From: an uncultured Gemmatimonadales bacterium
GTDB taxonomy: Bacteria > Gemmatimonadota > Gemmatimonadetes > Gemmatimonadales > GWC2-71-9
DNA: 64,000 nucleotides
Assembly: GCA_963828735.1 (NCBI GenBank)
Contig: CAWHFW010000005.1
Coordinates: 2,464,001-2,528,000 of the forward strand
Direction of reading: 5' to 3'
Part shown: positions 1 through 64,000 of the stretch, piece after piece
How the letters are laid out: every line of letters begins with the position of its first letter
How positions within the stretch are numbered: position 1 is the first letter of the stretch
Position numbers and translations under genes: made by a program
The notes under the pieces: model-generated
What the model was told of the DNA's origin: nothing
Databases searched by the model: none
Seen by the model: only the letters and a program-made list of their open reading frames with translations

Positions 1-47
1 GCTTACCCGCTTGAAGCTATTCACGATTGCGCCTGAGGAGGCCCCCA

Positions 48-542
48 ATGTTCACCAGAATCCAGAGTCCTGCGTTTGCGGTGCTGAGCCTGGGGCTCGT
101 ATCCATCGGACACTCGCCGAATCGTCAGATTGTGACTCCGGCCGATACGGCAAGTCAGAATAACAAGATCGAGTTGTCCTATCATGTGAAGGCGATCAAG
201 CGCGACAGCTCGGGACAGTACACCATGTCGGGTACGGTGAATGGCGAGCGGCAGGGTAAGGCGACCCTCGTGTTCGGCTTCGACGAGGGGTCGTCCGGGC
301 AAGCCGGCAAGATACTGGTTCATTCGTACTGGGTAGTCACCGCGGTGCCGGCTTCAGAATCGTTCAAAGCAAAGTTGAGTGGAACCGCCGAGGCGGTCTC
401 GGGTCAGACCCACCTGGTCGGCAAGATCACCGAAGGCGCCAACAAGGGGCATCGGGTCGAGACCAGCAGCCGGCTGCTCAACTTCGGACCTAACCATTCG
501 CTCAGTGACATCGACGGCAACATGACTATTGACGGGAAGTAA
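48..542 (+). CDS. hypothetical secreted protein
   Basis: ATG at 48 after GAGGAGG RBS; signal-peptide-like N-terminus; 164 aa. Confidence 0.7.
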   Translation: MFTRIQSPAFAVLSLGLVSIGHSPNRQIVTPADTASQNNKIELSYHVKAIKRDSSGQYTMSGTVNGERQGKATLVFGFDEGSSGQAGKILVHSYWVVTAVPASESFKAKLSGTAEAVSGQTHLVGKITEGANKGHRVETSSRLLNFGPNHSLSDIDGNMTIDGK

Positions 543-591
543 GGGGTCGCAGAATGACCCCCATATCATGGGCTTTGCCGACAGGGCTGCC

Positions 592-815
592 TCAGACAGC
601 GACAGGGGCCCCCGACGGTGCGGTGTCCCACCGGGCGCGATGTTCGTGCCCCGGCCGCCCACGTAGCCGAGCCAGATGTTGAGCATGCCGAGCGGCTCCA
701 GGTAGCGAGCGTTGGCGAGCGGGCCGCCATCCACCGGCTCGAACCCTATGCTCCCGGCCAGTCGGCGCACCGTATCCTTGGCGTCGGCTTCGTCGCCCGC
801 GTAGAAGACCTCTGA
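592..815 (-). pseudogene. C-terminal fragment of an NADPH-dependent F420 reductase-like oxidoreductase
   Basis: VFYAGDEADAKDTVRRLAGSIGFEPVDGGPLANARYLEPLGMLNIWLGY; N-terminus missing next to the junction repeat; ends approximate. Confidence 0.7.
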
Positions 816-854
816 CAAGAGATCGGCGCAAAGCCTCTCGGTTTGAGAGTGTGA

Positions 855-1090
855 CAAACTCTAACATTTGAGTGAGTAAAGTACGGCAAAGTCCAGCATG
901 AAACCCAGCAAACTCCAGCATCGGGTGACACGAACTCGCGCAAATGACTGCAAGTTGCTGGAATTCGGCTGGTTCTGCGGGTCCCTCTGGATCAGGAGAG
1001 TCCTGGTTCGAGCCCAGGAGGGGCAATGAAGCCCGGCAACGACTTAGCCGTTGTCGGGCTTCGTCTATTTACCCGCCTGCCGTAGGTTCT
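855..1090 (+). repeat. tRNA-Gln(CTG)-3'-half att-like junction J1 (no T-loop insert)
   Basis: Left arm; CTCTGGA-TCAGG-AGAGT-CCTGG-TTCGAGC-CCAGG-AGGGGCA-A at 985-1026; hairpin 1028-1062; GCCGTAG motif. Confidence 0.92.
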
Positions 1091-1099
1091 CTGCTCTGC

Positions 1100-1345
1100 C
1101 TAGCCTACAATCCGCAGCTGTCTCGGAGCGTTCATCACCCGGAGCATCGACGCCTCATCGGTCTGCTGGTAGCACGTGAGACGGGTGTTGGTGTCTCTCC
1201 AACCCCCAGTTGCTTTCACGTCAACCAGTGGGAGATCCTTCCGCTCCCGTAACCCTTCCGCCGGAACGGATGCCAAGCACCTCCCTTCAGGTGTTCCAGA
1301 CCGGCTTTCTGTTCCGCCACGAGGAGTTGTTCTCCAAAGATCTCG
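1100..1345 (-). pseudogene. tyrosine recombinase C-terminal remnant (frameshifted)
   Basis: Two frames join as GGAWHPFRRK / ERKDLPLVDVKATGGWRDTNTRLTCYQQTDEASMLRVM (HxxR...W...Y). Confidence 0.75.
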
Positions 1346-1361
1346 CGGGGCCGGAGTCGCG

Positions 1362-2123
1362 TCAGAGTGTGGGAAAGATCGTGTGGGTGTGAGGTGCTCG
1401 TACACTCGCCCTGCCACACTCGCCCTGCCACTCCACGAGGTGGCGGCCGGGTTGCATGAGAACCTCGGCTGCGGTCGGAAACGGACTCCTATGGTGTACG
1501 CCGTCCCGAGGATCGTAAGAGCCTTGGCAGCCCTTTGCCGGGAGGCATGACCCCCGTCCGATTATCCTCCAGCTGCCCGCCGCAACTCCCGGGCGGCGAC
1601 AACTAAATCCAATGTCTGCACCCGCATCGTGCGACTCAGTTTCCAGTGCCAAGGCGAGCTTGCTCAATCCGGCGTGCGCCCGCACGATCTCAATCTCAGC
1701 GGCGGCCGCCAGGTCGGTGGCGCGGGTGATGGCGTCACGCACCGCGTGGTGGAGGTCGTCGGCGGTGAATGGTTTGAGTAGCACCCGGACGGGAGTGTCC
1801 GACGACTCGATATAGGGCACCGCGTCGGGATCGGCGGACATGCAGAGAAGGGCGACGCTCGGCCGATACCGTCTCAGCGTTTCGGAGACCTGACGCCCAT
1901 CAATTCGCGGCATCGAGAGGTCGGTCAGGACCAGATTGAACGGCTCGGTGCGCGCTTGAATGAGTCGCAGTGCGGACTCACCGTCCGGAGCCTCCTCGAC
2001 GTGAAAGCCTTCGGCTTCGAGCATGCGGCGGAGGATCCCGCGCACCGACAGGTCATCATCGACCACTAGCACGGTGGCTCCATACCAGATCGGACCGTGG
2101 GCCGTGGTAGGAACTTCGGCCAT
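1362..2123 (-). CDS. response regulator receiver protein
   Basis: VLVVDDD, VLTDLSMP and LLKPF motifs; probable frameshift near 1640, true stop likely near 1562. Confidence 0.85.
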   Translation of the reverse strand: MAEVPTTAHGPIWYGATVLVVDDDLSVRGILRRMLEAEGFHVEEAPDGESALRLIQARTEPFNLVLTDLSMPRIDGRQVSETLRRYRPSVALLCMSADPDAVPYIESSDTPVRVLLKPFTADDLHHAVRDAITRATDLAAAAEIEIVRAHAGLSKLALALETESHDAGADIGFSCRRPGVAAGSWRIIGRGSCLPAKGCQGSYDPRDGVHHRSPFPTAAEVLMQPGRHLVEWQGECGRASVRAPHTHTIFPTL

Positions 2124-2232
2124 GTGGCATCTGCCGGGAGTGGGTTACCGGCGCGTGACTGGGCTACCTGATGCTAACGCCGTTCGAAGTGTTTGTCACG
2201 AAACCGAGCCGACCACGACGAGCCCAACCTGA

Positions 2233-2451
2233 TCATCCAGCGTGCCGGCTAGCGCCAGTGCTTCTTCCTTGTCTCCAGCCGTGAACACGACGTAGCCGGA
2301 CTTCGCAAGCATCCTGGCCGTTTACGGCCGCCCCAGCCTCTTCCTGGGCGTTGAAAGGAAGGCCGTCTGCCTCGTCGTGTATCCGGTGGTGCACTTTCGA
2401 CTCTATGACCTGGTCGATCGTCATTTTCTCCCGTTCACGGGTAGGCAGCAT
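2233..2451 (-). CDS. small hypothetical protein
   Basis: 72-aa ATG ORF filling an intergenic gap; no recognised motif. Confidence 0.3.
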   Translation of the reverse strand: MLPTREREKMTIDQVIESKVHHRIHDEADGLPFNAQEEAGAAVNGQDACEVRLRRVHGWRQGRSTGASRHAG

Positions 2452-2579
2452 GTTCGAGGTGCGTCTGCGCGAGCCCGGCGACTACCCTTCGTCAGCCATA
2501 CTTTCGCAGATGCCACCAAGGAGGCGGTCGGGGTGCTTCGCGTCCTCCCCCCGTGTCGCGGGACGGTGAGGGCCGATCG

Positions 2580-2924
2580 ATGAAGGTCTACGATCCTGCG
2601 ATCGTCGCACGAGAGGCGTTTGCCGCGCACCCAGCGCGACCGGCCATGGCCGTCGTGCACGACGCACCGGACGCCCGGCTCGTCGTCTTCCGCCTCGCCG
2701 CGGGTCAAGCCGTCCCGGTACATACCTCCGTGTCCTCGGTGGTGCTCCACGTCCTCTCGGGGTCGGGGCTGGTGAGCAGCGCCGATGGCGAGCGTGATGT
2801 GCGCGCCGGCATGGTCGTTGCCTACGAGCCCCAGGAACCTCACGGGATGCGAGCGCTGGCCGAGTTGATCGTGCTCGCCGTCATCGCCCCTCGGCCGGCA
2901 AGCCGCCGAGGCCCTTTGGAGTAG
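2580..2924 (+). CDS. cupin domain protein (copy 1)
   Basis: VPVHTS...LHVLSGSG...EPHGMRA; near-identical to 10396-10743. Confidence 0.85.
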   Translation: MKVYDPAIVAREAFAAHPARPAMAVVHDAPDARLVVFRLAAGQAVPVHTSVSSVVLHVLSGSGLVSSADGERDVRAGMVVAYEPQEPHGMRALAELIVLAVIAPRPASRRGPLE

Positions 2925-2960
2925 CGCAGCTGGAATTTCCCAAGCGCTGGCCGTCTAGGC

Positions 2961-3045
2961 AGCCCAGGAGGGGCAATCAAGCCCGGCAACGACTTCGGTC
3001 GTGCCGGGCTTCCGCCAATCTGGTGTGTGAGTCAGTGAGTGAGTT
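2961..3045 (+). repeat. partial junction (tRNA 3' end, terminator, GTGAGT motifs)
   Basis: AGCCCAGGAGGGGCAA, hairpin AAGCCCGGCA..TGCCGGGCTT, GTGTGAGTCAGTGAGTGAGT. Confidence 0.85.
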
Positions 3046-3282
3046 GCTTCGCAGATTCCCGCGCGGCGCAGCGCGATCTCGACTGGGCTCGCTACAGAAA
3101 TACGGGGGCGCGGCGAGCAGGTCCAGCAGCTCGAGGGCCGGAGGATCTGCGCAGCAACGGTACGGCGGAGCTTGGCGCTCGTTACCTTTCCTCGGGAGGT
3201 GCTGTACGTCTATAGGTGTCACTGTTCTTGCAGCCACGGCGTGTGTGATGCGCAACGAGCAGGCCGCGGAAAGGAGCTCATC

Positions 3283-3636
3283 ATGACTGGGCCGACGCCT
3301 CACCTGTCGAAGGAACTCCCGCCCGGGACCCAGGACTACTTAGCGCATAGGCTGGACGGTGCGCGCGATCTCTACCTGCTGGCGCTGGCTTTGGGCGACC
3401 GCCCGGAGGGGTCCGCTCTCGTCGGGCGAATGATCCGTGAGGCCCGCATCCACTTCGCGGCAGTGATCGAGGAAGCGCGGATCGCCGGGCTCGCCACGGG
3501 CGCTATCGCCGTGATGCTCGGCAAGCGGAACATCGAGTTGGCCGACAGCATCCGGCCCGAGCTGTGGGCGGGCGTCGAACAGCTCCTCGCCGAACGAGCC
3601 GCCCGCAAAGTACCGGCGCGGCGCGGTCGGCCCTGA
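3283..3636 (+). CDS. hypothetical protein
   Basis: ATG after AAGGAG RBS; 117 aa; closely followed by next gene. Confidence 0.65.
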   Translation: MTGPTPHLSKELPPGTQDYLAHRLDGARDLYLLALALGDRPEGSALVGRMIREARIHFAAVIEEARIAGLATGAIAVMLGKRNIELADSIRPELWAGVEQLLAERAARKVPARRGRP

Positions 3637-3649
3637 CCGCGGAGGGTGC

Positions 3650-4105
3650 ATGGAGGATGAGCTGCAGCAGTTGGTCGAGAAGGACCGCATCATCGACACC
3701 ATCAACCAGCTGTTCATCAGCACGGACACCCGTGACTGGCCGACGGTGCGGGCCTGCTTCGCCGACACGGTCGACTTCGACATGACATCGCTCCCGGGGG
3801 GCAAAGCGAGCCAGTTGACGCCGGACCAGATCGCCGCCGCATGGGAGGAAGGCCTTCGGTCACTCCAGGCCATCCACCACCAAGTCGGCAATTACCGAGT
3901 CAACCTCGAGGGCGAGCAGGCGACGGCCTTCTGCTATGGCACCGCCTCCCACTACCGGCCGACGCGGTCCGGACGGAACATCCGCGTGTTCGTGGGCAGC
4001 TACGATCTCCATCTACGGAGCGTCGAGGGTCGCTGGCAGATTGATGGTCTCCGCTTCACCCTCAAGTACATGGATGGCAACGCAGAGCTCGAGAAGGGCG
4101 AGTGA
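3650..4105 (+). CDS. SnoaL-like / NTF2 family protein
   Basis: DTRDWPTVRACFAD...HHQVGN...GRWQI pattern. Confidence 0.85.
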   Translation: MEDELQQLVEKDRIIDTINQLFISTDTRDWPTVRACFADTVDFDMTSLPGGKASQLTPDQIAAAWEEGLRSLQAIHHQVGNYRVNLEGEQATAFCYGTASHYRPTRSGRNIRVFVGSYDLHLRSVEGRWQIDGLRFTLKYMDGNAELEKGE

Positions 4106-4228
4106 TCCGTCGCTGGACTGCACATCGATCGCCTTCACCCGTTCACGTCGAGCGACGCTTCATCGACCCCGCACTGCTTCCCTACGCGCAAGTCGGCCTT
4201 CGGATTGGAAGTCGCGGAAAGAAGGCAG

Positions 4229-4492
4229 CAAACCGTGACATCTGAGTGAGTGAAACACAGCAACGTGCGGCACGAAATCCATCAAACGCCAGCATCGGGT
4301 GACACGAACTCGCGTGAATGCGTGCAAGTTGCTGGAATTCGGCTGCTCACCATGGCCCCTCTGGATCAGAAGAGCCCTGGTTCACCTTCGGTGGCCTTCG
4401 GCTCGAGCCCAGGAGGGGAATCAAGCCCGGCAACGACTTCGGTCGTGCGGGGCTTTCGCCTATCTGGGGGTGTGTGAGTTAGTGAGCGAGTT
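4229..4492 (+). repeat. att-like junction with 21-nt T-loop insert
   Basis: Left arm, core at 4359, insert 4383-4403, terminator, GTGTGAGTTAGTGAGCGAGT. Confidence 0.9.
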
Positions 4493-4513
4493 GCTTCGTG
4501 GATTCCCACGCGC

Positions 4514-4700
4514 TCACTTGTGACTCGGACTCGCCGGGTCAGTGCGAGCGGTCGGGGATCGCTCGAACTCGACCACCGACCGCAGGGTGTCGTCGTCGCA
4601 CTGCCGATAGCACTGCTGCAATGTCCCGATGTCGAGCCAGCCGCCCCCCGCCGCCACACCCAAGGAGATGGGGGGTGCTCCATGACGCGCCAGCCGGCGT
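4514..4700 (-). pseudogene. degenerate tyrosine recombinase C-terminal remnant
   Basis: VAAGGGWLDIGTLQQCYRQCDDDTLRSVVEFER aligns by eye with the other integrase tails. Confidence 0.65.
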
Positions 4701-4701
4701 A

Positions 4702-6075
4702 TCACTTCTCGCGCGGCTCCGAGAGCCTTCGCTCGTACCAGGAGAGAAGTGGCCGTGCGCTGATGCCGTGCAGCAGGATGCTGGCCGCAACGACGGAGAT
4801 CGTCACCCCCGCCAGCTCTGTCGCGGCCGGACCCGAGACGCCGTGGCTCAGGGCGTAGCTCAGGTAGTAGAGGCTCCCGATTCCGCGAATGCCGAACCAC
4901 CCCATGAGCCAGCGCTGCGAGTTCGTGGTCGGCGTGCCCACGAGCATCAGCCGGGTCGCGCCCGGGCGGATCACCAGCATGAGCAGGAGCGCGAGGGGAA
5001 CGGCCCGCAGGTCCCAGTGAGTCGTGAGGCACACCCCCACCAGAACCACCAGCAGCAGTTCAACCAGTCGCTCGACCGTATCACCGAACGAGATCGTCTC
5101 CGCCACCAGCACGCCCGCGGCGACTGCCGGCTCTCGCAGCTCCTCCGCCCCGACGCTCGCGCCGACCAGGTCCTCCGCCGGCGGATGTGACGAGGCCTCG
5201 GTCGCGGGATCCCTTACTGGCGGTGCCGGGCTCCGTACCTGCTCGGGATGCGGCGTCTCCCGCGTCACGTGCAGCTCGGCGTGGCGCAGGCCGACGCCGG
5301 CGGCGAAGGTCGCCAGGAATCCCCACGCGCCGATGGTTTCGGCGCCGACATAGGAGAGCGCGATGAGGGCGAGCGCCAGGAAGTCGCTCGGCGCATGGGT
5401 GTCCTGCTGCAGGCTGCGGAGCCAGATGGCTACTCGCCCCACCGCGCGGCCGAGCCCGAAGCCCAGGAGCAGACCGACGGGCACCGCCCACACTACCCGC
5501 GCCAGCACCCATTCGCCGATCCAGCCCCCTGGGCCGCCGTGCTCCGCCCAGATCAGGGCGAGGACGACGAAGGGAAACGCCGCGCCGTCGTTCAACCCGG
5601 CTTCGCCCGATAGCCCGTAGCGCACCCGGTCGTGGTCGGTGGCGCTATCCACCTTTACCATGCTGGCCAGCACCGGGTCGGTCGGGGCGAGCACCGCGCC
5701 CGCCAGCAGGGCCATCGCCGGATCCAGCCCGAGCAGCAGGTGGGCACACAACGCCACGCCGAGGATGCTCGCCACCATCACGGGCCCGGCGAGGCGATAC
5801 GCCGCGACCCAGGCGGGGTGCCGCAACGGCAGCCGCAGTTTAAGCCCGCCCACGAAGAGCGCGACGATCACCGCGATCGCAGTGAGCCGTTCGAACCACG
5901 GCCCCGCCTCGCGCAGGTCGATGCGTAGCCACCCGAAGCCAAGCGGACCGATGGCCACGCCCAGCGCCAGATAGATAGCCGACGTCGAGATCGGGAGGTT
6001 CCGCAGATAGGCGGAGGAGAGTGCCATCAGCAGCAGCACGAGGCCGCCGAGCGCCATCCAGCCGAGAAAGCTCAT
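4702..6075 (-). CDS. cation:proton antiporter (CPA1/NhaP family)
   Basis: LAPTDPVLA, GEAGLNDG and GWFGIRGIGSLYY motifs; multiple TM segments. Confidence 0.92.
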   Translation of the reverse strand: MSFLGWMALGGLVLLLMALSSAYLRNLPISTSAIYLALGVAIGPLGFGWLRIDLREAGPWFERLTAIAVIVALFVGGLKLRLPLRHPAWVAAYRLAGPVMVASILGVALCAHLLLGLDPAMALLAGAVLAPTDPVLASMVKVDSATDHDRVRYGLSGEAGLNDGAAFPFVVLALIWAEHGGPGGWIGEWVLARVVWAVPVGLLLGFGLGRAVGRVAIWLRSLQQDTHAPSDFLALALIALSYVGAETIGAWGFLATFAAGVGLRHAELHVTRETPHPEQVRSPAPPVRDPATEASSHPPAEDLVGASVGAEELREPAVAAGVLVAETISFGDTVERLVELLLVVLVGVCLTTHWDLRAVPLALLLMLVIRPGATRLMLVGTPTTNSQRWLMGWFGIRGIGSLYYLSYALSHGVSGPAATELAGVTISVVAASILLHGISARPLLSWYERRLSEPREK

Positions 6076-6155
6076 TGTGCTCAACGCCCCGTTGGTTCCA
6101 TCGCGTGCGGGCTAGTCGGAGGCGACGGCGCTGCGGTGGAGCCGGCGTTGTTCGG

Positions 6156-7262
6156 CTACTCCTCCCGCACGCCGATGTCGGAGCGAACTGGCCTGGACCC
6201 GGGTCTCGACGCCGAGACCATGCCCCAGACCGCGATGAACATCGCGGCGATCACCGGCCCGAGGACGAAGCCGTTGATGCCGAAGATTGCTATGCCGCCC
6301 AGGGTGGAGATCAGCACGACGTAGTCGGGCATCCTGGTGTCCTTGCCGACCAGGATCGGGCGCAACACGTTGTCCACCAAGCCGATAACGAGCACGCCGT
6401 ACGCAGTCAGCACGATGCCCTGCCAGATCGCACCGGTCGCCAGGAAGTAGAGCGCGACCGGCAGCCAGACCAGCGCAGTGCCCACCGCAGGCAGCAGGGA
6501 CAGCAGGGCCATCAATGCGGCCCAGAGCGCCGGCGCGTGGATCCTCAGTAGCCAAAAGATCAGACCCCCGAGCGCGCCTTGCACGACGGCGACGACGAGG
6601 GTGCCTTTGACCGTGGCACGGATGACGCCGGTGAACCGGCTGACGAGCGTCCGCATTTGCTCCGGGTGCAACGGAATCGCCGCCCTGATACGCTCGACCA
6701 GTGCGTCGCCGTCGCGCAGCAGAAAGAACAGCAGGTAGAGCATGACGAACAGGCTGAGAACGAAGTTGAGCGTGTTCTGGCCGAGGTTCAACGCCTGTCC
6801 CGCAAGGAACTGGCTGCTCGTCCTCAGTGCAGCCGACAGCCTCTCCTGCACCAGGCCCAGGTTCGTTAACCCGAATCGGTCCAGCAGGCTCGTGACCCAT
6901 CCGGGCAACGCGTTGAAGGCCTGCTGAAGATACCGGCCGATGTCAAACTCTCCCGACTGGATCCTTTCGTACACGCCGGCCCCTTCCTGCACCAGCAAGG
7001 CCGTGATCAGCGTCAGCGGCAGAATCACCAGCACCAGGATCATCACGAGCGTGGCGAACGCCGCAAGCGTGCGCCGCTGCCGCATGGACCGCAGCTGCCG
7101 CCGGTAGAGCGGTGCGAAGACGATCGCGAGGATCACCCCCCACAGCACCGCCCCGAAGAACGGCCAGACGATCCAGGCGAAGGCGAGCGTTACCGCGACG
7201 AGCAGAACCAGGAACGTCTTGTCTTCGAGGGCGGGAGATTCCGCTTGGCGTGGCGGCGTCAC
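6156..7262 (-). CDS. AI-2E family transporter
   Basis: DNVLRPILVG...STLGG..FGINGFVLGP motif; GTG start inferred. Confidence 0.92.
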   Translation of the reverse strand: MTPPRQAESPALEDKTFLVLLVAVTLAFAWIVWPFFGAVLWGVILAIVFAPLYRRQLRSMRQRRTLAAFATLVMILVLVILPLTLITALLVQEGAGVYERIQSGEFDIGRYLQQAFNALPGWVTSLLDRFGLTNLGLVQERLSAALRTSSQFLAGQALNLGQNTLNFVLSLFVMLYLLFFLLRDGDALVERIRAAIPLHPEQMRTLVSRFTGVIRATVKGTLVVAVVQGALGGLIFWLLRIHAPALWAALMALLSLLPAVGTALVWLPVALYFLATGAIWQGIVLTAYGVLVIGLVDNVLRPILVGKDTRMPDYVVLISTLGGIAIFGINGFVLGPVIAAMFIAVWGMVSASRPGSRPVRSDIGVREE

Positions 7263-8075
7263 GGCGTCCGCTCGCACGGCGCCATCAGGTCCACCGTTGT
7301 CGCAGCACGAACGATGTTGCGCAGCATTCCGGCAATCACCATCGATGAATCCCCCACAGCCCATACCAATAGAACAGCCCCCGGACCGCGACGGGATCGA
7401 AGATCGCGGTCTGCCGTATGAGACTGCCGCCGGCCGCCCACGTCACCTCGAGCTGAAGCCATGCCCGCCCCGGCACCCGCATTTCCGCCGCGAGTCTGAG
7501 TAGCCGCCCGGGCTCCACCGCTTCCACCCGCCAGAAGTCCAAGGCGTCCCCCGGCATCACAGACGCCGGATCCCGCCGGCCCCGCCGCATCCCCGGTCCA
7601 CCCACCACGATGTCGAGAAGCCCACGCAGCCGCCAGAGAGTATTCCCATAGTACCAGCCCGCATCCCCCCCCCGATGCGCGAAATGGGCTGGAATGCCTT
7701 CCTACACCACTGTCGCGTTGCGCACCCGGTCTATCAGCTCTCGTCCCACCTGCGCGTGGACCGGCGAGACCAGCGCTGGCCAGAGGCTCGAGAGCCGCGG
7801 CGCGAGCAGGGGCACGGGAATCATTAGTCGTCTCAACCCTCGGAGCCGCGCGTACTCCCGCATGAGATCGCCGTAGGAAACCCGGTCGGGTTCCCCGATC
7901 TCGTAGACCACGCTCTCTAAGGCTGGGAGATCGAGGGCCTCCACCAAATACGCGGCGAGATCCTCGACGCCGATCGGCTGAGTCGGTGTGTACCACCCGG
8001 CTTGGGGTCACCATCGCCGGGAGCTTCACCACCAGTGAGCGGCCCAGCTCGAACGAAAGGCTGCCGGAGGGTGGG
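7259..8075 (-). pseudogene. YbjT-like NAD(P)-binding / DUF2867 protein, fragmented
   Basis: Fragments in several frames: TQPIGVEDLAAYL, YEIGEPDRVSYGDLM, GDALDFWRVEAVEPGRLLRLAAEMRVPGRAWL. Confidence 0.75.
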
Positions 8076-8297
8076 CGAGAGGCCTCAGACCCGAATGGGT
8101 AGGTATTTGACCCGGCATCGTGCGATCTGCGAATAGCATGGCACACCAGAACTGTGCTCAAGCTGCACGGCGCCCGATGAAGCGAGGATGAACCTGGGGT
8201 GAAACCCCGATGACGGAAGGCATCTTCATGCTTACTTCAGCCGGTACTACACTTCCCTCGAATAGCTTCTCTTTGACTCCCAACGTGAGTGCACGGC

Positions 8298-8714
8298 ATG
8301 CTTCAGCACACTACCCGGTATGGCATCAGTACCACCGTCTCCTTGCCCTATGCCCAGGCCGTGGAACGGACTCGCGACGCGCTGGCGAATGAAGGGTTCG
8401 GTGTTCTCACCGAGATTGATGTGGCGGCGACGCTGCGGAAGAAGCTGGAGGTTGAGTTCCGGCCCTACATCATTCTGGGCGCCTGTAACCCGCCTCTGGC
8501 CCACCGGGCGCTCGAGGCCGAGCTGGAGATCGGGCTGCTGCTGCCCTGCAATGTTATCGTCTACGCGGCCGATGATCCGGAACACACGGTGGTGGCAGCG
8601 CTCGATCCGGTCGAGGCCCTGAGCCTGAGCGGGAACGATGCCATTCAGCCGATAGCGGAAGACGTCCGGCGACGGCTCCAACGTGTCTTAACGACTGTCG
8701 AAGGGATGAGCTAG
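8298..8714 (+). CDS. DUF302 domain protein
   Basis: EGFGVLTEID...ILGACNP...IGLLLPCNV signature. Confidence 0.92.
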   Translation: MLQHTTRYGISTTVSLPYAQAVERTRDALANEGFGVLTEIDVAATLRKKLEVEFRPYIILGACNPPLAHRALEAELEIGLLLPCNVIVYAADDPEHTVVAALDPVEALSLSGNDAIQPIAEDVRRRLQRVLTTVEGMS

Positions 8715-8852
8715 GAGCTGCTCTGGAGCGGGGCCAGCTGACGCCCGGAGATGACGGTGACGGTATTCGAGCATGTTCTCATCGCCGCGGAACGAAAGCG
8801 GCGCGGACGTGGTCGTGGAGGTCTTTGCCTGTACTGCTGGAGCAGCGGTTCG

Positions 8853-9099
8853 GCAAACTCCGACATTTGAGTGAGTAAAGTACGGCAAAGTCGAGCATGA
8901 AACCCAGCAAACTCCAGCATCGGGTGCCACGAACTCGCGTAAAGGGTAGCAAGTTGCTGGACTTCGGCTGGTTACCACGGCCCCTCTGGATCAGGAGAGT
9001 CCTGGTTCGAGCCCAGGAGGGGCAATCAAGCCCGGCAACGAGTTAGCTGTTGTCGGGCTTTGTCTATCTGCCCGCCTGCCGTAGTTTCGCCGTAGTTTC
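8853..9099 (+). repeat. att-like junction (no insert) with tandem GCCGTAGTTTC motifs
   Basis: Left arm, tRNA half 8984-9025, terminator, GCCGTAGTTTCGCCGTAGTTTC. Confidence 0.92.
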
Positions 9100-9411
9100 T
9101 CAGGTATGTCCTGCATCTAGACCGCGACGTTTCTCGGGTGCCTCCATCACCCTGAGCATGGAGACCTCATCTGTGTGCTGGTAGCAGGTAAGCAGCGTAT
9201 TGGTGTCTCGCCAGCCTCCTGCTGCCTTCACATCAACGATAGGGCGGTCCTTTCGTTCGGTTGCCCACTTGCGCCGATAGGGGTGCCAGACACCGCCTTT
9301 CAGGCGTTCCAGCCCGGATTTCTCTTCGGCAAGGCGAAGCTGCTGGCCAAGAATCTCCCGGGACCACGGTTCTGATCCATCGCCCGACGGGAATAGCCAC
9401 GTCTCGCCTAT
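9100..9411 (-). pseudogene. tyrosine recombinase C-terminal remnant (104 open codons, no start)
   Basis: Manual translation WLFPSGDGSEPWSREILGQQLRLAEEKSGLERLKGGVWHPYRRKWATERKDRPIVDVKAAGGWRDTNTLLTCYQHTDEVSMLRVM. Confidence 0.85.
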
Positions 9412-9658
9412 GCCTCGAGTTGGACCACACGAACCCTGTACTCGTCTCCCCAGTAACTGGGGTCGCCCTTGAGCGCCGCCCTCGCTTTACGCCGGATGGC
9501 CGCAAGAATTGCACGATCCGTTTCAACCCCGTCAAAGTCAGCGTAGGCGCGCTCAATCAGATTATCAAGACTGACGGCGTGCACCCAGTTACCAGTGTCA
9601 CAAAGGCTGCACGCCTGGACATTCGCGGGCAGCTGGGTCCTTCGGCCCGAAGTCCACG

Positions 9659-10192
9659 TCAGGCGGCCGGACCCTTCAGGCCGTAGGTCAGCACGCCGGA
9701 GACGAGGCGCGCAGGTGCCCTCAGCCGATGCGCCTGAGCGGTGTTGACATCCATGATATGGATAACGTGCACCCCAAGGGACACCAGCACATCGGCGATC
9801 ATTCGCCGATGGCAGCGCCACCAGAGAATCTCCGCGCACATGACCGCGGTTCGGAGCCCCCCTGACAGGGTCAGGAGCTCGAAGAGACCGGCGGCAAACT
9901 CTTCGCCGGTCATATGGTCGGCGTAACCCCGAAATGCGGGGTTCCGCCAAGCCGTGCTCGGAGTGTTCGGGTCTGGTTGGCGACGGCCTCCCAGGTCAGA
10001 AAGCGCAATGTAGGCGATTCCGGAGGCATGGAGCGCGGACTTCAGTGCCGGCTGCCGATACTGCGGTTGGCTGCGAGAGCCGGGAAAGCGCCGGACATCG
10101 GCGACTACCTCAATCCGATACGCCGCTAAGACGGCGAGGAAGTCCGGGAGGGGGCGCGTAGAATGCCCTACCGTCCACACAGTCAGGGTCAT
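9659..10192 (-). CDS. DUF488 domain protein
   Basis: TVGHST, DVRRFPGS, LGGRR and MCAE..WWRCHR motifs. Confidence 0.92.
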   Translation of the reverse strand: MTLTVWTVGHSTRPLPDFLAVLAAYRIEVVADVRRFPGSRSQPQYRQPALKSALHASGIAYIALSDLGGRRQPDPNTPSTAWRNPAFRGYADHMTGEEFAAGLFELLTLSGGLRTAVMCAEILWWRCHRRMIADVLVSLGVHVIHIMDVNTAQAHRLRAPARLVSGVLTYGLKGPAA

Positions 10193-10395
10193 GTGTTAAT
10201 GTATGGGATCGCTGCCACCAGCTGGCTAATTAGGGGGGCACCTTCAGACGACGCGGAGAAGCCGGTGCGGCTCAGTCAGTCGCGCGCGCTCCCTGAACGG
10301 AGACCCTCTGCGACATCACATAGCGCGCCCTACGGTGGGATAACGACTTTGGCCGCCGCCTCTGCAATCCACGGGGGAATGGCGAGGACCGATCG

Positions 10396-10743
10396 ATGAA
10401 GGTCTACGATCCCGTGGCTGTCGCGCGAGAGGCGGCTGCCGTGCACCAAGCGCGGCCGGCCATGGCCGTCATGCACGACGCACCGGACGCCCGGCTCGTC
10501 GTCTTCCGCCTCGCCGCGGGTCAAGCCGTCCCGGTACATACCTCCGTGTCCTCGGTGGTGCTCCACGTCCACTCGGGGTCGGGGCTGGTGAGCGGCGCCG
10601 ATGGCGAGCGTCATGTACGCGCCGGCATGGTCGTTGCCTACGAGCCCCAGGAACCTCACGGGATGCGAGCGCTGGCCGAGGAGTTGATCGTGCTCGCCGT
10701 CATCGCCCCTCGGCCGGCAAGCCGCCGAGGCCCTTTGGAGTAG
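10396..10743 (+). CDS. cupin domain protein (copy 2)
   Basis: Near-identical to 2580-2924. Confidence 0.85.
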   Translation: MKVYDPVAVAREAAAVHQARPAMAVMHDAPDARLVVFRLAAGQAVPVHTSVSSVVLHVHSGSGLVSGADGERHVRAGMVVAYEPQEPHGMRALAEELIVLAVIAPRPASRRGPLE

Positions 10744-10773
10744 CGCAGCGGGAATTTCCCAGGCACTGGCCGC

Positions 10774-11472
10774 TCAGGCAGCCACCACGCCGAACAACTT
10801 GCCGAGGGCCGCCGTCAGGCCCATTGCCAGAGCGCCCCAGAACACGACACGCAAGGTCCCCACCCAGGGCCGTGCCCCACCGGCCCGGGCCGCCACCGCC
10901 CCCAGCAGGCCGAGGCAGACGAGCGAGGCACCCGCGACCAGGGTCACGAGCCAACGAGTCGGGCTGCAGCTTGCCACCAGCAGGGGCAAGGCTGCTCCAA
11001 CGGCGAACGTCGCCGCCGAGGTCAGCGCCGCCTGTACCGGCCTCGCCTGCAGCACCGCCGAGATGCCCAGTTCGTCGCGCGCATGGGCACCGAGCGCATC
11101 GTGGGTCATCAGCTGCGCCGCCACCTCGGCTGCGAGCGTGGGCGTGAGACCGCGATGCTCGTATATCGTGGCCAGCTCCGCGTGCTCCGCCACGGGACTT
11201 CCCGCCAACTCGCCCCGCTCGCGCGCCAGATCCGCCTGCTCGGTATCAGCCTGGGAGCTCACCGAGACGTACTCACCCGCCGCCATCGACATGGCGCCCG
11301 CCACGAGCCCGGCCACCCCGGCGACGAGCACGGCGGGGCGCGAGGCCTCGGCGGTAGCGACCCCGAGCACCAGGCTCGCGGTCGACACGATGCCGTCGTT
11401 GGCTCCCAGGACGGCCGCCCGCAGCCAGCCGATGCGCTCCGTACGATGCAACTCCGGATGGATGGTCCGCAT
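10774..11472 (-). CDS. VIT1/CCC1 family transporter
   Basis: LRAAVLGANDGIVS...SMAAGEYVSV...HARDELG. Confidence 0.93.
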   Translation of the reverse strand: MRTIHPELHRTERIGWLRAAVLGANDGIVSTASLVLGVATAEASRPAVLVAGVAGLVAGAMSMAAGEYVSVSSQADTEQADLARERGELAGSPVAEHAELATIYEHRGLTPTLAAEVAAQLMTHDALGAHARDELGISAVLQARPVQAALTSAATFAVGAALPLLVASCSPTRWLVTLVAGASLVCLGLLGAVAARAGGARPWVGTLRVVFWGALAMGLTAALGKLFGVVAA

Positions 11473-11545
11473 GCAAAGCTTGCTCCAAAGTGGGAGACCC
11501 GGATCGCGGTCCCGGTGCCTGACCGACGGCCGGCGAGGTCGGCTT

Positions 11546-12034
11546 CTAGGTACTTGTCGTGTTCTTCGGCGCCGCCATTCCGGCTGTCGGGCGGATCTCG
11601 TCATGCCGGATCTGACCGCCGTCGAGCGCGGCGAGGGCAAAGAACGTTGCGCTCACTACCAGGCCGACCAGCACGGCGATGCTGACGTCCCTTCGGTACG
11701 GCCGCCCGCCGCGTGCGAGCCACAGCCCCACGAGAGCGGCCGCACCGGTCACCAGCACCGCGATCAGTCCAGCCTCGGCACGCTCCTCATGCGCCTCGAC
11801 GCGCCGCTCATCAAACCACGGCTGGTTCTCCACTTGCTCTTCGGCCGGCTCGCCGGTGAGGTAGATGGGAATTGTCGTTATCGCGAGCAGCACCGCGAGC
11901 AGCAGACCGATCTGCGTGACGTCGCGTGAGCGGCGGAGGAGGCCCCAGACCAGAACCAACGGCGCGAACAGCATGGTCCCGAGCACGGGGATGTGGTTCA
12001 GGACGAGGTGCAGATGAGCAGGGCTGAGGTCCAT
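11546..12034 (-). CDS. hypothetical membrane protein
   Basis: HLHLVLNHIP...HEE...GGQIRH; about 4 TM segments; GGAGG RBS. Confidence 0.8.
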   Translation of the reverse strand: MDLSPAHLHLVLNHIPVLGTMLFAPLVLVWGLLRRSRDVTQIGLLLAVLLAITTIPIYLTGEPAEEQVENQPWFDERRVEAHEERAEAGLIAVLVTGAAALVGLWLARGGRPYRRDVSIAVLVGLVVSATFFALAALDGGQIRHDEIRPTAGMAAPKNTTST

Positions 12035-12679
12035 ACGGCCCTCCGAGAATGCTGGGTGTGAGGCGATGCTACCCAATTCCAAACATTGCGCGAGATCACG
12101 CGCGCGCCAAGACTCTCGTGCGAATGTCTCAGTGCGGAGGCGCAACCTCGAAGCAGCAGCGAGACCGCTCGCCACGCTCGCAGCGCTCGCGCACCGGTGC
12201 CTCCAGCAATTCGGCAAGCAGACTCTCCATCGCCCGGCACACCTCCGGCCGGCCGTGCACCGCTACGGTGGCGGTCCCTGTTGTCCGTTGTGTTGTCTAT
12301 TGGGGGCGGCATTGTCCGACAGTTCACGAGATTAGACGTGGACAGGTGGCGGGGCCGTCTAGTTGAGAAGTAGTTATGAGACTAGGACTTGCCTCGTAAC
12401 ACCTGACGGCAAAATGTGGGGGAGACGCGGCCAAAAAGCGCCTGATAGTCGTCAGCGAGCCGTATTCGCGTCACCCCGGTGCTCGCTCCCCTATTGGTTT
12501 TCTCCGCAAGTACACCGAAGCGGAACCATCCGGGCACCCATCACCGGCCGCCATTAACACGTGGTGCCCTGGCTGGCCGAGGAGCCGTCTGGCCGATCGG
12601 CTGCGGCAGATCCTGCAGCCCGTGGGCGTGAGCGCCGGAACTCCTGAACGCCCGCTGAAGCCCAGCGACCCTCGCGCGA

Positions 12680-13180
12680 GTGCGATATGCGGAATGGAAC
12701 GCATCTTCGCGTGCCGTTCATCAAACCTTCACCTGCGCCCTCCTAGCATGGATGGTGCCCACTCAGAGGCACGGACCCTATGTGGGCCTGGACGCCGGAT
12801 GCCAAGCGGGCCGGGAGGCATGTACGACATACGCACAGACCTCATACACTCCAGCCGATTCGCAGGCGACCGGTAAACGGCTGGACAACATCGGGTGGGC
12901 TGTCTTCTTCATCCTTACGGGTGCGCTCTGGCTGGTCCCCGAATCCCAGGTGCCCCCGGGCACATGGTTCATCGGAGTCGGCCTGCTTCTGCTGGGGCTC
13001 AATGCGGTGCGCAGGATGAGCAGCCTGCCGGTAAGCGGCTTCGGCACCATTCTGGGCGTGCTCGCACTCGCCGCCGGCGTCTCCGCGTTCCTGGGCATTG
13101 AGGTGCCTATCGTTGCGATAGGCCTGATCCTGCTCGGGCTGGGTCTGCTAGCGCGGGAATTGAGCGCTCGACGTGCTTGA
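12680..13180 (+). CDS. hypothetical membrane protein (start uncertain)
   Basis: Four hydrophobic segments in the C-terminal ~100 aa; overlaps the arsA start. Confidence 0.6.
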   Translation: MRYAEWNASSRAVHQTFTCALLAWMVPTQRHGPYVGLDAGCQAGREACTTYAQTSYTPADSQATGKRLDNIGWAVFFILTGALWLVPESQVPPGTWFIGVGLLLLGLNAVRRMSSLPVSGFGTILGVLALAAGVSAFLGIEVPIVAIGLILLGLGLLARELSARRA

Positions 13181-14969
13181 GGGCATCAGGCCAGCAACAG
13201 AGCTGCCGGAGGGGGCGACCCAGTATCTCCTGTTCACAGGCAAGGGAGGTGTCGGCAAGACCTCCCACGCTTGTGCAACAGCGGTGGCCTTGGCCGATGC
13301 CGGGCGACGGGTACTCCTCGTGAGCACCGACCCCGCATCGAACCTGGATCAGGTCTTCGGGCTCAAAATCGGGCGGGAGCCCACGCCAATTCCCGAAGTG
13401 CCGGGGCTTTCCGCCATCAATATCGATCCCGAGGCTGCGGCACGCGCCTACCGCGAGCAGGTGGTCGCACCGTATCGGGGGGTCATGTCGGATGATGCAG
13501 TGGCGGGTCTGCTGGAGCAGCTCTCTGGGGCCTGCACCGTCGAGGTCGCCGCCTTTGACGAGTTCACCGAGCTACTGACGCCAGATGGTACCGCGGCAGG
13601 GTACGATCACGTCGTCTTCGACACGGCCCCTACCGGCCACACGCTTCGGCTCCTGCAACTCCCCGCCGCCTGGACGGAGTTCCTGGATACCAACGAGCGT
13701 GGGGCCTCCTGTCTCGGCCCGGCCTCTGCACTCAAGACGCAGCACGCGCGGTATGGCGCCGCCGTTGCCGCTCTTGCCGACCCCAAGCGCACCACGGCCA
13801 CCCTGGTCGCCCGCCCCGACCGCGTTGCCCTCGAGGAGGCCGCGCGCACCGCGGGCGAGCTGGGCGCCCTCGGTCTTCGGAACCAGCGCCTTTTGGTAAA
13901 TGCTGTCTTTCATGCCACCGACCGAAGCGACCCCCTGGCCGTTGCCCTAGAGGAGCGGGGTAGAGCCTCGCTTGCAGCAATGCCGGCAGCGCTCCGGGAC
14001 CTGCCCCGCACTGACGTGCCGCTCCTCGCGTCCAACATCGTGGGCGTTCCGGCACTCCGCCGGCTGGCTGCGGTGGATACCTCGGGAGCGCCTGCTCCCG
14101 AGCGGGCCGAGCTTACCACCACGGACCTCCCGCCGCTCGAGGACCTAATCGACGAGATTGCAGCCGCAGGCCGCGGGCTGGTCATGGTGATGGGTAAGGG
14201 CGGCGTGGGGAAGACCACTATAGCCGCCGCCATCGCGGTTGACCTCGCCAGCCGAGGACTTCCGGTACACCTCACGACGACGGACCCCGCCGCGCACCTC
14301 ACCCAAGCACTGGGACAGGAGATCGCCGGCCTGAAGGTGAGTCGGATCGATCCCGCTACCGAGACGATCGCCTACCGCGAGAAGATCGTGGAGCGGTCGG
14401 CACGCACGCTCGACCCAGACGGGCTTGCACTTCTCGAGGAGGACCTCCGCTCGCCGTGCACGGAGGAGGTAGCCGTCTTCCATGCCTTCTCCCGCCTCGT
14501 CTTCGGTGCACGCAACGAGATCGTCGTCATGGACACGGCGCCCACCGGCCATACCCTGCTCCTGCTCGATGCCACGGGCGCCTATCATCGGGAGATGCTG
14601 CGCACGACCGCAGGGGCGGCGGGCAAGGTCCAGACACCCCTCATGCGCTTGCGTGATCCCGACTACACCCGGGTACTCCTGGTGACGCTGGCGGAAACGA
14701 CCCCGGTGCTCGAGGCGGCAGAGCTTCAGTCGGACCTCCGCCGGGCCGGGGTGGAGCCGTTCGCCTGGGTGGTGAACGCCAGCCTGGCAGCGGCAGGGCC
14801 GCGGGATCCGGTGCTGGCCGCCAGAGCCGCAGCCGAGCTCGAGCAGATCGCGCTTGTGAGGACCACCTTGGCGACCCGTATAGCCGTGGTGCCCTGGCTT
14901 GCCGAGGAGCCGCTCGGGGCCGATCGGCTACGGCACATCCTGCAGCCGGTGAGCGGGCCGGCCGGCTGA
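13173..14969 (+). CDS. arsA: arsenical pump-driving ATPase
   Basis: Two GKGGVGKT Walker A motifs, two DTAPTGHT motifs, Cys-containing GACT, ASCLG and SPCT segments. Confidence 0.95.
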   Translation: MLEGIRPATELPEGATQYLLFTGKGGVGKTSHACATAVALADAGRRVLLVSTDPASNLDQVFGLKIGREPTPIPEVPGLSAINIDPEAAARAYREQVVAPYRGVMSDDAVAGLLEQLSGACTVEVAAFDEFTELLTPDGTAAGYDHVVFDTAPTGHTLRLLQLPAAWTEFLDTNERGASCLGPASALKTQHARYGAAVAALADPKRTTATLVARPDRVALEEAARTAGELGALGLRNQRLLVNAVFHATDRSDPLAVALEERGRASLAAMPAALRDLPRTDVPLLASNIVGVPALRRLAAVDTSGAPAPERAELTTTDLPPLEDLIDEIAAAGRGLVMVMGKGGVGKTTIAAAIAVDLASRGLPVHLTTTDPAAHLTQALGQEIAGLKVSRIDPATETIAYREKIVERSARTLDPDGLALLEEDLRSPCTEEVAVFHAFSRLVFGARNEIVVMDTAPTGHTLLLLDATGAYHREMLRTTAGAAGKVQTPLMRLRDPDYTRVLLVTLAETTPVLEAAELQSDLRRAGVEPFAWVVNASLAAAGPRDPVLAARAAAELEQIALVRTTLATRIAVVPWLAEEPLGADRLRHILQPVSGPAG

Positions 14970-15057
14970 AACGTGTCAGTGCAGCAGGAGGACAAGTCCT
15001 ATGGCCCACCTCCAAGGACACGCCAGCCAGCCGAGGCTCCCCGATGAGTCTGTCAGA

Positions 15058-15471
15058 ATGACAAGGCTGCGATTCGTTCTGCGACTTCTCTCGGTTGGCT
15101 TCCTCGTAGCGTTCATTCCGTGGATCACACTCATTCTCCTGAAGGCGCCGGCGCTCGCGCCGGGCGGAAGCCTCGCGCCACTGCTCAGGTTCCAGCCCTA
15201 CAATCCCCACTACGAGAGCATGATGGCAGCCATCTACATAGCATGGGCTGTCATGCTGTGGCGTGCCTCAGGCGACCCTGCCAAACACACCCTGTTCATT
15301 GAGTTCACCATCTGGGCGACCGCCGCTCATGCCCTGGTGATGTTGATCGCTACTCCGATCCAAAAGGGCCTCGTTATGGCAGTCGTGGAGGGCTTGCCGC
15401 TGGTCGTGATAGCAGGGGTGCTCTGGTGGCTCAGGCCGAGGGTATCAGGCAGATCTCCAGCCTCGACGTAA
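15058..15471 (+). CDS. membrane protein (DUF6632-like)
   Basis: About 4 TM segments; YESMMAAIY...DPAKH..FIEFTIW...HALVM. Confidence 0.6.
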   Translation: MTRLRFVLRLLSVGFLVAFIPWITLILLKAPALAPGGSLAPLLRFQPYNPHYESMMAAIYIAWAVMLWRASGDPAKHTLFIEFTIWATAAHALVMLIATPIQKGLVMAVVEGLPLVVIAGVLWWLRPRVSGRSPAST

Positions 15472-15544
15472 GCGACCGCTTCGCCCACGAGCGCCACTAA
15501 CGCCTTACTTGCGCGCCGCCATCAGGCGGTTCGCGAGGGAGTGC

Positions 15545-16023
15545 TCAGGCGTGAACCGGCTCGGCCTCAGAGTTCGCTTCCTTCAGCCTCTCGATGATCT
15601 TGTCGGCTACCTGGCGCGCCACGGCCTTGCGCTCCTCCTCCGGCACGTCCTCCATCAAGAAGACATCGGTGTACTTCTTGTAGAGCGGCAGCGCATCGAT
15701 TTCGATCAACTTTCCATCCTCAAGCAGCCCCTTTAGCGCTCGCCCATTGCACTTGAGGAAACATCCGTCGATCACGACACTCTTGCCAGCTTCCTTGACC
15801 CAGCGTGCCATGGAGGAATGGGCACAAAGAAGGTTTCCGCAAAGCACGCGCGTGCATAGCCGGGCAGCTCCTGGGCCACGAGATTGGCTGCCTGCCTGGC
15901 GATCTCTCCCCGGATGCAGGGTCCCTCACATGCGAGAACCGGTATCTTCCGCTCAGCGATGGCGCGCTTTGCGAAGGCCTCACCCGCCGGGGCAGTCATA
16001 GCGTCCATGGATCGCCCCACCAT
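15545..16023 (-). pseudogene. DGC-domain putative zinc-binding protein, frameshifted near 15822
   Basis: VLACEGPCIRGEIAR...ARACFAE continues in another frame as VIDGCFLKC; may be a sequencing error. Confidence 0.7.
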
Positions 16024-16142
16024 GTCCTGGGCCTGCAGGCATAAGCGACACGGTACTGCTGCGGTCGAGATTGCCGGTGTCTGGCAACCGAGCTACCAGC
16101 GAGGAGATCGCTAGTGGACCGTGCTGAGGCACGTCAGGATCC

Positions 16143-16354
16143 AGCAAACGTGAGCATTTGTGTGAGCAAACCACAGCAAAGTCGACCATCAGACCAAGCA
16201 AACCCCAGCATCGGGTGACACGAACTCGCATAAAGGTTAGCAAGTTGCTGGAGTTGAGCCGGTTACAACGGCCCCTCTGGATCAGGAGAGTCCTGGTTCG
16301 AGCCCAGGAGGGGCAACTCAAAGCGCGGTGGCTGCTTCGCAGCCGTCGCGCTTT
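16143..16354 (+). repeat. att-like junction (no insert), second terminator type
   Basis: Left arm, tRNA half 16275-16316, hairpin AAAGCGCGGTGGCTGC-TTC-GCAGCCGTCGCGCTTT. Confidence 0.92.
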
Positions 16355-16400
16355 GCCTATTTGGGGGAACCTCAGCGCCGCAAGCGGCGGCTTACTCGGC

Positions 16401-16570
16401 TCACAGCGATTTCACGCACCGGAAACCGAGATGATTCGTGCCGGTGCTGATCTCGCCCTTGCCGCGTGTGCTGACGATATAGCGCGAGCAGAACTGATCG
16501 GTGCAGAGAAAGGATCCGCCGCGATGGACACGTTTCTTCACGCCGGGTTCGTCGGGATTAAAGAATCGGC
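16401..16570 (-). pseudogene. C-terminal fragment of a formylglycine-generating-enzyme (SUMF1) family gene
   Basis: KRVHRGGSFLCTDQFCSRY...HLGFRCVK. Confidence 0.75.
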
Positions 16571-16792
16571 TGGACCTTGTGGATTGCGGGCGACGGCTCC
16601 GATGGCGGCCCTTCATTTCTTTGAGAGGTATAAAGACAACTCGGAAAGATGTCTGTACCCCTTCAACCAGCCTCTGAACGTTGCCGCGGTAAGAGATAAA
16701 CAGCCAGCGCCGGTTCACCGGACTGCAGGAGCAGTGGGCGGCCGGCGCTCGCGTACTTCGAAGCTTTCCGAGAATTAGGCTCGCGCAGGCCG

Positions 16793-18511
16793 TTACCCCC
16801 GCATCGCCGCGGCGATGACGCCTGGTACCTTCGGCCAACTTGCCCGCTCATCGAGGTAGGTGAGCCGCCGGTTGACGACGTGAGCAGTCCGGTGGCTCGG
16901 GAACGTGACCGGCTTGGGCACAACGGTGAGCGGATGCCGAAGGACAGCTTTCTCGATCCCCGCGAGCATTGTCGTATTGTGCACCCAGCCGGTGCCGCTC
17001 TGGATATCCGACGGTCTCGCGTCGGGGTACGCTCCCCAGGGTGGGGTGCCGTACACGAAGGCGAAGCCGCTCCACGCGTTCAGCGAAACGACACCATAGC
17101 GGAGCCGCGCGATCGCCCGCTCGACTGCCTCGGCGATCCGTGGGTCCTTGAGCGACGCGGGGTGGACCACAAGGTCGGCGCACAGCGTCCCCCACAGCCG
17201 GTTGTTGGCGAACTCCACCGCGCGCTCGAGGAACTCCAGCGGATCGTCGCTGCCGACTTCGGTCTCCACGAGCGCCGGACAGAACGGCTCGTTAGTGAAT
17301 GCCGTCTCCCGCGGGTCGGTAGCATCCAGTCCTGGGAGCAGCATCCACGGAAGCCGGTCGGAGCCGGCCTGTCCTATCAACCTAGTGCCTACCCGCCCGC
17401 GGCTGAGTTGGCTCCAACGGTCCTCCGCACCCGGGTAGTACGCAGCGCGCGTCGGTGCGGCACTCAAGGCCCGCTCGACTCCGTTGATGACCCTCGCCCT
17501 AGCGGGCCATCCCTTCGGCGTGACCAAGACTCTTGGCGTGTTGCAGTTGAAGCCTGCGTTGTGGGCCAGCGCGCCCGCGATGCTCTCCGCCTGGAAGGCC
17601 AGCTCCCTGTCCTTGTACGGACCAGGCATGATGAGTACGGGCGACATGTTTCCGAGCTCTGCCGTTACCGGCTTGGTCAGAAGCATTGTCCCGCGCGCCT
17701 TGCGTAGCTCCTGCTCCGGCCCTGGCGGGCCCCACATAAGCGCGTCATAGGTGGCGCTGGAGCCCGTCAGATGCACCTCGTCGACCCCGGGGTGATGTGC
17801 CAAATAGGCGCCTTCATCCACCCCGCCGTAGACCACCGCCAGGTAACCTCGCTGGATCGCCTCGGCGAACGCCGCCTTGATCAATGGCCCGGCATAGGCG
17901 TTGATCGGGCTCATCTTGAGCAGGCAGACCTTAGCCTCGTTAAACAGCTTGGTGACGACGTCCATGACCGGGATGCAGGTGAGGTTGCCTGCACCCAGGA
18001 TGAGCACCGTCCGCCCGTCGTGCCGTCGCCCGCGGTAAAAGGGCGCGCGGGTGGCGTGCATCTCCGCTTCGGTGACGCGGGCCTGCATCCGCACGTCCAC
18101 CGTTACCCCGGCGAACAGAACGCCGTCGATCGCGTTCGCGGGGAAGACCCGGACAATGAGCCGCTCGTCCGCTGATCGGGTGACCGGGCCGATGGACGTA
18201 TTGCCGGTACGTTGGAGCGACATGAGGGACTCGGCGACCAGGCGGAGCTGACGGATCACCGGCCAAGGACCGGTCGCCCATTCTTGGCCTTCGGTCGGGG
18301 TGCCGGCGGGAATGCCCTTGGCGACGCAGGAAGCACGGACGATCTGGTCCGCCACCCGGACGTACCCGGCCTGCATGGAGCGGGCGAGCGCGATGCGGTC
18401 TGGCATCGGGAGCCGAGCGAAGGCTGGCGCGGCTTCCCGAAGCCGGGCCACCGCCTCATCAAGCTGGCGCTGCGTCGTGGCGTGCACGGCAGCGACGGTC
18501 TCTGGTGTCAT
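16793..18511 (-). CDS. aldehyde dehydrogenase family protein
   Basis: LGAGN, HLTGS, AELGN.SP, GFNC and EPFCP motifs. Confidence 0.88.
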   Translation of the reverse strand: MTPETVAAVHATTQRQLDEAVARLREAAPAFARLPMPDRIALARSMQAGYVRVADQIVRASCVAKGIPAGTPTEGQEWATGPWPVIRQLRLVAESLMSLQRTGNTSIGPVTRSADERLIVRVFPANAIDGVLFAGVTVDVRMQARVTEAEMHATRAPFYRGRRHDGRTVLILGAGNLTCIPVMDVVTKLFNEAKVCLLKMSPINAYAGPLIKAAFAEAIQRGYLAVVYGGVDEGAYLAHHPGVDEVHLTGSSATYDALMWGPPGPEQELRKARGTMLLTKPVTAELGNMSPVLIMPGPYKDRELAFQAESIAGALAHNAGFNCNTPRVLVTPKGWPARARVINGVERALSAAPTRAAYYPGAEDRWSQLSRGRVGTRLIGQAGSDRLPWMLLPGLDATDPRETAFTNEPFCPALVETEVGSDDPLEFLERAVEFANNRLWGTLCADLVVHPASLKDPRIAEAVERAIARLRYGVVSLNAWSGFAFVYGTPPWGAYPDARPSDIQSGTGWVHNTTMLAGIEKAVLRHPLTVVPKPVTFPSHRTAHVVNRRLTYLDERASWPKVPGVIAAAMRG

Positions 18512-18517
18512 GGTCGG

Positions 18518-19057
18518 TTACCGGGAGGCGGTCCGCGGGGTACTGATCTCGCCGCTCCACTCAATCGTATAGTCGGTCGGCGAGGTCATCCCTCCCCTAT
18601 AGCTCCCGGTGCCAGTCACCCCATCGTACTGGCCGGTGCCCTTGAGCTTGGACCAAGTTCCTTCGAATCGTGTAATGGGCTTCTGGTCGGGGCCGAGGGT
18701 GGTAGTCACCTTGCCTTGCCAGCGTGTCACCGTCGTGTCCGATCCCAGGATGTCGGTAATGTATCCCTGATGCGGGCCGTTGCCTTGCGTGAGGTCGGCG
18801 ATTTCACGGCTGATCGCCGTGGCACCGTCCATGTACGCTGACTTGCCCGTGTTGCGATTCGAGCCGTGCGACTCGGTGAGAAGTAGGATCGGATCGCGCG
18901 GGCTCGCTACTGGCAGGGCCTGCTGCTGGGCCACCTTCATCGTAAAGACGCCCGAGATCTGGAGCCGCTCCCTCGTCGGACCGGTACCGAGAGTGGCGGC
19001 TGTGATTGCCGGTACTCCGAATGCAACGAGCGCGTAAGCGAGGCTGGACCTGGACAT
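18518..19057 (-). CDS. hypothetical secreted protein
   Basis: Signal peptide; AGGAG RBS; beta-rich C-terminus. Confidence 0.75.
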   Translation of the reverse strand: MSRSSLAYALVAFGVPAITAATLGTGPTRERLQISGVFTMKVAQQQALPVASPRDPILLLTESHGSNRNTGKSAYMDGATAISREIADLTQGNGPHQGYITDILGSDTTVTRWQGKVTTTLGPDQKPITRFEGTWSKLKGTGQYDGVTGTGSYRGGMTSPTDYTIEWSGEISTPRTASR

Positions 19058-19080
19058 GGCGGAATCTCCTGGTATGAGGG

Positions 19081-21402
19081 TTGGCGGCGGCGCCGGACGG
19101 AATCGCCTTGCAGCCGGTCCGCACGGGGTCTACAATAGGCCCGGAGCATCAGCCCGAAATCACATGGATCTCAGCCGGCGCTTCCCTTCCCGCGGGGCGT
19201 CTCAGGGTGTTGCAACTCCAGGTTCTCGGCAGTATCACGGTCACCGCCAACGGCGGCGCGACCAGCGGTGCGGCCGCGCAACGCAAGGCGCTCGCCCTCC
19301 TGGCGTTGCTCGCGGCCGCCGGGAGGCGCGGCCTCAGCCGCGACCGGATCCTGGCCATGCTGTGGCCTGAAACGCCGGCCGATCGGGCCAACCACCGTCT
19401 CACCCAGCTGCTCTACAGCCTGCGGCGCGACCTCGGCTCGGCCGAGCTGTTCCTCGGGTCGGCGGACCTCCGGCTCAATTCCGAGGCACTCGCGGTCGAC
19501 CTGGCTGAGTTCACCGCCGCACTCGAGGGGGGTGAGTTCGCGCGCGCCGTTGCAGCCTATGGGGGCCCTTTCCTGGATGGGTTCTTTCTCAGCGGCGCGT
19601 CCGACTTCGAGCACTGGGTGGAGCAGGAGCGTGCCCGCCTCGCTCAACGGCATACCGCCGCCCTGGAGGCGCTGGCCCGCGGCGCCGCCATGGACGGAGA
19701 CATTGTGGCGTCCGCCGGTTGGTGGCGGCAGCTGGCTCTGGTCGAGCCGCTCAACAGCCGTGTGGCCGTCTGTTACATGGAGGCGCTCGCCACCGCCGGC
19801 GATCGGCCCAGCGCCCTTCGCTTCGCGCGGGCGCACGAGACGCTGCTGCGCGATGAGTTCGACACGGGGCCAGATGCAGCGGTTGTCGCCGCGGCCGAGC
19901 GACTGAGGTGCCTGCCGGCCGCATCGCCGGCTACCGGTGCGTCGGCCGCGCCTGCCATCGCCGTACTGCCGCTCGCTAATCTCACACCTGACGGTGAGGC
20001 TGAGTATTTCAGCGATGGATTGACGGAAGAACTCGCTAACGCCCTGGCCCGAGTACCCGGCCTGCGCGTCGCCTCCCGCACATCGGTCTACGCCCTCCGT
20101 GGCAAAGGTCTGGACGTGCGGGAGATCGCCGACCAGCTAGGGGTGATCGCGCTAGTGGAGGGCACTGTGCGCAAGGTGGGGAACCGCATCCGCCTGTGTG
20201 TCCGGCTGCTCGATGCGGGTGACGGCTCCCAACTTTGGTCGGATACCTACGACCGAACCCTTGAGGACGTGTTTGTGCTTCAGGAGGAGTTGTCGCGAGC
20301 GGTGACGGCGGCGCTGCCCGTCGGGCTAGGCCGCCGTACGCCTCCGTCGGTGCGTCCACCGACGACCCTGCTGGACGCGTATACGCTGTACCTTCGCGGT
20401 CGGTATGCGGCCCAGAAGCGAACGCCTGAAGGGCTATCCCTGGGGATCGAGTACTACGAACAGGCGGTCGAGCGGGATCCGGGCTTCGCCCTAGCTCATG
20501 CCGGGCTCGCCGAGTGCTGGGCGCTCCGCGGGTTTCCGGAGTTCGGCGATTTGGAGTGGTCTAAGGCCGTGCCGCGGGCGCGCGCGGCCGCCCTTGAGGC
20601 CCTCCGGCTCGATCCGCGCCTGGCTCAGACCCATACTTGGCTCGGCGTCATCCACTTTCTCTATGACTGGGACTGGGCCGCCGCGGAGGCGGAGTTCCGC
20701 CGAGCGCTCCACCTGGATCCGAACCACGCCATCGCCGAACTTTGGTACGCAGTTTTCTTGGGGGCGATGGGACGACATGAGGAGAGTCTCCGGCGCATTC
20801 TCCATGCTGAGGCGGTCGAGCCGCTCTCACTTCCGATTCGGCTCTCAGTGGGTCGTTGCTACTACTACGCCCGGCGCTACGAGCAGGCGCACGATGCGCT
20901 GGCTAGCCTGCTGAAGAGCGAGCCGGGCCACGAGCTCACGGTGGTCTGGCTGGCTAGGACCCTCTGCGCTCTCAACCGGCCGCTCGATGCGGTGGACCTG
21001 TTGGAGCGGCTGGTGGGGGCGGAGCGAACCCCGTATGTCCGTTTCATGCTCGCCTACTCGCTTGCGACCTCGGGTCGTGAAGAGGAGGCGCGTGTGCTAT
21101 ACGGTGACCTGCAAAGGGACTTCGCTGAAGGACGCGCGGGGGCTCTGTGGATGGGAGCGATTCTGGCACGTCTGGGCGAGCGCAACGCCGGCTTGGAGCT
21201 CTTGCAGGAGGCCGTCCGTCGCCGGGAGCCCTTCGTCGTCTGGCTCCCGTGCGATGAGCGTTATGATCCGCTTCACAATCACCCGGGCTTTATCGCCCTG
21301 CTCCGGGAGCTTCGATTCGGCGCTGCTGTAGACGCGGCCGATTCCAACGAGGTGAATCTTCCCTTGTCCGAGACTCGGTCGGGTAAGCTTGGCCGAGAAT
21401 AA
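19081..21402 (+). CDS. SARP/BTAD transcriptional regulator with TolB-like and TPR domains
   Basis: LSRDRILAMLWPE, GPFLDGF, IAVLPLANL..EYFSDGLTEEL, TPR repeats; start may be near 19208. Confidence 0.88.
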   Translation: MAAAPDGIALQPVRTGSTIGPEHQPEITWISAGASLPAGRLRVLQLQVLGSITVTANGGATSGAAAQRKALALLALLAAAGRRGLSRDRILAMLWPETPADRANHRLTQLLYSLRRDLGSAELFLGSADLRLNSEALAVDLAEFTAALEGGEFARAVAAYGGPFLDGFFLSGASDFEHWVEQERARLAQRHTAALEALARGAAMDGDIVASAGWWRQLALVEPLNSRVAVCYMEALATAGDRPSALRFARAHETLLRDEFDTGPDAAVVAAAERLRCLPAASPATGASAAPAIAVLPLANLTPDGEAEYFSDGLTEELANALARVPGLRVASRTSVYALRGKGLDVREIADQLGVIALVEGTVRKVGNRIRLCVRLLDAGDGSQLWSDTYDRTLEDVFVLQEELSRAVTAALPVGLGRRTPPSVRPPTTLLDAYTLYLRGRYAAQKRTPEGLSLGIEYYEQAVERDPGFALAHAGLAECWALRGFPEFGDLEWSKAVPRARAAALEALRLDPRLAQTHTWLGVIHFLYDWDWAAAEAEFRRALHLDPNHAIAELWYAVFLGAMGRHEESLRRILHAEAVEPLSLPIRLSVGRCYYYARRYEQAHDALASLLKSEPGHELTVVWLARTLCALNRPLDAVDLLERLVGAERTPYVRFMLAYSLATSGREEEARVLYGDLQRDFAEGRAGALWMGAILARLGERNAGLELLQEAVRRREPFVVWLPCDERYDPLHNHPGFIALLRELRFGAAVDAADSNEVNLPLSETRSGKLGRE

Positions 21403-21469
21403 GCGCCACATCAGGTACGCTGATGTGGCGCTTCGCCTATTTCCATGGGGTGTGAGTCAGTGAGTGAGG
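21401..21469 (+). repeat. partial junction (terminator plus GTGAGT motifs)
   Basis: AAGCGCCACATCAG..CTGATGTGGCGCTT then CGCCTAT..GGGGTGTGAGTCAGTGAGTGAG. Confidence 0.7.
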
Positions 21470-21588
21470 CTATTCCGGCGCTCTAGCCTCGACTGCACGT
21501 TGAAGCGACGCTAGCCGGCGCAGTGGAAGCTGATTCGGACCACGCAGAGGAATTGACGAGGCTGCCAACCAGCATCCCACGCGGCCAG

Positions 21589-21724
21589 CAGACTCCGACA
21601 TTTGAGTGAGGAAGGTACGGCAAGGTCGAGCATTCAAGCCAGCAAACCCCAGCATCGGGTGACGCGAACTCGCGTAATTGGTAGCAAGTTGCTGGAGTTT
21701 GGGTGGTTACAGCGGCTCCTCTGG
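21589..21724 (+). repeat. junction left arm ending in the anticodon loop
   Basis: Full left arm, then CTCTGG (21719-21724) and abrupt loss of similarity. Confidence 0.88.
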
Positions 21725-21726
21725 CC

Positions 21727-21846
21727 TCACGCCCTGCGTTTTGTGTCGAACGTGGGCGGCCCTGGCTTCACGAACTCCGCCACGGCGCGCAGGGTGTCGT
21801 CATCCGGCTGCTGGTAACAGTCGATGAGCGTGCTGATGTCCTTCCA
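21727..21846 (-). pseudogene. tyrosine recombinase C-terminal remnant
   Basis: Manual translation WKDISTLIDCYQQPDDDTLRAVAEFVKPGPPTFDTKRRA*. Confidence 0.75.
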
Positions 21847-22428
21847 GCATCAAGAGTTCTCTGGCGATTATAGTCGCCGCCTGTTTCAAATCAGCTATGG
21901 CGGGAAGGTGCTGAACTCGCAACGAACGTTCGATCTGCTTCTGAATGCCTCGAAGTTTCATAAGGATCGCGACAAGCAGGTTGCACTCGAAGAGCTCAGG
22001 AAGGTGTTCCCGCCCGATATTTCTGGACGCGGTGTTCTATGACATTCTCGTGGACAAAGCCGTCGCCATGTTGAACCCGGCGTATTTGATTGGGCAGCTG
22101 CAGCGGCTCACGGGCACGCCAGAAGCGTCCGAGGGACCTCCTCCAGATGCGTTCTCTGGTGGTGTTGGAAGGTAGTTGAGCGTCTCAGGCGAGGGCACGG
22201 GAAGGGTCCGCTGCTCGGCCCAGACGCCAGCCGCCTCATCATTGCCCGGAACCTGTCCGTGCCCTTGAGTATCCGTTTCCAATGCAATGATCGCAATCAG
22301 ATGTGGAAGAACTTTAAGTTAAGGTACCGGTTCATCATTTCAGGCCGGTCAGATATCGGGCCCTAGACCCCAAGGCGAAGGGCCGATACCACTTCGGTGG
22401 GTCGGGCCGTTCGCTTCCGCGCCCGCTG

Positions 22429-25401
22429 CTACTCAACACCGAGCCGCACCAGCCCTTCCCGCGCTTCCGCCACGTAGGGCAGCAGCTCCCGATCTGGTCG
22501 GCGCCAAGCCGCCAGCACGAAGCCGAAGCACTCGGCCGCCTTCCGCGCGTCCCCGAGCCGTTCGGCGATACGGCCGAGCTCGAGCGTGGCGAGCACGAAC
22601 GAGGGCGTGCTGCCGCCGCTCCACCGCCAGCGCTCCAGCACGGCGCCGGCGCGCCGATCGTCACCGCGAGCCGCCAGGAGCCGCGCCAGCGTCAGGTTCA
22701 GGTGAAAGCAGTTGGCGGTGTACCAGTCGGCCAGGCAGAGCGTGTCGGGGATCGCGCTCAGCTTCCGGATCGCCGCGCCCGTATCCCCTCGTGCCAGATC
22801 GAGGAACGCGACGCTCGTCTCTCCGAGCAGCCGAGCCCGCAGGGCCGCGTACGGGGTGGCGGGTGCCCGCGCCGTGCGAGCCGCCTGGGCGCCGAAGCGG
22901 CGCAGGGCCGCCGTGTCGCCGCGCGACAGCCACCAGGGCAGCCCCCTCAAGTGACGGGGAGTGTAGAAGAGCCCCCAGGCGGCAGTTGTCTCGAGGGAGC
23001 GACCGAAGGTCGCACGGGCCAGCGAGTCCGGAACGATCCCGAGCAGGCTGAGATCCACGGAAGGGGCGACTGAAGTCGCTCCACGGCGAGGCCAAGGGCT
23101 GGCGCAGCAGCCGCTCATTCACGGCATAGGCCTCGCGCAGGTGGCCCCGGAATGCGAGTGCGCGAGCCAGGTACTGCGGCCACATGACCGAGTCGCGGAC
23201 CCAAGGGACGACGCCTCCACCTGCGTCTCGGCCAGGCTCGCCGAGGCGCCGCAGCACCCGAATTGCGGTCTCGGCCGTGTCGGTCCAGGAGGAGAGCTGG
23301 TTGAGCGCAGCGCCCCAGATGGTGTAGACCGATGCCGTGTCGAGCATTCGCTCCGCCTCGGCTCTGCCGCCGGGACCCGGATCCAGCAACAGCGCCGCCA
23401 AGCGGATTTCGGATCCGTGCGGGGAGGTCGAGTCGAGGGCCAGGTAGGTGGCCGCGTAGCGCCGGGATTCCTCCGGGCGTCCAAGGGACAGAAGCAGTGC
23501 CGGCATGTGCTCGTAGGCTGGCCCGAAGCCCGGATCCAGCGCGATTGCGCGGGTGAAGGCCTCGAGTGACACGGCCGGCGGCCCGGCAATGGGCCATGGT
23601 TCGTGGTCCATGCGCCATTCGCCTAGCGCATACCAGGACACGGGGTCTTCGGGGTAGCGTCGGACCGCCTCCTCCGCCGCCGACACTGCGCGGAATTTCA
23701 GGTGGACGAACGCCTCCGCATCGGTCACCTCCGCCGCTGCGAGGTTGAAGGAGTCGGCGACGATGTAGAGACTGTCCCGCGGGGGAAGCCCGTGGTTGTG
23801 GAGGGTCGCACGCCGCCGGTACTCCTCTTGTGGCCGGTACGCGCCGGTCGTCGGCGGGTTCCAGCCGAGCACCATGGCCATCTGTGCCAGCGGCAGCGCG
23901 AACGTGCTGTCGGCCGCGATCGCCTGATCGTAGCGGGTGAGCGCCGAGTCCCACTGCCCCCGCCGGTAGAACTGTTCGCCCTGGAGGAACGCCTTCAGCG
24001 CCGGCAGCGACTTCGAGCCGATCGACGTCCCGCGGGCCGAGCCGATCGCCCGGGCGGGCGAGAGCACCCTCAGCGCCCGGATCCCCAGGGAGTCAGCCAG
24101 CTCGGCGATGCGGGCGGCCTCCCCCGACACCTCGATGTCCGTCTTTCCCATTCCTCCGGCACGGTCGAGCAGGGCGGCGCGGAGCGTCACCGAGTCCCGC
24201 CCTCGCCGCACCACCGCGCCGTAGAGGACCAGCCCCGCGCCGGTGCGGCGGCCCAGCTCCTCGGCGGATGTACGATCGGCCCGGCCGCTCCAGCGCCGGA
24301 GCACCACGCTCGGCGACACCGTGCGGATCGGGCCGGCCCCGTCGAGCGTGCGGGAGAGCACGTCGCCCATCCCCTCCCGCCAGACCTCGAGTGACGGCTC
24401 CAGCACCTCGAACGGGGCGACCGCGAGCAGGTTGGCGTCGCGGGCGTCTTCGGCGGCAGGCCGAGTGCGGAGCCAGACGCCGGCGCCGGCGAGAGCGACC
24501 AGGAGCACCGCCGCAGCGGCCAGCAGACCTCGTCGAACGGCCGGACTCACGGCCCCGCTGGGCGCGCCTGCCGCGGCTTCCAGCGCCCTCGCGAAGGCCG
24601 GCGCGTCCGCGAACCGGTCCGCCGGCGCGCGGGCCAGCGCCTGCCTTACGGCGCGCTCGACCGGTCGCGGGACGTCACGCACCGTGCAGAGGTCGGGCAC
24701 GGGATCCGTCAGCCGACGGGCGATGAGGGCCTGTGCCGTCCGCCCGGTGAACGGCGGCTCGCCCGCGAGCATCTCGTACACCACGCACCCGAGCGAGTAG
24801 ATATCGCTTCGGGGGTCGAGATGATGGTCGGCCGCGGCCTGCTCCGGACTCATGTAGGCCGGCGTGCCCAGCGCGAAGCCGGTCTCCGTCAGGCGCTCGC
24901 CGGCGGCGTCCACGGCTCGGGCGACGCCGAAGTCGGCGAGCACGCATCGCTCGCCCTGGAGCAGGATGTTCTCGGGCTTGACGTCGCGATGGATGATGCC
25001 CTGCCGCTGGGCGTATCCCAGCGCGTCGGCCACCGCCCGGGTGATCCGCACCGCATCCGCCAGCGGGAGCTGGGGCTCGCGCGTCAGTCGGTTCCGGAGC
25101 GACTCGCCCTCCACGTAGGGCATAGTGAACCAGAGCCGGCCGACAGTTTCACCGGAGTCGTGGACCGACAGGATGTGTGGGTGGTCGAGGCGGCCGGCAA
25201 GCTTGATCTCCCGGATGAACCGCTCGGGACCCAGCGCGTGCGCCAGCTCGGGATGCAGGACCTTCAGGGCGACCGGCCGGTCGTGCCGGAGATCGCGGGC
25301 GAGATAGACCGTGGCCATGCCGCCACGGCCGAGCTCACGCTCGAGCACGTAGCGGTCCCGGAACGCGTCGGCGAGCTCTTGGTTGACTGACGTCGCGTCA
25401 C
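22429..25401 (-). CDS. Ser/Thr protein kinase with TM and TPR region (frameshift near 23060)
   Basis: ELGRGGMATV, HRDVKPEN, DFG and GTPAYMSPE; C-terminus continues in ORF 22429-23118; start approximate. Confidence 0.88.
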
Positions 25402-25562
25402 TGCCTAAGGAGAGATACTGCAATGTGTCGGGCGAACTCGGGCGCCGCCAGCCGCGATTCGAGGCTTCCGGATCGGAGAGAGCAACAGCGGTAACGCTGC
25501 TCGTCAGTCCACGGGCTCGTAACGGACCGCTCCGTCGGCGATGATGATGTGCCTCAGTCCCG

Positions 25563-25709
25563 ACAAACTCTGACATTTGTGTGAGTAAAGTACGGCAAAG
25601 TCGAGCATGAAACCCAGCAAACTCCAGCATCGGGTGCCACGAACTCGCGTAAAGGGTAACAAGTTGCTGGACTTCGGCTGGTTACCACGGCCCCTCTGGA
25701 TCAGGAGAG
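25563..25709 (+). repeat. junction truncated after the variable loop
   Basis: Left arm nearly identical to the 8853 copy; ends at CTCTGGATCAGGAGAG. Confidence 0.9.
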
Positions 25710-25727
25710 GCCCAGCTGCGTCCGGTC

Positions 25728-28700
25728 TCAGTGCCGGCCCGCGGCACGAAGGAGCTCGGCCAGCTCGATTCGGACCGTGTCAGCTTGAGCCCTGAGCCGG
25801 GGCTCGGGGGCACTCCGAAGCGCGAGATAGTGACGATAGGCCCGGATCGCGCCCGCCGTGTCACCCAGTGACGCTGCGAGGCGGCCCTCTTCCCGGCGAT
25901 AGCGCACGTAGTGAGGATAGGTGGCGCAGCCGATGATCCGCCGGCGAAGGGCGGCCAGCGCAGCCGCCGTATCGCCGGCGTCCTCGTGGAGTCGCGCGGC
26001 GACCAGGTTGCCATAGGTGAAGAGTGGGGGTCTGCCGAAGTCGAAAACGTTGAAAGGCATCCGCGGGTTCGCCAGCACGGAGTCGAGCTGCCGCAGGCGC
26101 ATCCGGGCTTCAGGTGAGCCTTCGCGCGCATCGAGTTGAGCTTCGAGCAGTAGCGCAAAGGCGCGAGGCTCGTCGGCCTGCCACACGCTGTCGGGGTGGG
26201 GCTTTGCCCCGCGGAGGTCGGCAATGGCTAGACGCACCGGGCTCAGGTTACCGACCTTCAGGTTGTACTGGCCCGCCGCGTAGCGCGCCAAGGTTGCGTC
26301 GCGATCTGCGGCGGCGAATCGTGATCCAAGTTGCCGCTCCAGGCTTCGTGCCCCCTCGGCGGCTTGCCCGGAATCACCATCGGCAAACAGCCCGTCTAGT
26401 ACGGCGAGACTCTGCCCGCCAATGCCTGGCCAAACCCTTGAGAGGGGGGGCGATTTACCGGGCCGTCCAGAGGTCAGCTCGTAGCGACTCCAGAGTAAGG
26501 CAGCGAGCTTCCGTTCCTCCGCGGTCGCCGCCTGAGCGTACGCGCGTCGGTATAAGTGCTCCACGCCGCCGGTGTCGAGAGGCACGGCTCCGTCCAAGGC
26601 ATTGACGAGCAGATTTGTCGGCAAGGGGCCGAGGGCGCTGTCGCTCGCGAGCAATCGCCGGGCTTCTGCCGTATCACCCAGCCATACGGCGGGATGCCAC
26701 AGCCGCGCAATCGTGAACGACGACACGGAGTCTACTTGCCGGAGGAGGGCTCGCCCGCGAAGCACGCCGGCCGTATCATCGAAGAGCGCGGCGACCTCGG
26801 TCAAGTGCTGAAGGGTTGGGGCGTAGCTCGAGTCGAGCGTCAGCGAGCGAGCAAAGGCTGCGACTGCACGCGGAAGTGCCTCGGGTACGCTGGCCAGGGC
26901 GCCAAGGTGGAAGAGGCCGTCGGCGAGCTTGTACCATGCGTCCGGGCTATCCGGAGCCAGCTCCACGAGGCGCTCCGTCGTTTCCACCATGTCGCGCGCC
27001 CCGGAAGGTGCGGGGTACCTCGGGCCGAGTTGAACGGTGAGGCGGGCCAGATCTCGGGCCGACAAGCGATCGCGGTGGCGCCAGGCAGCCTCCACGGGTG
27101 CATCGCTTCGTCCACTCGTCTGCCACTCGCCGGCTCGCGCCGTGCCCACGCCCGCGAGCGCGAAGGTGGAATCGATCTGGAACGCGTTGACGAACTTCTC
27201 GGACGCTTCACCGAACCTGCCTCGCCTCAGCAGCGCCTCGCCGTCCAGGTAGGCCCGCAGCGCCGGCAGTGACGTGCTGGTGAGCCCAGCGAGCCGCTGC
27301 TCCCCCTCTCCCGACCCGAGCGCGAGGAGGGTCGCCGCCAGGCGGTCCACGAGCTGCGTCAGGCTGTCCGGCGAACCCTCCGCCGTCGCGCGGGCACGCA
27401 CCGACCCGCTCGGCACGTCCACGATGCGGGCGCTCAGGGAGACCCTGCCGCGACTGCCGACGACTTCCCCTTCCACCATCCGTCCCGCACCGAGAGCTGC
27501 AGCCACCCGGACCGCGTCGTCCTCAGGCAGCTCACCGCCTCCGCGCGAGGCGCGGCCCCAGGCGGCCAGGAGCGTTCGGGGGTCTGCCGGCCGCAGGGCC
27601 GCCGTGCCGCTCAGCTTGGTCGACAGGAGGTCTACCATTCCCTCCCGCAGGTAGCCGAGTGAGGAATCCGCACCGGTGACCCGGAAGGGGGCGACGGCGA
27701 TGACGCTCCGGTCGAGGGCCACCGGCCGCTCATGGTTTCGCATGAGCGCCACCATGGCCACGAGCGTCAGGGCCGCGCCGCCGCCTGCCACGAGCCAGCG
27801 GGTGCGGTGGGACCCTTCCTGGTGCCGCGCTGGGGCCCGCTCGAGGACATGGGTGGCGGCCGGCGTCGCGACGCTGGGCCGAAGCGACTGGGCCATCTCA
27901 CCCGCCGACGCGAACCGGTCCGCCGGCGTGCGGGCGAGCGCGCGCTGCACGACGTCGTCCACGTCAGCCGGCACCTCCGGCCGCGTCACGCGAACGGGCG
28001 TAGGCGAAGTGCTGAATCGCTTCGCCATGATTGCCTGCGCCGTAGGTCCCGTGAACGGCGGCTCACCGCAAAGCATTTCGTACAGCACGCATCCCAGTGA
28101 GTAGATGTCGCTTCGGGCATCGAGCTGGCGCTCACCTGCCGCCTGCTCCGGGCTCATGTACGCGGGGGTGCCCACGGTGAGCCCGGTCTGGGTCAGCGCC
28201 TCCTCGCTCGCGAGCGCGCGGGCCACCCCGAAGTCCGCGATGAGCGTGTTGCCGTCACGGGTGAGGAGCAGGTTCTCGGGCTTGATGTCGCGGTGGAGGA
28301 CGTCGTGCTCGTGGGCGTATTGGAGGGCCTGTGCCGCTTCGCGCCCGATCCGGAGGGCGTCCTCGAGCGAGAGCTGCCGGTCGCGCGTCAGTCGCTCGCG
28401 CAGGCTCTCGCCCTCGACGTACGGCATGGTGAACCAGAGCTGTCCACCCGACTCGCCCGAGTCGAGCACGGTGAGGATGTGCGGGTGCTGCAACCGGGCT
28501 GCATAGCGGATTTCGCGCTGGAAGCGATCGGGACCGAGCGTGGTGGTAAGGTCAGGGTGGAGTACCTTCAGCGCCACCGATCGGTCGTGCCTGAGGTCGT
28601 GCGCGAGATAGACCGTAGCCATGCCACCACGGCCGAGCTCGCGCTCGAGCGTGTAGCGGTCGGTCAGGGCGGCCTTGAGGCTTTCCAGAGGCTCGGTCAG
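25728..28700 (-). CDS. Ser/Thr protein kinase with TM and TPR-like region
   Basis: HRDIKPEN, DFG, GTPAYMSPE; frame stays open upstream of 28622 (ALTDRYTLERELGRGG); start approximate. Confidence 0.9.
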   Translation of the reverse strand: MTEPLESLKAALTDRYTLERELGRGGMATVYLAHDLRHDRSVALKVLHPDLTTTLGPDRFQREIRYAARLQHPHILTVLDSGESGGQLWFTMPYVEGESLRERLTRDRQLSLEDALRIGREAAQALQYAHEHDVLHRDIKPENLLLTRDGNTLIADFGVARALASEEALTQTGLTVGTPAYMSPEQAAGERQLDARSDIYSLGCVLYEMLCGEPPFTGPTAQAIMAKRFSTSPTPVRVTRPEVPADVDDVVQRALARTPADRFASAGEMAQSLRPSVATPAATHVLERAPARHQEGSHRTRWLVAGGGAALTLVAMVALMRNHERPVALDRSVIAVAPFRVTGADSSLGYLREGMVDLLSTKLSGTAALRPADPRTLLAAWGRASRGGGELPEDDAVRVAAALGAGRMVEGEVVGSRGRVSLSARIVDVPSGSVRARATAEGSPDSLTQLVDRLAATLLALGSGEGEQRLAGLTSTSLPALRAYLDGEALLRRGRFGEASEKFVNAFQIDSTFALAGVGTARAGEWQTSGRSDAPVEAAWRHRDRLSARDLARLTVQLGPRYPAPSGARDMVETTERLVELAPDSPDAWYKLADGLFHLGALASVPEALPRAVAAFARSLTLDSSYAPTLQHLTEVAALFDDTAGVLRGRALLRQVDSVSSFTIARLWHPAVWLGDTAEARRLLASDSALGPLPTNLLVNALDGAVPLDTGGVEHLYRRAYAQAATAEERKLAALLWSRYELTSGRPGKSPPLSRVWPGIGGQSLAVLDGLFADGDSGQAAEGARSLERQLGSRFAAADRDATLARYAAGQYNLKVGNLSPVRLAIADLRGAKPHPDSVWQADEPRAFALLLEAQLDAREGSPEARMRLRQLDSVLANPRMPFNVFDFGRPPLFTYGNLVAARLHEDAGDTAAALAALRRRIIGCATYPHYVRYRREEGRLAASLGDTAGAIRAYRHYLALRSAPEPRLRAQADTVRIELAELLRAAGRH

Positions 28701-28764
28701 AGAGACGTGCCGGAGCGGGGTACCTCTAGGCTATACCCGAGGGCACTGACAGACCAGAGCCAGC

Positions 28765-28990
28765 CGCAATTGCTACCGTTTCTGCTACAGTTTCTCCGGG
28801 CAAAACCGGGCATTTCTGGGCAGGGAAGCGGGCACCATGCTCGGTAAGTGACCGTTTCCGGGCAACTTGACCGGAACCGCTGCCCCGGCGGTACCGACTC
28901 TGGATCAGGAGAGTCCTGGTTCCAGCCCAGGAGGGGCAACTCGAAGGTCCGACCCTGCTTCGGTGGTGTCGGGCCTTTTCGCTACCGTTC
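28765..28990 (+). repeat. att-like junction with an unrelated left arm
   Basis: TGCTACCGTTTC-TGCTACAGTTTC at 28771-28794; tRNA half 28898-28939; hairpin; GCTACCGTT at 28981. Confidence 0.85.
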
Positions 28991-29080
28991 ATTGCTGATT
29001 CGGGGCGCCGTTGTGAAGACGGTGCTCAGCGCCACAACCGCTGGTGGCCAGCCTTCCCAGCACCGCGCCTCCGCCGCGGC

Positions 29081-31786
29081 TCACCTCCCAAGATGCGCCA
29101 GTGCCCGGCGAATCGCCGTGGTATCGCCGTGCAGGGTATCCAGCCGGAAGAGCACGTCCTGCAGGCCGGCGCGCAGGGCCTCGAGCTCCACCAGGGCGCG
29201 CTCGGGTTGCAGGGTGATGCGGTGGCCGGTCTGCTGCAACGCCACCAGCGAGTCCGGCGGCCAGTCCGCGGGCCAGAGCCCCTCCAGGATGTGGATGGCG
29301 CGCTCGAGCCGCGAGAGTGTAGAGGGTACGCCGTCGAGCAGCGAGTCATTGCGGCCGACCGGCAACTCGACCTCGAGGGTCGAGGTCGTACGGATGTCGG
29401 CCTCCGGCACATGGATCACGATGCTCGCCGCGTTGCCGTCATAACTCCAGCCAGGGGCGGGCGGAACCGGCTCGGCGTCGGGCCCGCCGGCGGAGGTCGC
29501 AATGGCAAGCTGCTGGGCCGCGTCCGCTCCCCGCTTGCCGCCGGCGTAGCGGATTTCTGCTCCGTTCCACAGCACGCGCTGCGGGGGCCAGCTGTCCACC
29601 AGCTGGATTACGTACCCGCGCCACGCTGGGAGCCCCTCGAAGTCGCCGGTGGTTGGCCCGATGTGCAGGTGCACCGTGCCATCGGCGTCACGCCGCTGGC
29701 TCACGGGCGTCCACGCGAATTTCCCGCTCTGATAGCCCAGGTCATCACCGGCGTCCTGGTAGACACGGGTGTCCCCCGAATCGCCTGGGAAGACGGTTAG
29801 GGCGAGCAGGTCTTTCGGCTGCGCGTCGCTGCGGAGCGCCGTGGTCGCCATCGGGACGAGGGCGCCGGCCCGGACGTACACCGGTACCTCGTCCAGCGCG
29901 AACGTACGGCTGACCACCGCGGGCCCGTGGAGGCGCGTGCCGGTGGACCACTCGTACCAGTCGCCCGGCGGCAGCCACAGGCGCTGGTGTGCGAGCAGCG
30001 TGTCGGGTGACATCGGCGCGGTGATCGGCCGCACGATCATGTCGGGGCCGAAGCCGTACTCGTCCGCGAAGTCGTATGCCGCGCTGTCCGCCGGCCAGTC
30101 GTAGTACAGCGGATGCACGAGGGCCACGCCCGTATCGTGCGCATGCCGTGCCGCGGTGTAGATGTACGGGATCATGGCGTAGCGCAGCATGAACGCTTGA
30201 CGCATTACCCTGAAATACTCCGTGGGGTATGCCCAGATGCGCCGCTCGGCATCGGGATTCTTCGTGGTATGCGTGCGCAGGATCGGGCTGAAGATGCCGA
30301 ACTGAATCCAGCGCGTGTACAGCTCGGGCGAGACCTCTCCGTTCAGGTGCCCGCCGATGTCGTGGCTCCAGTAGCCGAAGCCTACGTTCGCGGCGGTGGC
30401 CGTGAAATACGGCTCGAAGGCGAGCGCGTCCCACGTGGAGTACGTATCGCCGGAGAAGCCGATCTGGTAGCGGTGGTTGCCCAGCCCCCCCCAGCGATGG
30501 AAGATCAGTGGACGCGCCTTGCCCTCCGCCTGCATGTGCGTGAAGAAGAGGTAGTTGACCCACCAGGTCGGGTTGAGCCCGGCCACGGCAGTCGTGTCCC
30601 ACTGCTGCCAGTCCAGCCACCAGAAATCCACGCCCTGCCGCTCGAGCGGAGCGATAATGTCCTTGAAATAGGCCTCGGCGAAACGCTTGTTCGTCGGCCG
30701 GAACGGGACGTACCGCTTGGTGGCGGGATCGATCCCCATGTCCCGCGCCATCTCGGGGTAATGCGTCTCCCATGGCTGAATGCCGCCGGCGGGATGCAGG
30801 TTGAGGGGCGTGCGCACGCCCTGCCGCGCTGTCCAGTCGAGGAACCGTTCGGGATCCGGGAAATAGGCGGAGTTCCAGGAGTATCCGGTCCACCCCTTGG
30901 CCTGTCCCGCCTGGTCCTGGGGCGCGTTCTCCCAGCGCAGCTCGAACGTGTTGTGCCAGTCCATGTCGATCACGAGCACGTCGAGCGGCACGTCGAACCG
31001 GTCGAACTGGCGGACGAGGTCCGTGAACTCCTGGTCGGTGTAGGCCCAGTAGCGCGACCACCAGACGCCGAACGCGAAACGTGGCGGCATCGGCACCCGA
31101 CCGGCCACCTTGATGAAGTCGGCCAGCCCGCCCTTGTAGTCGTGGCCGTAGCCAAAGAAATAGAGGTCCTGGCGCTCGCCCGCGGGCCGCGCCACGACCC
31201 AGGGCCATGGGCTCTGGTCGAACAGGGGGCGCTGGCTGTCGTCCAGCACGGTCCAGCCCGCGCGCGACAGCAGGCCGGGCTCCAAGGGGACGGGACCCTT
31301 GGCACCGTCCAGCGTGCGCGTCGTGCCCTTGAGGTTGGCACTGTCCGACTCGCCCGGGCGCCAGACGACGTCGCGCCCGTCCACGCGCAGCCGCACCTCG
31401 AGGTTGCCGGGGCGGAAGCGCCCGCTGCCGCGCCTGTAGCGCAGCGTGAGGTCGTCGGTCTGAACCGTAAGCCAGCTGCCGGCGCGGCGCACGGTGTGGT
31501 GTGGGACGGCGAGGCGCCGGTGGATGAAGACGAGCGACGCCCGCTTCTCGAAGTGTCCGTCCGCGCTCCATTCCATCCGCACCAGCCGAGGCGTGAGCAT
31601 GGTGAAGCGCGCGTGGCCCTCGACGACCGTAGCCGCCGGGTCGGCCACCGGATCAGCCGTGGCGACCTGTGGCGCCATCAAGGCAGCGGGGGCTTGCGGC
31701 CGCGACGGCGTCTGGACCGCTGCGCCCGTGGCGGCTGGCGTCATGAGCGCTAGGGCACCAAGGCTGACCAGCGCCAACGTACGCAT
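29081..31786 (-). CDS. glycoside hydrolase family 31 protein
   Basis: VIDMDWH, FWWLDWQQ, GFSGDT and WSHDIGGH motifs; signal peptide; AGGAGG RBS. Confidence 0.92.
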   Translation of the reverse strand: MRTLALVSLGALALMTPAATGAAVQTPSRPQAPAALMAPQVATADPVADPAATVVEGHARFTMLTPRLVRMEWSADGHFEKRASLVFIHRRLAVPHHTVRRAGSWLTVQTDDLTLRYRRGSGRFRPGNLEVRLRVDGRDVVWRPGESDSANLKGTTRTLDGAKGPVPLEPGLLSRAGWTVLDDSQRPLFDQSPWPWVVARPAGERQDLYFFGYGHDYKGGLADFIKVAGRVPMPPRFAFGVWWSRYWAYTDQEFTDLVRQFDRFDVPLDVLVIDMDWHNTFELRWENAPQDQAGQAKGWTGYSWNSAYFPDPERFLDWTARQGVRTPLNLHPAGGIQPWETHYPEMARDMGIDPATKRYVPFRPTNKRFAEAYFKDIIAPLERQGVDFWWLDWQQWDTTAVAGLNPTWWVNYLFFTHMQAEGKARPLIFHRWGGLGNHRYQIGFSGDTYSTWDALAFEPYFTATAANVGFGYWSHDIGGHLNGEVSPELYTRWIQFGIFSPILRTHTTKNPDAERRIWAYPTEYFRVMRQAFMLRYAMIPYIYTAARHAHDTGVALVHPLYYDWPADSAAYDFADEYGFGPDMIVRPITAPMSPDTLLAHQRLWLPPGDWYEWSTGTRLHGPAVVSRTFALDEVPVYVRAGALVPMATTALRSDAQPKDLLALTVFPGDSGDTRVYQDAGDDLGYQSGKFAWTPVSQRRDADGTVHLHIGPTTGDFEGLPAWRGYVIQLVDSWPPQRVLWNGAEIRYAGGKRGADAAQQLAIATSAGGPDAEPVPPAPGWSYDGNAASIVIHVPEADIRTTSTLEVELPVGRNDSLLDGVPSTLSRLERAIHILEGLWPADWPPDSLVALQQTGHRITLQPERALVELEALRAGLQDVLFRLDTLHGDTTAIRRALAHLGR

Positions 31787-31809
31787 GCCGCGACCTCCTG
31801 TGCTACTTG

Positions 31810-31920
31810 GCCGGCGCCGCTCCGTCGTTGCGCACGATCTTGCGCCCTTCATGACGAAGCCGACTCGCCGCACTGCGGTGACGTCCACCCTCGGGTCTCC
31901 ATCGGTCGCGACGATGCCGT
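31810..31920 (-). pseudogene. C-terminal scrap of an amidohydrolase family gene
   Basis: IVATDGDPRVDVTAVRRVGFVMKG. Confidence 0.55.
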
Positions 31921-32052
31921 TCGGCATCCTCGGGCGGTGCTAGTGGTTGGTATGGTCATTTCCATGGTCGCGCCAGTCAACCCCGGGCGGGACTCGCAGC
32001 GCCACTCGGATGGTAAGCCCGGTCCAGCTGCCAGCTACCCTGTGTAGAAGGC

Positions 32053-32281
32053 GGCAAGGTCCGACACTTGAGCAAGTAAAGCACGGGCAAGAGTCCGGCA
32101 TCAAATCCAGCAACTCCGCATCGGGTGACACGAGCTCGGTGAAGGGTGCAAATTGCCGGAGTTCGGGCGGTACAACGGCCCCTCTGGATCAGGAGAGTCC
32201 TGGTTCACCTGCGGTGGCCTTCGGCTCGAGCCCAGGAGGGGCAACTGAAAGCGCGATGGCTGCTGGCAGCCATCGCGCTTC
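32053..32281 (+). repeat. att-like junction with 21-nt T-loop insert
   Basis: Left arm with several 1-nt indels, core at 32182, insert 32206-32226, second terminator type. Confidence 0.9.
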
Positions 32282-32530
32282 TCCTTGCTCACGGCCTCAT
32301 CCAGCGATGGCTCTGGCAGACGTTCGAACTCGGCGACCTAGCGCATCCGAGGCATATCCTTCCGCGCGGTCGCCCAGAGGCGTCTGAACGTGTGCCAGAG
32401 GCTTTCTGCGGGCTTCTCCAGGCCGCCGCAACGGAACGGGGCCTCGTTGAGTTACCACACGGCCACGTGCCAGGCGACTGGCCCACTGTGATGCCGCCGG
32501 CGCTGGGGTGCGGGAAGAGCAGGGACGGGC

Positions 32531-32923
32531 CTAGGCTCCCGGCATGTGGTAGAAGAACTGCTCCCGGACGATCTTCCCGTCCTTCACCGTGTAGAGCGCC
32601 ATCTCGCACAGCTGCATCCGTTGGCCGGATTGCTTGACGGTGAAGTCGAAGTCGAACCGCACGGCGAACTGGCCCTCGCCCACGAACGGCCCGATCGCCT
32701 CGGCCTTGTGGATCTCGTTGTTCTCGACCCACCGCTCGTTCTTGCCCCGGATTACGTCGATGCCGCGCATCTCCGCGGGCTTCTGCGGGCTGTCGATGGG
32801 CTCCACGCTCACAATGTCCTTCGAGTAGAGCTTCGCGACGGCGTCGAGGTACTTTCCGGCCCGGCAGAGGCTGACCAGCTCCTGGGCGACGGTGGCGCTA
32901 GAGGCGGGGGCGGCGGTAGGCAT
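32531..32923 (-). CDS. SnoaL-like / NTF2 family protein
   Basis: LYSKDIVSVEP...EMALYTVKDGKIVREQFFY; AGGAG RBS. Confidence 0.88.
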   Translation of the reverse strand: MPTAAPASSATVAQELVSLCRAGKYLDAVAKLYSKDIVSVEPIDSPQKPAEMRGIDVIRGKNERWVENNEIHKAEAIGPFVGEGQFAVRFDFDFTVKQSGQRMQLCEMALYTVKDGKIVREQFFYHMPGA

Positions 32924-33242
32924 GGTCTCACTCCTGAAATGGGTGCTTCCGGTATTTTAGTCGGTGCCTGAGCAGGCGCCACTCCCTGGTGGGATGCCAT
33001 GGATCGGCGTCCTGGTTGCCAGCAACCGCCGGAACGGCTTGGTGATACCGTGCAGCACCCGAGCGAACAGAGCTGGGAGCCGGGAATCACCGCGTGGACC
33101 TGTTCCACCGCCGCCTTGGGTGAGCCCGTGGTCTTGGCGCCGCCGGCAACGAGGGCGGGGGACTTTGACCTGCTTCGCCCCGTCGAGGATTGGTCCGGTC
33201 ATGACAGGCGGCTCGACGAGACGAAGGGGACTTAGTGGGTCC

Positions 33243-33464
33243 GGCAAACTCCGACATTTGAGTGAGTAAAGGACAGCAAAGTCCGACATGGAAGCCGCAA
33301 AGTCTGGCAGCGGGTGGCGCGAACTCGCGTAAATGGTGGCAAGTTGCCGGAGTTTGAGCGGTTACAGCGGCCACTCTGGATCAGGAGAGTCCTGGTTCAC
33401 CTGCGGTGGCCTTCGGCTCGAGCCCAGGAGGGGCAATGCCCACCGTGGCAACGGTGGGCATTTT
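33243..33464 (+). repeat. att-like junction with 21-nt T-loop insert, third terminator type
   Basis: Core at 33374, insert 33398-33418, AATGCCCACCG..CGGTGGGCATTTT. Confidence 0.9.
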
Positions 33465-33481
33465 CTTTGGGGCCCTCCGGA

Positions 33482-36157
33482 TCACCGCGCCTCCAGTTGC
33501 GCCACCCAGATGTCGCTTTCTTGGTCTCCGATGGTGCAGTAGAACGTTCGGCCGTCGGTGCTGAAGCCGTAGCGGATATGCTGGCGGGTGGGGTCGTCGA
33601 ATCTCACCAGCAGTCGCGAAGTGCCACCCGTCACCGGTACCGACCGGATCGACGACCCGAGTGGACCCTTGGCTACATAGTAGACGGTCTTCCCGTCGGG
33701 CGACCACGCAGCGAAGAAGGCCTCTTCGCCCGTCGACGTGTTAGGCACGATCAGGCGCGAGGCGCCGGCGGGTGACATTACCTGCAGGCCCTGCGAACTG
33801 TGGAAGGCGATCAGATCCTCGGTCGGTGACCAGTGCGCGAAATCCCCTGCGACCGGGATGGTCCGCATTGCGCTCCCATCCAGTGGAACGAGAATAAACG
33901 TCGAGGCGGCAAGGTAAGTCGAAGTAGCTCCGGACTTCTTGTCGGCCGGGATGACCATTCCGACCAGCTCGTGTCCGTCTGGCGACCACGCCGGGTCGAG
34001 CTCGTGCGCCGGGCTGCTGGTACGTTGGATTACCCCGGATCCGTCGGCCGCCATCGTGTAGAGATCGCGATTCCCGGTACGTATGGAGTGGAACGCAATC
34101 TGGTGCCCGTCCGGTGACCAGGCAGGGCTGTAAGCGCCGGCCGAATCGGTGGTGAGCTGAATCGCTTCTCCTCCGGCCGCCGGCATCTTGTAGATCTGCC
34201 AACTGCCGTTGCGGTCCGAGTTGAACACCAGCCACCGCCCATCCCGGGAGACATCGACGGTTTCGATTGTCTGGTCGCCCGTCGTCACCGGCCGTGCCCC
34301 GGCGATCGACACGGCCCTCGAGGTTGGAACGGGTATGGACCAGATGTTGGAAAGCGTGCGAAAGCGCGCATAGGCGAGTCGTCGCCCGTCAACGGAGAGG
34401 CTGATCGTGTGGGCGTCGGCCCCGGTGGTGAGCCGTTCCGTCTCGCCGGCCGGCGCGCCCGATGCATCGAGGCGGACTCGGTAGACGTCTCGGCTCCCAC
34501 CCCGATCCGAGACCCAGAACAGATGCCGACCGTCTGGGGCCCACTGCGGGCTAATGTTCAGATGCTGGTCTGCGGTCACCCGGATGGCGGGACTGCCGTT
34601 CACGGGCAGCACCCAGATGGAAGAGGGGAACTCATTTCCGAAGTAGACACTGCCAAAGACGAAGTCGGGATTGTCCGCTACGCCCGCGAGGCGGGTACCA
34701 TCGGGGGACCAGGTTAGCGAGTGCACGTCGCGCACCCCGGTGAGGTGGGTGGCTGCCCCTTCCCCGATCGGTACCACCGTAACGTCACGGCCGATTCCAG
34801 TACTGTAGGCGATGCGTCGCCCGTCAGGCGACCACGCGAATCCACGGAGCCGGGTGAACGCGCTCGTGGTTGACTCCGCGAGCTGAGCCTCGAGCCGCAC
34901 CACAAGCCGTGGTTGCCCCCCGAGCGCCGGCACCACCGCGATGCCGTCTTCGCCCTGATACGCGATTCGCGACCCGTCTGGTGACCACCGAGGCCAGCGG
35001 TACCCCTGAGAGGAGTCAGAGGTCAGCGCGATGGTGCGCCCGCCACCGACCTGGCGGACGAAAATCTGCATTCGTGTAGGCGGACCCGCAGCGTACGCGA
35101 CCAGACTGCCGTCGGGTGAGAGCGCGGGATCGACCTCCAGCCCCGGATCGCGCGTGACCTGCACGGTCTGGCCAATGGTGAGTGCGGAATCGCCGTGGCC
35201 GACGCGCAGGCTGAGGAGCACGGCCGCCGCGATGGCGCCGAGGATTGCGAGGCCGGCGATCATCATCCGCCGCCGCGGCGAACCCTTCGGAATCGCGGGA
35301 GGCGGGAGTGGCTGTTGCGCCGAGAGCGCCTCGGCAAACTGGCCGACCGGGTTGAAGCGATCGGCAGGGTTCTTGGCCAGCGCACGCTCGAGGGCCGCCG
35401 CGACAATGCCCGGCACCGCGGGCCTGATCTGGGTGATGGGAGGCGGGGTCGCGGTAAGATGCTGATGAGCGATGCTCTGAACCGTGGGGCCGGAGAATGG
35501 CGGCTGACCCGCCAGCATCTCGTAGAGAACGCACCCGAGGGCATAGAGATCGGTTCGCCCGTCGACGTCCCTGTCTCCCGCGACCTGCTCCGGGCTCATG
35601 TACGCCGGCGTCCCGAGCGCGAGTCCCGTGCCGGTGAGTCTCTCGGCTCCGGTCGTGCTCACCGCTCGCGCGATGCCAAAGTCCGCCACCAGCGCGTGGC
35701 CGCTCTCGAGCAGGATGTTCTCCGGTTTGATATCGCGATGGATCACTCCGTGTCCGTGCGCGTAGCTCAGCGCGTCCGCTACCTGGCCCGCGATGCGTAG
35801 CGCGTCGTCGAGGGGAAGCTGCTTCTCGCGCTTCAGCCGTTCGCGCAGCGATTCCCCGTCGACGAAGGGCATGACGTAATAAAGGAGAGCGCCGGATGGT
35901 TCCGCCGTACGCCCCGAGTCATACAACGGGAGGATATGGGGATGGCGCAGGTTGGCGGTGGTCGCGATCTCGCGCAGGAAGCGCTCGGGTCCGAGGGCGT
36001 GAACCAGCGCGGGTCGGAGCACCTTTATGGCGACCTTGCGATCGTGCTTGAGGTCATGCGCGAGATAGACCGTCGCCATCCCGCCCGCGCCAAGCTCGCG
36101 GTCGAGGCGGTAGCGATCGGCCAGGGCGTCCTGAAGTCGCGCTTGGAGGTCGGACAA
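33482..36157 (-). CDS. Ser/Thr protein kinase with TolB/PD40 beta-propeller repeats
   Basis: Kinase motifs, TM helix, many WSPDG repeats; TTG start inferred. Confidence 0.92.
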   Translation of the reverse strand: MSDLQARLQDALADRYRLDRELGAGGMATVYLAHDLKHDRKVAIKVLRPALVHALGPERFLREIATTANLRHPHILPLYDSGRTAEPSGALLYYVMPFVDGESLRERLKREKQLPLDDALRIAGQVADALSYAHGHGVIHRDIKPENILLESGHALVADFGIARAVSTTGAERLTGTGLALGTPAYMSPEQVAGDRDVDGRTDLYALGCVLYEMLAGQPPFSGPTVQSIAHQHLTATPPPITQIRPAVPGIVAAALERALAKNPADRFNPVGQFAEALSAQQPLPPPAIPKGSPRRRMMIAGLAILGAIAAAVLLSLRVGHGDSALTIGQTVQVTRDPGLEVDPALSPDGSLVAYAAGPPTRMQIFVRQVGGGRTIALTSDSSQGYRWPRWSPDGSRIAYQGEDGIAVVPALGGQPRLVVRLEAQLAESTTSAFTRLRGFAWSPDGRRIAYSTGIGRDVTVVPIGEGAATHLTGVRDVHSLTWSPDGTRLAGVADNPDFVFGSVYFGNEFPSSIWVLPVNGSPAIRVTADQHLNISPQWAPDGRHLFWVSDRGGSRDVYRVRLDASGAPAGETERLTTGADAHTISLSVDGRRLAYARFRTLSNIWSIPVPTSRAVSIAGARPVTTGDQTIETVDVSRDGRWLVFNSDRNGSWQIYKMPAAGGEAIQLTTDSAGAYSPAWSPDGHQIAFHSIRTGNRDLYTMAADGSGVIQRTSSPAHELDPAWSPDGHELVGMVIPADKKSGATSTYLAASTFILVPLDGSAMRTIPVAGDFAHWSPTEDLIAFHSSQGLQVMSPAGASRLIVPNTSTGEEAFFAAWSPDGKTVYYVAKGPLGSSIRSVPVTGGTSRLLVRFDDPTRQHIRYGFSTDGRTFYCTIGDQESDIWVAQLEAR

Positions 36158-36250
36158 GTTGGTCGCCAGAGGGAGAGTGCCCAAAAATGAGTTGGCGGGG
36201 ACCCGGTCGCCAGTCGGGCAGCCCTGAAGGGATCTCTTGGAAGGGACTCC

Positions 36251-36507
36251 GGCAAACTCCGGCATGTGAGCGAGTAAGGCCCGGCAATGTCCGGCATCCA
36301 AGCCGGCAAACTCTGGCAGCGGGTGGCACGAACTCGCGTAAAGGTTGCAAGTTGCTGGAATTTGACTGGTTACAACGGCCCCTCTGGATCAGGAGAGTCC
36401 TGGTTGACCTCAAAAGGTCGCCTTCGGCTCACCTGCGGTGGCCTTCGGCTGGGAGCCCAGGAGGGGCAACTCGAAGCGCGGTGGCTGCGTGGCAGCCACC
36501 GCGCTTT
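36251..36507 (+). repeat. att-like junction with 45-nt T-loop insert
   Basis: Core at 36382, insert 36406-36450, second terminator type. Confidence 0.9.
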
Positions 36508-36545
36508 GCCTACTTAGCGGGCGCAGGCCGAGGCGGCGGCGACGG

Positions 36546-38333
36546 TCATCTCTGGTTTCCGACGAAGATCGCCCCGTCGAGCTTGCCCTGCATGTTGGTG
36601 AGGGGCGCGTAGTAGGTGTCGTAGCTCCGGCCGAAGATGGTGGCCTCTCCCCGATACGAGTAGTTCTGCACCAGTGCCTGATAGCTGGCCGACTCGCGAT
36701 CGAGCTTCGTGTTGAGCGCGACTTTGCCCTCGGCGGTGAGCAACGTGGTCTGGATCCGTATAAAGTCCGCGCCGTCGAACGAGAAGATCGTCGCGGTCGT
36801 CATCCGATTGCGCGCATTGAGGACGTGGATGGTCATCATGATGCTCACGACGAGCGCCACCACAAACACCACCGAGAACACGTGCAGGACGGCTTCGTAG
36901 GAGCCCGTGGCCTGATACAGGCGGGCCACCAGCTGTGGGCCGGTGATGCCGGCCAGACCCCAGGCGCTCAACACGTAGCCATGGATGGCGCCCAGCTCCT
37001 TGGTGCCGAACAGATCGCCGATATATGCCGGGAGAGTTGCGAACCCGCCGCCGTAGCAGGTCAGGATCAGGTAGAGCACGAGCTGGAACAGGATGACGCT
37101 GGTGATGTCGGGCAGCACCCAGAACGCGACGACCTCGATGATGAAGAAGGCGGTATACGTGCCCGAACGGCCCAGGTAATCGGATAGCGAGGCCCAGCCG
37201 AGGCGACCGAGGCCGTTGAAGATGGACATGAGCCCGACCACGCCAGCCGCTTGGGCGGGCGTCAGGCCGATGCTTTCCTGCGCCAGCGGGGACGCCGTGT
37301 AAATGATGCCGATGCCACACGAGATGTTGATGAACATCATGATCCAGAGGCCGTAAAACGGGGCTCGCCGGACCGCGGCGTTGGCCGTGAGCTGGGTGAG
37401 GTCGGGAATGACCTTGCGCTTGCCGGCGTCCACGTCCGCTTTCATCCTCTCCGGCATCCAGCCCGGAGGCGGGCGCTCGATGTAGCGGGCGGCCGCGAGC
37501 ATGATGACGAGGTAGGCGATCCCGGCGAAGAGGAAAGCCGCCGAGATGCCGGCCGCGATGGCGCTCCGGAAGGGCGCCGTGCCCGCCGACGCCCAGAACG
37601 GCGCCAGCCCCGGATCGGCCTGGCTGCTCTGGAGCGCGGCCAGCGTACCGGCCGCGTCCCGGGCCTGCTTCTCGGGCAGCGAAGCCAGGACCTTCTCGCT
37701 CCGTCCATCACGCACCATGCTCAAGAATTCCGGGAGCTCGATCGCCGCCGTGGACGAATCGTGGAGGTGCATGTCCTTTAGGATGGTTTTCGCGGCGTTG
37801 TAGTTCGCGACGCCGTGGCTATAGGTGGACTCGGAGAGACCAAGCTGCCCGGCGGCCACCCGGGACATGATGTAGTTGCAGACCGGACCTCCGATGGCGG
37901 CCCCGAAGCCGAAGCCCATGATAGCCAGCCCGGTGGCTAGACCCCGGCGGTCGGGAAACCACTTCACCAGGGTCGAGACCGGGGTGATGTAGCCGATGCC
38001 GAGTCCCATGCCGCCCAGGATCCCGTATCCCAGCCACAGCACCTGGATCACGCCCAGCTTCACGCCGAGGCTGGCGACCAGGAGCCCGGTACCCCAGAGG
38101 GCGGCCGCCACCGTGCCCGAGGTGCGCGGTCCCCGGCGCTCGACGAAGCGTCCCATGACGGCAGCCGACATTCCCAGGAAAAAGATGGCGAGGCTGAAGG
38201 TGATGGCCACATCGCTCTTGGTCCAGCCGAACGCATTCTCGAGTGGCAGGTTGAAGACGCTCCAGGCGTACACCGATCCGATGGAGATGTGAATGCCGAC
38301 GGCCGAGAGCGCGATGAGCCAGCGATTCTTCAC
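36546..38333 (-). CDS. OFA-family MFS transporter fused to a C-terminal Cache-like domain
   Basis: GSVYAWSVF, LVKWFPDRRGLATG, FNGLGR; tail ATIF...DFIRIQTTL...YRGEATIFGRSYDTYYAPL...GAIFVG. Confidence 0.85.
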   Translation of the reverse strand: MKNRWLIALSAVGIHISIGSVYAWSVFNLPLENAFGWTKSDVAITFSLAIFFLGMSAAVMGRFVERRGPRTSGTVAAALWGTGLLVASLGVKLGVIQVLWLGYGILGGMGLGIGYITPVSTLVKWFPDRRGLATGLAIMGFGFGAAIGGPVCNYIMSRVAAGQLGLSESTYSHGVANYNAAKTILKDMHLHDSSTAAIELPEFLSMVRDGRSEKVLASLPEKQARDAAGTLAALQSSQADPGLAPFWASAGTAPFRSAIAAGISAAFLFAGIAYLVIMLAAARYIERPPPGWMPERMKADVDAGKRKVIPDLTQLTANAAVRRAPFYGLWIMMFINISCGIGIIYTASPLAQESIGLTPAQAAGVVGLMSIFNGLGRLGWASLSDYLGRSGTYTAFFIIEVVAFWVLPDITSVILFQLVLYLILTCYGGGFATLPAYIGDLFGTKELGAIHGYVLSAWGLAGITGPQLVARLYQATGSYEAVLHVFSVVFVVALVVSIMMTIHVLNARNRMTTATIFSFDGADFIRIQTTLLTAEGKVALNTKLDRESASYQALVQNYSYRGEATIFGRSYDTYYAPLTNMQGKLDGAIFVGNQR

Positions 38334-38373
38334 GGACCCTCCTCGAGGAGTGCTCAGGATAGGCCCCCCGGGC

Positions 38374-38437
38374 TTCGAGCCCAGGAGGGGCAACTCGGAA
38401 CGAGATAGGCACTTAAGGAGCTATCCCGTTTCTCTTT
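38374..38437 (+). repeat. partial junction starting at the T-loop
   Basis: TTCGAGCCCAGGAGGGGCAA then imperfect hairpin and T-rich tail. Confidence 0.8.
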
Positions 38438-38564
38438 CGGGAAATGGCCTGTGGCTCGGCGACGGTGTGAAGCGCCTCCCCACACCCTCCCGGCAATCTT
38501 TACAAGAGAATGTGGAGAGCGATGACCCGCTTCCCGTCGAGCGGCACTTCCCGCTCGTTTCCGC

Positions 38565-38745
38565 TCAGGCGGCGGCGCTGAACCCGGAGAAGATGAACCG
38601 GTACGCCTGGTGTGAAGCGTCGTACTCGGTGTGGAACCTGGTCGGATGCGCGCCGGCCAGCCCCGGGACCTCGGGGATCGGGAAGTCGAACGACTTTTTC
38701 TCCATCAGCATCGCCTTGGAGACCATCGGCTCGACCGGCCTAGAG
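38565..38745 (-). pseudogene. possible C-terminal gene fragment
   Basis: Protein-like EPMVSKAML...HPTRFHTEYD...YRFIFSGF with no convincing start. Confidence 0.35.
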
Positions 38746-39296
38746 CAAGCCAAGTGCGCGGTCTAACGACAGCGCGGGCTGCGCCTTAGCGTCACAACAA
38801 GTCCGCCACGGAACGATCCTGCACCCGTCCGCCAGGGATGCGTCGTGCGAGCGCACGCCACCCCTGATGGCTGCTACTCTCGTTGTAGGAGGTGGGAATC
38901 ATTGGTCGCCGCAGACAGCGGCGGCATGGAGTATACGCAGTTGTACCAGTAGATGGGCTGAGCCCGACCGGAATGCGCCTGTCAGGAGGAGGAACTCGCG
39001 GCCACTTGAGGACCGGGCGAGCGGCTGCTCGGAGAACGGCGGCGTGCCCAGCCGGGGCTGGTGGGATCCTCGGTTCTGTGTGCCGCTTGTGTGCCAACTC
39101 GCCAAAAGGCAGGCGCAGTGGCAACGAGAGGCCATGCATTTGCAACACCGGGCACTGCGTGGTTATTCGAGCATGTAGTGCTCGTTATGCGCGTAAGGCC
39201 CCCACCCCGAGATGACGTAGTATGGACTCACCGACGACAGCCACGATGGGCAAGGACGCCGGGTGAGGCATCGTCGTCAGGGAACCCGAGTGAATC

Positions 39297-40295
39297 ATGC
39301 AGATCAGAGCATACGCGATCAGAGAGAAAGGCGGCACGGCGGAGCCCTTCCTGTATGAGAGGACTCTCGGCGGCCGTGAGGTCTTGGTAAGGATCACGCA
39401 TCGTAGCCTCGCGAGGGGCGACATCCAGTTCATCGATAATGATTGGGGTGACGCGCGGTATCCGCTGGTCCCCGGCCACGAGATCGTTGGAATCGTCGAA
39501 GAGGCCGGTTCTGAGGTCGCCGGTCTGCACACCGGCGATCGCGTTGGGATCGGGTACCAGCAGGAGGCGTGTTTCGACTGCTCCTTCTGCAAGCGGGGCG
39601 CGGAGCAACTCTGCGCCAGTCAGAAGGTCATTGCCGTCGACCGTTACGGCGGCCTGGCCGAACACATCATTGTCGATGCTCGGTTCGCCTTCCGGCTCCC
39701 GCCGCAGCTCGATTCGGCCACATCGACCCCTCTGCTCTCGTCCGGCCTGACAGTGTACGCAGGCATTCTTCGGGCCGGACTGGCCGACGGTTGTCCAGTG
39801 GCGGTGCTGGGCGCCGGAGGCCTCGGTCACCTGGCCATACAGTTCCTCCACAAGATGGGACACCGCGTGACGGCGTTTTCGCATTCGCCAGCCAAGAGAG
39901 CGCTGATTGAGCGGCTGGGAGGCGCATTCGCGGACAGCTCGGACGCGGAGCGCCTGACCGAGTACCAGGGGGAGTTTGACTTCATCCTCTCGACGCTGAA
40001 TGTCGCCTTCGACCTTGACTCCTTTGTGAGAATGCTGACGCCACAGGGTCAGCTCTGCCTGGTGGCGTCGCCGTTGAAGCAGCTATCGCTGAGCGGCGGG
40101 CTATTGAACAATTCTCGGCGATCCATCTATGGGAACTACATAGGGAGTCGTGCGGATACAACGCAGATGCTCGCGTTCTCGTCGAAGCATGGCATCGCGG
40201 CTATCGTCGATGTCATGCCGCTCGCTCGAGTGAACGAAGCCATCGAGCGGGTCAGAAGAAGAGATGTCGCGATGGGTCTCGTGCTGGAGAGCTAG
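39297..40295 (+). CDS. zinc-type NAD(P)-dependent alcohol dehydrogenase (CAD-like)
   Basis: PLVPGHEIVG, structural-zinc Cys cluster, GAGGLG. Confidence 0.9.
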   Translation: MQIRAYAIREKGGTAEPFLYERTLGGREVLVRITHRSLARGDIQFIDNDWGDARYPLVPGHEIVGIVEEAGSEVAGLHTGDRVGIGYQQEACFDCSFCKRGAEQLCASQKVIAVDRYGGLAEHIIVDARFAFRLPPQLDSATSTPLLSSGLTVYAGILRAGLADGCPVAVLGAGGLGHLAIQFLHKMGHRVTAFSHSPAKRALIERLGGAFADSSDAERLTEYQGEFDFILSTLNVAFDLDSFVRMLTPQGQLCLVASPLKQLSLSGGLLNNSRRSIYGNYIGSRADTTQMLAFSSKHGIAAIVDVMPLARVNEAIERVRRRDVAMGLVLES

Positions 40296-40328
40296 GATCC
40301 CCGCTCGAGCGCGCAGGCTATCTCCTCA

Positions 40329-40384
40329 TGTCGGGCTTTTCTATCTGCGGGGTTGTGTGAGTAGTCTGTGAGTAATATTTGTGA
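40329..40384 (+). repeat. partial junction (terminator half plus GTGAGT motifs)
   Basis: TGTCGGGCTTTTCTATCTGCGGGGTTGTGTGAGTAGTCTGTGAGTAATATTTGTGA. Confidence 0.65.
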
Positions 40385-40543
40385 CCTCACGCCGGCGCTC
40401 CGCCGCCGAGCTTGGAACAGTTCGCGGACCGCCTCCCGGGTTGTCCCCGGGAGGCGGGAGATGAACAGAAGGGCACCGCCAAGACGTGGTAGCCTCGATG
40501 AAACGTATACAGTCCCGCTACGTGCAGCAGCCAAGATACTCGA

Positions 40544-41065
40544 CTACTTCCGACCAACTACCGAGCAACGATACACCTCATCCGTCGAGACGATCGTGAT
40601 CTCGGGGCTCGGGCCGGCCGCGGCCGCGAGGACCTCCTCATCCGAGGTGAACTGGTGGGGCGTGAAACCCGGGTTGAAGACGATGAGGTTCTGGTGCCAC
40701 AGGGGATTGAATCCGTCGCCCTGGATGGCATCGATGACAGAGATGAAGTCCTGCTCCTCGTCCAGATCGTTGGAGGCATAGATCTGATTGATGCTCCCGT
40801 TGTGCGCGATGGTCGCGGCAGATGCATCCTCCGGCAGCTCCTTCATGTTGACGGTGAACAGCTCGCCATCGTAGTACGCCGGCCTCTGGCCCGCCGCGCC
40901 GTTAGTGCTCCGCGCGGCCGCGAGCTCTCCTGCCGGCTGGACCGCAGGGTTCGTCCCAGACTGACCCGTCATGGGGGCCGTAACGTCGGACTGGCATGCG
41001 GTCCAAAGGGCCGACAACGCGACCAGGGCGGCCCGGGCGCGGGCCGAGTTCCAAGCGCTGCTCAT
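40544..41065 (-). CDS. hypothetical lipoprotein
   Basis: Lipobox-like WTAC; GAAGGAG RBS; NPLW motif. Confidence 0.75.
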   Translation of the reverse strand: MSSAWNSARARAALVALSALWTACQSDVTAPMTGQSGTNPAVQPAGELAAARSTNGAAGQRPAYYDGELFTVNMKELPEDASAATIAHNGSINQIYASNDLDEEQDFISVIDAIQGDGFNPLWHQNLIVFNPGFTPHQFTSDEEVLAAAAGPSPEITIVSTDEVYRCSVVGRK

Positions 41066-41179
41066 ATCGCTGCTCCTTCGGTGTGTGCAGTATGTGTGTT
41101 CTGCCTGCGCGCTCGGCATGGGCGTTCCCATGCCGAGGCGTTGTCTAGGCAGACGGCACAGACGCGAGGAGTATTCCCG

Positions 41180-42043
41180 TCACATGCGCATGGCGGCGAG
41201 TTCGGCGGCGGTGAATTCACCCACGAGGAAGGAGCCGTTGTCGCGGCCCGGCCAGCCAACGGCGTGGATCTTCCCCTCGCCTGCGGCATAGAGACCCGAC
41301 GTGGCGATCGCCTCGCGCACCCGGGGCGGTCGGAAGAACACGTGTTCGGGCACGACATACTGGACGACCAGACGGTCATGGCAGCGATAGGCGAGAACCG
41401 CGGCGGGCACGCCGTCGATCGTCGTGGTCCAGGCTCCGATCAACCGCATGTGCGGGGCCTTGAGTGCCGGGACCGAGAAGGGCACCTGTGACTCGACCGC
41501 TGCCAGCTCCGGCCCTTGCGGCAGCGCGGACTTGGCGACCCGGCGAAAGTCATGCAGCGCCGCATCCGCGATGGGCTCGGGGACGCTGTCGATAGAGACC
41601 GAGACCAGGGGACCCATGGACATGCCCCCCATCCCCGAGCCAGCCTGCCCCCGAGGGCCCAGAGCCCACAGCGCGGCGAGGCTCGCCGCGATCAGCCAGC
41701 CGCCCCAGGTAACCAACGGGTGCCGACGCATCGAACCCTTCGACGGCCCGGCACTTGGCATTCGCGGCGATCGCTCCGACGCCTCGCTCCCCAGGCGATT
41801 GACGTGATCCTTGAGGCGATCCAAAGTTTCCGATGGCTCCTGGCAGCTCTTCTCAGCGCGCAGTCTGTGCTTAAGCGCGGTCTGCACCCGAAGCTCCTGC
41901 ACGCACTGAGGACACTCGGCCACGTGGGCGTCCACCTCGCGCCGACCTTCGGGCGGGAGCTCGTCGTCCGCATAGGCGCCGAGTAGCGGCACTAGCTGCT
42001 CGTGCCGGCGAGCAAGCGGAGTTCGCTCGGCAGAGTCGCTCAT
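41180..42043 (-). CDS. anti-sigma factor (zf-HC2)
   Basis: AYADDEL...HVAECPQC, TM helix; overlaps the sigma factor stop. Confidence 0.9.
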   Translation of the reverse strand: MSDSAERTPLARRHEQLVPLLGAYADDELPPEGRREVDAHVAECPQCVQELRVQTALKHRLRAEKSCQEPSETLDRLKDHVNRLGSEASERSPRMPSAGPSKGSMRRHPLVTWGGWLIAASLAALWALGPRGQAGSGMGGMSMGPLVSVSIDSVPEPIADAALHDFRRVAKSALPQGPELAAVESQVPFSVPALKAPHMRLIGAWTTTIDGVPAAVLAYRCHDRLVVQYVVPEHVFFRPPRVREAIATSGLYAAGEGKIHAVGWPGRDNGSFLVGEFTAAELAAMRM

Positions 42044-42678
42044 GCGCGCCTCACGTGTAGTTGGGCAGTCGGGTTCCCCCGCGACGGGGCGAGATCGGAC
42101 AGGCTCTCGTTCATCAGAATGAGCGCGGCCAGCAGCTTCCGACCGCGATAAATCCGGCTCATGACCGTCCCGAGCGGCACCCCGGTGGCGTTCGCGATAT
42201 CGACGTATCGAAAGCCTTCTAGGTCATGTAGTTCGATAGCCAAGGCGAACTCCTCCGGCAGCATCCGTAGGAGTTCGTGGATCCGCTCCGTGGATGCGGA
42301 GGCGATGAGATCCTCGAGCGGTCCGGCCCCCTGATCTTGCGCGGTGTCGTCCGCCGATTCCAGGGTGAGCGTGGGGGCGAGCTGCTCGCGCCGCGTCTGC
42401 TTCTCGAAATGGTCGCTCAGGGAGGAGCGAAGAATGCGATAGAGCCACGGCAGGACCAGCGCATCTTCGCGCAGGTCGTCGAACGCCACCCAGGCGCGCG
42501 TGCAGGCCTCCTGCACCACATCCTCGGCGTCTGTGGGGTTCCGAAGCCGCCGGCCTGCGAAGCGCAAGAGGCGGGCGAGATGGGGCTGGACAAGAGCCTG
42601 AAAGCGCGCCTGACTGGCAATCGGTACGGCATCCGCTTGGCCCAAGCTCGCCCCCACCTGCACAGTCGATAGGATCAT
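42040..42678 (-). CDS. ECF RNA polymerase sigma-70 factor
   Basis: DAEDVVQE, WLYRI and GVPLGTVMSRIYRGR. Confidence 0.93.
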   Translation of the reverse strand: MILSTVQVGASLGQADAVPIASQARFQALVQPHLARLLRFAGRRLRNPTDAEDVVQEACTRAWVAFDDLREDALVLPWLYRILRSSLSDHFEKQTRREQLAPTLTLESADDTAQDQGAGPLEDLIASASTERIHELLRMLPEEFALAIELHDLEGFRYVDIANATGVPLGTVMSRIYRGRKLLAALILMNESLSDLAPSRGNPTAQLHVRRA

Positions 42679-42811
42679 ACCTGTCTAACCTAGACGGCGT
42701 CACCCCTTGGAATATTCCCGGGCCCGTCACCCGTGAGCCGGTAACGCCTGTGGGAAAGGAGAATGGGCCGGAGACTCTGGAGCGCTTTGGGATGCGCGTG
42801 TAGGACCTCCA

Positions 42812-43113
42812 CAAGTCCGAGCATTTGTGAGAGTAGAGTACGGCAAAGTCCGGCATGAAACCCAGCAAACCCCAGCATCGGGTGGCACGAACTCGCGTAA
42901 ATGGTGGCAAGTTGCCGGAATTGGGGTGGTTCCAGCGGCCCCTCTGGATCAGGAGAGTCCTGGTTGACCTCAAAAGGTCGCCGGCTCACCTCCGGTGGCC
43001 TTCGGCTCGAGCCCAGGAGGGGCAACTGAAAGCGCGGTGGCTGCTTGGCAGCCGTCGCGCTTTGCTTATTTGCGGGGGTGTGTGAGCAGTGTGTGAGTTA
43101 CTGCGTGAGTTAC
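42812..43113 (+). repeat. att-like junction with 42-nt T-loop insert and three GTGAG motifs
   Basis: Core at 42942, insert 42966-43007, terminator, GTGTGAGC/GTGTGAGT/GCGTGAGT. Confidence 0.92.
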
Positions 43114-43319
43114 TCACGGCTGGGCAGGCGAGTTGCTCATCTTTGAGCTGCGGCTCGCTGGAATGACGGCGGAGATGCTGCACCGCTCTGGCTGGGAGGC
43201 GATCGACGGATTACTCAGCGCGGGGGAGGGATGCCGTAAAAGCGGCCGCCGCACGGAGCAATCCATGCGGCGGTCTAAGGAGCAGCTCCGGTAACTCTAA
43301 CTGGACAGAGTTCCCCGCT

Positions 43320-43409
43320 AGGGGGGCGGCGGGATCGAAAGCCCGCCCGGGCCATTCCCGTGCACCGCCTTCGAGGGGCGGCACCTGAAGTATACGCGTC
43401 AGCCCCTCT
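43320..43409 (-). other. non-canonical tRNA-like cloverleaf
   Basis: Folds by eye into acceptor, anticodon (CCGCC-CCTCGAA-GGCGG), variable-arm and T-arm (TTCGAT) stems; D-arm weak. Confidence 0.4.
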
Positions 43410-43645
43410 GCACGCTACTCGACCCCAAGCCTCGCCCGTTCCGCTACGAGGCCCCCCGTAGTAGGTGAGCCCGCCGCATCGCCGACAGTGAACCGGGTCC
43501 TGCTCTTCTCAGGAACGATGGCCGCCCGGGAGGGACAATGGCTCGCGCTGTTGCGGAGCCTTTTTGTTGGGCTTTGCCTTCCGTTCGATCCGGGAGAGGC
43601 ACTGTGCCGGTCACGGCTGCGTGACAGAAGGAAGCGTTCCCTTCC

Positions 43646-44473
43646 CTAGGGAAGCGCGGCAGAAAACTCCGCCATGCTCGTGAATCGCTCGGCAGCCGAT
43701 TTAGCGAGCGCCCGACCCAGGGCCTCATCAACCGTCTCCGGCACGGTGGCCCGAAGCCGCCGAGCCGAGGGCACGGGTGTTCGGAAGATTCGGGTGACCA
43801 CTTGGTGCGCCAGCGCCCCCGCGTAGGGAGGTTCGCCGGTCAACATCTCGTACAGAAGGCAGCCCAGACTATAGATGTCGGCCCGCTGGTCCAGCTCGCG
43901 CTCGCCGAGTAGTTGCTCCGGGCTTATGTAAAACAGGGTCCCCACCATGATTCCTGTATCGGTCAGCTTGCGATAGTTCGCGACGCCGAGGGCCCGGGCC
44001 AGCCCGAAATCCGCAACCAGCGCCCGGGGTTCGGCAAGGAGGATGTTCCCCGGCTTCACATCCCGGTGCAGGATGCCTAGGCCGTGGGCGTACCCGAGCG
44101 CCTCGGCCACGTCGTGCGTGATCCGGAAGGCTTCCTCCAGAGAGAGCTGACGCTCCCGATCCAACCGCTGATGAAGTGAGCCGCCTTCGATGTACGGCAT
44201 ACTGTAGTAGGGCACCTCGCCGGCGTCCCCAGACTCAAGCAGGGGCAGGATGCTTGGGTGCGAGAGCGACGCGGCTATCTCCATCTCGCGCCGAAATCGC
44301 TCGGTGTCGAGCGTAGCGCTCAGATCACGGTGCATGATCTTGATGGCCACCGGCTGTCGCTGGCGGACGTCGTGCGCGAGGTACACCGTGGCCATCCCAC
44401 CGCGCCCGATCTCGCGTTCAATCAGATAGCGGTCGCGGAAGGCCTGAGGGAGTGGTGAGGGTGTTGCGGTCAC
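43646..44473 (-). CDS. Ser/Thr protein kinase (catalytic domain only)
   Basis: EIGRGGMATV, HRDVKPGN, DFG, GTLFYISPE. Confidence 0.92.
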   Translation of the reverse strand: MTATPSPLPQAFRDRYLIEREIGRGGMATVYLAHDVRQRQPVAIKIMHRDLSATLDTERFRREMEIAASLSHPSILPLLESGDAGEVPYYSMPYIEGGSLHQRLDRERQLSLEEAFRITHDVAEALGYAHGLGILHRDVKPGNILLAEPRALVADFGLARALGVANYRKLTDTGIMVGTLFYISPEQLLGERELDQRADIYSLGCLLYEMLTGEPPYAGALAHQVVTRIFRTPVPSARRLRATVPETVDEALGRALAKSAAERFTSMAEFSAALP

Positions 44474-44608
44474 ATCGGTACCAACGACGGCAATGATGGC
44501 TAACCTAGCCCGAAGGACAGCCTCACGCTAGCCAAATACGCATGGGTGGCCCGCGGGCAAAGCAGCTGCCTGACGTCGGGAGGGACATCGAAGTGGCGTA
44601 ATGACCTG

Positions 44609-44860
44609 GCGAACCCCTTCATTTGCGCGAGTTAAGTACGGCAGGGTCCAGCAACCAACTCGGCAAACTCCAGCATCGGGTGACACGAACTCGCGTGAAT
44701 GCTAGCAAGTTGCTGGGGTTCAGCCGGTTACCACGGTCCCTCTGGATCAGGAGAGTCCTGGTTGACCTCAAAAGGTCGCCTTCGGCTCACCGTCGGTGGC
44801 CTTCGGCTCGAGCCCGGGAGGGGCAATGGCTCCCGCGACAGTGGGAGCCGTTTCCTTTTT
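44609..44860 (+). repeat. att-like junction with 45-nt T-loop insert, fourth terminator type
   Basis: Core at 44740, insert 44764-44808, GGCTCCC..GGGAGCC hairpin. Confidence 0.9.
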
Positions 44861-45180
44861 AGGTCGCGGTCTTCAGCGGCTTGGCCGTCTCTGGGTCTAG
44901 TCAAGGACGGGCAATCGGCTGCAGCAAGCTCGGCCGTATTCTTGTGAAGGCTCGGCCCGTCCCAACCGCGGCGTTTCAGGATTCGAGGCTGGTCTCTACT
45001 GCGGAACGCGATCTGGATGCCGGACTCCGGAGGGTCCGCAGCTGGGTCTCGGTCACGCTCGACGATGAGCGTTGGAGTATCCGTTTCGTGGGCCACCTCA
45101 CATCATTTCCTCCTCTGCGGTCTTAGGAATGCAGGGACAACGCGTGACTGTGGGCGCCCTGAGCCACTGGAAGCTGTGCC

Positions 45181-45390
45181 ATGGTACAAGTTGTTCGTGA
45201 AGCTGCACTTAAACCCTCCGCGGCAGAATCCTACCCGTATTTACCAGCCCGTATGTGGACGGCGGCTGGCGGACTGGCTGATCTTGTGGCGAAATACCGG
45301 GGGATCCCGGCCGAGGCTGTGAACCGCCTCAGTCGGGTGCTGTCGGACCGGGATTTCATGTTTCGCGGGGGAGGGCCGGCGACGGCCTGA
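45181..45390 (+). CDS. small hypothetical protein
   Basis: 69-aa ATG ORF: REAALKP...YPYLPARMW...RVLSDRDFMFRGG. Confidence 0.5.
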   Translation: MVQVVREAALKPSAAESYPYLPARMWTAAGGLADLVAKYRGIPAEAVNRLSRVLSDRDFMFRGGGPATA

Positions 45391-45703
45391 GCAATCCGCC
45401 GGTAGTCTGAGCTAGCAAGAATGGAGATTCCGATGCCGCGCTTCGCACATGTGCGGCGCATGCCGAGAATTATCGGGCACGGGCATCTTTAATCCCATCA
45501 CGCGCCACCGGCGGGGCCATACTGGTCCACGCCCGGCGCCGACGGACGTAGCAGCAGCCATCTATCAACGGCACCGAGCTCTATGCTCTTACATGGGCGC
45601 CTGTTTTCTAGGGCCCCAGGAGTAGGATCCCACCACCGATCGCAGTACGTCATGGTCAGTTCGGTTCGGCCCGCTGACGGCCCGAGCTCGAAGGAGGCCC
45701 CTG

Positions 45704-46630
45704 ATGGGTATTTTCGATTCATCTCGCACCCGCGTTGCGCCGGTCTTCGGCCGCCTGCAGTGCTTGGATCCATCCGGCAGACTGTGGCTCCAGGGACTCC
45801 TCGAACTGGCAAACAGTCGAAAGGTGCCGAGGCCGGAGGCCGGTCGCTCGCGCCTGCGGCTGGCGAGGTGGTGGCCGAGGGAGGCGAGACTGGCCGCTCC
45901 GCCGGGGCTTCTTCGATGGCTTCTGGAGAATGTGGAGGAGCCACGTGATGCCGCGGCATGGGGTCGCAGGCCGGAGGTGATGGCCAACCGGCGCCGAGTC
46001 GTCGACCGAGATGCCGACACGCTCGCTGGGGCGTTACGGAGTCTTCAAGAACGCCGCCTGTCGCCTCGCGCCTGGTACGTGCTTGAGGGGCCAAGTCAAC
46101 CAGACGTATATCTGGATTCCGCGGATGCCGTGATCGTTGTCGAAGGAAAACGAACGGAGACCGCTCCGACAACTTCCACAGCCTGGATGCGTGTGCGGCA
46201 TCAGATGCTGCGGCACCTTGACGGCGCCTGGGAGCATCTAGAGGGTCGGCGAATCTATGGCCTCTATATCGTCGAGGCGGACAATGGAACCAGCTCCACC
46301 GAACCCCCATCCACCTGGCACGAGGCAGTCGAGTCAACGATCTCGGACGAGGTGCTGAGGGGCAGCCTGCCGCACCGCACGTCCGACGAACGATCGCAGA
46401 TCGCCAGTGCTCTGCTCGGCGTTACCACCTGGCAGGCTGTCTGCGACGAGTTCCAGATACCCCGTGACGTTCTCATCCCCGAAGTCTTTGATGACGCGCC
46501 CGCGCTGAGAAGCACGCGCCGGAAATCGGGGAAGTCTCGGCGGCCTACCCCTTTGCCTGGTGACCTTGACCGGGCAGAGCCATCGCAAGCGACGGCAGCT
46601 CGTGGCCAACCTGATCATTTGAGTGAGTAA
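45704..46630 (+). CDS. putative PD-(D/E)XK nuclease-like protein
   Basis: EGPSQPDVYL...IVVEGKRTE...HQMLR; AAGGAGG RBS. Confidence 0.7.
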   Translation: MGIFDSSRTRVAPVFGRLQCLDPSGRLWLQGLLELANSRKVPRPEAGRSRLRLARWWPREARLAAPPGLLRWLLENVEEPRDAAAWGRRPEVMANRRRVVDRDADTLAGALRSLQERRLSPRAWYVLEGPSQPDVYLDSADAVIVVEGKRTETAPTTSTAWMRVRHQMLRHLDGAWEHLEGRRIYGLYIVEADNGTSSTEPPSTWHEAVESTISDEVLRGSLPHRTSDERSQIASALLGVTTWQAVCDEFQIPRDVLIPEVFDDAPALRSTRRKSGKSRRPTPLPGDLDRAEPSQATAARGQPDHLSE

Positions 46631-46880
46631 AGGATGGCAAAGTCCGGCATCGAAGCCAGTGAACCCCAGCGGCGGGCGACACGAACTCGTGTCAATGGTT
46701 GCCAGTTGCTGGAACGCGGATAGTAATTCTGGCCCCTCTGGATCAGGAGAGTTCTGGTTGACCTCAATAGGTCGCCTTCGGCTCACCTCTGGTGGCCTTC
46801 GGCTCCAGCCCAGAAGGGGCAATGAAGTCCGCAACGGCTTGCTGTTGCCGGGCTTCGTCTATTTATCCACCTGCCGTAGG
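46606..46880 (+). repeat. att-like junction with 45-nt T-loop insert
   Basis: Core at 46736, insert 46760-46804, first terminator type, GCCGTAG. Confidence 0.9.
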
Positions 46881-46951
46881 GGCTCGCGATCCGCCGGATG
46901 GGCACGATAAGCTGTCATGTACCACAAGTTCACCTTGCGAAAGGAGCTCCC

Positions 46952-47344
46952 ATGTTTGCCGTCATCCGCCATTACCACTTCGACAAGAAGGACAGTGCCG
47001 AGATCGATCGGCTCATCGAGGAACAGTTCGTGCCCATCATCCGCAAGGCCAAGGGCTTTGACCGCTACTACTGGCTGGATACCGGGAATGGTGAGGGCGC
47101 CTCATTCGGCGTCTTCAAGGACAAGGACGGTGCGGACGAATCGGTGGCTCTCGCGGCCGAGTTCGTGCGCACGCATATGGCGCAACTGCTGAGACAAAAG
47201 CCCGAAGTCATCGAAGGATCGATCAAGGCGCACAGACTGATCGACGACAGCACAGCGATGTCGCGCAATACGCCGTCATGGCGCTTCCCGAGCGCGGCAG
47301 AGAAGGTCTCGGATAGTGTACACCGGTCGTGTAGTCCGCCTTAG
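46952..47344 (+). CDS. ABM-like (dimeric alpha-beta barrel) hypothetical protein
   Basis: AAGGAG RBS; FVPIIRKAKGFDRYY...GADES. Confidence 0.7.
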   Translation: MFAVIRHYHFDKKDSAEIDRLIEEQFVPIIRKAKGFDRYYWLDTGNGEGASFGVFKDKDGADESVALAAEFVRTHMAQLLRQKPEVIEGSIKAHRLIDDSTAMSRNTPSWRFPSAAEKVSDSVHRSCSPP

Positions 47345-47687
47345 CGGCCGCTGCGGGCGACGAGCGGCAGTTGATTTGGACTCCTTCGCGTGAACGTAGC
47401 TGCCGCTCGTACTGAGCGGCAGGGCGTTAGGGGGCTTGGTTGTTCGATGTCGACGGTCAGATCATACGGTTGCTAGTCTACCCGTCGGCGGTACTCAGCG
47501 GCCGCGACATCCCTGAGCGGGAGCTCCTTCCGCTCCGTCACCCACTTCCGCCCTCAACCGATCGTCAACGCCCCAGCGCCCCTGGTGCAGTACAGGACCC
47601 CGTCCATCTACCGCGCGGATGCTGTCGAGGCGTACCTTACCCTATGTAACCCACCGGCAGGGCTGTCATCTCGAGCCCGGAAGGCGT

Positions 47688-48083
47688 ATGGCCTCTTCCC
47701 CAATCAGCCCGGCGCGACCGGTTGTGCTCGTAGTGGACGACGAGCCGGTGGCGCTGGCAGTGCTCCAACGAACGTTGGAACCGCATTATCGCGTGCTCAC
47801 CGCCTCCGACGGCTTGGAGGCGTTAAACGTGATCGAAGCGTGGGGTTCCAGCGTCCGGGTAGTGGTCACCGACGTGCGGATGCCTGGGCTGTCCGGGCCG
47901 GCCCTGGCGGCACACCTGGCGCGCTTGAACCGATCTCCCGCCGTCCTGTTCGTCTCGGGCTTTACCGACCCGGACGTGCCGGGGGAGGTGCTCGCCAAGC
48001 CTTTCCAACCCGACGCGCTCCTTAGCGCCGTCTCCCGGCTCCTTGAGAGCCAAGAGCGCAGCGGAAGTCGCGCTGACTCTTGA
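47688..48083 (+). CDS. single-domain response regulator
   Basis: VLVVDDE, VVTDVRMP, LAKPF. Confidence 0.88.
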   Translation: MASSPISPARPVVLVVDDEPVALAVLQRTLEPHYRVLTASDGLEALNVIEAWGSSVRVVVTDVRMPGLSGPALAAHLARLNRSPAVLFVSGFTDPDVPGEVLAKPFQPDALLSAVSRLLESQERSGSRADS

Positions 48084-48324
48084 GCGGCCTCAGTGTCGCT
48101 GTAGGGCGGTCTCGCCGTCCGATCACGTTTCCCGGTGACCCCAGGGGCATGGGCTCAACCGACCCTCAACGCTGGGCGCGCGTCGCTCCCCATCTCCGCT
48201 GCGCAAGCCCGGCCTGCCATCCGAGTGGACCCGGGTGCTAACCGTCCATCCCGACGGGATCAAGACGCTTCGGGCGGTGCTGTCCAACCCCGAAACGCAA
48301 TCGACAGACCGGGAGGTAGGATCG

Positions 48325-48648
48325 ATGCCACGCCGCATTCGCCGCCGTCCCGACGCGGACCCGAAGGCAGGCGTGCGCAAATACGGGAAGGCCGCGTTCG
48401 CCGATCCCGTGAACAACAAGTACCCGATCGACACGCCAGGGCGGATCAAGGCCGCGTGGGCCTACATCCACCAGCCCGAGAACGCAGCCAAGTACAGCGA
48501 GGCTGAGGTCCGAACGATCAAAATCAGGATCCGCCGAGCGGCGGAAATGCGGGACGTGGCGCTGCCAGATCCGGATGAGTTCGTCGAGCTGATGGCGCGC
48601 GTGAGAAAGAAGAAAGGATCGAGGACGCGGAAGGCGAACGACGAATGA
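48325..48648 (+). CDS. DUF6582-like protein
   Basis: FADPVNNKYPIDT...AAWAYI; GGAGG RBS. Confidence 0.75.
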   Translation: MPRRIRRRPDADPKAGVRKYGKAAFADPVNNKYPIDTPGRIKAAWAYIHQPENAAKYSEAEVRTIKIRIRRAAEMRDVALPDPDEFVELMARVRKKKGSRTRKANDE

Positions 48649-48736
48649 GCAAAGCACCGGAGCCTGCTCTCGCGTTCTCAGACAGCGTTCCACCGTTGGT
48701 CAGCCCAAGCCTTTTGCACAGTAACCGGGAGGTCCG

Positions 48737-49021
48737 ATGAGTCACTTCACACCCGAGGAGCTTGAGCGAGTCCGGACCATAATGCGCAAGGCCGGCGTCC
48801 GGGACGAGTGTGCCGCCTGCGGGAACATCGCTCTCAAAATCGACCAGGGACGGTACGGCCTCGTCGAGGTGGAATCCCTACTCGCGAATCCGACCGGCGC
48901 ACCGGGCGGCGGCGCGGGCCCAACCGGTCGCATCGCGACCTGCGTCCTGTTCTCCTGCTCACGGTGCGGCTGGATTCGACTGCACTCGCTCGCGGCGCTC
49001 GATCTGGACGCCATGGTATGA
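48737..49021 (+). CDS. small zinc-ribbon protein
   Basis: CAACG...CSRCGW; GGAGG RBS. Confidence 0.65.
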   Translation: MSHFTPEELERVRTIMRKAGVRDECAACGNIALKIDQGRYGLVEVESLLANPTGAPGGGAGPTGRIATCVLFSCSRCGWIRLHSLAALDLDAMV

Positions 49022-49305
49022 CGTTGGCGGGTTCGTTCCGACCTGGAGATGTCATACAGGTCACGACCGCGTCGGGCATTGCGAATGGCCTGGTGGGTCC
49101 AGCCCCGGACGGCTCGAATGGTGTCGAGGTGAACGCTCGCACCCATGAACAGTGGCGGGCTTCATCCGTCTCAGGCACGCTGGAGGTTGTGGGAGTGGCG
49201 CCGCTGTGGCTGCGCATGGATCTGCTGGCCATCAATGTGCCAGGCGACGATGTCCGGATCCGGGGAGAGATCACGACCGTACTCCGTCATTTCCCCTGCG
49301 ACTGA
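49018..49305 (+). CDS. hypothetical protein
   Basis: ATGA overlap with the upstream gene; 95 aa. Confidence 0.45.
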   Translation: MTLAGSFRPGDVIQVTTASGIANGLVGPAPDGSNGVEVNARTHEQWRASSVSGTLEVVGVAPLWLRMDLLAINVPGDDVRIRGEITTVLRHFPCD

Positions 49306-49392
49306 ACTGCGGGACCTTTGCGTAGCCTCAACGCCGCTCACCTTGAACTGGCTCGAAGGTTCCTCCAGGCGTCGACAGACTGGGTTCCCTCC

Positions 49393-49450
49393 GCGGGCGG
49401 CCCTTGCAGCCGTCCTCGCTTTGACTATTTGCGGGGGGCGTGTGAGTAAG
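49393..49450 (+). repeat. degenerate partial junction (terminator plus GTGAGT)
   Basis: GCAGCCGTCCTCGCTTTGACTATTTGCGGGGGGCGTGTGAGT resembles 43048-43088. Confidence 0.6.
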
Positions 49451-50189
49451 GGGGCCATGAGGCCCGGCTCGCCTTCATCGTCGAGACATAAGGCTGCACC
49501 CGCTTCACCCACGCATCGATCTCCGGCGGGAAGATTGATCCCGTCTTGTGGGCGATCGAAACCTGAAAGCCGCTCTCGCTCAACTGTCGAGCCAACTCCT
49601 CCTCGTCTCGGCCCGCCTGGCCGCCGGTCCCGTGGAACTCGAGACCGACCGCGCGGACAAGGTGCAATTGCGGCCTGATCGACTCCAGCACTTCCGCTTC
49701 CATTCCTTCGATGTCGAGCTTGAGATAGTCGATCGGTCCGGTGATGTAGTCGGCCAGCGGGACCGTGTTGACCGGGATGTATTGGTCGGATCGCTGGGTG
49801 CCCCATTCCTGCCGGAGCGAGTGGGCCGAGGCCATCGGAGCGGGAACGCCGAATTCCCCGAACAAGCGGGCTGTGCCTCTCCGAGACGAGACAGCCAGGT
49901 TCAACAGCTCGACGCCTTCGAATCCATTGATTCCGATGTTGGTCTGCAGGAGCTCGAAGTTCTGGGGATCCGGCTCGAACGCAATGATTCGAGCCTCGGG
50001 GAACCGCCGCTTGAACCACGCGATGGAAAGGCCGATATGACTTCCGCAGTCCAGGATGATCGGGTCGCTCTTGTCGCAGTCGAACGAGTATTCCGCTTCC
50101 TCGAAGATCTCCCGTGAGAGCAGCTCGAATTCGGGCTCGTTGCGGTGGTGGAAGGTGAACCCGCCGCACTGGGCAGTGTAGGTTCGCAC
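49425..50189 (-). CDS. FkbM family methyltransferase
   Basis: ILDCGSHIG, IAFEPDP, YLKLDIEGME. Confidence 0.9.
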   Translation of the reverse strand: MRTYTAQCGGFTFHHRNEPEFELLSREIFEEAEYSFDCDKSDPIILDCGSHIGLSIAWFKRRFPEARIIAFEPDPQNFELLQTNIGINGFEGVELLNLAVSSRRGTARLFGEFGVPAPMASAHSLRQEWGTQRSDQYIPVNTVPLADYITGPIDYLKLDIEGMEAEVLESIRPQLHLVRAVGLEFHGTGGQAGRDEEELARQLSESGFQVSIAHKTGSIFPPEIDAWVKRVQPYVSTMKASRASWPPYSHAPRK

Positions 50190-50429
50190 GGATGATTCCT
50201 CGTCAGCGATCCTGAAATCCTGAGGAGCGGGGTCTCAAGGCGCGTCACTCTCAGCGGACGGGCAGGGTACGGACGCGCCGCTATTGCACCCACGTGCCCT
50301 TACTCGCCGCCTGATTGCGACCGACGCTCGTTCGCGGCAGATGGTTGAGCCCCGGCCGCCCTGCGACGGGCGATCTAGGGCTCTCTGGCCCGTAGCCGAC
50401 TGGAGCTCCCTGCCTGGGCGACAGGACTC

Positions 50430-50448
50430 TCGAGCCCAGGAGGGGCAA
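50430..50448 (+). repeat. isolated tRNA-Gln 3' end (T-loop to acceptor)
   Basis: TCGAGCCCAGGAGGGGCAA exact match to the junction core. Confidence 0.75.
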
Positions 50449-50460
50449 TTGGACTCCGTC

Positions 50461-50892
50461 CTACCTGGTGCTCTTCGCGATCTTGGCGCGAAGCTCGTTC
50501 ACGCCCGCCGCGATCTCGGGGCTGAAGTCCTCCGCCTCCCAGATCGGGCGGATCTCGAGGTCGCTCGGACCCGGCATCGGGTTGGGGCACCGCTTGGCCC
50601 ACTCGATCGCCTCTTCCATCGACCGGACCTGCCAGATCCAGTACCCCGCCACCAGCTCCTTCGCCTCGGCGAAGGGGCCGTCGGTCACCGACCGCTTGGT
50701 CCCATCGAAGTGGATCCGCTTCCCGAACTTGCTCGGCTTGAGCCCGTCACCGACGAGCATGATCCCCGCCTTGATCAGCTCTTCGTTGAACTTTCCCATC
50801 TGCTCGAACATCTCTTCGGCCCCTTCCATCTCGAAGGGATGCGACTCCGCTTCCGACTCCTTGGTCGCCTTCACGATCACCATGACCCGCAT
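50461..50892 (-). CDS. YciI family protein
   Basis: DGPFAEAKELVAGYW motif. Confidence 0.92.
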   Translation of the reverse strand: MRVMVIVKATKESEAESHPFEMEGAEEMFEQMGKFNEELIKAGIMLVGDGLKPSKFGKRIHFDGTKRSVTDGPFAEAKELVAGYWIWQVRSMEEAIEWAKRCPNPMPGPSDLEIRPIWEAEDFSPEIAAGVNELRAKIAKSTR

Positions 50893-51403
50893 AGGACCTC
50901 CTCGATGGTTGGGAGCGGCCCTGGTGGCCTGCTCTACCCATACGTCGTTCGGGGGTACCGGAAATCGACATCACCTGCCCAGGAAGAGCTCTTTGGCCAT
51001 CGTCGCGGCCGGCTCGGCCGCCAGGTTGTGGGTCTGCCCCTCGAGCTAACGAAGCCGGGGATCGCCCCGCTCGTCGGCGCGGACCAGTTCGCAAAGGGCA
51101 GCGACGTGCTGACTCGGCGTCTTCCCGCTTGCCGTCGTCGGTACACGCCGCTTCGTACATGGCCACCTTCTTGAAGCCGAGCCCGCCACTTACGCCTGCT
51201 CGCCTCGGCGACGGCAAAAGTGTACAGGATTGTAGAGACAGGGAACAGTACGGGGATTGGTACCGACTCGACCCGATCATCTCGAGGCCGCCGGGCTCTC
51301 CCGTGGGCTCGGGTTCCCCGCGCGGCCCTAGAGTGCGTGTTCAAGGCGCTGCTGATCCTGAGGTCGGAGAGTCGGCTCAGTCCTTCTCTCCGACCGCCGC
51401 CGC

Positions 51404-52174
51404 CTACCCCACCGCCCGCAGCGGCTGCTCGCCGGTAGCGCCTTCCAGCGATTCCGTTCTCACCACGATCGCCGTGATGTTGTCCCGCCCGCCCCGGCGG
51501 TTCGCCTCCGTGATCATCCGGTCCACCCAGCGCTGCGGTTCACCATCCGAGCTCAGGATCCGGATGAGCTCCTCGTCCTCCAGCATCCCCGTCAGTCCGT
51601 CCGACGCCAGCAGGATGATGTCCCCTTGCTCCAACGAACCGAGGTAGATGTCCGGCACCACCTCGCCGCTCCCGCCGACGCAGCGGGTGATGATGCTGCC
51701 GGACGGATGGCCCCGGGCCTGGTCAGGCGTGAGCAGCCCCGCGTCCACCAGCTCCTGAACGTAGGAATGGTCCTTGGTGAGCTGGAGAAACTGCCCGTCG
51801 CGGAGAAGATACGCTCGACTGTCACCCACCTGCCCGATGAGATAGCGGCCCCCGAGCAGGACCAGCACGGTGGCCGTCGTCCCCATTCCCTGCTGGTGGT
51901 GCTCCGACAGGGCGCGCTCGAAGATCGCGTCGTTGGCGGCCCGGATCGCCGCTCGCATCCGATCGCTCGCCTCCTCGTCCGACATCCCGCGGAGCGAGCC
52001 GATGGCGCGGGACGTGATCCGCACCGCCATCTCGCTGGCGACTTCCCCGGCCGCATGCCCCCCCATTCCGTCCGCGACGATGAAGATCCCGCGCTCGGAG
52101 TGCATGAGGTAGCTGTCTTCGTTGCCCGACCTGACGATCCCGACGTCGGTGCGGGCGGCGCAGGTGAAGTGCAC
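51404..52174 (-). CDS. PP2C-type Ser/Thr phosphatase
   Basis: RSGNED, VADGMGGH, GDSRAY, SDGL, GRDNIT. Confidence 0.93.
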   Translation of the reverse strand: MHFTCAARTDVGIVRSGNEDSYLMHSERGIFIVADGMGGHAAGEVASEMAVRITSRAIGSLRGMSDEEASDRMRAAIRAANDAIFERALSEHHQQGMGTTATVLVLLGGRYLIGQVGDSRAYLLRDGQFLQLTKDHSYVQELVDAGLLTPDQARGHPSGSIITRCVGGSGEVVPDIYLGSLEQGDIILLASDGLTGMLEDEELIRILSSDGEPQRWVDRMITEANRRGGRDNITAIVVRTESLEGATGEQPLRAVG

Positions 52175-52265
52175 GGTGCCTCGTCGGCTCCAGGTCAGTA
52201 AGCAGGGCGGGCGACCGCCTCGTCGCGGGCGTCACGGTGCGGGGTCTTTCCGCGCCGCTCGCTGC

Positions 52266-52356
52266 TGTCATCCTGAGGAAACGCAGTGACCGACGGATTC
52301 ACTCGACCGAGCACCGAGCTTGGTCCGCCCAGGTCTTCGCTTCGCTCAGGATGACA
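52266..52356. repeat. REP/MITE-like palindromic element
   Basis: Perfect 12-bp terminal inverted repeat TGTCATCCTGAG / CTCAGGATGACA in an intergenic region. Confidence 0.7.
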
Positions 52357-52398
52357 AAGGTCGCAGGGTGCACTGTGAGGCATCCTGCGACCCACAGT

Positions 52399-53226
52399 TC
52401 ACCGGATCTCCTGCGGCTCTCCGTAGAGGAAATCGTCCATCACGACGAGATCGAGGTTGCCGCCGTCACTGAGATCCTGGACGTCCGCGCCGAGCGCCCG
52501 CTGGCCCGACGTGATCCGGACCTGCGCCACGATCGGCGACTCGAACACGACTCCGACGAAGGAAAATCCGGCCGGATCGCTCCGGACCGGCGCGTTGTAC
52601 CGGCCCAGGCTCCGGCCCTCGGCGTCGAGAAGCGTGATGGACGCCGCCCCCACTCGCTCGACATCGGAGAACACCAGCCCGAACCCGCGCGTCGCCGCCG
52701 GAGTGTCGGAGCCAGGCACGCGGAAGGTAGTGGTCAGCGACGCGCTGCCGACCGGCATGAAGGTCTTCGGGGCGCTGAAGGCGTTGAAGTCGTCGGCGTA
52801 GTTCGGGTTGGTGTCAGCGAAATCGTTGTCGCTGTTGTGGAATCCGCTGCCATCGGTGGTGAAGATCGCACCAGCCTTCACCGTGGTGTTGAAGAAGTCG
52901 CCCGGCATGTCCGCCGGAGCGCCGTCCCATTTGATTTCGCGCCGGCCGGCTTGCAGAGGCCCTGGTGTGCCGCCGTTCGGTGGATCGCCGAGCGCGGCGC
53001 GGAACTCGGTGAGCGTCGCAGTGAGATCGCCCGTCGCAGTAAAGACCCGGAACTCGGACCGACCCACGGCCGCCGAGGTGGCATATCCTCCCGGCCTGGC
53101 AATCGCCGCGGTGTCCCCGTCCCCCGGGCCGGTCATGTTGGAGTTGCGGTCATATCCGCACGCCGTTGCTGCCAACGTCAGGACAACGATCCCGGCGCCG
53201 AGCAGGCCGCCAAACTTTCCAGCCAT
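52399..53226 (-). CDS. hypothetical lipoprotein
   Basis: Lipobox ATAC; RREIKWDG...VMDDFLYGEP. Confidence 0.8.
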   Translation of the reverse strand: MAGKFGGLLGAGIVVLTLAATACGYDRNSNMTGPGDGDTAAIARPGGYATSAAVGRSEFRVFTATGDLTATLTEFRAALGDPPNGGTPGPLQAGRREIKWDGAPADMPGDFFNTTVKAGAIFTTDGSGFHNSDNDFADTNPNYADDFNAFSAPKTFMPVGSASLTTTFRVPGSDTPAATRGFGLVFSDVERVGAASITLLDAEGRSLGRYNAPVRSDPAGFSFVGVVFESPIVAQVRITSGQRALGADVQDLSDGGNLDLVVMDDFLYGEPQEIR

Positions 53227-53671
53227 GGTTCCCTCCCTGAGGTGAATAAGTCCCTGATGCCAAGCGTGTATCGCCAGCCGGCCAGTCAGACCCGTGGCCG
53301 CAGGCACAGCGTCCTTCGGTACCATGCGGCGCCAATATGGGAATGCCGCGGTCCGCGAACATCCGGCCTCGGTCCGGACTGGAGGCTCACGATCGCCGGA
53401 CGCGCGAGGGCGCCTAAGGCGGGGGTGGATCCCTGTCTGGAGTCGGAGGGCATGGCGATGTGCCGCCTAAGAGCCGTAGGTCGAGGTCTGTGGGTCCTAG
53501 CTCGTGGCTGGCAGGGTCTACGACCCGAGATCGACGACCTACGACTCGGCGGTGGGTATTGCGATCCAGGGCCCGAAGGGCTGCCGCGGCAACGAACGCG
53601 GGGCGCGTCGTCTACACGCTCGTATGGTGCCCAGCGCGCCCCCGTGTCTCGGGCCGACGTCGGAGAGGGTC

Positions 53672-53926
53672 GGCAAGCTTCGACGTCTGTGTGAGCAAAG
53701 GCGGGCAGAATCCAGCATTCAGCACAGCCAACTGCAGCATCGGGCGACACGAACTCGCGTGAATCGTTGCAGTTGCTGGAGTTTGGGCAGCTACTGCGTC
53801 CCCTCTGGATCAGGAGTGTCCTGGTTGACTTCAAAAGGTCGCCTTCGGCTCACCTGCGGTGGCCTTCGGCTCGAGGCCAGGAGGGGCAACTGAAAGCTCT
53901 GCAACGGATTTTGTTGTGGAGCTTTT
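53672..53926 (+). repeat. att-like junction with 45-nt T-loop insert, fifth terminator type
   Basis: Core at 53803, insert 53827-53871, AAAGCTCTGCAAC..GTTGTGGAGCTTTT. Confidence 0.9.
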
Positions 53927-54029
53927 CTGTTTTTCAGCTGCCCTTGGTGTGTGCTCCGCTGTGGGTTCCTGACCCGTTGCTGTCACGCGAGCTCAAGCCC
54001 CGCGCCGAGGATGAGCACGCGCCTCTTGA

Positions 54030-54695
54030 TCACGCCATCGCCGGCTGCGGGACGAGGCGAAGGTAAGGCTTCAGCTGTTTCCAGCCGTTCGGATAGAGGG
54101 TCTTGGCCTCATCGTTCGACACCGAGGGCACGATGATGACGTCCTCGCCCGGCTGCCAGTTGACGGGAGTCGCGAGGCGGTGCTTGGCGGTGAGCCGCAT
54201 CGAGTCGATGACCCGAAGGATCTCGTCGAAGTTTCGGCCCGTGGTCATAGGGTACGAAATGGTGAGCTTGATCTTCTTGTCTGGCGCTATGACGTACACC
54301 GTACGGACGGTCTGGTTGTCGGCGGCAGTGCGAACGCTGGCGTCTCCTTCTGTCGCGGCGGGGAGCATGTCGTAGAGTTTCGAGACGGCCAGCGTCGGGT
54401 CGCCGATCATCGGGAAGTTCGGGGCGACGCCCTGCGTCTCCTCGATGTCTTTGGCCCAGCCCTCGTGCTTGTCGACGGGGTCGACGGAGAGGCCGATGAC
54501 CTTGACTCCGCGCTTGTCGAATTCGGGTTTGAGCTTCGCCACGTAGCCGAGCTCCGTCGTGCAGACCGGCGTGAAGTCTTTGGGGTGCGAGAACAGGATC
54601 CCCCAGGCGTCTCCGAGCCAGGCGTGAAACGAGATCGGCCCGTGGGTGGTGTCGGCGCGGAAGTCGGGGGCGGTGTCGGCGATTCTGAGGGACAT
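54030..54695 (-). CDS. 1-Cys peroxiredoxin (Prx6 family)
   Basis: FSHPKDFTPVCTTE and GRNFDEILR. Confidence 0.95.
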   Translation of the reverse strand: MSLRIADTAPDFRADTTHGPISFHAWLGDAWGILFSHPKDFTPVCTTELGYVAKLKPEFDKRGVKVIGLSVDPVDKHEGWAKDIEETQGVAPNFPMIGDPTLAVSKLYDMLPAATEGDASVRTAADNQTVRTVYVIAPDKKIKLTISYPMTTGRNFDEILRVIDSMRLTAKHRLATPVNWQPGEDVIIVPSVSNDEAKTLYPNGWKQLKPYLRLVPQPAMA

Positions 54696-54828
54696 GGCTA
54701 TCTCCTTTTGGGTGTTGAGTCCGATTGCAAAGGGACGTTAACGACCGTACGTTCCCTGAGCGTTCCCCCAGTGCGCTCGGTCCGGTGACGCGGATTTGCG
54801 GGCGCGGGTGGCGCCTCAGGCAGGTACA

Positions 54829-56544
54829 ATGCGCGTCCAGATCCTCCTGCTCGGCCAGTTCCGTGTCAGCGTTGGCGACACCGTCATCCCCGCGGACGCC
54901 TGGCGCCGCGAGCGTGCCGCCGCTCTCGTGAAGCGCCTGGCGCTGCTCGCGCGACATCGTCTCCACCGCGAGCAGGCGATGGAACTGTTCTGGCCGGACC
55001 TGGACTCGGATGCCGCGGGTGCGAACCTGCGAAAGGCCATCCATTTCGCTCGGCGCTCACTGGGCGAGCACGACCTGCTCGAAGTGAACGGCGATATCGT
55101 CGCCCTCGCGCCGAGAGCCGAGCTCGTCATCGACACCGAGGAGTTCGACGCTGCCGCCAAGGCGGCACTCAGCGGCCAGGGTGGCAGCGAGTGCAAGCGA
55201 GCGGCGGACCTGTACGGCGGAGAGCTCCTACCCGACGACCGCTACGTGGAGTGGCTGGAGGAACCGCGGCAGCAGCTGCGGGAGCTCTACGCGCGAGTGC
55301 TCAAGACGGGCAAGCTGTGGGAGCGGCTGGTCACACTCGATCCGACCGACGAGCAAGCCCAATGCGCACTCATGCAGGCAGCGCTCGACGCCGGGAACCG
55401 CGCCGAAGCGATCCGGCTGTTTCAGCGCCTTCGGGAACTATTGCGCATCGAGCTCGGCGTGGGGCCGAGAGCCGCCACCATCGCGATCTACGAGCGCGCG
55501 CTCGCGATGTCGGGGGTCGCGCCCGTTAGTCCCGTCGATGGCATCCGCGCCTCTCTTGCCTGGGGGCTCGTTCATCTCCAAAGCGGTGATTTCGCGAAGG
55601 CCGAGAGCATCGCCAGGGAGACGCGCGACCTGGCTCTCGGGGCCGAGCTTGGGCGCGAGGTGGGAGAGGCCAGCGCGCTCCTCGGACTGGCCGCGCACAT
55701 GCGGGGCCAGTGGCGGGATCTATTCCTAACGGAATTCACGGAGTGGATTCGCGCCGCGCCGAAGTTCGCCTCGAACATGTTCGACGGACACCTGTGCTTG
55801 GCCCAGTTCTGTCTCTGTGGATCGAGCGGTCTCGAGGAGACGCGGAGCACTGCGCAGGAGCTGCTCTCGGTCGCGGAGCGCGAGGGCTCGGTCGCAGGGC
55901 GCGCGCTCGCGCTGGTGTGCCTGGGCGAGGCCGAGCTCTTCTCGGGCCGGCTCGATGAAGCCGAGCGGCTCCTGGATGAAGCCGAGCGCCTCCATGTCGA
56001 GAGTGGGACGGCCGCAGGGCGCGCGCTCGCTCTCGAGCGGCTGGCGGAGATCGCGCTCTTGCGTGGTCAGAAGTGGCGGGCAGGCCGCATTGTCCAGCGA
56101 GCGGAGCGTGTCGCCCAGACGAGCTGGCTAACGCCGCACCTCCTCATCCGTCTGAAGGGCCTTGCCGTGCAGACAGCATCGACCCCGGAAAAGGCCGCCA
56201 AAGTCATCCTGGAGGGCGATCGAGCGCTGGCGGGCGGGAGCAGCTGCCAACCTTGTTCGATGGGATTTCGTGCCGCGGCCGCGATAGCGCTCGCCGAGGC
56301 GGGCGAACTGGAACAGGTCGGCCGGCGGCTCGACGAAGCCGAGCGCCTGGCTGGCATGTGGAGCGGCGGCCCGTGGGTCGCGGCCCTGTGGGAGGCGCGT
56401 GGCGTGCAGCGCAGGGCCCAAGGCAGCGAAGAGCGAGCTCTGGCGGCTTTCAGCGAGGCGGCCGAACGGTTCGGGGAGCTGGGGCGGCCACTCGATGAAG
56501 CGCGCTGCCGGGGCCGGATGAAACTCGCTACCGCCGCCCACTGA
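54829..56544 (+). CDS. SARP/BTAD family transcriptional activator with TPR-like region
   Basis: LLGQFRV, LHREQ...FWPDL, YGGELLPDDRY; divergent from the peroxiredoxin. Confidence 0.88.
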   Translation: MRVQILLLGQFRVSVGDTVIPADAWRRERAAALVKRLALLARHRLHREQAMELFWPDLDSDAAGANLRKAIHFARRSLGEHDLLEVNGDIVALAPRAELVIDTEEFDAAAKAALSGQGGSECKRAADLYGGELLPDDRYVEWLEEPRQQLRELYARVLKTGKLWERLVTLDPTDEQAQCALMQAALDAGNRAEAIRLFQRLRELLRIELGVGPRAATIAIYERALAMSGVAPVSPVDGIRASLAWGLVHLQSGDFAKAESIARETRDLALGAELGREVGEASALLGLAAHMRGQWRDLFLTEFTEWIRAAPKFASNMFDGHLCLAQFCLCGSSGLEETRSTAQELLSVAEREGSVAGRALALVCLGEAELFSGRLDEAERLLDEAERLHVESGTAAGRALALERLAEIALLRGQKWRAGRIVQRAERVAQTSWLTPHLLIRLKGLAVQTASTPEKAAKVILEGDRALAGGSSCQPCSMGFRAAAAIALAEAGELEQVGRRLDEAERLAGMWSGGPWVAALWEARGVQRRAQGSEERALAAFSEAAERFGELGRPLDEARCRGRMKLATAAH

Positions 56545-56550
56545 AGGCGG

Positions 56551-56741
56551 AGTCGCGGGAATTGGGGTGGTTACAGCGGCCCCTCTGGATCAGGGGAGTC
56601 CTGGTTGACCTCAAAAGGTCGCCTTCGGCTCACCTGCGGTGGCCTTCGGCTCGAGCCAAGGGGGGCAATGAAGCCCGGCAACGAATCAGCTGTTGCCGGG
56701 CATCGTCGATTGCCTACCTGCCGTAGTTCCGCCGTAGTTTC
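56551..56741 (+). repeat. att-like junction (left arm truncated) with 45-nt insert and tandem GCCGTAGTT motifs
   Basis: Core at 56583, insert 56607-56651, terminator, GCCGTAGTTCCGCCGTAGTTTC. Confidence 0.9.
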
Positions 56742-56748
56742 TCGCCCT

Positions 56749-56800
56749 TCAGCTCCCCACACTTCGCAGTTCGGGGAGCATCCATCACCCGGACCATCAG
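56749..56800 (-). pseudogene. extreme C-terminal scrap of a tyrosine recombinase
   Basis: MVRVMDAP matches MLRVMNAP/MLRVMEAP of the 1100 and 9100 remnants, in the same position. Confidence 0.5.
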
Positions 56801-56821
56801 CACCTCATGGGTCTGCCGAGG

Positions 56822-57913
56822 TCAGAACGTGATCGACCGGATCCAGGCGGCGGAGGCGACGCTGGCGAGATTCAAATCGGGCAGCTTGGCCCGCAAGTCC
56901 TCCATGTTCTTGATCTGTTCTTTCAACAGGAAGGACTGGGTAACCAGGACACCGGGGAACACGACCTGCTTGCTGCCGAGTTGACCGGCCAACTGAAGGG
57001 CCAGCGTGCGGGTGACGGCGGCGCCGACCGCGCTCGGATCGGTGGTGGCGGTGGCCTTCCAGGGGCTGTCCTTCTTGGTCATCAGCTCGATGTCGGCGTT
57101 CGAGATGTCGATCCCATACGCGGCGACCTTCGATGCCCAGCTTGTTCTGTTCGATGGCTGAAACGGTGCCCTTGGTCAGCTCGTCGTAGGGAGCGAAGAC
57201 GGCCTTCACCCCGGGATGGGCCTTGAGCGCCTCGGCGGCGAGCCGCGCGTTGTCGGCCGCCACGGCGTGGCTGAACTTACCGACAGCGAACTTCTGGTCC
57301 CATTTGTGGTCGGCGACGAACTTCTTCCACACGACGTCGCGCCGCTCGAGCGGGGCGATGACGAACGGGTTCACATAGCCGACGGGGACACCGTCGCCGA
57401 TGTCCTTGGTCATCTGGGTGAGCACGAGGGTGGCGAGATCGGCGTCGTTCTGCGCGGTCTCGATGGCCTTGGGGGCACACTCGGCGACTTTGACGTCGTA
57501 CACCACGACGGCGATCCCGGCGTCGGTGGCCTGGTTGATCAGCGGGCACAGGGTGGCGGATCGACCATGGTCCACGATGATGCCGGCGACGCGGGACTCT
57601 ATCGCGGTTTTCATGTCGGCGGCCTGTCTGGCATCGTCGGCCCGCGCGTCGTAGAGCTGCATGCTGAAGCCGATCGCGTCGGCCTGCTGCTGTGGCGCCC
57701 TTGGTCCACAGCTCGAAGTAGTCACCGGCGCCGCTGTACTGGACCAGGGCGATCTTCACCGGCCCTTTGTCGAACGGACTCGGCTTCTCAGCCGTCGTCG
57801 GCAGCCGTATCGGTGCGAGCCGCACCCTGTTGATCGCGGTCGCGGTTCTGGGAGCAGGCCACGAGAAGGAGAGCAGTGCACAGCCCGAAGCTGGGAATCG
57901 TCTTGCTCCTCAT
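56822..57913 (-). pseudogene. sugar ABC transporter substrate-binding lipoprotein, multiply frameshifted
   Basis: Lipobox LVAC; KIALVQYSGAGDYF; GIIVDHG; VFAPYDELTKG; WKATATTDP across several frames. Confidence 0.8.
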
Positions 57914-57976
57914 TTGATCCCCCTTTCCGATGATCTGGGGTCTGGTGAGGCAAGAACTCGTAAGTCGCTGGCGGTC

Positions 57977-58049
57977 CAAACTACGACATCCGGAGCGAGT
58001 AAACCACGGCAGAGTCCCATAATCGGACCCGGCAAAGCCCAGCATCGGG
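57977..58049 (+). repeat. degenerate junction left arm only
   Basis: CAAACTACGACAT..GAGCGAGTAAACCACGGCAGAGTCC..GGCAAAGCCCAGCATCGGG. Confidence 0.7.
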
Positions 58050-58108
58050 GGAACGCCGAGACCGATCGGCTCGTTGTAGCTTCGCTATTGCAGCGGCGTC
58101 TCGCTCGT

Positions 58109-59062
58109 TCACTTGAGGAGTCCCCCGAAGCTGATGAACACGACGAATCGATTGCCCTCGAAGGTGGACCGGGCCCCCACGTCCCAGAGATACCGGGCCG
58201 TGATTGACCCGACGTAGGGCTCTTTGTACAGGCCGGTGTAGATCAGTTCCGGGCCCACGGTGTACAGGTGGTTCTTGCCGGGTGCCAGAGTAGCAGGGAA
58301 GTCGTTTCCACTATCCTCGCTGATCTTCCATTGACCTCCGTAAGCCACCCTGGCCTGGAGCTTGTCACCAAGGAGTTTCGCGCCCAACCCGCCCTCAACT
58401 GAGAGGATGTCCCCCGGCTTGAGGTCCTGGCCTTCCTTGTTGGTGTGGGTTTCGTAGGACACCAGCGCAGAAAGCTGATAGCGCTGGCCGGGGTCGAAGT
58501 AGAAGGTCGAGCCGCCGGACAGCTCGAAGGACCACATCCCAAGGCCCTTGTTCTCATTGCCGTTCGGTTCATAACTCCCGGTTGGAGCATAGAACCCGAA
58601 CCCGGCCATGTAGTCGGCCCGCGACGTGTGCCATCCCAGATTCACCGGCTGGACGTAGATGTCCGAAAGGCCGAGCGACGAGCTGGTAGCGAACCCGAGG
58701 CGGGGCACCTCCAGGGAGCTGGCGACCGCGGGCACGAGCAGCTGAAGTCCGTAGGTCCCGCCAAGCACCTTCCTGGGCGTCACGACCCAGGCGAAGAGCC
58801 CGAGCGAGCTCAGGGAAAGGTCGAAGGGCGTCGCGCTGCCATTGTGGTCTACGATGTTGTTTACGTCCCAATTCGCGTAGGTGAGTCCCAGAAGTACGGC
58901 CGGCGGTGGTTGGGTACCGGACTTGGAGCCCCAGGCCATCAAGGCGTGGGAGCCGGCGAGCTGCGCTTCCGACCGCCCGTGGCACAAGATGAGGAGAACG
59001 GCCATAGTGGCGCTGATACGCCGGCCCCGTCCCCGAAACCGACCCGACACTACGAAGGTCAT
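58109..59062 (-). CDS. SphA / Phenol_MetA_deg-like outer-membrane protein
   Basis: GTQPPP, GLSDIYVQPVNLGWH, YAPTGSY. Confidence 0.8.
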   Translation of the reverse strand: MTFVVSGRFRGRGRRISATMAVLLILCHGRSEAQLAGSHALMAWGSKSGTQPPPAVLLGLTYANWDVNNIVDHNGSATPFDLSLSSLGLFAWVVTPRKVLGGTYGLQLLVPAVASSLEVPRLGFATSSSLGLSDIYVQPVNLGWHTSRADYMAGFGFYAPTGSYEPNGNENKGLGMWSFELSGGSTFYFDPGQRYQLSALVSYETHTNKEGQDLKPGDILSVEGGLGAKLLGDKLQARVAYGGQWKISEDSGNDFPATLAPGKNHLYTVGPELIYTGLYKEPYVGSITARYLWDVGARSTFEGNRFVVFISFGGLLK

Positions 59063-59284
59063 GACCCTCTCGAAGTTGAGCTTTCCTTACGAGCTTGAAG
59101 CCCCCTTTCGACGCTTGCCAGTGCACCTTGGTTGATGTTTGAGTGGCTCCGTTTGAATGGCCCGCGCCAGGGTACTCCGTGGTTCTAAGATGGACTGCGG
59201 GTGGACAGGGAAGTTCGAGCGACTGAGTGGGAGATGCCCAGGTGACAAGCCTGGGCATCTCTTTCACCTGTCGGCCTCAGGCGT

Positions 59285-59336
59285 GAGCCCAGGAGGTCGA
59301 CTCGAAGGCTCGGTGGCGCTCACCGATGTCGGGCCC
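59285..59336 (+). repeat. degenerate partial junction
   Basis: GAGCCCAGGAGG then ACTCGAAGG...TGTCGGGCC, like the 28939-28978 terminator. Confidence 0.6.
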
Positions 59337-59385
59337 TCTGGTCTTCACGCCAGCCGCTGAAGTCCTGATGCTGCGGCGGCACCAT

Positions 59386-60594
59386 CTAGCGCAGCGACCG
59401 GAGCCCGACGCGAATTTCTTCCGAAAGCAGTTTGGGCTGCTCCCACGCCGCGAAATGTCCGCCTTTGTCGAGCTTGTTGTAATGGATGAGCTTGGGGTAC
59501 GCCAGTTCGGTCCAACTCCGCGGAGCTGGATAGAGCTCGTCTGGAAAGACGCTCACGGCAACCGGGATGGAGACGCCTTTGGCATTGAAATACCCTTTGC
59601 CAAAATACTCCCAATAGAGACGGGCACCGGAGAGCGCCGTGTTCGTCAACCAGGTGATCGTGATGTTGTCGAGGATGTCGTCGCGCGTGAGGCCCTCCGG
59701 CTGTCCGTCAAAGACGCGCGCGATGAGCTCATAGCTGCGGGCGTCGTGATCAAGGAAATACGCCGCCAGGCCGACCGGTGAGTCCGCGATTCCGTATAAT
59801 GTTTGCGGTCGCAGACCCATCTGGAACCCGTAGGCGATTCCCTTTTGGTAAACGAACTGCAGACGGTCGTAGGCGAGCTTCTCGTCGGCTGAGAGCCCCG
59901 ATGGCGCCGGGGCGCCGGAAAAGGCCGCCCCATCAATGTCGGCTGGAAAGATGCCGGGCATGTTGCTGTGAATGCCGAGCAACTCCGGAGGCGCCTGCAA
60001 GCCCATCAGGTCCGTGATGACCGCTCCCCAATCGCCGCCTTGCGCCACAAATCTCGTGTAGCCGAGGCGCGTCATCAGCTCGACCCAGGCACGCGCGATG
60101 TGAGGGGGATCCCAGCCGGTGGTGGTCGGCTTGCCGGAATACCCGTAGCCCGGTATTGAGGGGATCACCAGGTGAAAAGCATCCGACGCGCTCGCCCCAT
60201 GTGCCGTGGGATTGGTCAATGGATCGATAATCTTTAACTGCTCGACGATCGATCCGGGCCATCCGTGTGTGACGATGAGCGGCAACGCATTCTCATGCTT
60301 CGAACGCACGTGAATGAAATGAATGTCCAGGCCATCGATCGTCGTGATGAAGTGCGGGAGGGCCTTGAGTCTCGCCTCGCACTTGCGCCAATCGTATTCC
60401 TTCGCCCAGTAGCGAGCGAGGGCCTGAATCGTCGCGAGCTGTACGCCCTGGGACTGATCTGCGACGGTCTCCTTTTCGGGCCAGCGCGTGGCCGCGATGC
60501 GCGCGCGCAACGCTTCCAGTTCCGCGTCGGGGGTCTCGATCTTGAACGGTCGGATCGCTATGGCAGCCGGTGGCTTTGCAGTCGCGACAGACAT
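59386..60594 (-). CDS. epoxide hydrolase
   Basis: THGWPGS, QGGDWG, GGHFAAWEQP. Confidence 0.95.
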   Translation of the reverse strand: MSVATAKPPAAIAIRPFKIETPDAELEALRARIAATRWPEKETVADQSQGVQLATIQALARYWAKEYDWRKCEARLKALPHFITTIDGLDIHFIHVRSKHENALPLIVTHGWPGSIVEQLKIIDPLTNPTAHGASASDAFHLVIPSIPGYGYSGKPTTTGWDPPHIARAWVELMTRLGYTRFVAQGGDWGAVITDLMGLQAPPELLGIHSNMPGIFPADIDGAAFSGAPAPSGLSADEKLAYDRLQFVYQKGIAYGFQMGLRPQTLYGIADSPVGLAAYFLDHDARSYELIARVFDGQPEGLTRDDILDNITITWLTNTALSGARLYWEYFGKGYFNAKGVSIPVAVSVFPDELYPAPRSWTELAYPKLIHYNKLDKGGHFAAWEQPKLLSEEIRVGLRSLR

Positions 60595-61062
60595 GGGGTT
60601 CCTTTCTCCGGGGGTGACGGCACCACTGTTCTCGTCTACACGTCGCGCCCGTCGAAGGTCCTGGGTGGCAAAAAGGAAGACCGCCGAGCTGACCTTCACG
60701 TAGCTCGGCGGTCTTGGGGCCTTCGTGACGGTCTAAGACTTCGGCGTCGCGAGGGAGGCGAGGACCCGTGGCTTTGCGACCCCGGCTTTAGCCGGGTGTG
60801 CATGGATCGTTTAGTAAGCAGATCGAACGTAGGCTTGGGGATCGGAGCGGTCAATGGCGGTAAGGCTGCCCATCTGTAACGCACTCGTATCCGAACTGCT
60901 CCGGCGGCGATGGCGATGATGATGTGCCTGGATCTGGTTTCCCCGCGTCATCGCCATCGCGCTGGACGAGTATCTCTCCCGGCCGGCTGTCGGCGCTCGA
61001 ATTGTGATCTGACCCTGCTCGCTCCGCAGCGCGTCCCCTGACCGCCCTGAGCCCCGACCCCT

Positions 61063-62733
61063 ATGTCCTCAGCCCCCAATCTCAATCATCCCACGGCGTC
61101 CCAGCATCGTGCCGTACTCGAGCGGGGACTCGATACTTCCAGTGGACTGGACTTCGTGAGCAAGCGTCTGGCGCTGCAGGGCAAGACGCTCTTCCTCGTG
61201 TCGTTCGGGTTCTACCTCTTCCTTCTCGCCAACATGGTGCTGGTCGGCGGCGCCCCGTTCGTTGCCGTGGTGCGGGGACCGGTCGCGCTCGGCCACCTCT
61301 GTGCCAGCTGGACGATGGGCCTGCTCTGGCTGCTGGCCAGCCGGCCCCGGCTCACGCGGCAGAGGCTGGGCGCTCTCGATGCCATCAGCATCGTCGCGGG
61401 CGGCGGGTTCCTGTCCCTCATGACGCTGCAGGACGAGGGGCAGATCCTTCAGACCCTGTTGGCCCTGATGGTCACCGTGATGGTCCGCGCGATCCTGGTG
61501 CCCTCCAGGCCCAGCCGGACGATGGTGCTCTCGGCCATCGCCTTCGTCCCCACCGTGGTCGTCTGCATTGTGCGCCATCACCCGACGCAGCTCCTGCCCG
61601 GATTCTCCCCGGGGTTTCAGAAGCTGCACATGACCTTGAACACCGTGCTCTGGAGCGTCCTGGGCACCACGCTGGCCACGATTGTCTCACGGGTCATCTA
61701 CGGACTGCGGCAGCAGGTCGCCGAAGCGAATGAGCTGGGACAGTACATCCTGGAGGAGCCGATCGGTGGCGGAGGTATGGGCGAGGTCTGGCGCGCCCGG
61801 CACCGCCTGCTGATCCGCCCGGCGGCGATCAAGCTCATCCGCCCGCAGGCACTGGGAGCGCTGGCCGGCGATTCCGAGCTGCTCATGCGGCGCTTCGAGC
61901 GCGAAGCGCGCGCCACCGCCGCGCTCAAGTCCCCGCATACCGTCCAGCTCTACGACTTCGGCGCCACCGAGGACGGCCGGTTGTACTACGTCATGGAGCT
62001 GCTCGACGGCCTCGATCTCGACACCCTGATCAGGCAGCACGGGCCGCTGCCTGCGGAGCGGGTCATCCACATCCTCCGCCAGGTCTGCTCCTCGCTCCAG
62101 GACGCGCATGGGAACGGCCTGGTGCACCGCGACATCAAGCCGGCGAACGTGGTCGTGAGTCGCGCGGGCACCACTTTCGATTTCGCCAAAGTGCTCGACT
62201 TCGGGCTGGTCAAGCTCGATACCGCGCGGCGGGCCGAGGACGATGCGGTCGCAAAGCTCAGCACCGAGGGCAGCACCAGCGGCACCCCGGCGTTCATGGC
62301 GCCGGAGGTCGTGCTCGGCGACGCCGTCACCGATCACCGGGTTGACCTGTACGCCCTGGGCTGCGTCGCGTACTGGCTGCTCACCGGCAAGATGGTCTTC
62401 GAGGGAGAGAACGCCATCCAGGTGATGCTCCATCACGCGCACACCGCGCCGCCGCGGCCGTCGCTCCGGGTGGAGTGGCCCATCCCGGCTCCGCTCGAGG
62501 ACCTGATCATGGGATGCCTGGAGAAGGACCCGGCTCGCCGACCGCCCAGCGCGGAGGCTGTGAGCACACGGCTCGACGCTGTCCCCCTGGCATCGGCCTG
62601 GACGGCCGAGCGAGCGGAGCACTGGTGGGCAACGCACCGGCCCCCGTCGCCGGACGCGCGCCCTGTGGCGGATGTTCTTCTGTCGCAAGAGGGCCGCGAG
62701 CTGCGCATCGGTCCCAGGGTGCGGCCCCGTTAA
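61063..62733 (+). CDS. Ser/Thr protein kinase with N-terminal membrane domain
   Basis: Several TM helices then GGGGMGEV, HRDIKPAN, DFG, GTPAFMAPE. Confidence 0.93.
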   Translation: MSSAPNLNHPTASQHRAVLERGLDTSSGLDFVSKRLALQGKTLFLVSFGFYLFLLANMVLVGGAPFVAVVRGPVALGHLCASWTMGLLWLLASRPRLTRQRLGALDAISIVAGGGFLSLMTLQDEGQILQTLLALMVTVMVRAILVPSRPSRTMVLSAIAFVPTVVVCIVRHHPTQLLPGFSPGFQKLHMTLNTVLWSVLGTTLATIVSRVIYGLRQQVAEANELGQYILEEPIGGGGMGEVWRARHRLLIRPAAIKLIRPQALGALAGDSELLMRRFEREARATAALKSPHTVQLYDFGATEDGRLYYVMELLDGLDLDTLIRQHGPLPAERVIHILRQVCSSLQDAHGNGLVHRDIKPANVVVSRAGTTFDFAKVLDFGLVKLDTARRAEDDAVAKLSTEGSTSGTPAFMAPEVVLGDAVTDHRVDLYALGCVAYWLLTGKMVFEGENAIQVMLHHAHTAPPRPSLRVEWPIPAPLEDLIMGCLEKDPARRPPSAEAVSTRLDAVPLASAWTAERAEHWWATHRPPSPDARPVADVLLSQEGRELRIGPRVRPR

Positions 62734-62735
62734 GG

Positions 62736-63134
62736 CTACTTCAGGGTGTAGAGATAGGTGGCGATGTCCCGTGCCTTGCCGTAGGAGACGCCGAGATTGG
62801 GCATGGCGGTTCCGGGCTCGATCGACTGGGGCACCGCGATCCACTGGGTGAGGAAGTCGGGATTGTTGGGCACCTGGCCGGCGATGTACGCGCGCTTGGC
62901 AAAGTGAGTCAGTGGCGGGCCAACCAATCCGGTCGCCTGCCCCACCCCGGGAATGACATGACACGAGCCGCACCCATACGCGACGATCTGCTGCTTCCCA
63001 CGTTCCGCGCTTTCCCGGATTGCCGAGGCCCCGGGTTGTGGTTTCTGGCAGGCGACGAGGGGCGCGATCAGGACAGCTGTCGCCCGCGCGAGGGAGACGA
63101 GCCGTCCGCGACTCCATGGATCATCGCGGCGCAT
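62736..63134 (-). CDS. c-type cytochrome
   Basis: CGSCH...GPPL...PGTAMP. Confidence 0.88.
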   Translation of the reverse strand: MRRDDPWSRGRLVSLARATAVLIAPLVACQKPQPGASAIRESAERGKQQIVAYGCGSCHVIPGVGQATGLVGPPLTHFAKRAYIAGQVPNNPDFLTQWIAVPQSIEPGTAMPNLGVSYGKARDIATYLYTLK

Positions 63135-63672
63135 CGTCGGCTCCCGGGGGAAGGTCGGCGGCTGTTCCGGTCAGCGCCGCAGCCGGAACCAGATCGACGT
63201 GGGTTCGATGGCCACCCGGCCAAGGCTCGCCTTGCACCTGGCTGATGACCCAGACGTACGCTGCCGCTGCCAGGCACTCGTCGGTGCTGAGATCCGACTT
63301 TCCTCCCCGGGCCGGCATGGCGATGGCCGAGCGCGTAATACGCTCGGGGATGCCGTAGACGATGATGGAATCGATCGCCTCGACATCGCTGGGCACGAAA
63401 TTCACGGCCAGGGTGAGTGCGGAGCCGGCATCGGGGAGGCCCTCAGCGTCCGCGCCGTGGCAGGCAAAGCAATGTCCCTTCCCGTGAAACACGCTGTCGC
63501 CGGCGCGCACGAGATCGAGCGTGACCCCGTGCGGCAGGGGAGGCACCTTGGTCGGCTGTCCATCCTCGTTGGTCCTGCTGAGCAAGAGCTCGAGCGAGTC
63601 GGGGCCCTGGGCCGCCGCGCCGACCGGCAGGCCAAGCGACAGGATCCACCCCGCGACAATGGCGCGCCTCAC
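63121..63672 (-). CDS. c-type cytochrome
   Basis: CFACH...AMPARGG; GTG start overlapping the upstream stop. Confidence 0.8.
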   Translation of the reverse strand: MRRAIVAGWILSLGLPVGAAAQGPDSLELLLSRTNEDGQPTKVPPLPHGVTLDLVRAGDSVFHGKGHCFACHGADAEGLPDAGSALTLAVNFVPSDVEAIDSIIVYGIPERITRSAIAMPARGGKSDLSTDECLAAAAYVWVISQVQGEPWPGGHRTHVDLVPAAALTGTAADLPPGADDAPR

Positions 63673-64000
63673 GGTTCGGCCTGCGCTGCTTGTTTCCGGG
63701 CACCCAAGGTCGTGAGCGCGAAGGCCAACACCTGGTCGCCGCGGGGCGCATTGATCTGATAGTTCCCGCCCGCTGCCACTGCCACGTATTGCTGTCCATC
63801 CACGGCATAGGAGATCGGCGGCGCGTTGACCCCGGCCGCCGCCCGGTAACTCCACAGTTCGCGGCCGCTCTTCGCGTCAAAGGCGACGAATCGCTGGTCC
63901 TTGGTTCCGGTGAAGACCACTCCGCCGGCGGTGGCGAGCGCCCCGCCGATCATTGGATCCTCGATTCGCTTCTGCCAGGCGATTCTTCCAGTGCTCAGCT
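63669..64000 (-). CDS. PQQ-dependent dehydrogenase / PQQ-repeat protein, C-terminal part (runs off the window)
   Basis: LATAGGVVFTG...AFDAKSGRELW...PISYAVDGQQYVAVAAGG. Confidence 0.88.
   Translation of the reverse strand, partial: LSTGRIAWQKRIEDPMIGGALATAGGVVFTGTKDQRFVAFDAKSGRELWSYRAAAGVNAPPISYAVDGQQYVAVAAGGNYQINAPRGDQVLAFALTTLGARKQAAQAEP

Follow-up and report, generated by a model that had tools for sequence, protein, structure and literature searches.

Introduction

CIMEs are elements that retain att sites, have lost the genes for integration and transfer, and are stacked at the 3' end of a gene with chimeric attI junctions, as set out for ICESt1-ICESt3 accretion in the relevant sections of PMC5704250. 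The same sections document that CIMEs are captured and co-transferred by a related incoming element; the tandems described there consist of few elements, with conjugative helpers. In Dehalococcoides, several tandem islands lie behind one RNA gene, ssrA, within 100 kb. These islands use a serine recombinase and a 20-bp repeat; about half keep the integration module, and the 15 of 31 that lack it were proposed to be cis-mobilisable (PMC3146451, in the part concerned with tandem islands). Prochlorococcus tycheposon islands are seeded at tRNA genes and enlarge as one element after another integrates; older events can be recognised by partial tRNAs and integrase fragments, and the elements are rare and transient (bioRxiv 10.1101/2020.12.28.424599, the portion on these islands). 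The tandem tRNA islands of Islander show anticodon-loop crossover, displaced 3' fragments and tandem arrays. Tandems of at least three number only 4 among 3919 islands, and each member must have its own integrase, according to the passages of PMC4383910 on tandems.

The array presented here belongs to an abundant, little-studied group of soil bacteria. The process of accretion is known; this array is unusually large, and recent exchange between species is shown for it.

Results

The genome studied is G000, and the array lies on its contig C5. It starts at an intact tRNA-Ala(CGC)/tRNA-Gln(CTG) pair (G000:C5:2457616-2457781), 6.3 kb to the left of the window, the whole stretch of 64,000 nucleotides that was analysed, and its in-window part spans 848..59319 on the forward strand. 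Downstream of the intact tRNA-Gln(CTG), 17 co-oriented core-bearing junctions are spread over 63 kb, and the array holds about 20 small gene units. Fifteen cores lie in the window on the forward strand (985, 4359, 8984, 16275, 21719, 25694, 28898, 32182, 33374, 36382, 42942, 44740, 46736, 53803 and 56583), spaced 1.2-7.3 kb from core to core. Two further full junctions (C5:2459364 and 2462194) and decayed ones (C5:2538680 and 2564458) lie outside it. Thirteen of the 15 run on through the T-arm and acceptor to a stem-loop/T-rich terminator; those at 21719 and 25694 stop short just past the core.

Three junction profiles, built solely from genomes other than G000, identified 13 full type-A arms, a partial type-A arm at 56551, a type-B arm at 28762-28904, an isolated arm piece at 57977-58051 and acceptor pieces at 2961, 38378, 43523 and 50433, and each profile had 0 matches in six 64-kb Markov shuffles. 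Weaker junction pieces occur at 44899, 47661 and 59273, giving 20 clear and 3 weak copies in the window. These results bear out the sequence-only reading on the position and strand of all 15 CTCTGG(A) cores, their spacing, the 13 junctions that reach a terminator, the 23 full or partial copies and the derivation from tRNA-Gln(CTG), with the intact gene to the left of the window. The copies are clustered and co-oriented rather than scattered genome-wide in both orientations.

A unit consists of the tRNA-Gln 3' half, a terminator, cargo and a right arm of ~135 bp, and its two ends match those of small int-xis islands whose integration site is the tRNA-Gln(CTG) anticodon loop. Units are small and uniform (median 2.5 kb) and carry 1-8 genes each, on both strands. 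All junctions in the window are on the forward strand. Perfect tRNA halves are found at 848..1059 (core 985; type-A arm, 40-bp 3' half, terminator, type-B left sites), 8847..9059 (core 8984; type-B left sites) and 16137..16351 (core 16275). At 21585..21724 (core 21719) the tRNA half is deleted and the junction is joined to an integrase C-terminus, and at 25557..25712 (core 25694) the half is truncated and the arm is 97.7% identical to that at 8847. The junction with the type-B arm occupies 28762..28982 (core 28898). One T-loop insert is present at 4223..4453 (core 4359; 21 nt, about 4382-4402; type-A left sites), 32049..32282 (core 32182) and 33238..33468 (core 33374; micro-unit-type terminator). 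Two are present at 36246..36513 (core 36382; stacked, about 36405-36449), 42807..43072 (core 42942; one shortened, type-A left sites), 44603..44851 (core 44740; micro-unit-type terminator), 46600..46865 (core 46736; type-B left sites), 53668..53935 (core 53803) and 56551..56713 (core 56583; arm cut to the final 39 bp). Partial junctions matched by the profiles comprise acceptor strand plus terminator (2961..3020 and 38355..38436), a decayed acceptor with a micro-unit-type terminator (43523..43581), an acceptor alone (50430..50455) and an isolated decayed arm piece (57977..58051); a decayed acceptor/terminator piece at 59265..59319 is weak (9 bits).

Junctions farther from the tRNA are older: decay and T-loop inserts increase with rank, among genomes that are not independent. 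Of 22 junctions at rank 1, 14 have a perfect tRNA half, against 1 of 21 at ranks of 6 and above, which four genomes represent.

Seven C-terminal tyrosine-integrase remnants are found in the array, on the reverse strand behind junctions, placed as in intact elements. Six are in the window: 1118..1350 (frameshifted, about equally like types A and B, sharing 75% DNA identity with the left end that follows 8984), 4538..4783 (nearer type A), 9103..9462 (the longest, about 120 aa, 48% to the intact type-B integrase of G099), 21730..21849 (type A, 59% over 39 aa to P0001), 32347..32523 (type A, in-frame stop) and 47494..47589 (short and weak, E 8e-4). The window holds no intact integrase, and no transposase, phage or conjugation family was found among its 64 ORFs scanned against Pfam. 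The claim that such genes are missing was thus upheld, with the addition of the six remnants.

A dedicated cassette platform with a nearby integrase had been envisaged, but no full-length cognate integrase was found in G000 (97.5% complete) and no tyrosine recombinase match lies beside the tRNA. A resident helper integrase was rejected, as none of the 8 PF00589 matches in G000 is at the array. The two strong full-domain matches are probably XerC/XerD, judged by score, and the others are partial or broken and near other tRNAs. Intact int(+xis) lies directly behind tRNA-Gln in G099, G034, L192 and L211. The L192 element is primase-xis-int. Those of G034 and G099 carry int, xis, HTH and methylase/restriction-type cargo, with no primase among 18 ORFs scanned. 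Within 103 genus genomes, one has an intact integrase at tRNA-Gln(CTG), of type B, and no intact type-A integrase was found. G084 combines a type-A integrase with an internal deletion, type-A left sites and a type-A right arm.

The tRNA-Gln(CTG) site is fed by two or more integrase/arm families, A and B among them. The sequence-only reading of one arm family therefore does not stand: the arm at 28898 is type B, and type-B left sites follow 985, 8984 and 46736. Among 83 units with an A right arm, left sites were undetected in 64, A in 13 and B in 6, typed by simple motifs that may miss sites. An integrase remnant is present in 14 of 140 units. The TetR-SDR unit and the near-full, frameshifted type-A element L191 match at their left ends as far as the last base ahead of the arm sites. 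Arms within G000 are 68-98% identical, with conserved motif blocks and variable spacers, a pattern that resembles that of protein-binding sites. The arm was rejected as an ncRNA, since no junction matched Rfam and the fold showed no covariation (term -0.14 kcal/mol; two-sided change in 1 of 16 pairs, forward strand only), and as a promoter, since a sigma-70 scan of 700-17000 gave 1 site against 2.2 expected. The arm pattern had 0 matches in viral contigs, and P0001 just 2 weak unrelated ones.

Whole units recur from junction to junction in other species at 94-99.5% identity, at other ranks and often directly behind the tRNA. The right part of the TetR-SDR-hypothetical unit (1..984, forward strand; start C5:2462331) is 99.5% identical to a G115 unit directly behind an intact tRNA. 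The unit with a kinase-PD40 gene (33374..36381, forward strand) has counterparts in the same position in G108 (96.2%) and G012 (93.8%). A unit whose Ser/Thr kinase-TPR gene is on the reverse strand (25694..28897, forward strand) is 94.4% identical in G098, and the MFS-Cache transporter unit (36382..38377, forward strand) matches G112 at 97.9% and G042 at 92.3%, the junction of the G042 copy being free of T-loop inserts. Highly conserved core blocks are less similar in the same genomes: 90% (G115), 92% (G108 and G012), 85% (G098) and 88% (G112). Ordinary blocks, tested in G115, G108 and G012, reach 70-82%. These block identities replaced upstream-flank identity, which aligned only partly.

Sharing concerns single units rather than multi-unit blocks, and each unit brings its terminator along. 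The unit held in common with G108 and G012 begins at the tRNA half, and the upstream flanks do not align. Rank-1 units lack an integrase match in 19 of 23 cases (median 2.8 kb), frequencies being biased by the choice of compared regions for having matches. Where shared units are most alike, their arms differ more than their cargo does (9/140 vs 0.5%; 17/142 vs about 2%). The last 45 bp of the arm are no nearer than a random arm between G017 and G024 (rank 76 of 102), and the diverged proximal arm of G000/G115 is still the best match among 102 arms. At 13 of the 23 loci examined, the TetR-SDR cargo lies more than 1.5 kb from any junction. Multi-junction arrays occur in many other assemblies, fragmented ones included; seven junction matches lie in the 16-kb contig G017:C307. 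The tally of 84 of 103 genomes includes tRNA-only matches and is not an array count. The 103-genome tallies include G003, G063, G080 and G097, marked unpublished; the 76-region comparison leaves them out, and none of the conclusions depends solely on these four. That units are discrete mobile blocks, as had been proposed, agrees with their varying order and content in relatives; gene order is not invariant. Cargo is host-like (GC 0.61-0.69). Defence cargo was considered and rejected, as the PADLOC matches among 26 proteins are generic kinase domains and one DUF488.

The T-loop of older junctions is split by a nested 21-24-nt hairpin element, which is also present, identical, in Sphingomonadales palindromic repeats. 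It appears to be a separate mini-element targeting GT^TCGA. Counted exactly, the G000 inserts number 9 and 5, with one further copy shortened; the count by rank used a loose motif, with one false count at 25694 and one undercount at 42942. No mover was identified. A Y1 transposase was rejected, as none is present in G000; it occurs in 50 of 103 genus genomes, and 6 loci examined had no such hairpins at their ends.

Discussion

The units are stripped int-xis islands, CIME-like, rather than purpose-built cassettes, as indicated by the integrase remnants, the two arm families and the integrase-side sites undetected in 64 of 83 units. They derive from an integrative element, with remnants, matching ends and no intact cognate integrase in G000; they keep core and right arm, with left sites mostly undetected by simple motifs; and they follow one another at the target gene's 3' end, with chimeric junctions between them. 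Integrase-free rank-1 units common to several species bear only indirectly on joint excision and transfer with a neighbouring autonomous element. The array was thought not to be a described system, but tandem accretion of cis-mobilisable elements is already described (relevant parts of PMC5704250 and PMC3146451). Unlike the CIME tandems in those sections of PMC5704250, the array has 17 core junctions and ~2.5-kb units; its helpers are int-xis elements that lack conjugation genes (one has a primase), left sites went undetected in most units, and the unit pool spans species. Dehalococcoides islands are larger units (PMC3146451, same part), whereas here a tyrosine integrase, a ~135-bp arm and few remnants are found. 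Tycheposons carry their own integrase and have degenerate parts without clear boundaries (bioRxiv 10.1101/2020.12.28.424599, same portion), whereas these integrase-less units are sharp-ended and recur intact. Since Islander needs an integrase per member, arrays like this one would not be resolved into units, and island finders with that demand would overlook them (PMC4383910, as to its island definition). The results extend CIME accretion from a two- or three-element case to an array that is large and dated, and in which recent exchange across species is directly evidenced.

The array also works like an integron, but is not one. Chromosomal integrons have IntI, attI, attC and Pc, and stack small units with polarity, the newest beside a fixed site, from a pool common to relatives. 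The likeness proposed in the sequence-only reading extends to the polarised stack, with acquisition at one end (genomes not independent), the newest unit next to the fixed site and a pool shared by relatives. It does not extend to a resident integrase (IntI), attI, attC hairpins or a common promoter (Pc). No integrase match lies beside the primary site, and the cognate family is an ordinary island integrase. The junctions are double-stranded lambda-type att sites composed of arm, tRNA half and terminator, with no conserved covarying arm fold and no Rfam match. The multi-gene units lie in either orientation, with no sigma-70 excess, rather than as single co-oriented ORFs. Nor is this an IME or ICE: no own integrase with relaxase or T4SS was found among the ORFs scanned, and the VirB4 family was not found in G000. 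One intact helper (L192) carries a primase, like phage satellites; the arm is absent from viral contigs.

The best explanation, which we favour somewhat, is a polarised accretion array of CIME-like units, still exchanged between Gemmatimonadales species by hit and run. An autonomous type-A element would arrive and integrate at tRNA-Gln(CTG). It would later excise using its own left end and the retained arm of a downstream junction, carrying a resident unit, as in the documented capture of CIMEs by an incoming element (PMC5704250, same sections). In a new host the composite of helper and unit would enter the tRNA site, from which the helper would excise alone, leaving an integrase-less unit at rank 1. 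The visiting element would be rare. Homologous recombination between ~80%-identical arms could delete or swap units and leave hybrid arms, and the hairpin mini-element would insert later in displaced T-loops. Hit and run requires the right arm only, which accounts for the asymmetry between left and right arms. Neither an excised circle nor a helper-unit composite in two hosts was seen.

The main rival, which we consider rather unlikely, is homologous exchange alone. Transformed or transduced DNA would recombine between a left anchor, the tRNA-Ala/Gln genes or a junction, and the next arm on the right, the junctions being fossil att sites. Even where shared units are nearly identical, the match breaks off within the arm, and site-specific transfer alone does not predict an arm that diverges more than its cargo. 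G000 has comEC and a comM-type helicase, VirB4 and terminase were not found in it, the 103 genus genomes yielded no intact type-A integrase, and the cargo is host-like. However, homologous exchange replaces rather than adds, and therefore fits growth to 17 junctions and polarity less easily. The conserved motif blocks, the best-match arm of G000/G115 and the unit shared by G108 and G012 from the tRNA half onward also speak against it.

It is more doubtful that each unit leaves as its own circle, which an integrase supplied in trans would put back at the tRNA, like an integron cassette, the platform first proposed. Exact boundaries, small uniform size, sharing of single units and integrase-free rank-1 units are consistent with this. 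However, a lambda-type attP requires left arm sites, and most units show none; cis-mobilisation or homologous recombination fits better. G000 has no resident integrase, circles from distal units would bear a T-loop-damaged tRNA half, and no circle joints were found in four runs, in contigs that cannot show absence. Logan contigs of the 4 runs covered units of the first 20 kb in pieces only, and joints were discarded because their sides were short (mostly under 30) and lay in repeats. One-sided arm retention offers a simple test of how enzyme-less units travel, whether in cis, in trans or by homologous recombination.

Very improbable is a pure fossil, in which successive islands integrated, decayed and were inherited vertically with no movement now; remnants, truncated junctions and decay with distance agree with it, yet it is largely refuted by units that are more alike between species than the most conserved core block examined and that extend from junction to junction at different ranks. 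Hardly credible is an assembly or binning chimera of strain-variable islands, or an arm that is a structured RNA: G000 has 7 contigs and 5.2% contamination, and none of the Logan contigs listed bridged two junctions, but multi-junction arrays recur elsewhere (e.g. G017:C307), arms within G000 differ, T-loop inserts form an ordered gradient, and Rfam and covariation speak against an RNA.

More tentatively, soil Gemmatimonadales may share a genus-wide pool of small integrase-free units of common format, added singly behind tRNA-Gln(CTG) by a merely visiting recombinase, their mobility preserved by a conserved one-sided arm; this would be an integron-like collection with no resident enzyme. A cross-phylum 21-24-nt hairpin element, together with terminator micro-units of 65-85 nt, would target the T-loop, date junctions and perhaps lock older units in place. 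No mover is known for the mini-element, which is the same in Gemmatimonadales att junctions as in Sphingomonadales repeats. The literature searched, in which subscription papers are thinly covered and supplements lie outside, yielded no description of the insert or the array. REPs and other small palindromic repeats are likewise gene-less hairpins, of 20-40 bp; unlike the insert, they are not linked to a TCGA target or a tRNA T-loop in the relevant passages of PMC3733652 and PMC6006769, and TCGA has 0 occurrences in both main texts. Some REPs are reported in those texts to be nested inside other palindromes.

The tRNA-Gln array and its junctions

The array is a very large accretion array of the CIME type (cis-mobilisable elements without an integrase of their own) and carries a nested mini-element. 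The sequence-only reading had likened it to an integron; it does work partly like one, but it is not an integron. Nor is the principle new: CIME accretion (PMC5704250), the ssrA tandems of Dehalococcoides (PMC3146451) and tycheposon islands (10.1101/2020.12.28.424599) follow the same logic, as far as the accessible text of those reports goes. In the accessible part of the Islander report, tandems of at least three islands number 4 among 3919 islands (PMC4383910). A literature search returned no account of this array or of the T-loop insert described below.

A full junction comprises a right arm of about 135 bp, the core CTCTGG, the 3' half of tRNA-Gln and a terminator; a unit is the DNA from one junction to the next. 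All 15 cores first reported in the window are present at their positions, and the reported 23 junction copies are reached by adding three weak pieces to the arms and acceptor pieces found by profiles. Three profiles, built without the source genome (G000) from 84 type-A arms, 16 type-B arms and 82 tRNA halves, matched 14 A arms in the window, 13 of them full and one partial, together with a B arm, an isolated arm piece and four acceptor pieces, and nothing in six shuffled 64-kb controls. The copies are co-oriented as claimed; every profile match is on the + strand with a single exception scoring 10.6 bits. ARAGORN found no tRNA in the window. The intact tRNA-Gln(CTG) anticipated to the left does lie there, beside tRNA-Ala(CGC), at C5:2457616-2457781 of the source contig, on which the window occupies C5:2464001-2528000. 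Two further full junctions are located between this pair and the window, and two decayed junctions follow the window, at 75 and 100 kb counted from its start. The array has 17 core-bearing junctions within 63 kb.

Five stray junction pieces occur elsewhere on the contig, at 517, 721-723 and 754 kb. One (C5:517235-517393) is behind a tRNA-His/Trp/Glu/Glu/Lys cluster, three (C5:721337-722720) include both orientations, and one (C5:753626-753698) is behind tRNA-Lys(TTT). In the species-genome collection, the exact arm and core pattern matched 52 loci: 51 are titled Gemmatimonadales, Gemmatimonadaceae or Gemmatimonadota, and the other is a 3.6-kb contig titled Chloroflexota. The pattern had no match among viral contigs. 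One junction is near-identical in two species (L116, G099:C1:8202, and L096, G108:C1:9955; arm 139/140, flank 99.75%) and is positioned upstream of a second tRNA-Ala(CGC) and tRNA-Arg(CCG). In the array of L095 (G108:C2 near 390400), a second gene resembling tRNA-Gln(CTG) follows the first at a distance of 9.7 kb.

Units as stripped islands

The array units are stripped islands. A profile built from 13 related integrases detected seven C-terminal integrase remnants in the array, six of them in the window and all on the - strand. The full-length tyrosine integrase expected near the array did not materialise: by the same profile, G000 has no full-length copy of the cognate family. The remnants lie behind junctions on the - strand, which is the place of the integrase in intact elements. 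In G099, of the same genus, and G034, of another family, an integrase gene and an HTH_17 excisionase-like gene are immediately behind tRNA-Gln. Integrase reading frames of 404 aa are open behind tRNA-Gln at two loci (L192 and L211), the first of which also holds a primase, and deleted or frameshifted copies occur in G084, G019, G100 and L191. Such elements bear short direct repeats at both ends, of TGTGAGT type in family A (G084) and of another type in family B (G099). We take these repeats to be putative integrase arm sites and the block adjoining the core to be a putative IHF-like site, from general knowledge of such sequences. Strong profile matches were present in 8 of 103 genus genomes; three of the eight are at tRNA-Gln(CTG), and of these three only the one in G099 is intact. 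Other members of the family in relatives adjoin tRNA-Ala(TGC), Pro(TGG) and Gln(TTG), and a frameshifted xis-int pair of the family is beside tRNA-Ile in G000 (C5:597157-599240).

The 153 non-tRNA cores in 76 regions, chosen for having matches, carry 110 type-A, 19 type-B and 2 type-C arms, and the arms of the other 22 are untyped. Left sites, the integrase-side repeats at a unit's left end, were undetected in 64 of the 83 units with an A arm at their right end, and only 14 of 140 units had any integrase match. The first unit after the tRNA has no integrase trace in 19 of the 23 genomes with a tRNA and a following junction, a remnant in one, a broken gene in two and an intact gene in one; four more genomes with the tRNA, whose fetched DNA held no further junction, are outside the 23.

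Exchange of units between species

Sequence comparison provides evidence that units still move and were recently exchanged between species. Several of 144 units, whose median length is 2.5 kb, recur over their whole length in other species. The TetR-SDR unit (C5:2462331 to window 984) is at rank 3, counted from the intact tRNA, in G000 and at rank 1 in G115, with 99.5% identity. The kinase unit 33374-36381 has rank 1 counterparts in G108 (96.2%) and G012 (93.8%), and units 25694-28897 and 36382-38377 have counterparts in G098 (94.4%) and G112 (97.9%), respectively. A conserved core block (8-13 kb), chosen next to a Thr/Tyr/Gly/Thr tRNA cluster and presumably, by its position, the tuf-rpoBC region, is 90 (G115), 92 (G108), 92 (G012), 85 (G098) and 88% (G112) identical to G000, and an ordinary block is 70-82% identical in G115, G108, G012, G109 and G002. 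The terminator is part of the unit, and the neighbours of recurring units differ between genomes. Junction pieces are at one or both ends of the kinase unit in 7 of 9 other published loci; the remaining two are those matching at 80-82%. TetR-SDR cargo is carried by 53 of the 103 genomes. Of 23 loci inspected, 13 lack a nearby junction piece, which counts against a strict cassette view.

We lean, with modest confidence, towards a cis-mobilisation step by a visiting element. Such an element would bring Int and Xis together with a left end of its own, so that a downstream right arm would suffice; loss of the helper after transfer would leave the passenger unit at rank 1. Units that keep the right arm and have lost left sites and integrase are as cis-mobilisation predicts. 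Homologous exchange through the junctions is a less probable route. In six of seven pairs with cargo at least 90% identical beside the arm, divergence of the arm clearly exceeds that of the cargo; in the seventh the arm is almost identical. The excess over chance is strong in G000/G115 (binomial, 4e-8) and G017/G024 (5e-9), where divergence sits mostly in the last 45-65 bp; among 102 arms, the match for the diverged part ranks first in G000/G115 and 76 in G017/G024. Because arms exceed cargo in divergence, and do so near the end, they appear to recombine with one another, at transfer or later. Such hybrid arms, and the presence of both comEC and comM in G000, favour homologous exchange, but net array growth is less well explained by it. 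Circles mobilised in trans would yield the sharp unit ends, but the missing left sites make them improbable. In contigs of four public runs, a kind of data that may miss circles, no circle joint was seen and, among the contigs listed, none bridged two junctions.

The T-loop mini-element

In nine junctions of G000, a 21-nt double hairpin interrupts the T-loop at GGT^TCGAG (window, about 4382, 32205, 33397, 36405, 42965, 44763, 46759, 53826 and 56606), and in six of these a second hairpin insert is stacked to the left of the first. Both exact motifs are absent from the rest of the genome. Junctions of relatives have variants of their own, in stacks of up to four. Unit 36382-38377 carries inserts in G000 but lacks them in both G112 and G042, which indicates that inserts are gained in place. 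The junctions are also polar: among 72 non-independent junctions from 22 genomes, with inserts counted by a loose motif, perfect 40-bp tRNA halves fall from 14/22 at rank 1 to 1/21 at rank 6 or higher, and inserts rise from 2/22 to 16/21.

A scan for 21-24-nt double hairpins at GT^TCGA, a pattern that itself fixes the GT and TCGA flanks, returned 65 loci (L258-L322). Ten are in tRNA-Gln junctions; most others come from Sphingomonadales and other Alphaproteobacteria, where the insert lies within a palindromic repeat that is intact apart from it. Many insert hairpins show GNA triloops on the - strand, a loop type of high stability in single-stranded DNA. No mover of the insert was found: G000 lacks a Y1 transposase, and six Y1 loci examined in the genus have no such hairpins at their ends. 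The Y1-type (PF01797) genes present in half of the genus (L323, L324, L327, L328) have a conserved upstream neighbour in common and show no clear insertion-sequence ends, as domesticated genes might.

Micro-units without genes, about 65-85 nt long, were counted 25 times in 18 regions; they duplicate tRNA-Gln from the T-loop to the acceptor and add a terminator. Most close with a similar hairpin, and some sit behind intact tRNAs. Examples are L134 (G059), L110 (G057), L022 (G015) and the terminators after window 33374, 43523 and 44740.

Cargo

The cargo is ordinary, consisting of Ser/Thr kinases, transporters, SnoaL and cupin proteins, an ECF sigma pair, GH31 and peroxiredoxin, with a GC content of 0.61-0.69 (genome, 0.69). 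Five Ser/Thr kinase genes are at 22661-25423, 25728-28622, 33482-36184, 43646-44395 and 61063-62733; at least six relatives have counterparts of the first (79-88%) within their array regions. Units 985-4358 and 8984-16274 are related: they share a type-B left end with its integrase remnant (75%), and their cupin gene regions match at 93%. Upstream of an epoxide hydrolase gene (59386-60594) is a c-di-GMP-I-type riboswitch match (60695-60809, - strand) that scores 40.7 bits (E 4e-6), short of the gathering threshold.

Follow-up and report, generated by a model that had tools for sequence, protein, structure and literature searches.

The tyrosine-integrase genes of a tRNA-linked island array in an uncultured Gemmatimonadales bacterium from soil are represented by short 3′ ends, and the question raised by this locus is what such ends record about the islands that left them and about how the units of the array may move. 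The sequence analysed, here called the window, comprises 64,000 nt (GCA_963828735.1, CAWHFW010000005.1 positions 2,464,001-2,528,000) and is the interior of a tandem island array behind tRNA-Gln(CTG), the intact gene (G000:C5:2457709-2457781) lying 6.2 kb upstream of it. Downstream of the intact gene, displaced tRNA-Gln 3′ fragments follow in the same orientation, each starting at the CTCTGGA core in the anticodon loop, which is the combination of intact tRNA and 3′ fragment that characterizes anticodon-class tDNA-targeting islands. The integrase gene also expected of each such island is present in relatives (e.g., G399, G034, G047, and G048) but not in the window, where remnants only were found in every unit. 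The array has at least 17 units, with cargo in mixed orientation.

Junctions and integrase remnants in the window

The arm that closes a unit on its right is ∼130 nt long (190 nt for the arm-plus-tRNA repeat), and it is of type b at 14 of the 15 window junctions. The units and junctions, all on the plus strand, are as follows.

1 to 984, plus strand: right part of a 2.65-kb integrase-less unit that starts 1.67 kb upstream of the window
846 to 1088, plus strand: type-b right arm, core 985, a tRNA-Gln 3′ half that ends at 1025, a hairpin, and a single type-a repeat (1079-1088)
2960 to 3043, plus strand: scar with the last 16 nt of tRNA-Gln, hairpin, and type-b repeats, without arm or tail
4220 to 4490, plus strand: type-b arm and a core at 4359, a tRNA half whose T-loop carries a 21-nt insert, a hairpin, and repeats of type b
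8847 to 9098, plus strand: type-b arm and a core at 8984, a tRNA half that ends at 9024, a hairpin, and a pair of type-a repeats (9078-9087 and 9089-9098) ending 2 nt from the integrase stop
16135 to 16315, plus strand: type-b arm, core 16275, tRNA half, without tail
21582 to 21724, plus strand: type-b arm and core (21719) alone
25557 to 25712, plus strand: type-b arm, core 25694, shortened tRNA half, without tail
28772 to 28989, plus strand: sole type-c right arm (repeats 28772-28792), a core at 28898, a tRNA half, and a single type-c repeat, without tail
32046 to 32243, plus strand: type-b arm and a core at 32182, with a 21-nt insert in the tRNA half
33236 to 33435, plus strand: type-b arm and a core at 33374, with a 21-nt insert in the tRNA half, a plain terminator, and no tail
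33374 to 36381, plus strand: integrase-less kinase unit, 96.2% identical to the unit that adjoins the tRNA in G412
36245 to 36468, plus strand: type-b arm and a core at 36382, with a 46-nt insert in the tRNA half, without tail
42803 to 43098, plus strand: type-b arm and a core at 42942, with an insert in the tRNA half, repeats of type b, and no tail
44601 to 44825, plus strand: type-b arm and a core at 44740, with a 45-nt insert in the tRNA half, without tail
46598 to 46821, plus strand: type-b arm and a core at 46736, with a 45-nt insert in the tRNA half, an incomplete type-a repeat, and no adjoining tail
53667 to 53888, plus strand: type-b arm and a core at 53803, with a 45-nt insert in the tRNA half and a left end of type f (also present in G401 and G409)
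56551 to 56740, plus strand: truncated type-b arm and a core at 56583, with an insert in the tRNA half and repeats of type a

Integrase remnants were scored with a profile of 416 positions, for which the top decoy reached 10.7 bits over 18,534 reversed segments, and the following pieces were identified.

1100 to 1352, minus strand: type-a integrase 3′ remnant (profile 65 bits) with a frameshift near 1250, HxxR in one frame and W and Y in another; last 48 aa 92% to P0054, DNA 222/262 to L156
4514 to 4660, minus strand: type-b integrase 3′ remnant, GGW..CY region only (profile 30 bits; DNA 79/111 to the type-b gene of G366)
9100 to 9414, minus strand: type-a integrase 3′ remnant of ∼104 codons (profile 152 bits), 76% to full-length P0054, without its own start codon at the 5′ end
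21727 to 21849, minus strand: type-b integrase 3′ remnant fused straight to the core (profile 22.5 bits; DNA 72/89, z 39)
32347 to 32520, minus strand: type-b remnant, WHTFRR region, with an internal stop (28 bits; DNA z 14)
47497 to 47550, minus strand: extra 18-codon integrase piece with no adjoining junction (20 bits; DNA z 15)
56749 to 56830, minus strand: decayed type-a integrase 3′ end of ∼25 codons (DNA 76/93 to L156, z 25 against shuffles; protein match weak, E 0.24)

Five of these minus-strand fragments had been named in the original prediction, together with a VAEFER scrap at 32290-32337 (minus strand) that is not significant by itself (z 1.5); the scrap abuts the remnant at 32347-32520, and the two are probably one type-b gene after an internal deletion. 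The pieces at 32347-32520 and 47497-47550 had been missed. The motif GGW.D..TL..CY.Q.D, supposed to be common to all fragments, was found at 9100 and 4514, with TRL for TL at 1100, without GG at 21727, and not at all at 56749, and WHP(F/Y)RRK was confirmed in the two copies claimed (9100 and, in another frame, 1100) alongside a third copy at 32397 that reads WHTFRR. Similarly, a position just downstream of a junction is correct for the six tails listed but not for 47497-47550, ∼680 nt away from the nearest tRNA end. Tails were present at 6 of the 15 junctions and missing from the other 9, with 74–93 nt between integrase stop and tRNA end for four window tails. The junction next to 21727 has lost its tRNA half, its hairpin, and the repeats of the left arm, with the tail stop 2 nt from the core. 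Window tails in general retain only subsets of the catalytic residues, the subset at 9100 being HxxR, W, and Y. Beyond the window, a possible integrase tail at 69.5 kb is marginal (z 4).

Integrase lineages and the C-terminal bias

The window remnants themselves reached no Pfam match; their full-length homologues are tyrosine integrases of ∼400 aa from Gemmatimonadota, in agreement with the prediction that the remnants are tyrosine-integrase ends. PF00589 is carried by 26 of 27 homologue matches, and all six full-length homologues tested (38.7–51.8 bits) pass its curated cut-off of 27.1 bits. Catalysis by tyrosine recombinases involves the motif positions R, K, HxxR, H/W, and Y, and the corresponding predicted catalytic residues are all present, invariant or nearly so, in the full-length alignment. 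No solved structure was found among the sequence relatives, and the family is, as judged from sequence, a tyrosine recombinase (PF00589). The closest full-length homologues end beside tRNA-Gln(CTG), also as predicted.

The window tails split into two lineages (FastTree, 52 hand-picked rows, no bootstrap) that are ∼37% identical, namely, type a (1100, 9100, and 56749) and type b (4514, 21727, and 32347). The type-a right arm is absent throughout the window, and the three type-a tails lie in chimeric units closed by type-b arms. Intact or congruent islands with left repeats matching right repeats were found in G399, G047, G048, G043, and G415, and a single 16-kb island of G366 carries the array arm together with a left arm of type b and a type-b int that is broken; the cognate integrase of the array arm is type b. 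Contrary to what had been proposed, the remnants do not identify the cognate family, because they belong to two lineages and the longest tails together with 56749 are type a, whose arm is absent from the window. The suggested search of this genome with the tails found no full-length cognate integrase, and the two strongest PF00589 matches in the genome are not matched by the tails. The best other match lies at tRNA-Ile, where the gene is spread over four frames and is 39.5% identical to the 9100 tail. Type-b genes among the best 20 matches in 103 genus genomes are all broken, and full-length type-b integrases occur in metagenomes.

Several tyrosine-integrase island lineages target the tRNA-Gln(CTG) anticodon loop, and in each of them int points at the tRNA with its stop abutting two arm repeats and a hairpin. 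The integrase stop lies 63–109 nt from the tRNA end in 33 of 42 tRNA-Gln loci, so deletions that start inside an island leave 3′ tails. A profile search found no N-terminal integrase piece in the window and surrounding 113 kb, where segments of at least 11 bits all start at profile position 304 or later of 416; a piece upstream of the window, at −3533, reaches ∼residue 247 by single-query tblastn. Among 28 truncated segments in tRNA-Gln arrays, 25 start at profile position 280 or later and none before 171, 21 extend to position 400 or beyond, and coverage climbs toward the C-terminus with scattered 5′ ends, while every one of the 33 segments whose region has a core points toward that core. The survival of C-terminal tails only therefore describes the window and surrounding 113 kb but is a gradient and not a rule, as relatives retain a middle piece and an N-terminal 241 residues. 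Detection bias was rejected as the origin of this pattern with planted fragments of three integrases outside the profile, counted as found at 10 bits or more (a fourth test protein, G399, was omitted as a member of the training set). N-terminal 50-mers were recovered in 24/24 cases, 35-mers in 21/24, and 25-mers in 12/27, so that short or decayed N-terminal scraps could escape notice.

The region of the catalytic Tyr is the part most often kept, and 10 of 26 tails follow a co-oriented cargo gene within 60 nt vs. 17% of random positions, although this enrichment is weak, has an unmatched null, and is not relied on. These features would suit tails that are expressed as peptides, for example, dominant-negative inhibitors of incoming integrases, but such a function has next to no probability given that the truncated segments share no start, vary from ∼18 to 200 codons, and are frameshifted or stopped in 9 of 28 cases, that the first in-frame start of the 9100 remnant occurs only at codon 43 from its end, and that most junctions have no tail. 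The integrase tails are passive leftovers of at least two mobile-island families after ordinary decay, and the earlier proposal that the units descend from autonomous islands is supported.

Retained arms and the apparent movement of units

In a census of 77 complete units in the genus, 53 end in a type-b arm, a share inflated because the census regions were picked by type-b arm match. Among the contigs analysed, G046 was merged with G399 and G053 with G424 as duplicates, and G394:C152 was left out as nearly identical to G003:C219. Type-b left-arm repeats occur in 5 of the 53 units with a type-b right arm (6 by eye) and are missing or of another type in 47–48, as typed by short patterns that left 18 of the 77 left ends without type and made two calls that look spurious. 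Of the 14 units that are first in line at the tRNA, 11 are closed by a type-b arm, all of them without left repeats of type b. The distal right arm is thus kept and the cognate left arm mostly lost, with cores kept at both ends, contrary to the earlier claim that both att arms persist. If each unit were a decayed island with both cognate arms, its tail could have survived by overlapping or abutting the left arm, in keeping with the gap of 2–4 nt between stop and arm repeats seen at 9100 as well as in numerous intact islands, with homologue P0011, which reads through the repeats, and with the congruent units 4359-8984, G326, and G415. This is nonetheless very improbable and is largely refuted by the table of arm types, since type-a tails are closed by type-b arms in 3/3 window cases, the 21727 tail persists though its left arm is deleted, only one repeat is left at 1100, and left repeats are absent from most units.

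Integrase-less units appear to move between species, and transfer is implied by identities of 96–99.5%. The 2.65-kb unit at the start of the window is 99.5% identical to the first-in-line unit in G421, with a flank of 74.0% over 9.0 kb, the kinase unit is 96.2% identical to its counterpart in G412, with a flank of 79.4% over 12.3 kb, and a third pair is 98.0% identical. The shared units of G421, G412, and G024 adjoin the intact tRNA, and their boundaries fall at the cores. Shared units lack cognate left repeats in both genomes and differ in their neighbours in the pairs inspected. The arms are less alike than the adjacent cargo in 4 of 6 shared pairs (93% vs. 99% in the closest), which points to extra arm-to-arm exchange, perhaps homologous. 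Such mosaic arms, and a general arm similarity of ∼77–79% within and between genomes with a nearly invariant tRNA half, would agree with a spread of units by homologous recombination between the 190-nt arm-plus-tRNA repeats (uptake or transduction), site-specific recombination having only built the array originally. This is quite improbable, however, as shared units sit at the intact tRNA in G421, G412, and G024, where homology is only ∼43 nt, and flanks are just 74–79% identical.

The favoured account, held with moderate confidence, is that the tails are scars in a tandem-accretion array whose units are cis-mobilised, in a CIME-like manner, by a rare type-b helper island. An integrated island would erode from the inside outward, and the hairpin beside the tRNA may be protected while the unit is first in line because it ends the tRNA transcript, so that survival would fall with distance from the tRNA in the order hairpin, arm repeats, int 3′ end, and rest. 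Junction-crossing deletions would then join a foreign left end, tail included, to an older unit. A rare intact type-b island may integrate at the tRNA, excise with the next unit via the right arm of that unit, take this passenger to a new host, and later leave or decay; as only the distal arm of the passenger would ever be used, the left end and int tail would be unselected baggage. Neither a helper-plus-passenger composite nor a circle or other excision product was observed, and contigs of four public DNA runs gave candidate excision joints with short sides only, none of them trustworthy; two RNA runs contained 6% of the words.

The tails would again be baggage if one-armed cassettes were mobilised in trans by a type-b integrase from elsewhere, with right arm and core sufficing, as in an integron-like array. 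The shared units without cognate left repeats in both genomes, their differing neighbours, the small unit size (median 3.1 kb), and the lack of an intact cognate gene in this genome are consistent with this mode, which is still unlikely because intact islands bear the same repeats in both arms, fitting a two-armed attP, the array has no resident integrase gene linked to it, and cis-mobilisation gives the same pattern with no new chemistry. In addition, the arm does not fold like attC: an attC-like site was rejected on 70 type-b arms, which gave a consensus energy of −2.2 and no stem with covariation, and 20 type-b arms folded singly had a median z of −0.25. It is possible, if doubtful, that a soil Gemmatimonadales genus maintains an integron-like cassette pool at tRNA-Gln, in which one 130-nt arm, belonging to a single integrase lineage, is enough for units of 1–7 kb with any left end, and a hit-and-run integrase that is almost never resident would carry them from species to species. 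Because the left end would be irrelevant to capture, foreign integrase tails would ride along, and "capture and move" would depend on the right arm as a minimal portable signal.

The tails are useful as labels that tie named integrase clades to specific arm repeats, and they reveal competition for one tRNA site among two or more distant lineages and among five or six types of arm. Labelling also uncovers an asymmetry invisible to tRNA-fragment counts, in which one arm is kept, the opposite one is lost, and integrase-less units appear to cross species, and it makes testable the long-standing question of the minimum that an integrase-less island requires to remain mobile. It further supplies natural sets of integrase, attB, and arms for Gemmatimonadota, a phylum with few described mobile elements, for which a literature search found nothing.

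Comparison with known systems

Tandem accretion of islands behind a tRNA is an established route to gene arrays, and what is notable here is that the blocks retain a single docking arm but nevertheless appear to pass from one species to another. Integrons and superintegrons are likewise long arrays of small gene blocks, the newest beside a fixed site, common to species. The present array resembles them as a long array of small blocks with units common to several species and differs in having no resident integrase, no folded attC-like site, and mixed cargo orientation; IntI was not found (NCBIfam integron model 18.7 bits vs. a cut-off of 265). In the literature searched, which includes the 2004 and 2011 accretion papers through citations only, the array, polar integrase remnants in tandem arrays, and one-armed units were not described.

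According to the available portions of the published accounts, CIMEs of the ICESt1/ICESt3 family are decayed elements of 1.2–13 kb without recombination genes that lie in tandem at one site and move together with an incoming autonomous element by accretion and cis-mobilisation (PMC5704250, PMC7563491). No intact integrase was found in the tandem units of the window, and cis-mobilisation is the working mechanism proposed for them. CIMEs by definition retain both attL and attR, whereas the units here usually retain the distal arm only; the composites surveyed in Streptococcus salivarius had two or three elements vs. at least 17 units here, and a conjugation module was not identified (no relaxase or T4SS family among 59 frames scanned). 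The islands in Islander, as far as its accessible text describes them, share with this locus the tyrosine integrase, the intact tRNA with a displaced 3′ fragment, and the anticodon-loop crossover, and 4 tandems of three or more were recorded among 3,919 islands (PMC4383910). An integrase is required in every Islander entry, so units of the present array would be filtered out.

Prochlorococcus tycheposons, in the part of the description consulted, integrate serially at one tRNA, displace older elements outward, and leave fragmented integrases and partial tRNAs behind, as observed here, but have their own integrase and replication modules; that part contains no arm-level analysis and no integrase-less cross-species units (bioRxiv 10.1101/2020.12.28.424599). 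Similarly, the Dehalococcoides ssrA islands, as presented in the sections available, form many tandem islands over ∼100 kb from one RNA gene, 15 of them without an integration module and proposed to be cis-mobilisable (PMC3146451). These islands use the tmRNA 3′ end, a 20-bp repeat, and a ccr-like module (PMC3146451), whereas the array behind tRNA-Gln(CTG) has an anticodon-loop core, 130-nt arms, and several competing tyrosine-integrase lineages.

Array layout and integrase remnants

The units are stacked behind a tRNA-Gln(CTG), which lies together with a tRNA-Ala(CGC) 6.2 kb upstream of the window (positions 2464001-2528000 of contig C5 in genome G000); no tRNA gene lies inside the window. 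In the repeated junction (15 in the window, 2 further between tRNA and window), a 130-nt arm is followed by a core sited in the anticodon loop and then by the tRNA-Gln 3' half; faint arm matches extend to ~100 kb from the window start. Cargo families are Ser/Thr kinases, transporters, an ArsA ATPase, a sigma factor and hydrolases, and homologous loci with names belong to Gemmatimonadota in nearly all cases.

Integrase pieces in the window; types a (clade of protein P0054) and b (P0074/G034 clade) are integrase lineages
1100, minus strand: 3' tail, type a
4514, minus strand: 3' tail, type b
9100, minus strand: 3' tail, type a
21727, minus strand: 3' tail, type b
32347, minus strand: 3' tail, type b
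47497-47550: seventh piece, away from any junction
56749, minus strand: 3' tail, type a

The pieces listed in the original prediction are all visible by six-frame translation, but its VAEFER scrap (32290-32337) alone is not significant (z 1.5). Against a profile of full-length relatives, the pieces at 1100, 4514, 9100, 21727 and 32347 score above every decoy, and DNA comparison supports the 56749 remnant (76/93, z 25). The supposedly shared motif GGW.D..TL..CY.Q.D is complete in two of six remnants, and the placement of tails just downstream of junctions holds at 6 of 15 junctions but not for the seventh piece. Survival of C-terminal tails only was borne out, as a profile search of 113 kb gave zero N-terminal integrase segments. 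In a control with planted N-terminal fragments of three integrases that the profile did not include, the search picked up 24/24 of the 50-mers and just 12/27 of the 25-mers.

The 9100 tail matches 27 longer proteins, 26 with PF00589, and the full-length homologues (396-414 aa) exceed the Pfam cut-off, as anticipated. The 167 loci fetched were the top 80 from a list of 535, the top 80 from another of 307, and 7 more. The six closest to this tail (61-77%) all run up to tRNA-Gln(CTG) or to the 3' half of it, again as foreseen, and 130 of the 167 have a tRNA ≤1.5 kb from the integrase end, which is Pro in 76, Gln(CTG) in 38 and another tRNA in 16. The proposed search of the same genome gave no full-length cognate: the genome under study (G000, 97.5% complete, 5% contamination listed for the bin) has no intact copy. 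A related integrase in four frames converges there on tRNA-Ile(GAT) (C5:597546-599207, locus L013), with a second C-terminal remnant across that tRNA likewise pointing at it.

The ArsA block (plus strand, 12680-15471) lies inside the unit starting with the 9100 tail. Ser/Thr kinase genes recur (22661-25630, 25728-28622, 33482-36301, 43646-44473; relatives in fetched loci L057-L076 and L353-L392), often beginning ~240 nt from the next core, transcribed away from the arm, and adjoining type-b as well as type-c arms. Two units share a 400-nt duplication (2560-2859 and 10376-10780, 93% identity), whose first copy stops at the 2960 scar. Orphan junction pieces also occur (21412-21470, 38377-38392, 50432-50447, 57977-58051): one is half of a hairpin with type-b repeats that lacks the tRNA half, two are tRNA 3' ends standing alone, and one is an incomplete arm.

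Hairpin-like inserts of 21 to 46 nt, all ending GCCTTCGGCT(C), occupy the T-loop of tRNA halves; absent from 21 intact tRNAs and 12 rank-1 junctions, and common in distal junctions and other genomes, they may be scars left by a second process that targets the T-loop. Related 70-nt modules repeat the tRNA's last 17-20 nt behind a terminator. One unrelated 100-nt sequence in three genomes stops 4 nt into the tRNA half, which suggests another element inserting just past the anticodon.

Inserts at tRNA-Gln halves
4384-4404, 32207-32227, 33399-33419, 36407-36452, 42967-43008: T-loop inserts
44765-44809, 46761-46805, 53828-53872, about 56608-56652: T-loop inserts, continued
L060:4203; G399 unit at C2 about 302325; L280:2485: 100-nt sequence (fetched loci and a genus genome)

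Far from the array, G000 carries tRNA-Gln halves with a divergent arm (C5:517272-517394, 721336-722698, 753675; L014-L016) behind tRNA-Lys(CTT), behind tRNA-Lys(TTT) and as an inverted pair near 721-722 kb, besides long tRNA-Gln(CTG)-like calls (C4:85199, C5:1368399) and two tmRNA genes with different tags (C4:172777-173139, C5:2756475-2756829).

Polarity and arm types

In 33 of 42 tRNA-Gln loci the integrase stops 63-109 nt past the tRNA, with a hairpin and two direct repeats between them; the remaining nine have inserts, broken frames or an unscored end, and four window tails retain the same spacing. A genus census (54 regions, 33 genomes, 935 kb, chosen by arm or integrase matches) yielded 34 integrase segments: 3 nearly full-length, 28 truncated, and 3 attributed to other sites and set aside. 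Of the truncated segments, 25 of 28 begin no earlier than position 280 in the 416-position profile and none before 171, 21 reach position 400, 24 adjoin a junction or its remains (contig ends cut two), and 9 contain a frameshift or stop, with scattered breakpoints. Exceptions are a middle piece in G399 (171-258) and, outside the census, residues 1-241 plus 345-395 in G366. Integrase survival falls off with distance from a protected end, owing to island geometry, and the tRNA terminator probably protects the adjoining end.

The remnants had been taken to name one cognate family; instead they fall into two clades, a and b, ~37% identical and split with full local support. Every island type has its own repeat twice, behind the hairpin and ~113-126 nt ahead of the distal core, in types a (GCCGTAGTTT), b (GTGTGAGT-like), c, d and e. 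In the lambda paradigm, integrases bind arm-type sites, and by analogy and position these repeats are putative arm-type sites. At an intact tRNA, G366 has a single 16.1-kb island with type-b left arm, broken type-b gene and array arm, and G034 has a less closely related version whose gene is full-length; the array arm is therefore the type-b right arm. Of the 15 window junctions, 14 have type-b and one type-c right arms and none type-a, so the type-a tails are parts of chimeric units. An attC-like hairpin reading of the type-b arm was rejected by folding analysis; unlike it, type-c (median z -3.8, n 5) and type-a (-1.8, n 8) right arms, e.g. 28772-28897, fold better than shuffles.

Arm asymmetry and movement between species

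The complete units number 77, with a median size of 3.1 kb, and type-b arms close 53 of them; the left ends of these 53 are most commonly plain terminators (19), then other-type repeats (10, one doubtful), hairpins without repeats (8), type-b repeats (5) and deletions (2), with 9 in no class. The predicted retention of both att arms thus fails, type-b left repeats occurring in 5/53; directly at the tRNA, 11 of 14 units are closed by type-b arms, 0/11 with type-b left repeats.

Identity of 90-99.5% over 80% of unit length links seven pairs of units found in different genomes. The unit ending at 984, third in line in G000, is first in G421 (99.5% over 2,460 nt vs 74.0% over 9.0 kb of flanking chromosome), and unit 33374-36381 is first in line in G412 (96.2%; flank 79.4%); both are without integrase or left repeats in the two genomes compared. 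The likeness between arms of shared units, 80-93%, exceeds the 77% median for random arms but usually stays below that of their cargo. Among 103 genus genomes, one intact tRNA-Gln(CTG) integrase was found (G399, type d), and type-b genes among the 20 best matches are all broken; since many of these genomes are fragmented, intact type-b genes are 'not found' rather than 'absent', and full-length ones are present in metagenomes.

From the observed anatomy, arm-integrase pairing, polarity, asymmetry and cross-species identity, we infer that a type-b helper rather probably mobilises neighbouring units. It would integrate first in line at the tRNA and pair its own attL with the next unit's right arm, both excising together; the passenger would contribute only its distal arm, which would for that reason be conserved while the left end, tails included, is free to vary; after transfer the helper would depart or decay. 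One-armed mobilisation of units in trans is a less likely alternative, and homologous exchange at the repeats seems less likely still. Contigs from four runs contained no reliable excision joint.

The original observation was thus largely correct and its interpretation half so: the tails are ordinary scars that serve as labels. No account of the present array or its one-arm asymmetry was found in the mostly open-access literature searched, and two further sources add little on such arrays (PMC5812530; 10.64898/2026.01.13.699239). The array varies a known theme, tandem tDNA islands, integrase-less members and fragmented integrases being already in print (PMC4383910; PMC3146451; 10.1101/2020.12.28.424599; PMC5704250; PMC7563491), as is the outward displacement of older units by serial integration at a tRNA (10.1101/2020.12.28.424599; PMC5704250). 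For joint excision, one report offers a precedent in the accretion-mobilisation of CIMEs, decayed elements without recombination genes moved in cis with an autonomous one, which the proposed excision of helper and passenger would resemble (PMC7563491).

Follow-up and report, generated by a model that had tools for sequence, protein, structure and literature searches.

Two-Hairpin Modules of 21–24 nt in the T-Loops of Displaced tRNA-Gln Halves of a Gemmatimonadales Island Array: Candidate Minimal Mobile DNA Elements

Results

Displaced tRNA-Gln Halves and Their Modules

The window, i.e., the whole stretch of 64,000 nucleotides that was analysed, contains displaced 3′ halves of a tRNA-Gln(CTG) gene, which form the junctions of a tandem array that arose by integration at the anticodon loop. 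The block of identity with the gene starts at CTCTGGA, and a full tyrosine integrase (PF00589) is located at tRNA-Gln in genome G100. Compared with this enzyme, the C-terminal remnant of the array's own integrase (9103–9462, minus strand) matched at 48%, and a second, more decayed remnant (1112–1375, minus strand) at 38%. The full element in G100 comprises 18 ORFs, among them integrase, HTH, M78, PLD and methylase genes; no relatives of its integrase were found in viral contigs. The att copies have about 40 bp and long arms in common. Most of the tRNA halves are preceded by a conserved, attP-arm-like segment of ~125–140 bp, exemplified by 42819–42941 (plus strand, repeat family D1), which is context outside the modules described below.

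Four halves, all on the plus strand, are empty: 985–1028, where identity with the gene begins at the anticodon loop, 8984–9026, 16275–16316, and 28898–28939, the last behind an upstream arm of another type. Nine further plus-strand halves carry 15 two-hairpin modules of 21–24 nt. Each module consists of a 4-bp hairpin, a second hairpin GCC-TKC-GGC and a T, with a single unpaired base outside the loops. A module of one 21-nt type occurs alone at 4383–4403 (CACC-TTC-GGTG, GCC-TTC-GGC and T; tRNA half 4359–4420), and at 32206–32226 and 33398–33418, both with the loop TGC (halves 32182–32244 and 33374–33436). At the other six sites, a GACC module is followed by a CACC module. At 36406–36450 (half 36382–36469), the 24-nt GACC module occupies 36406–36429 and the 21-nt CACC module 36430–36450; an extra G follows the module at 36430. 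The remaining pairs are found at 42966–43007 (42966–42986 and 42987–43007, loop TCC; half 42942–43025), 44764–44808 (44764–44787 and 44788–44808, loop GTC; half 44740–44826), 46760–46804 (46760–46783 and 46784–46804, loop TCT; half 46736–46822), 53827–53871 (53827–53850 and 53851–53871; half 53803–53889), and 56607–56651 (56607–56630 and 56631–56651; half 56583–56668).

These are the three insert states that a sequence-only reading of the window had described, with no insert, one module or two. Its further claim that the CACC/GGTG stem is kept and the loop varied was also confirmed: the stem is perfect at 9/9 sites, and there are five loop words (TGC five times, TTC, TCC, GTC and TCT once each). 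The same reading had given all six double sites a uniform 24-nt first module, GACCT-CAAA-AGGTC, behind CCTGGTT. The length was correct at five of them, but at 42966 TTC is missing from the second hairpin and the module has 21 nt; the three bases are present in a contig from an independent run. CCTGGTT generally precedes the inserts, but the flank at 46760 reads TCTGGTT. Neither is the first hairpin uniform, as its loop at 46760 is CAAT and its stem at 53827 has one mismatch. Altogether, three of the window's six GACC modules carry an alteration.

The module pattern matched 14 times in the window and 0 times in each of 100 dinucleotide shuffles, so the modules are not a product of chance; GCCTTCGGC by itself occurs 15 times against 1.6 expected. 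An assembly artefact was ruled out by a 1,020-nt contig from the independent run X5, which spans the double module at 44764 together with the next 970 nt of unique sequence, ungapped and with 4 differences.

All modules enter the T-loop at GGTT^CGAG. The insertion point is constant across inserts, ambiguous by one T, and without target duplication; we take it to be between T55 and C56 of the tRNA. Judging from the junction sequences, removal of a module is expected to restore the site exactly, as with IS200/IS605 elements, the excision itself being a prediction. The whole insert family can be written as X, a three-pair hairpin and T, where X has complementary 4-base ends. Its members occur singly or stacked, the short ones up to four deep. 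The inserts of 21–87 nt contain no ORF, and the module sites had no match in Rfam, RtT included.

Stem and Loop Constraint

The first 4-bp stem was perfect in 147 of 160 canonical-length modules (136 of 149 once unpublished genomes were left out), compared with a mean of 47 and a maximum of 65 in 2,000 arm shuffles. Five interchangeable stem types and two loop classes were distinguished, and both sides have changed at 3/4 pairs of the stem. Among 30 distinct 24-nt modules there are 25 both-side changes, a count that related sequences inflate and that 0/500 shuffles reached. This covariation bears out the proposal of the sequence-only reading that structure is under selection and supports a constraint on module structure. 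The constraint probably acts on the moving form rather than on every integrated copy, because integrated copies decay (13/160 imperfect stems).

A T-N-C loop was present in 48/53 three-base loops and in 175/180 second hairpins, which gives GNA loops on the antisense strand. With DNA parameters, the antisense strand folds lower than the sense strand in 47/57 distinct modules. The stability of GNA mini-hairpins is described as very high in DNA and much lower in RNA (PMC13037366); by this analogy, the antisense GNA loops are a signature of single-stranded DNA. An extrahelical base is predicted for the joined form of the module only.

Distribution of the Modules

The modules were found in at least 25 further genomes of the same Gemmatimonadales genus. 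The hosts are soil bacteria. Genome-wide, 13/17 matches of the stem followed by GCCTKCGGCT lie inside the array, and the remaining 4 lack T-loop flanks; no donor module copy was found in G000 outside the array. GCCTTCGGC has a genome-wide count of 297, which equals the background (117–625 for eight control 9-mers). Thus, a search beyond tRNA contexts showed the modules to be specific for T-loops, and the possibility raised earlier that they are a genome-wide REP-like repeat does not hold.

Across the order, 8 of 301 genomes matched the search pattern, which is too narrow to measure the range; among the matches read, real T-loop modules occur only in G000, G026 and G307. Those in G185, G100, G195 and G050 are chance-like by the matched string. 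Of 11 matches checked outside Gemmatimonadota, 10 are due to chance, and the eleventh (L189), possibly a mis-binned sequence, corresponds to a Gemmatimonadales site. Two matches of a generic module pattern in viral contigs are also chance. Modules of 42–75 nt with the same junction logic were observed in tRNA-Pro, -Leu, -Phe and -Val copies of other genera.

Short modules disrupt the T-loop and are confined to spare halves: they were present in 62/119 displaced halves and 0/23 intact tRNA-Gln genes, in agreement with the earlier view that carriers never form a working tRNA. The tRNA 5′ half was upstream in 0/84 metagenome short sites. A sister form of 66–87 nt rebuilds the tRNA end and is carried by 9/23 intact genes. 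Its X includes the tRNA's own 3′ end and terminator, so the gene survives insertion; an antisense copy of the tRNA end is also present, and the terminators are locus-specific. Against the 0/23 and 0/84 of the short form, the corresponding figures for the long form are 9/23 and 5/10; one long assignment (L004) is a false positive of the search pattern. In 8/10 arrays, the first site behind the tRNA has no short module.

Two sites of one genome shared the module type in 35/74 pairs (5′-most module) and 55/74 pairs (3′-most), compared with 190 and 230 of 1,357 pairs between genomes. Sharing by downstream terminator family was 19% vs 17%. As judged from these comparisons of sequence, the short modules track the genome rather than the cassette; gene conversion among att copies could be an alternative source of the sharing within genomes. 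Modules follow every upstream arm type, and in the window an identical double module stands ahead of at least three terminator families. We distinguished 17 stacks, in many orders. Neighbouring modules had the same stem in 3/44 cases vs 12.5 after shuffling. A scar of the cassette integrase, considered in the earlier reading, is unlikely because this enzyme crosses over in the anticodon loop, ~17 bp from the modules, and cassette type does not predict module type.

Search for an Inserting Enzyme

In G000, no match was obtained for the Y1 transposase (PF01797), reverse transcriptase, IS110, the IS91 zinc domain or Cas1. The blank for PF04986 carries little weight, as its control also matched nowhere. 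Among five module-rich genomes, RVT_1, IS110 and the IS91 zinc domain matched only in G096, where none of the seven loci read has a module beside it; RVT_1 was without a match in 4/5 and Cas1 in 5/5. The 18 ORFs of the G100 element gave no HUH or RT match. G113 encodes an integron-like integrase, and no module lies closer to it than 1.5 kb. A gene-bearing element with the ends of the modules was not detected at any of 142 genome and 106 metagenome sites.

A syntenic Y1 gene was present in 19/25 module-bearing genomes vs 31/77 others, related genomes not being independent. It is absent from G000 and six others, and its flanking hairpins differ from the modules. At the 33 Y1 loci of the genus, no module lies within ~400 bp, and a lone GCC-TNC-GGC word occurs at only 2 of them. 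No free circle, excision product or inserting enzyme was observed. DNA-contig joints that skip modules were rejected as evidence of excision, since empty att copies can give them.

Discussion

Proposed Mechanism and Alternatives

We give about even chances to the modules being non-autonomous mobile elements that an enzyme acting in trans inserted in place and in waves, the inserted DNA being single-stranded and folded. Joined end to end, a module would form a dumbbell of 21–24 nt with a 7-bp duplex, one bulged base, and caps that are GNA-type loops on the antisense strand. This dumbbell would be the form that moves: a one-strand transfer enzyme would cut it at the bulge and join it to the T-loop. 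The HUH class seems the most plausible, because a 7-bp duplex appears too small for a tyrosine recombinase. Stacks would arise as one variant after another sweeps across the sites available on a chromosome. As a side effect, a marked cassette could no longer re-enter the live tRNA gene. To our knowledge, a 21-nt mobile unit would be smaller than any known.

Module order in the window fits addition on the 3′ side, whereas the 5′ side is favoured by G096 and by the decay pattern (imperfect stems in 3/32 5′-most and 9/32 3′-most modules, not significant). Behind the long module no short module occurs, which does not decide the polarity because the T-stem is also gone there. The complete picture is tentative, and we hold it to be somewhat less probable than the mechanism given above. 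According to it, the smallest mobile DNA elements yet seen would be 21-nt single-stranded dumbbell circles, inserted by structure into tRNA T-loops by a recombinase. They would have gene-restoring and selfish forms, and on the cassettes of the tRNA island array the stacks would chronicle successive invasion waves, with marked cassettes being shut out of the live gene.

It is unlikely that the modules are instead what internal deletion or excision left of a larger T-loop-integrating element, with later spread among the att copies of a chromosome through gene conversion or exchange by the integrase. The larger family members do share end words with the short form (CACC-TGC ... GGTG, the three-pair hairpin and T), which resembles an internal deletion; module type goes with the genome, and the att copies have their ~40 bp and long arms in common. 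However, the stems stayed perfect over four or more separate double changes, spread over two loop classes, which is unexpected of deletion remnants. The 17 stack orders and the rarity of same-stem neighbours also argue against it, differing terminators right behind identical modules would need conversion tracts below ~60 bp, and the large element was not found at the 142 genome and 106 metagenome sites.

The lack of short modules in intact genes and mostly at the newest site (8/10 arrays), together with the 21–45 bp added between the crossover and the downstream arm, would suit a domesticated lock. Such an insert would stop the displaced cassette's excision or its re-entry into the live tRNA, to the benefit of host or cassette, and its structure would be selected for that role. 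We consider this quite improbable, as integrated copies decay, including half of the window's GACC modules, further modules give no extra locking, the insertion lies outside the anticodon-stem core, and survivorship alone predicts the same pattern. Locking is plausible as a side effect of the modules.

A module could also be written rather than moved, if a reverse transcriptase or primase-polymerase added it at a T-loop nick from a template elsewhere, in a telomerase- or CRISPR-like manner. Stacks of units with a constant and a variable part would agree with this, as would CCGAAGG on the antisense strand, which equals a mini-hairpin described in a primase signal (PMC13037366). We regard this as very doubtful, given the missing RVT_1 (4/5) and Cas1 (5/5) matches, the lack of a donor copy outside the array in G000, and the locus-specific terminators of the long form, which fit excision from DNA. 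Finally, an intron-like or small RNA piece cut from read-through transcripts would suit the tRNA-loop position and a sense strand foldable as RNA, but it is most improbable because the loop rule is that of DNA, splicing of carriers without the 5′ half could yield no tRNA, a live gene would tolerate an intron yet 0/23 carry the insert, and Rfam had no match at the module sites. The RNA runs X18–X20 gave no coverage of any module site.

If mobile, the modules would lower the known size limit of mobile elements and imply an undescribed enzyme with specificity for ~7 bp of folded DNA and the tRNA T-loop, which would be a compact tool for site-specific insertion. The substrates are oligonucleotides of 21–45 nt, so the biochemistry would be cheap given candidate enzymes. 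Stacks may help to date when the cassettes of tRNA island arrays were acquired, and the long unexplained tRNA-linked repeats of E. coli, which have building blocks in common with the modules, could become testable.

Comparison with Known Systems

Our literature search found no description of such modules. IS200/IS605 elements (IS608) and their non-autonomous derivatives resemble them in hairpin ends, the lack of target duplication, and the expected resealing of the site on removal. In both cases, one flank retains the short target word and the opposite end contains a similar one (GGTT/GGCT in the modules, compare TTAC/TCAA; PMC5934647). In contrast, the modules are 21–24 nt in total, lack a transposase gene, are stacked, use one tRNA T-loop rather than any tetranucleotide as the target, and have no guide tetranucleotide 5′ of the hairpins, there being one unpaired base outside the loops.

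REP/BIME sequences served by TnpA-REP (RAYT) are likewise gene-less palindromes of 20–50 nt in tandem clusters, moved in trans by an HUH enzyme as the modules would be, and the C-T at the right module junction is the cleavage dinucleotide of the REP system (PMC8266576). Unlike them, none of the 180 modules listed has a GTAG-type tetranucleotide, all are head to tail, and they concentrate in one array (13/17 matches) instead of hundreds of dispersed copies. The Y1 gene is absent from G000, and that of the genus has other hairpins, with no cognate pairing.

The tRNA-linked repeats of E. coli (TLR, RtT) are also structured, gene-less and tandem, with three-pair GNA mini-hairpins. PMC8144298 describes them as having no known function; the TLR terminates with a repeat of the tRNA 3′ end and, like the 66–87-nt form, also contains the tRNA end in antisense. 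The 66–87-nt form further resembles the TLR in closing with 18–19 bp from the 3′ end of the upstream tRNA and in preserving the gene, which the 21–24-nt form of the window does not do. The TLR differs in its length of 178 bp, a junction two bases on (after G57), and GNA loops on the sense strand. It is always gene-restoring, whereas a short form that destroys the T-loop is found only in the present family.

The attC box of integrons, GTTRRRY, has a G/TT crossover, which the module junction does not fit. In attC and other folded single-strand att sites, one strand folds with an extrahelical base beside the crossover (PMC2727003), and a comparable fold is predicted for the joined form of the modules; their duplex is only 7 bp, and they have no cargo gene and no integron integrase beside the array. 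They differ from a CRISPR array in that their variable parts draw on five stems and two classes of loop rather than unique spacers, and Cas1 was found in 0/5 genomes.

T-loop insertion points are known for tRNA and tmRNA islands. The host structure corresponds to the tandem islands at Dehalococcoides ssrA, stacked integrase-less cassettes bounded by gene-end repeats (PMC3146451). In the present array the cassettes cross over in the anticodon loop, and the modules form a second, gene-less layer in the leftover repeats.

The tRNA-Gln Array and Its Modules

The window belongs to contig C5 of a 4.8-Mb genome (G000), and its array spans ~107 kb (C5:2457709 to at least 2564600), past both window ends, with a decayed module-bearing half near C5:2564540. 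The intact tRNA-Gln(CTG) gene, 6.2 kb upstream of the window, is free of inserts. It is followed by an array of its own 3′ halves, which match the gene from the anticodon loop onward and are mostly preceded by a conserved ~130-bp arm. At window positions 21589-21724, 25562-25712, 2961-2995, 38374-38393, and 50430-50449, the att copies are truncated, either lacking the T-arm while arm and core remain or reduced to the right part. Tyrosine integrase remnants open two cassettes, and their full-length relative faces tRNA-Gln in another genome, G100. The 12.4-kb element at tRNA-Gln in G100 (L077:2269-14560) contains a full integrase, HTH, M78 peptidase, two PLD nucleases, and two methylases. The cargo of the window array includes five Ser/Thr kinase ORFs (22661-25630, 25728-28622, 33482-36301, 43646-44473, and 61063-62733), several carrying TPR or beta-propeller domains, and two BTAD-TPR regulators. 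A c-di-GMP-I-GGC riboswitch-like match (window 60695-60809, minus strand; E 4e-6, 40.7 bits, under the gathering score) sits upstream of an epoxide hydrolase-like ORF. The assembly, with a stated contamination of 5.2%, has two different tmRNA genes (C4:172777 and C5:2756475). As tandem island arrays go, this one is unremarkable, with mixed cargo and of a kind already known (PMC3146451), and the modules are a second layer on top of it.

Each module is a 21-24-nt insert, composed of a first hairpin, a second hairpin GCC-TKC-GGC, and a T, at the T-loop point GGTT^CGAG of a displaced half. The three states claimed in the sequence-only reading held with small corrections: four halves are empty, three carry a single module, and six a double one. 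The module pattern gave 14 matches in the window and 0 in 100 shuffles, and an independent sequencing run recovered a double module together with the unique sequence flanking it. A dispersed genome-wide repeat was ruled out, since the second hairpin alone is at genome background (297 copies, where control 9-mers gave 117-625) and 13 of 17 genomic copies of stem, second hairpin, and T lie within the array. This search outside the tRNA context supports T-loop specificity over a REP-like repeat. No module was found in four att-like copies elsewhere on C5. The tRNA-Gln att-like copies at C5:517256-517393, 721344-722693, and 753625-753714, far from the array and near other tRNA clusters, are likewise without one.

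Relatives and Conservation of the Stem

Of 102 other genomes in the genus, 13 showed inserts under a strict pattern; relaxed searches and retrieved arrays brought the hand-compiled list of module-bearing genomes to 25. A metagenome scan yielded 119 loci; parsing 116 of them gave 106 distinct sites. The fully parsed set consisted of 136 sites with 180 modules; in 160 the first hairpin was 11 or 14 nt long, and the 20 with other lengths were excluded from the stem count. The 4-bp first stem was perfect in 147/160 modules (arm-shuffle mean, 47), and a formal covariation count revealed both-side changes at three of four stem pairs. As proposed from sequence alone, the structure is constrained. Since some sites may be in both the genome and the metagenome set, and related genomes are not independent, the counts are descriptive of this set rather than probabilities. 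When unpublished genomes (G003, G065, G095, G096, and G359) were excluded, the stem was perfect in 136/149. The stem types were CACC, GACC, GGCC, GGGC, and CACG, three of them found with both loop classes. We conclude that the modules are a real, structure-constrained family.

In other genera, modules of 42-75 nt occupy the same junction in tRNA-Pro, -Leu, -Phe, and -Val copies, and one genome (G307) has a 21-nt module in tRNA-Val. A 20-nt variant consisting of the three-pair hairpin in duplicate, plus one site with only the 10-nt hairpin, was seen in metagenome loci L234, L250, L258, L284, L288, L291, L340, and L313.

The Long Form and Live tRNA Genes

Inserts of 66-87 nt occur in relatives at the same T-loop point. 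The long form starts with the tRNA's own CGAGCCC, includes the tRNA 3′ end and terminator, and ends with the complement GGGCTCG, followed by the same second hairpin and T. Every insert therefore consists of a segment X, whose ends are complementary, followed by a three-pair hairpin and T. The long form rebuilds the tRNA gene and was present on 9/23 intact genes, one of the nine depending on unpublished genomes. The short form, which the sequence-only reading had asked to be sought in intact tRNA-Gln, was present on 0/23 intact genes and 62/119 displaced halves (0/21 and 54/109 excluding unpublished genomes). In metagenomes, a tRNA 5′ half lay upstream of 0/84 short sites and 5/10 long sites.

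Stacking and Proposed Spread

Module type followed the genome, being common to 35/74 (5′-most) and 55/74 (3′-most) within-genome site pairs, counts resting partly on unpublished genomes, vs. 190/1,357 and 230/1,357 between-genome pairs; excluding G000, within-genome sharing was 22/46 and 27/46. Module type did not track the cassette terminator family (sharing, 19% vs. 17%) or the upstream arm. Stacks reached four modules in 17 distinct orders, neighbours had the same stem in 3/44 cases (12.5 expected), and the first site after the tRNA was without a short module in 8/10 arrays. From genome-level sharing, varied stacks, rare same-stem neighbours, and the mostly unmarked first site, we read the pattern as insertion in place, in waves of one variant sweeping the spare T-loops of a chromosome. 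The modules are likely mobile.

Within the window, double modules occupy the six distal sites and single ones the nearer sites, an order that fits addition on the CGAG side. Addition on the opposite side fits G096, an argument dependent on unpublished genomes, and the decay counts (imperfect stems in 3/32 5′-most vs. 9/32 3′-most modules; not significant).

Probable Folded Strand and Candidate Enzyme

Three-base loops were T-N-C, with a free middle base, in 48/53 first and 175/180 second hairpins. Read on the antisense strand they are G-N-A, the loop type of DNA mini-hairpins, whose stability is much lower in RNA (PMC13037366). Six-base loops were closed by C and A on the sense strand in 86/107 cases; the antisense equivalent is a T-G wobble. 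In 47/57 modules, the antisense strand had the lower folding energy (DNA parameters). We infer that the substrate is single-stranded DNA, the antisense strand. In favour of the sense strand, target and module both finish in GGYT immediately ahead of the junction, a likeness also seen between the target and right end of IS608.

Direct observations are the fixed insertion point, the lack of duplication, the pairing of the ends, the absence from live genes, and sharing at the genome level. The intermediate may be a dumbbell whose crossover point carries a bulged base, and a trans-acting enzyme, most plausibly of the HUH type, would insert it by transferring one strand. No match to Y1 (PF01797-type, IS200-like transposase), RT, IS110, IS91 zinc-domain, or Cas1 was found in G000. 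A Y1 gene was present in 19/25 module-bearing vs. 31/77 other genomes, counts that rest partly on unpublished genomes, and adjoined the ATP-synthase delta gene (identified by translation) in 23 of 33 loci examined. This syntenic Y1 is a lead only, because it is absent from G000 and its hairpins differ from the modules; it is possibly domesticated. Loci L204-L208 and L377-L403 hold fixed-locus Y1 genes, which often lack obvious IS ends; some have REP-like hairpins of their own. An integron-like integrase (judged by translation) in L221 (G113 C4) had no module nearby.

Comparison with Known Systems

No description of these T-loop modules was found in listings of openly available literature, and the family is apparently undescribed. 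Non-autonomous IS200/IS605 elements (PMC5934647) and REP elements (PMC8266576) are closest in working, but the modules fail the defining features of both. E. coli tRNA-linked repeats have parts in common with the modules, which differ in size, junction, and strand (PMC8144298), and attC resembles them only in strand folding and an extrahelical base (PMC2727003). New here are the 21-24-nt minimal form and its stacking, together with genome-level sharing and the difference between short and long forms on live genes.
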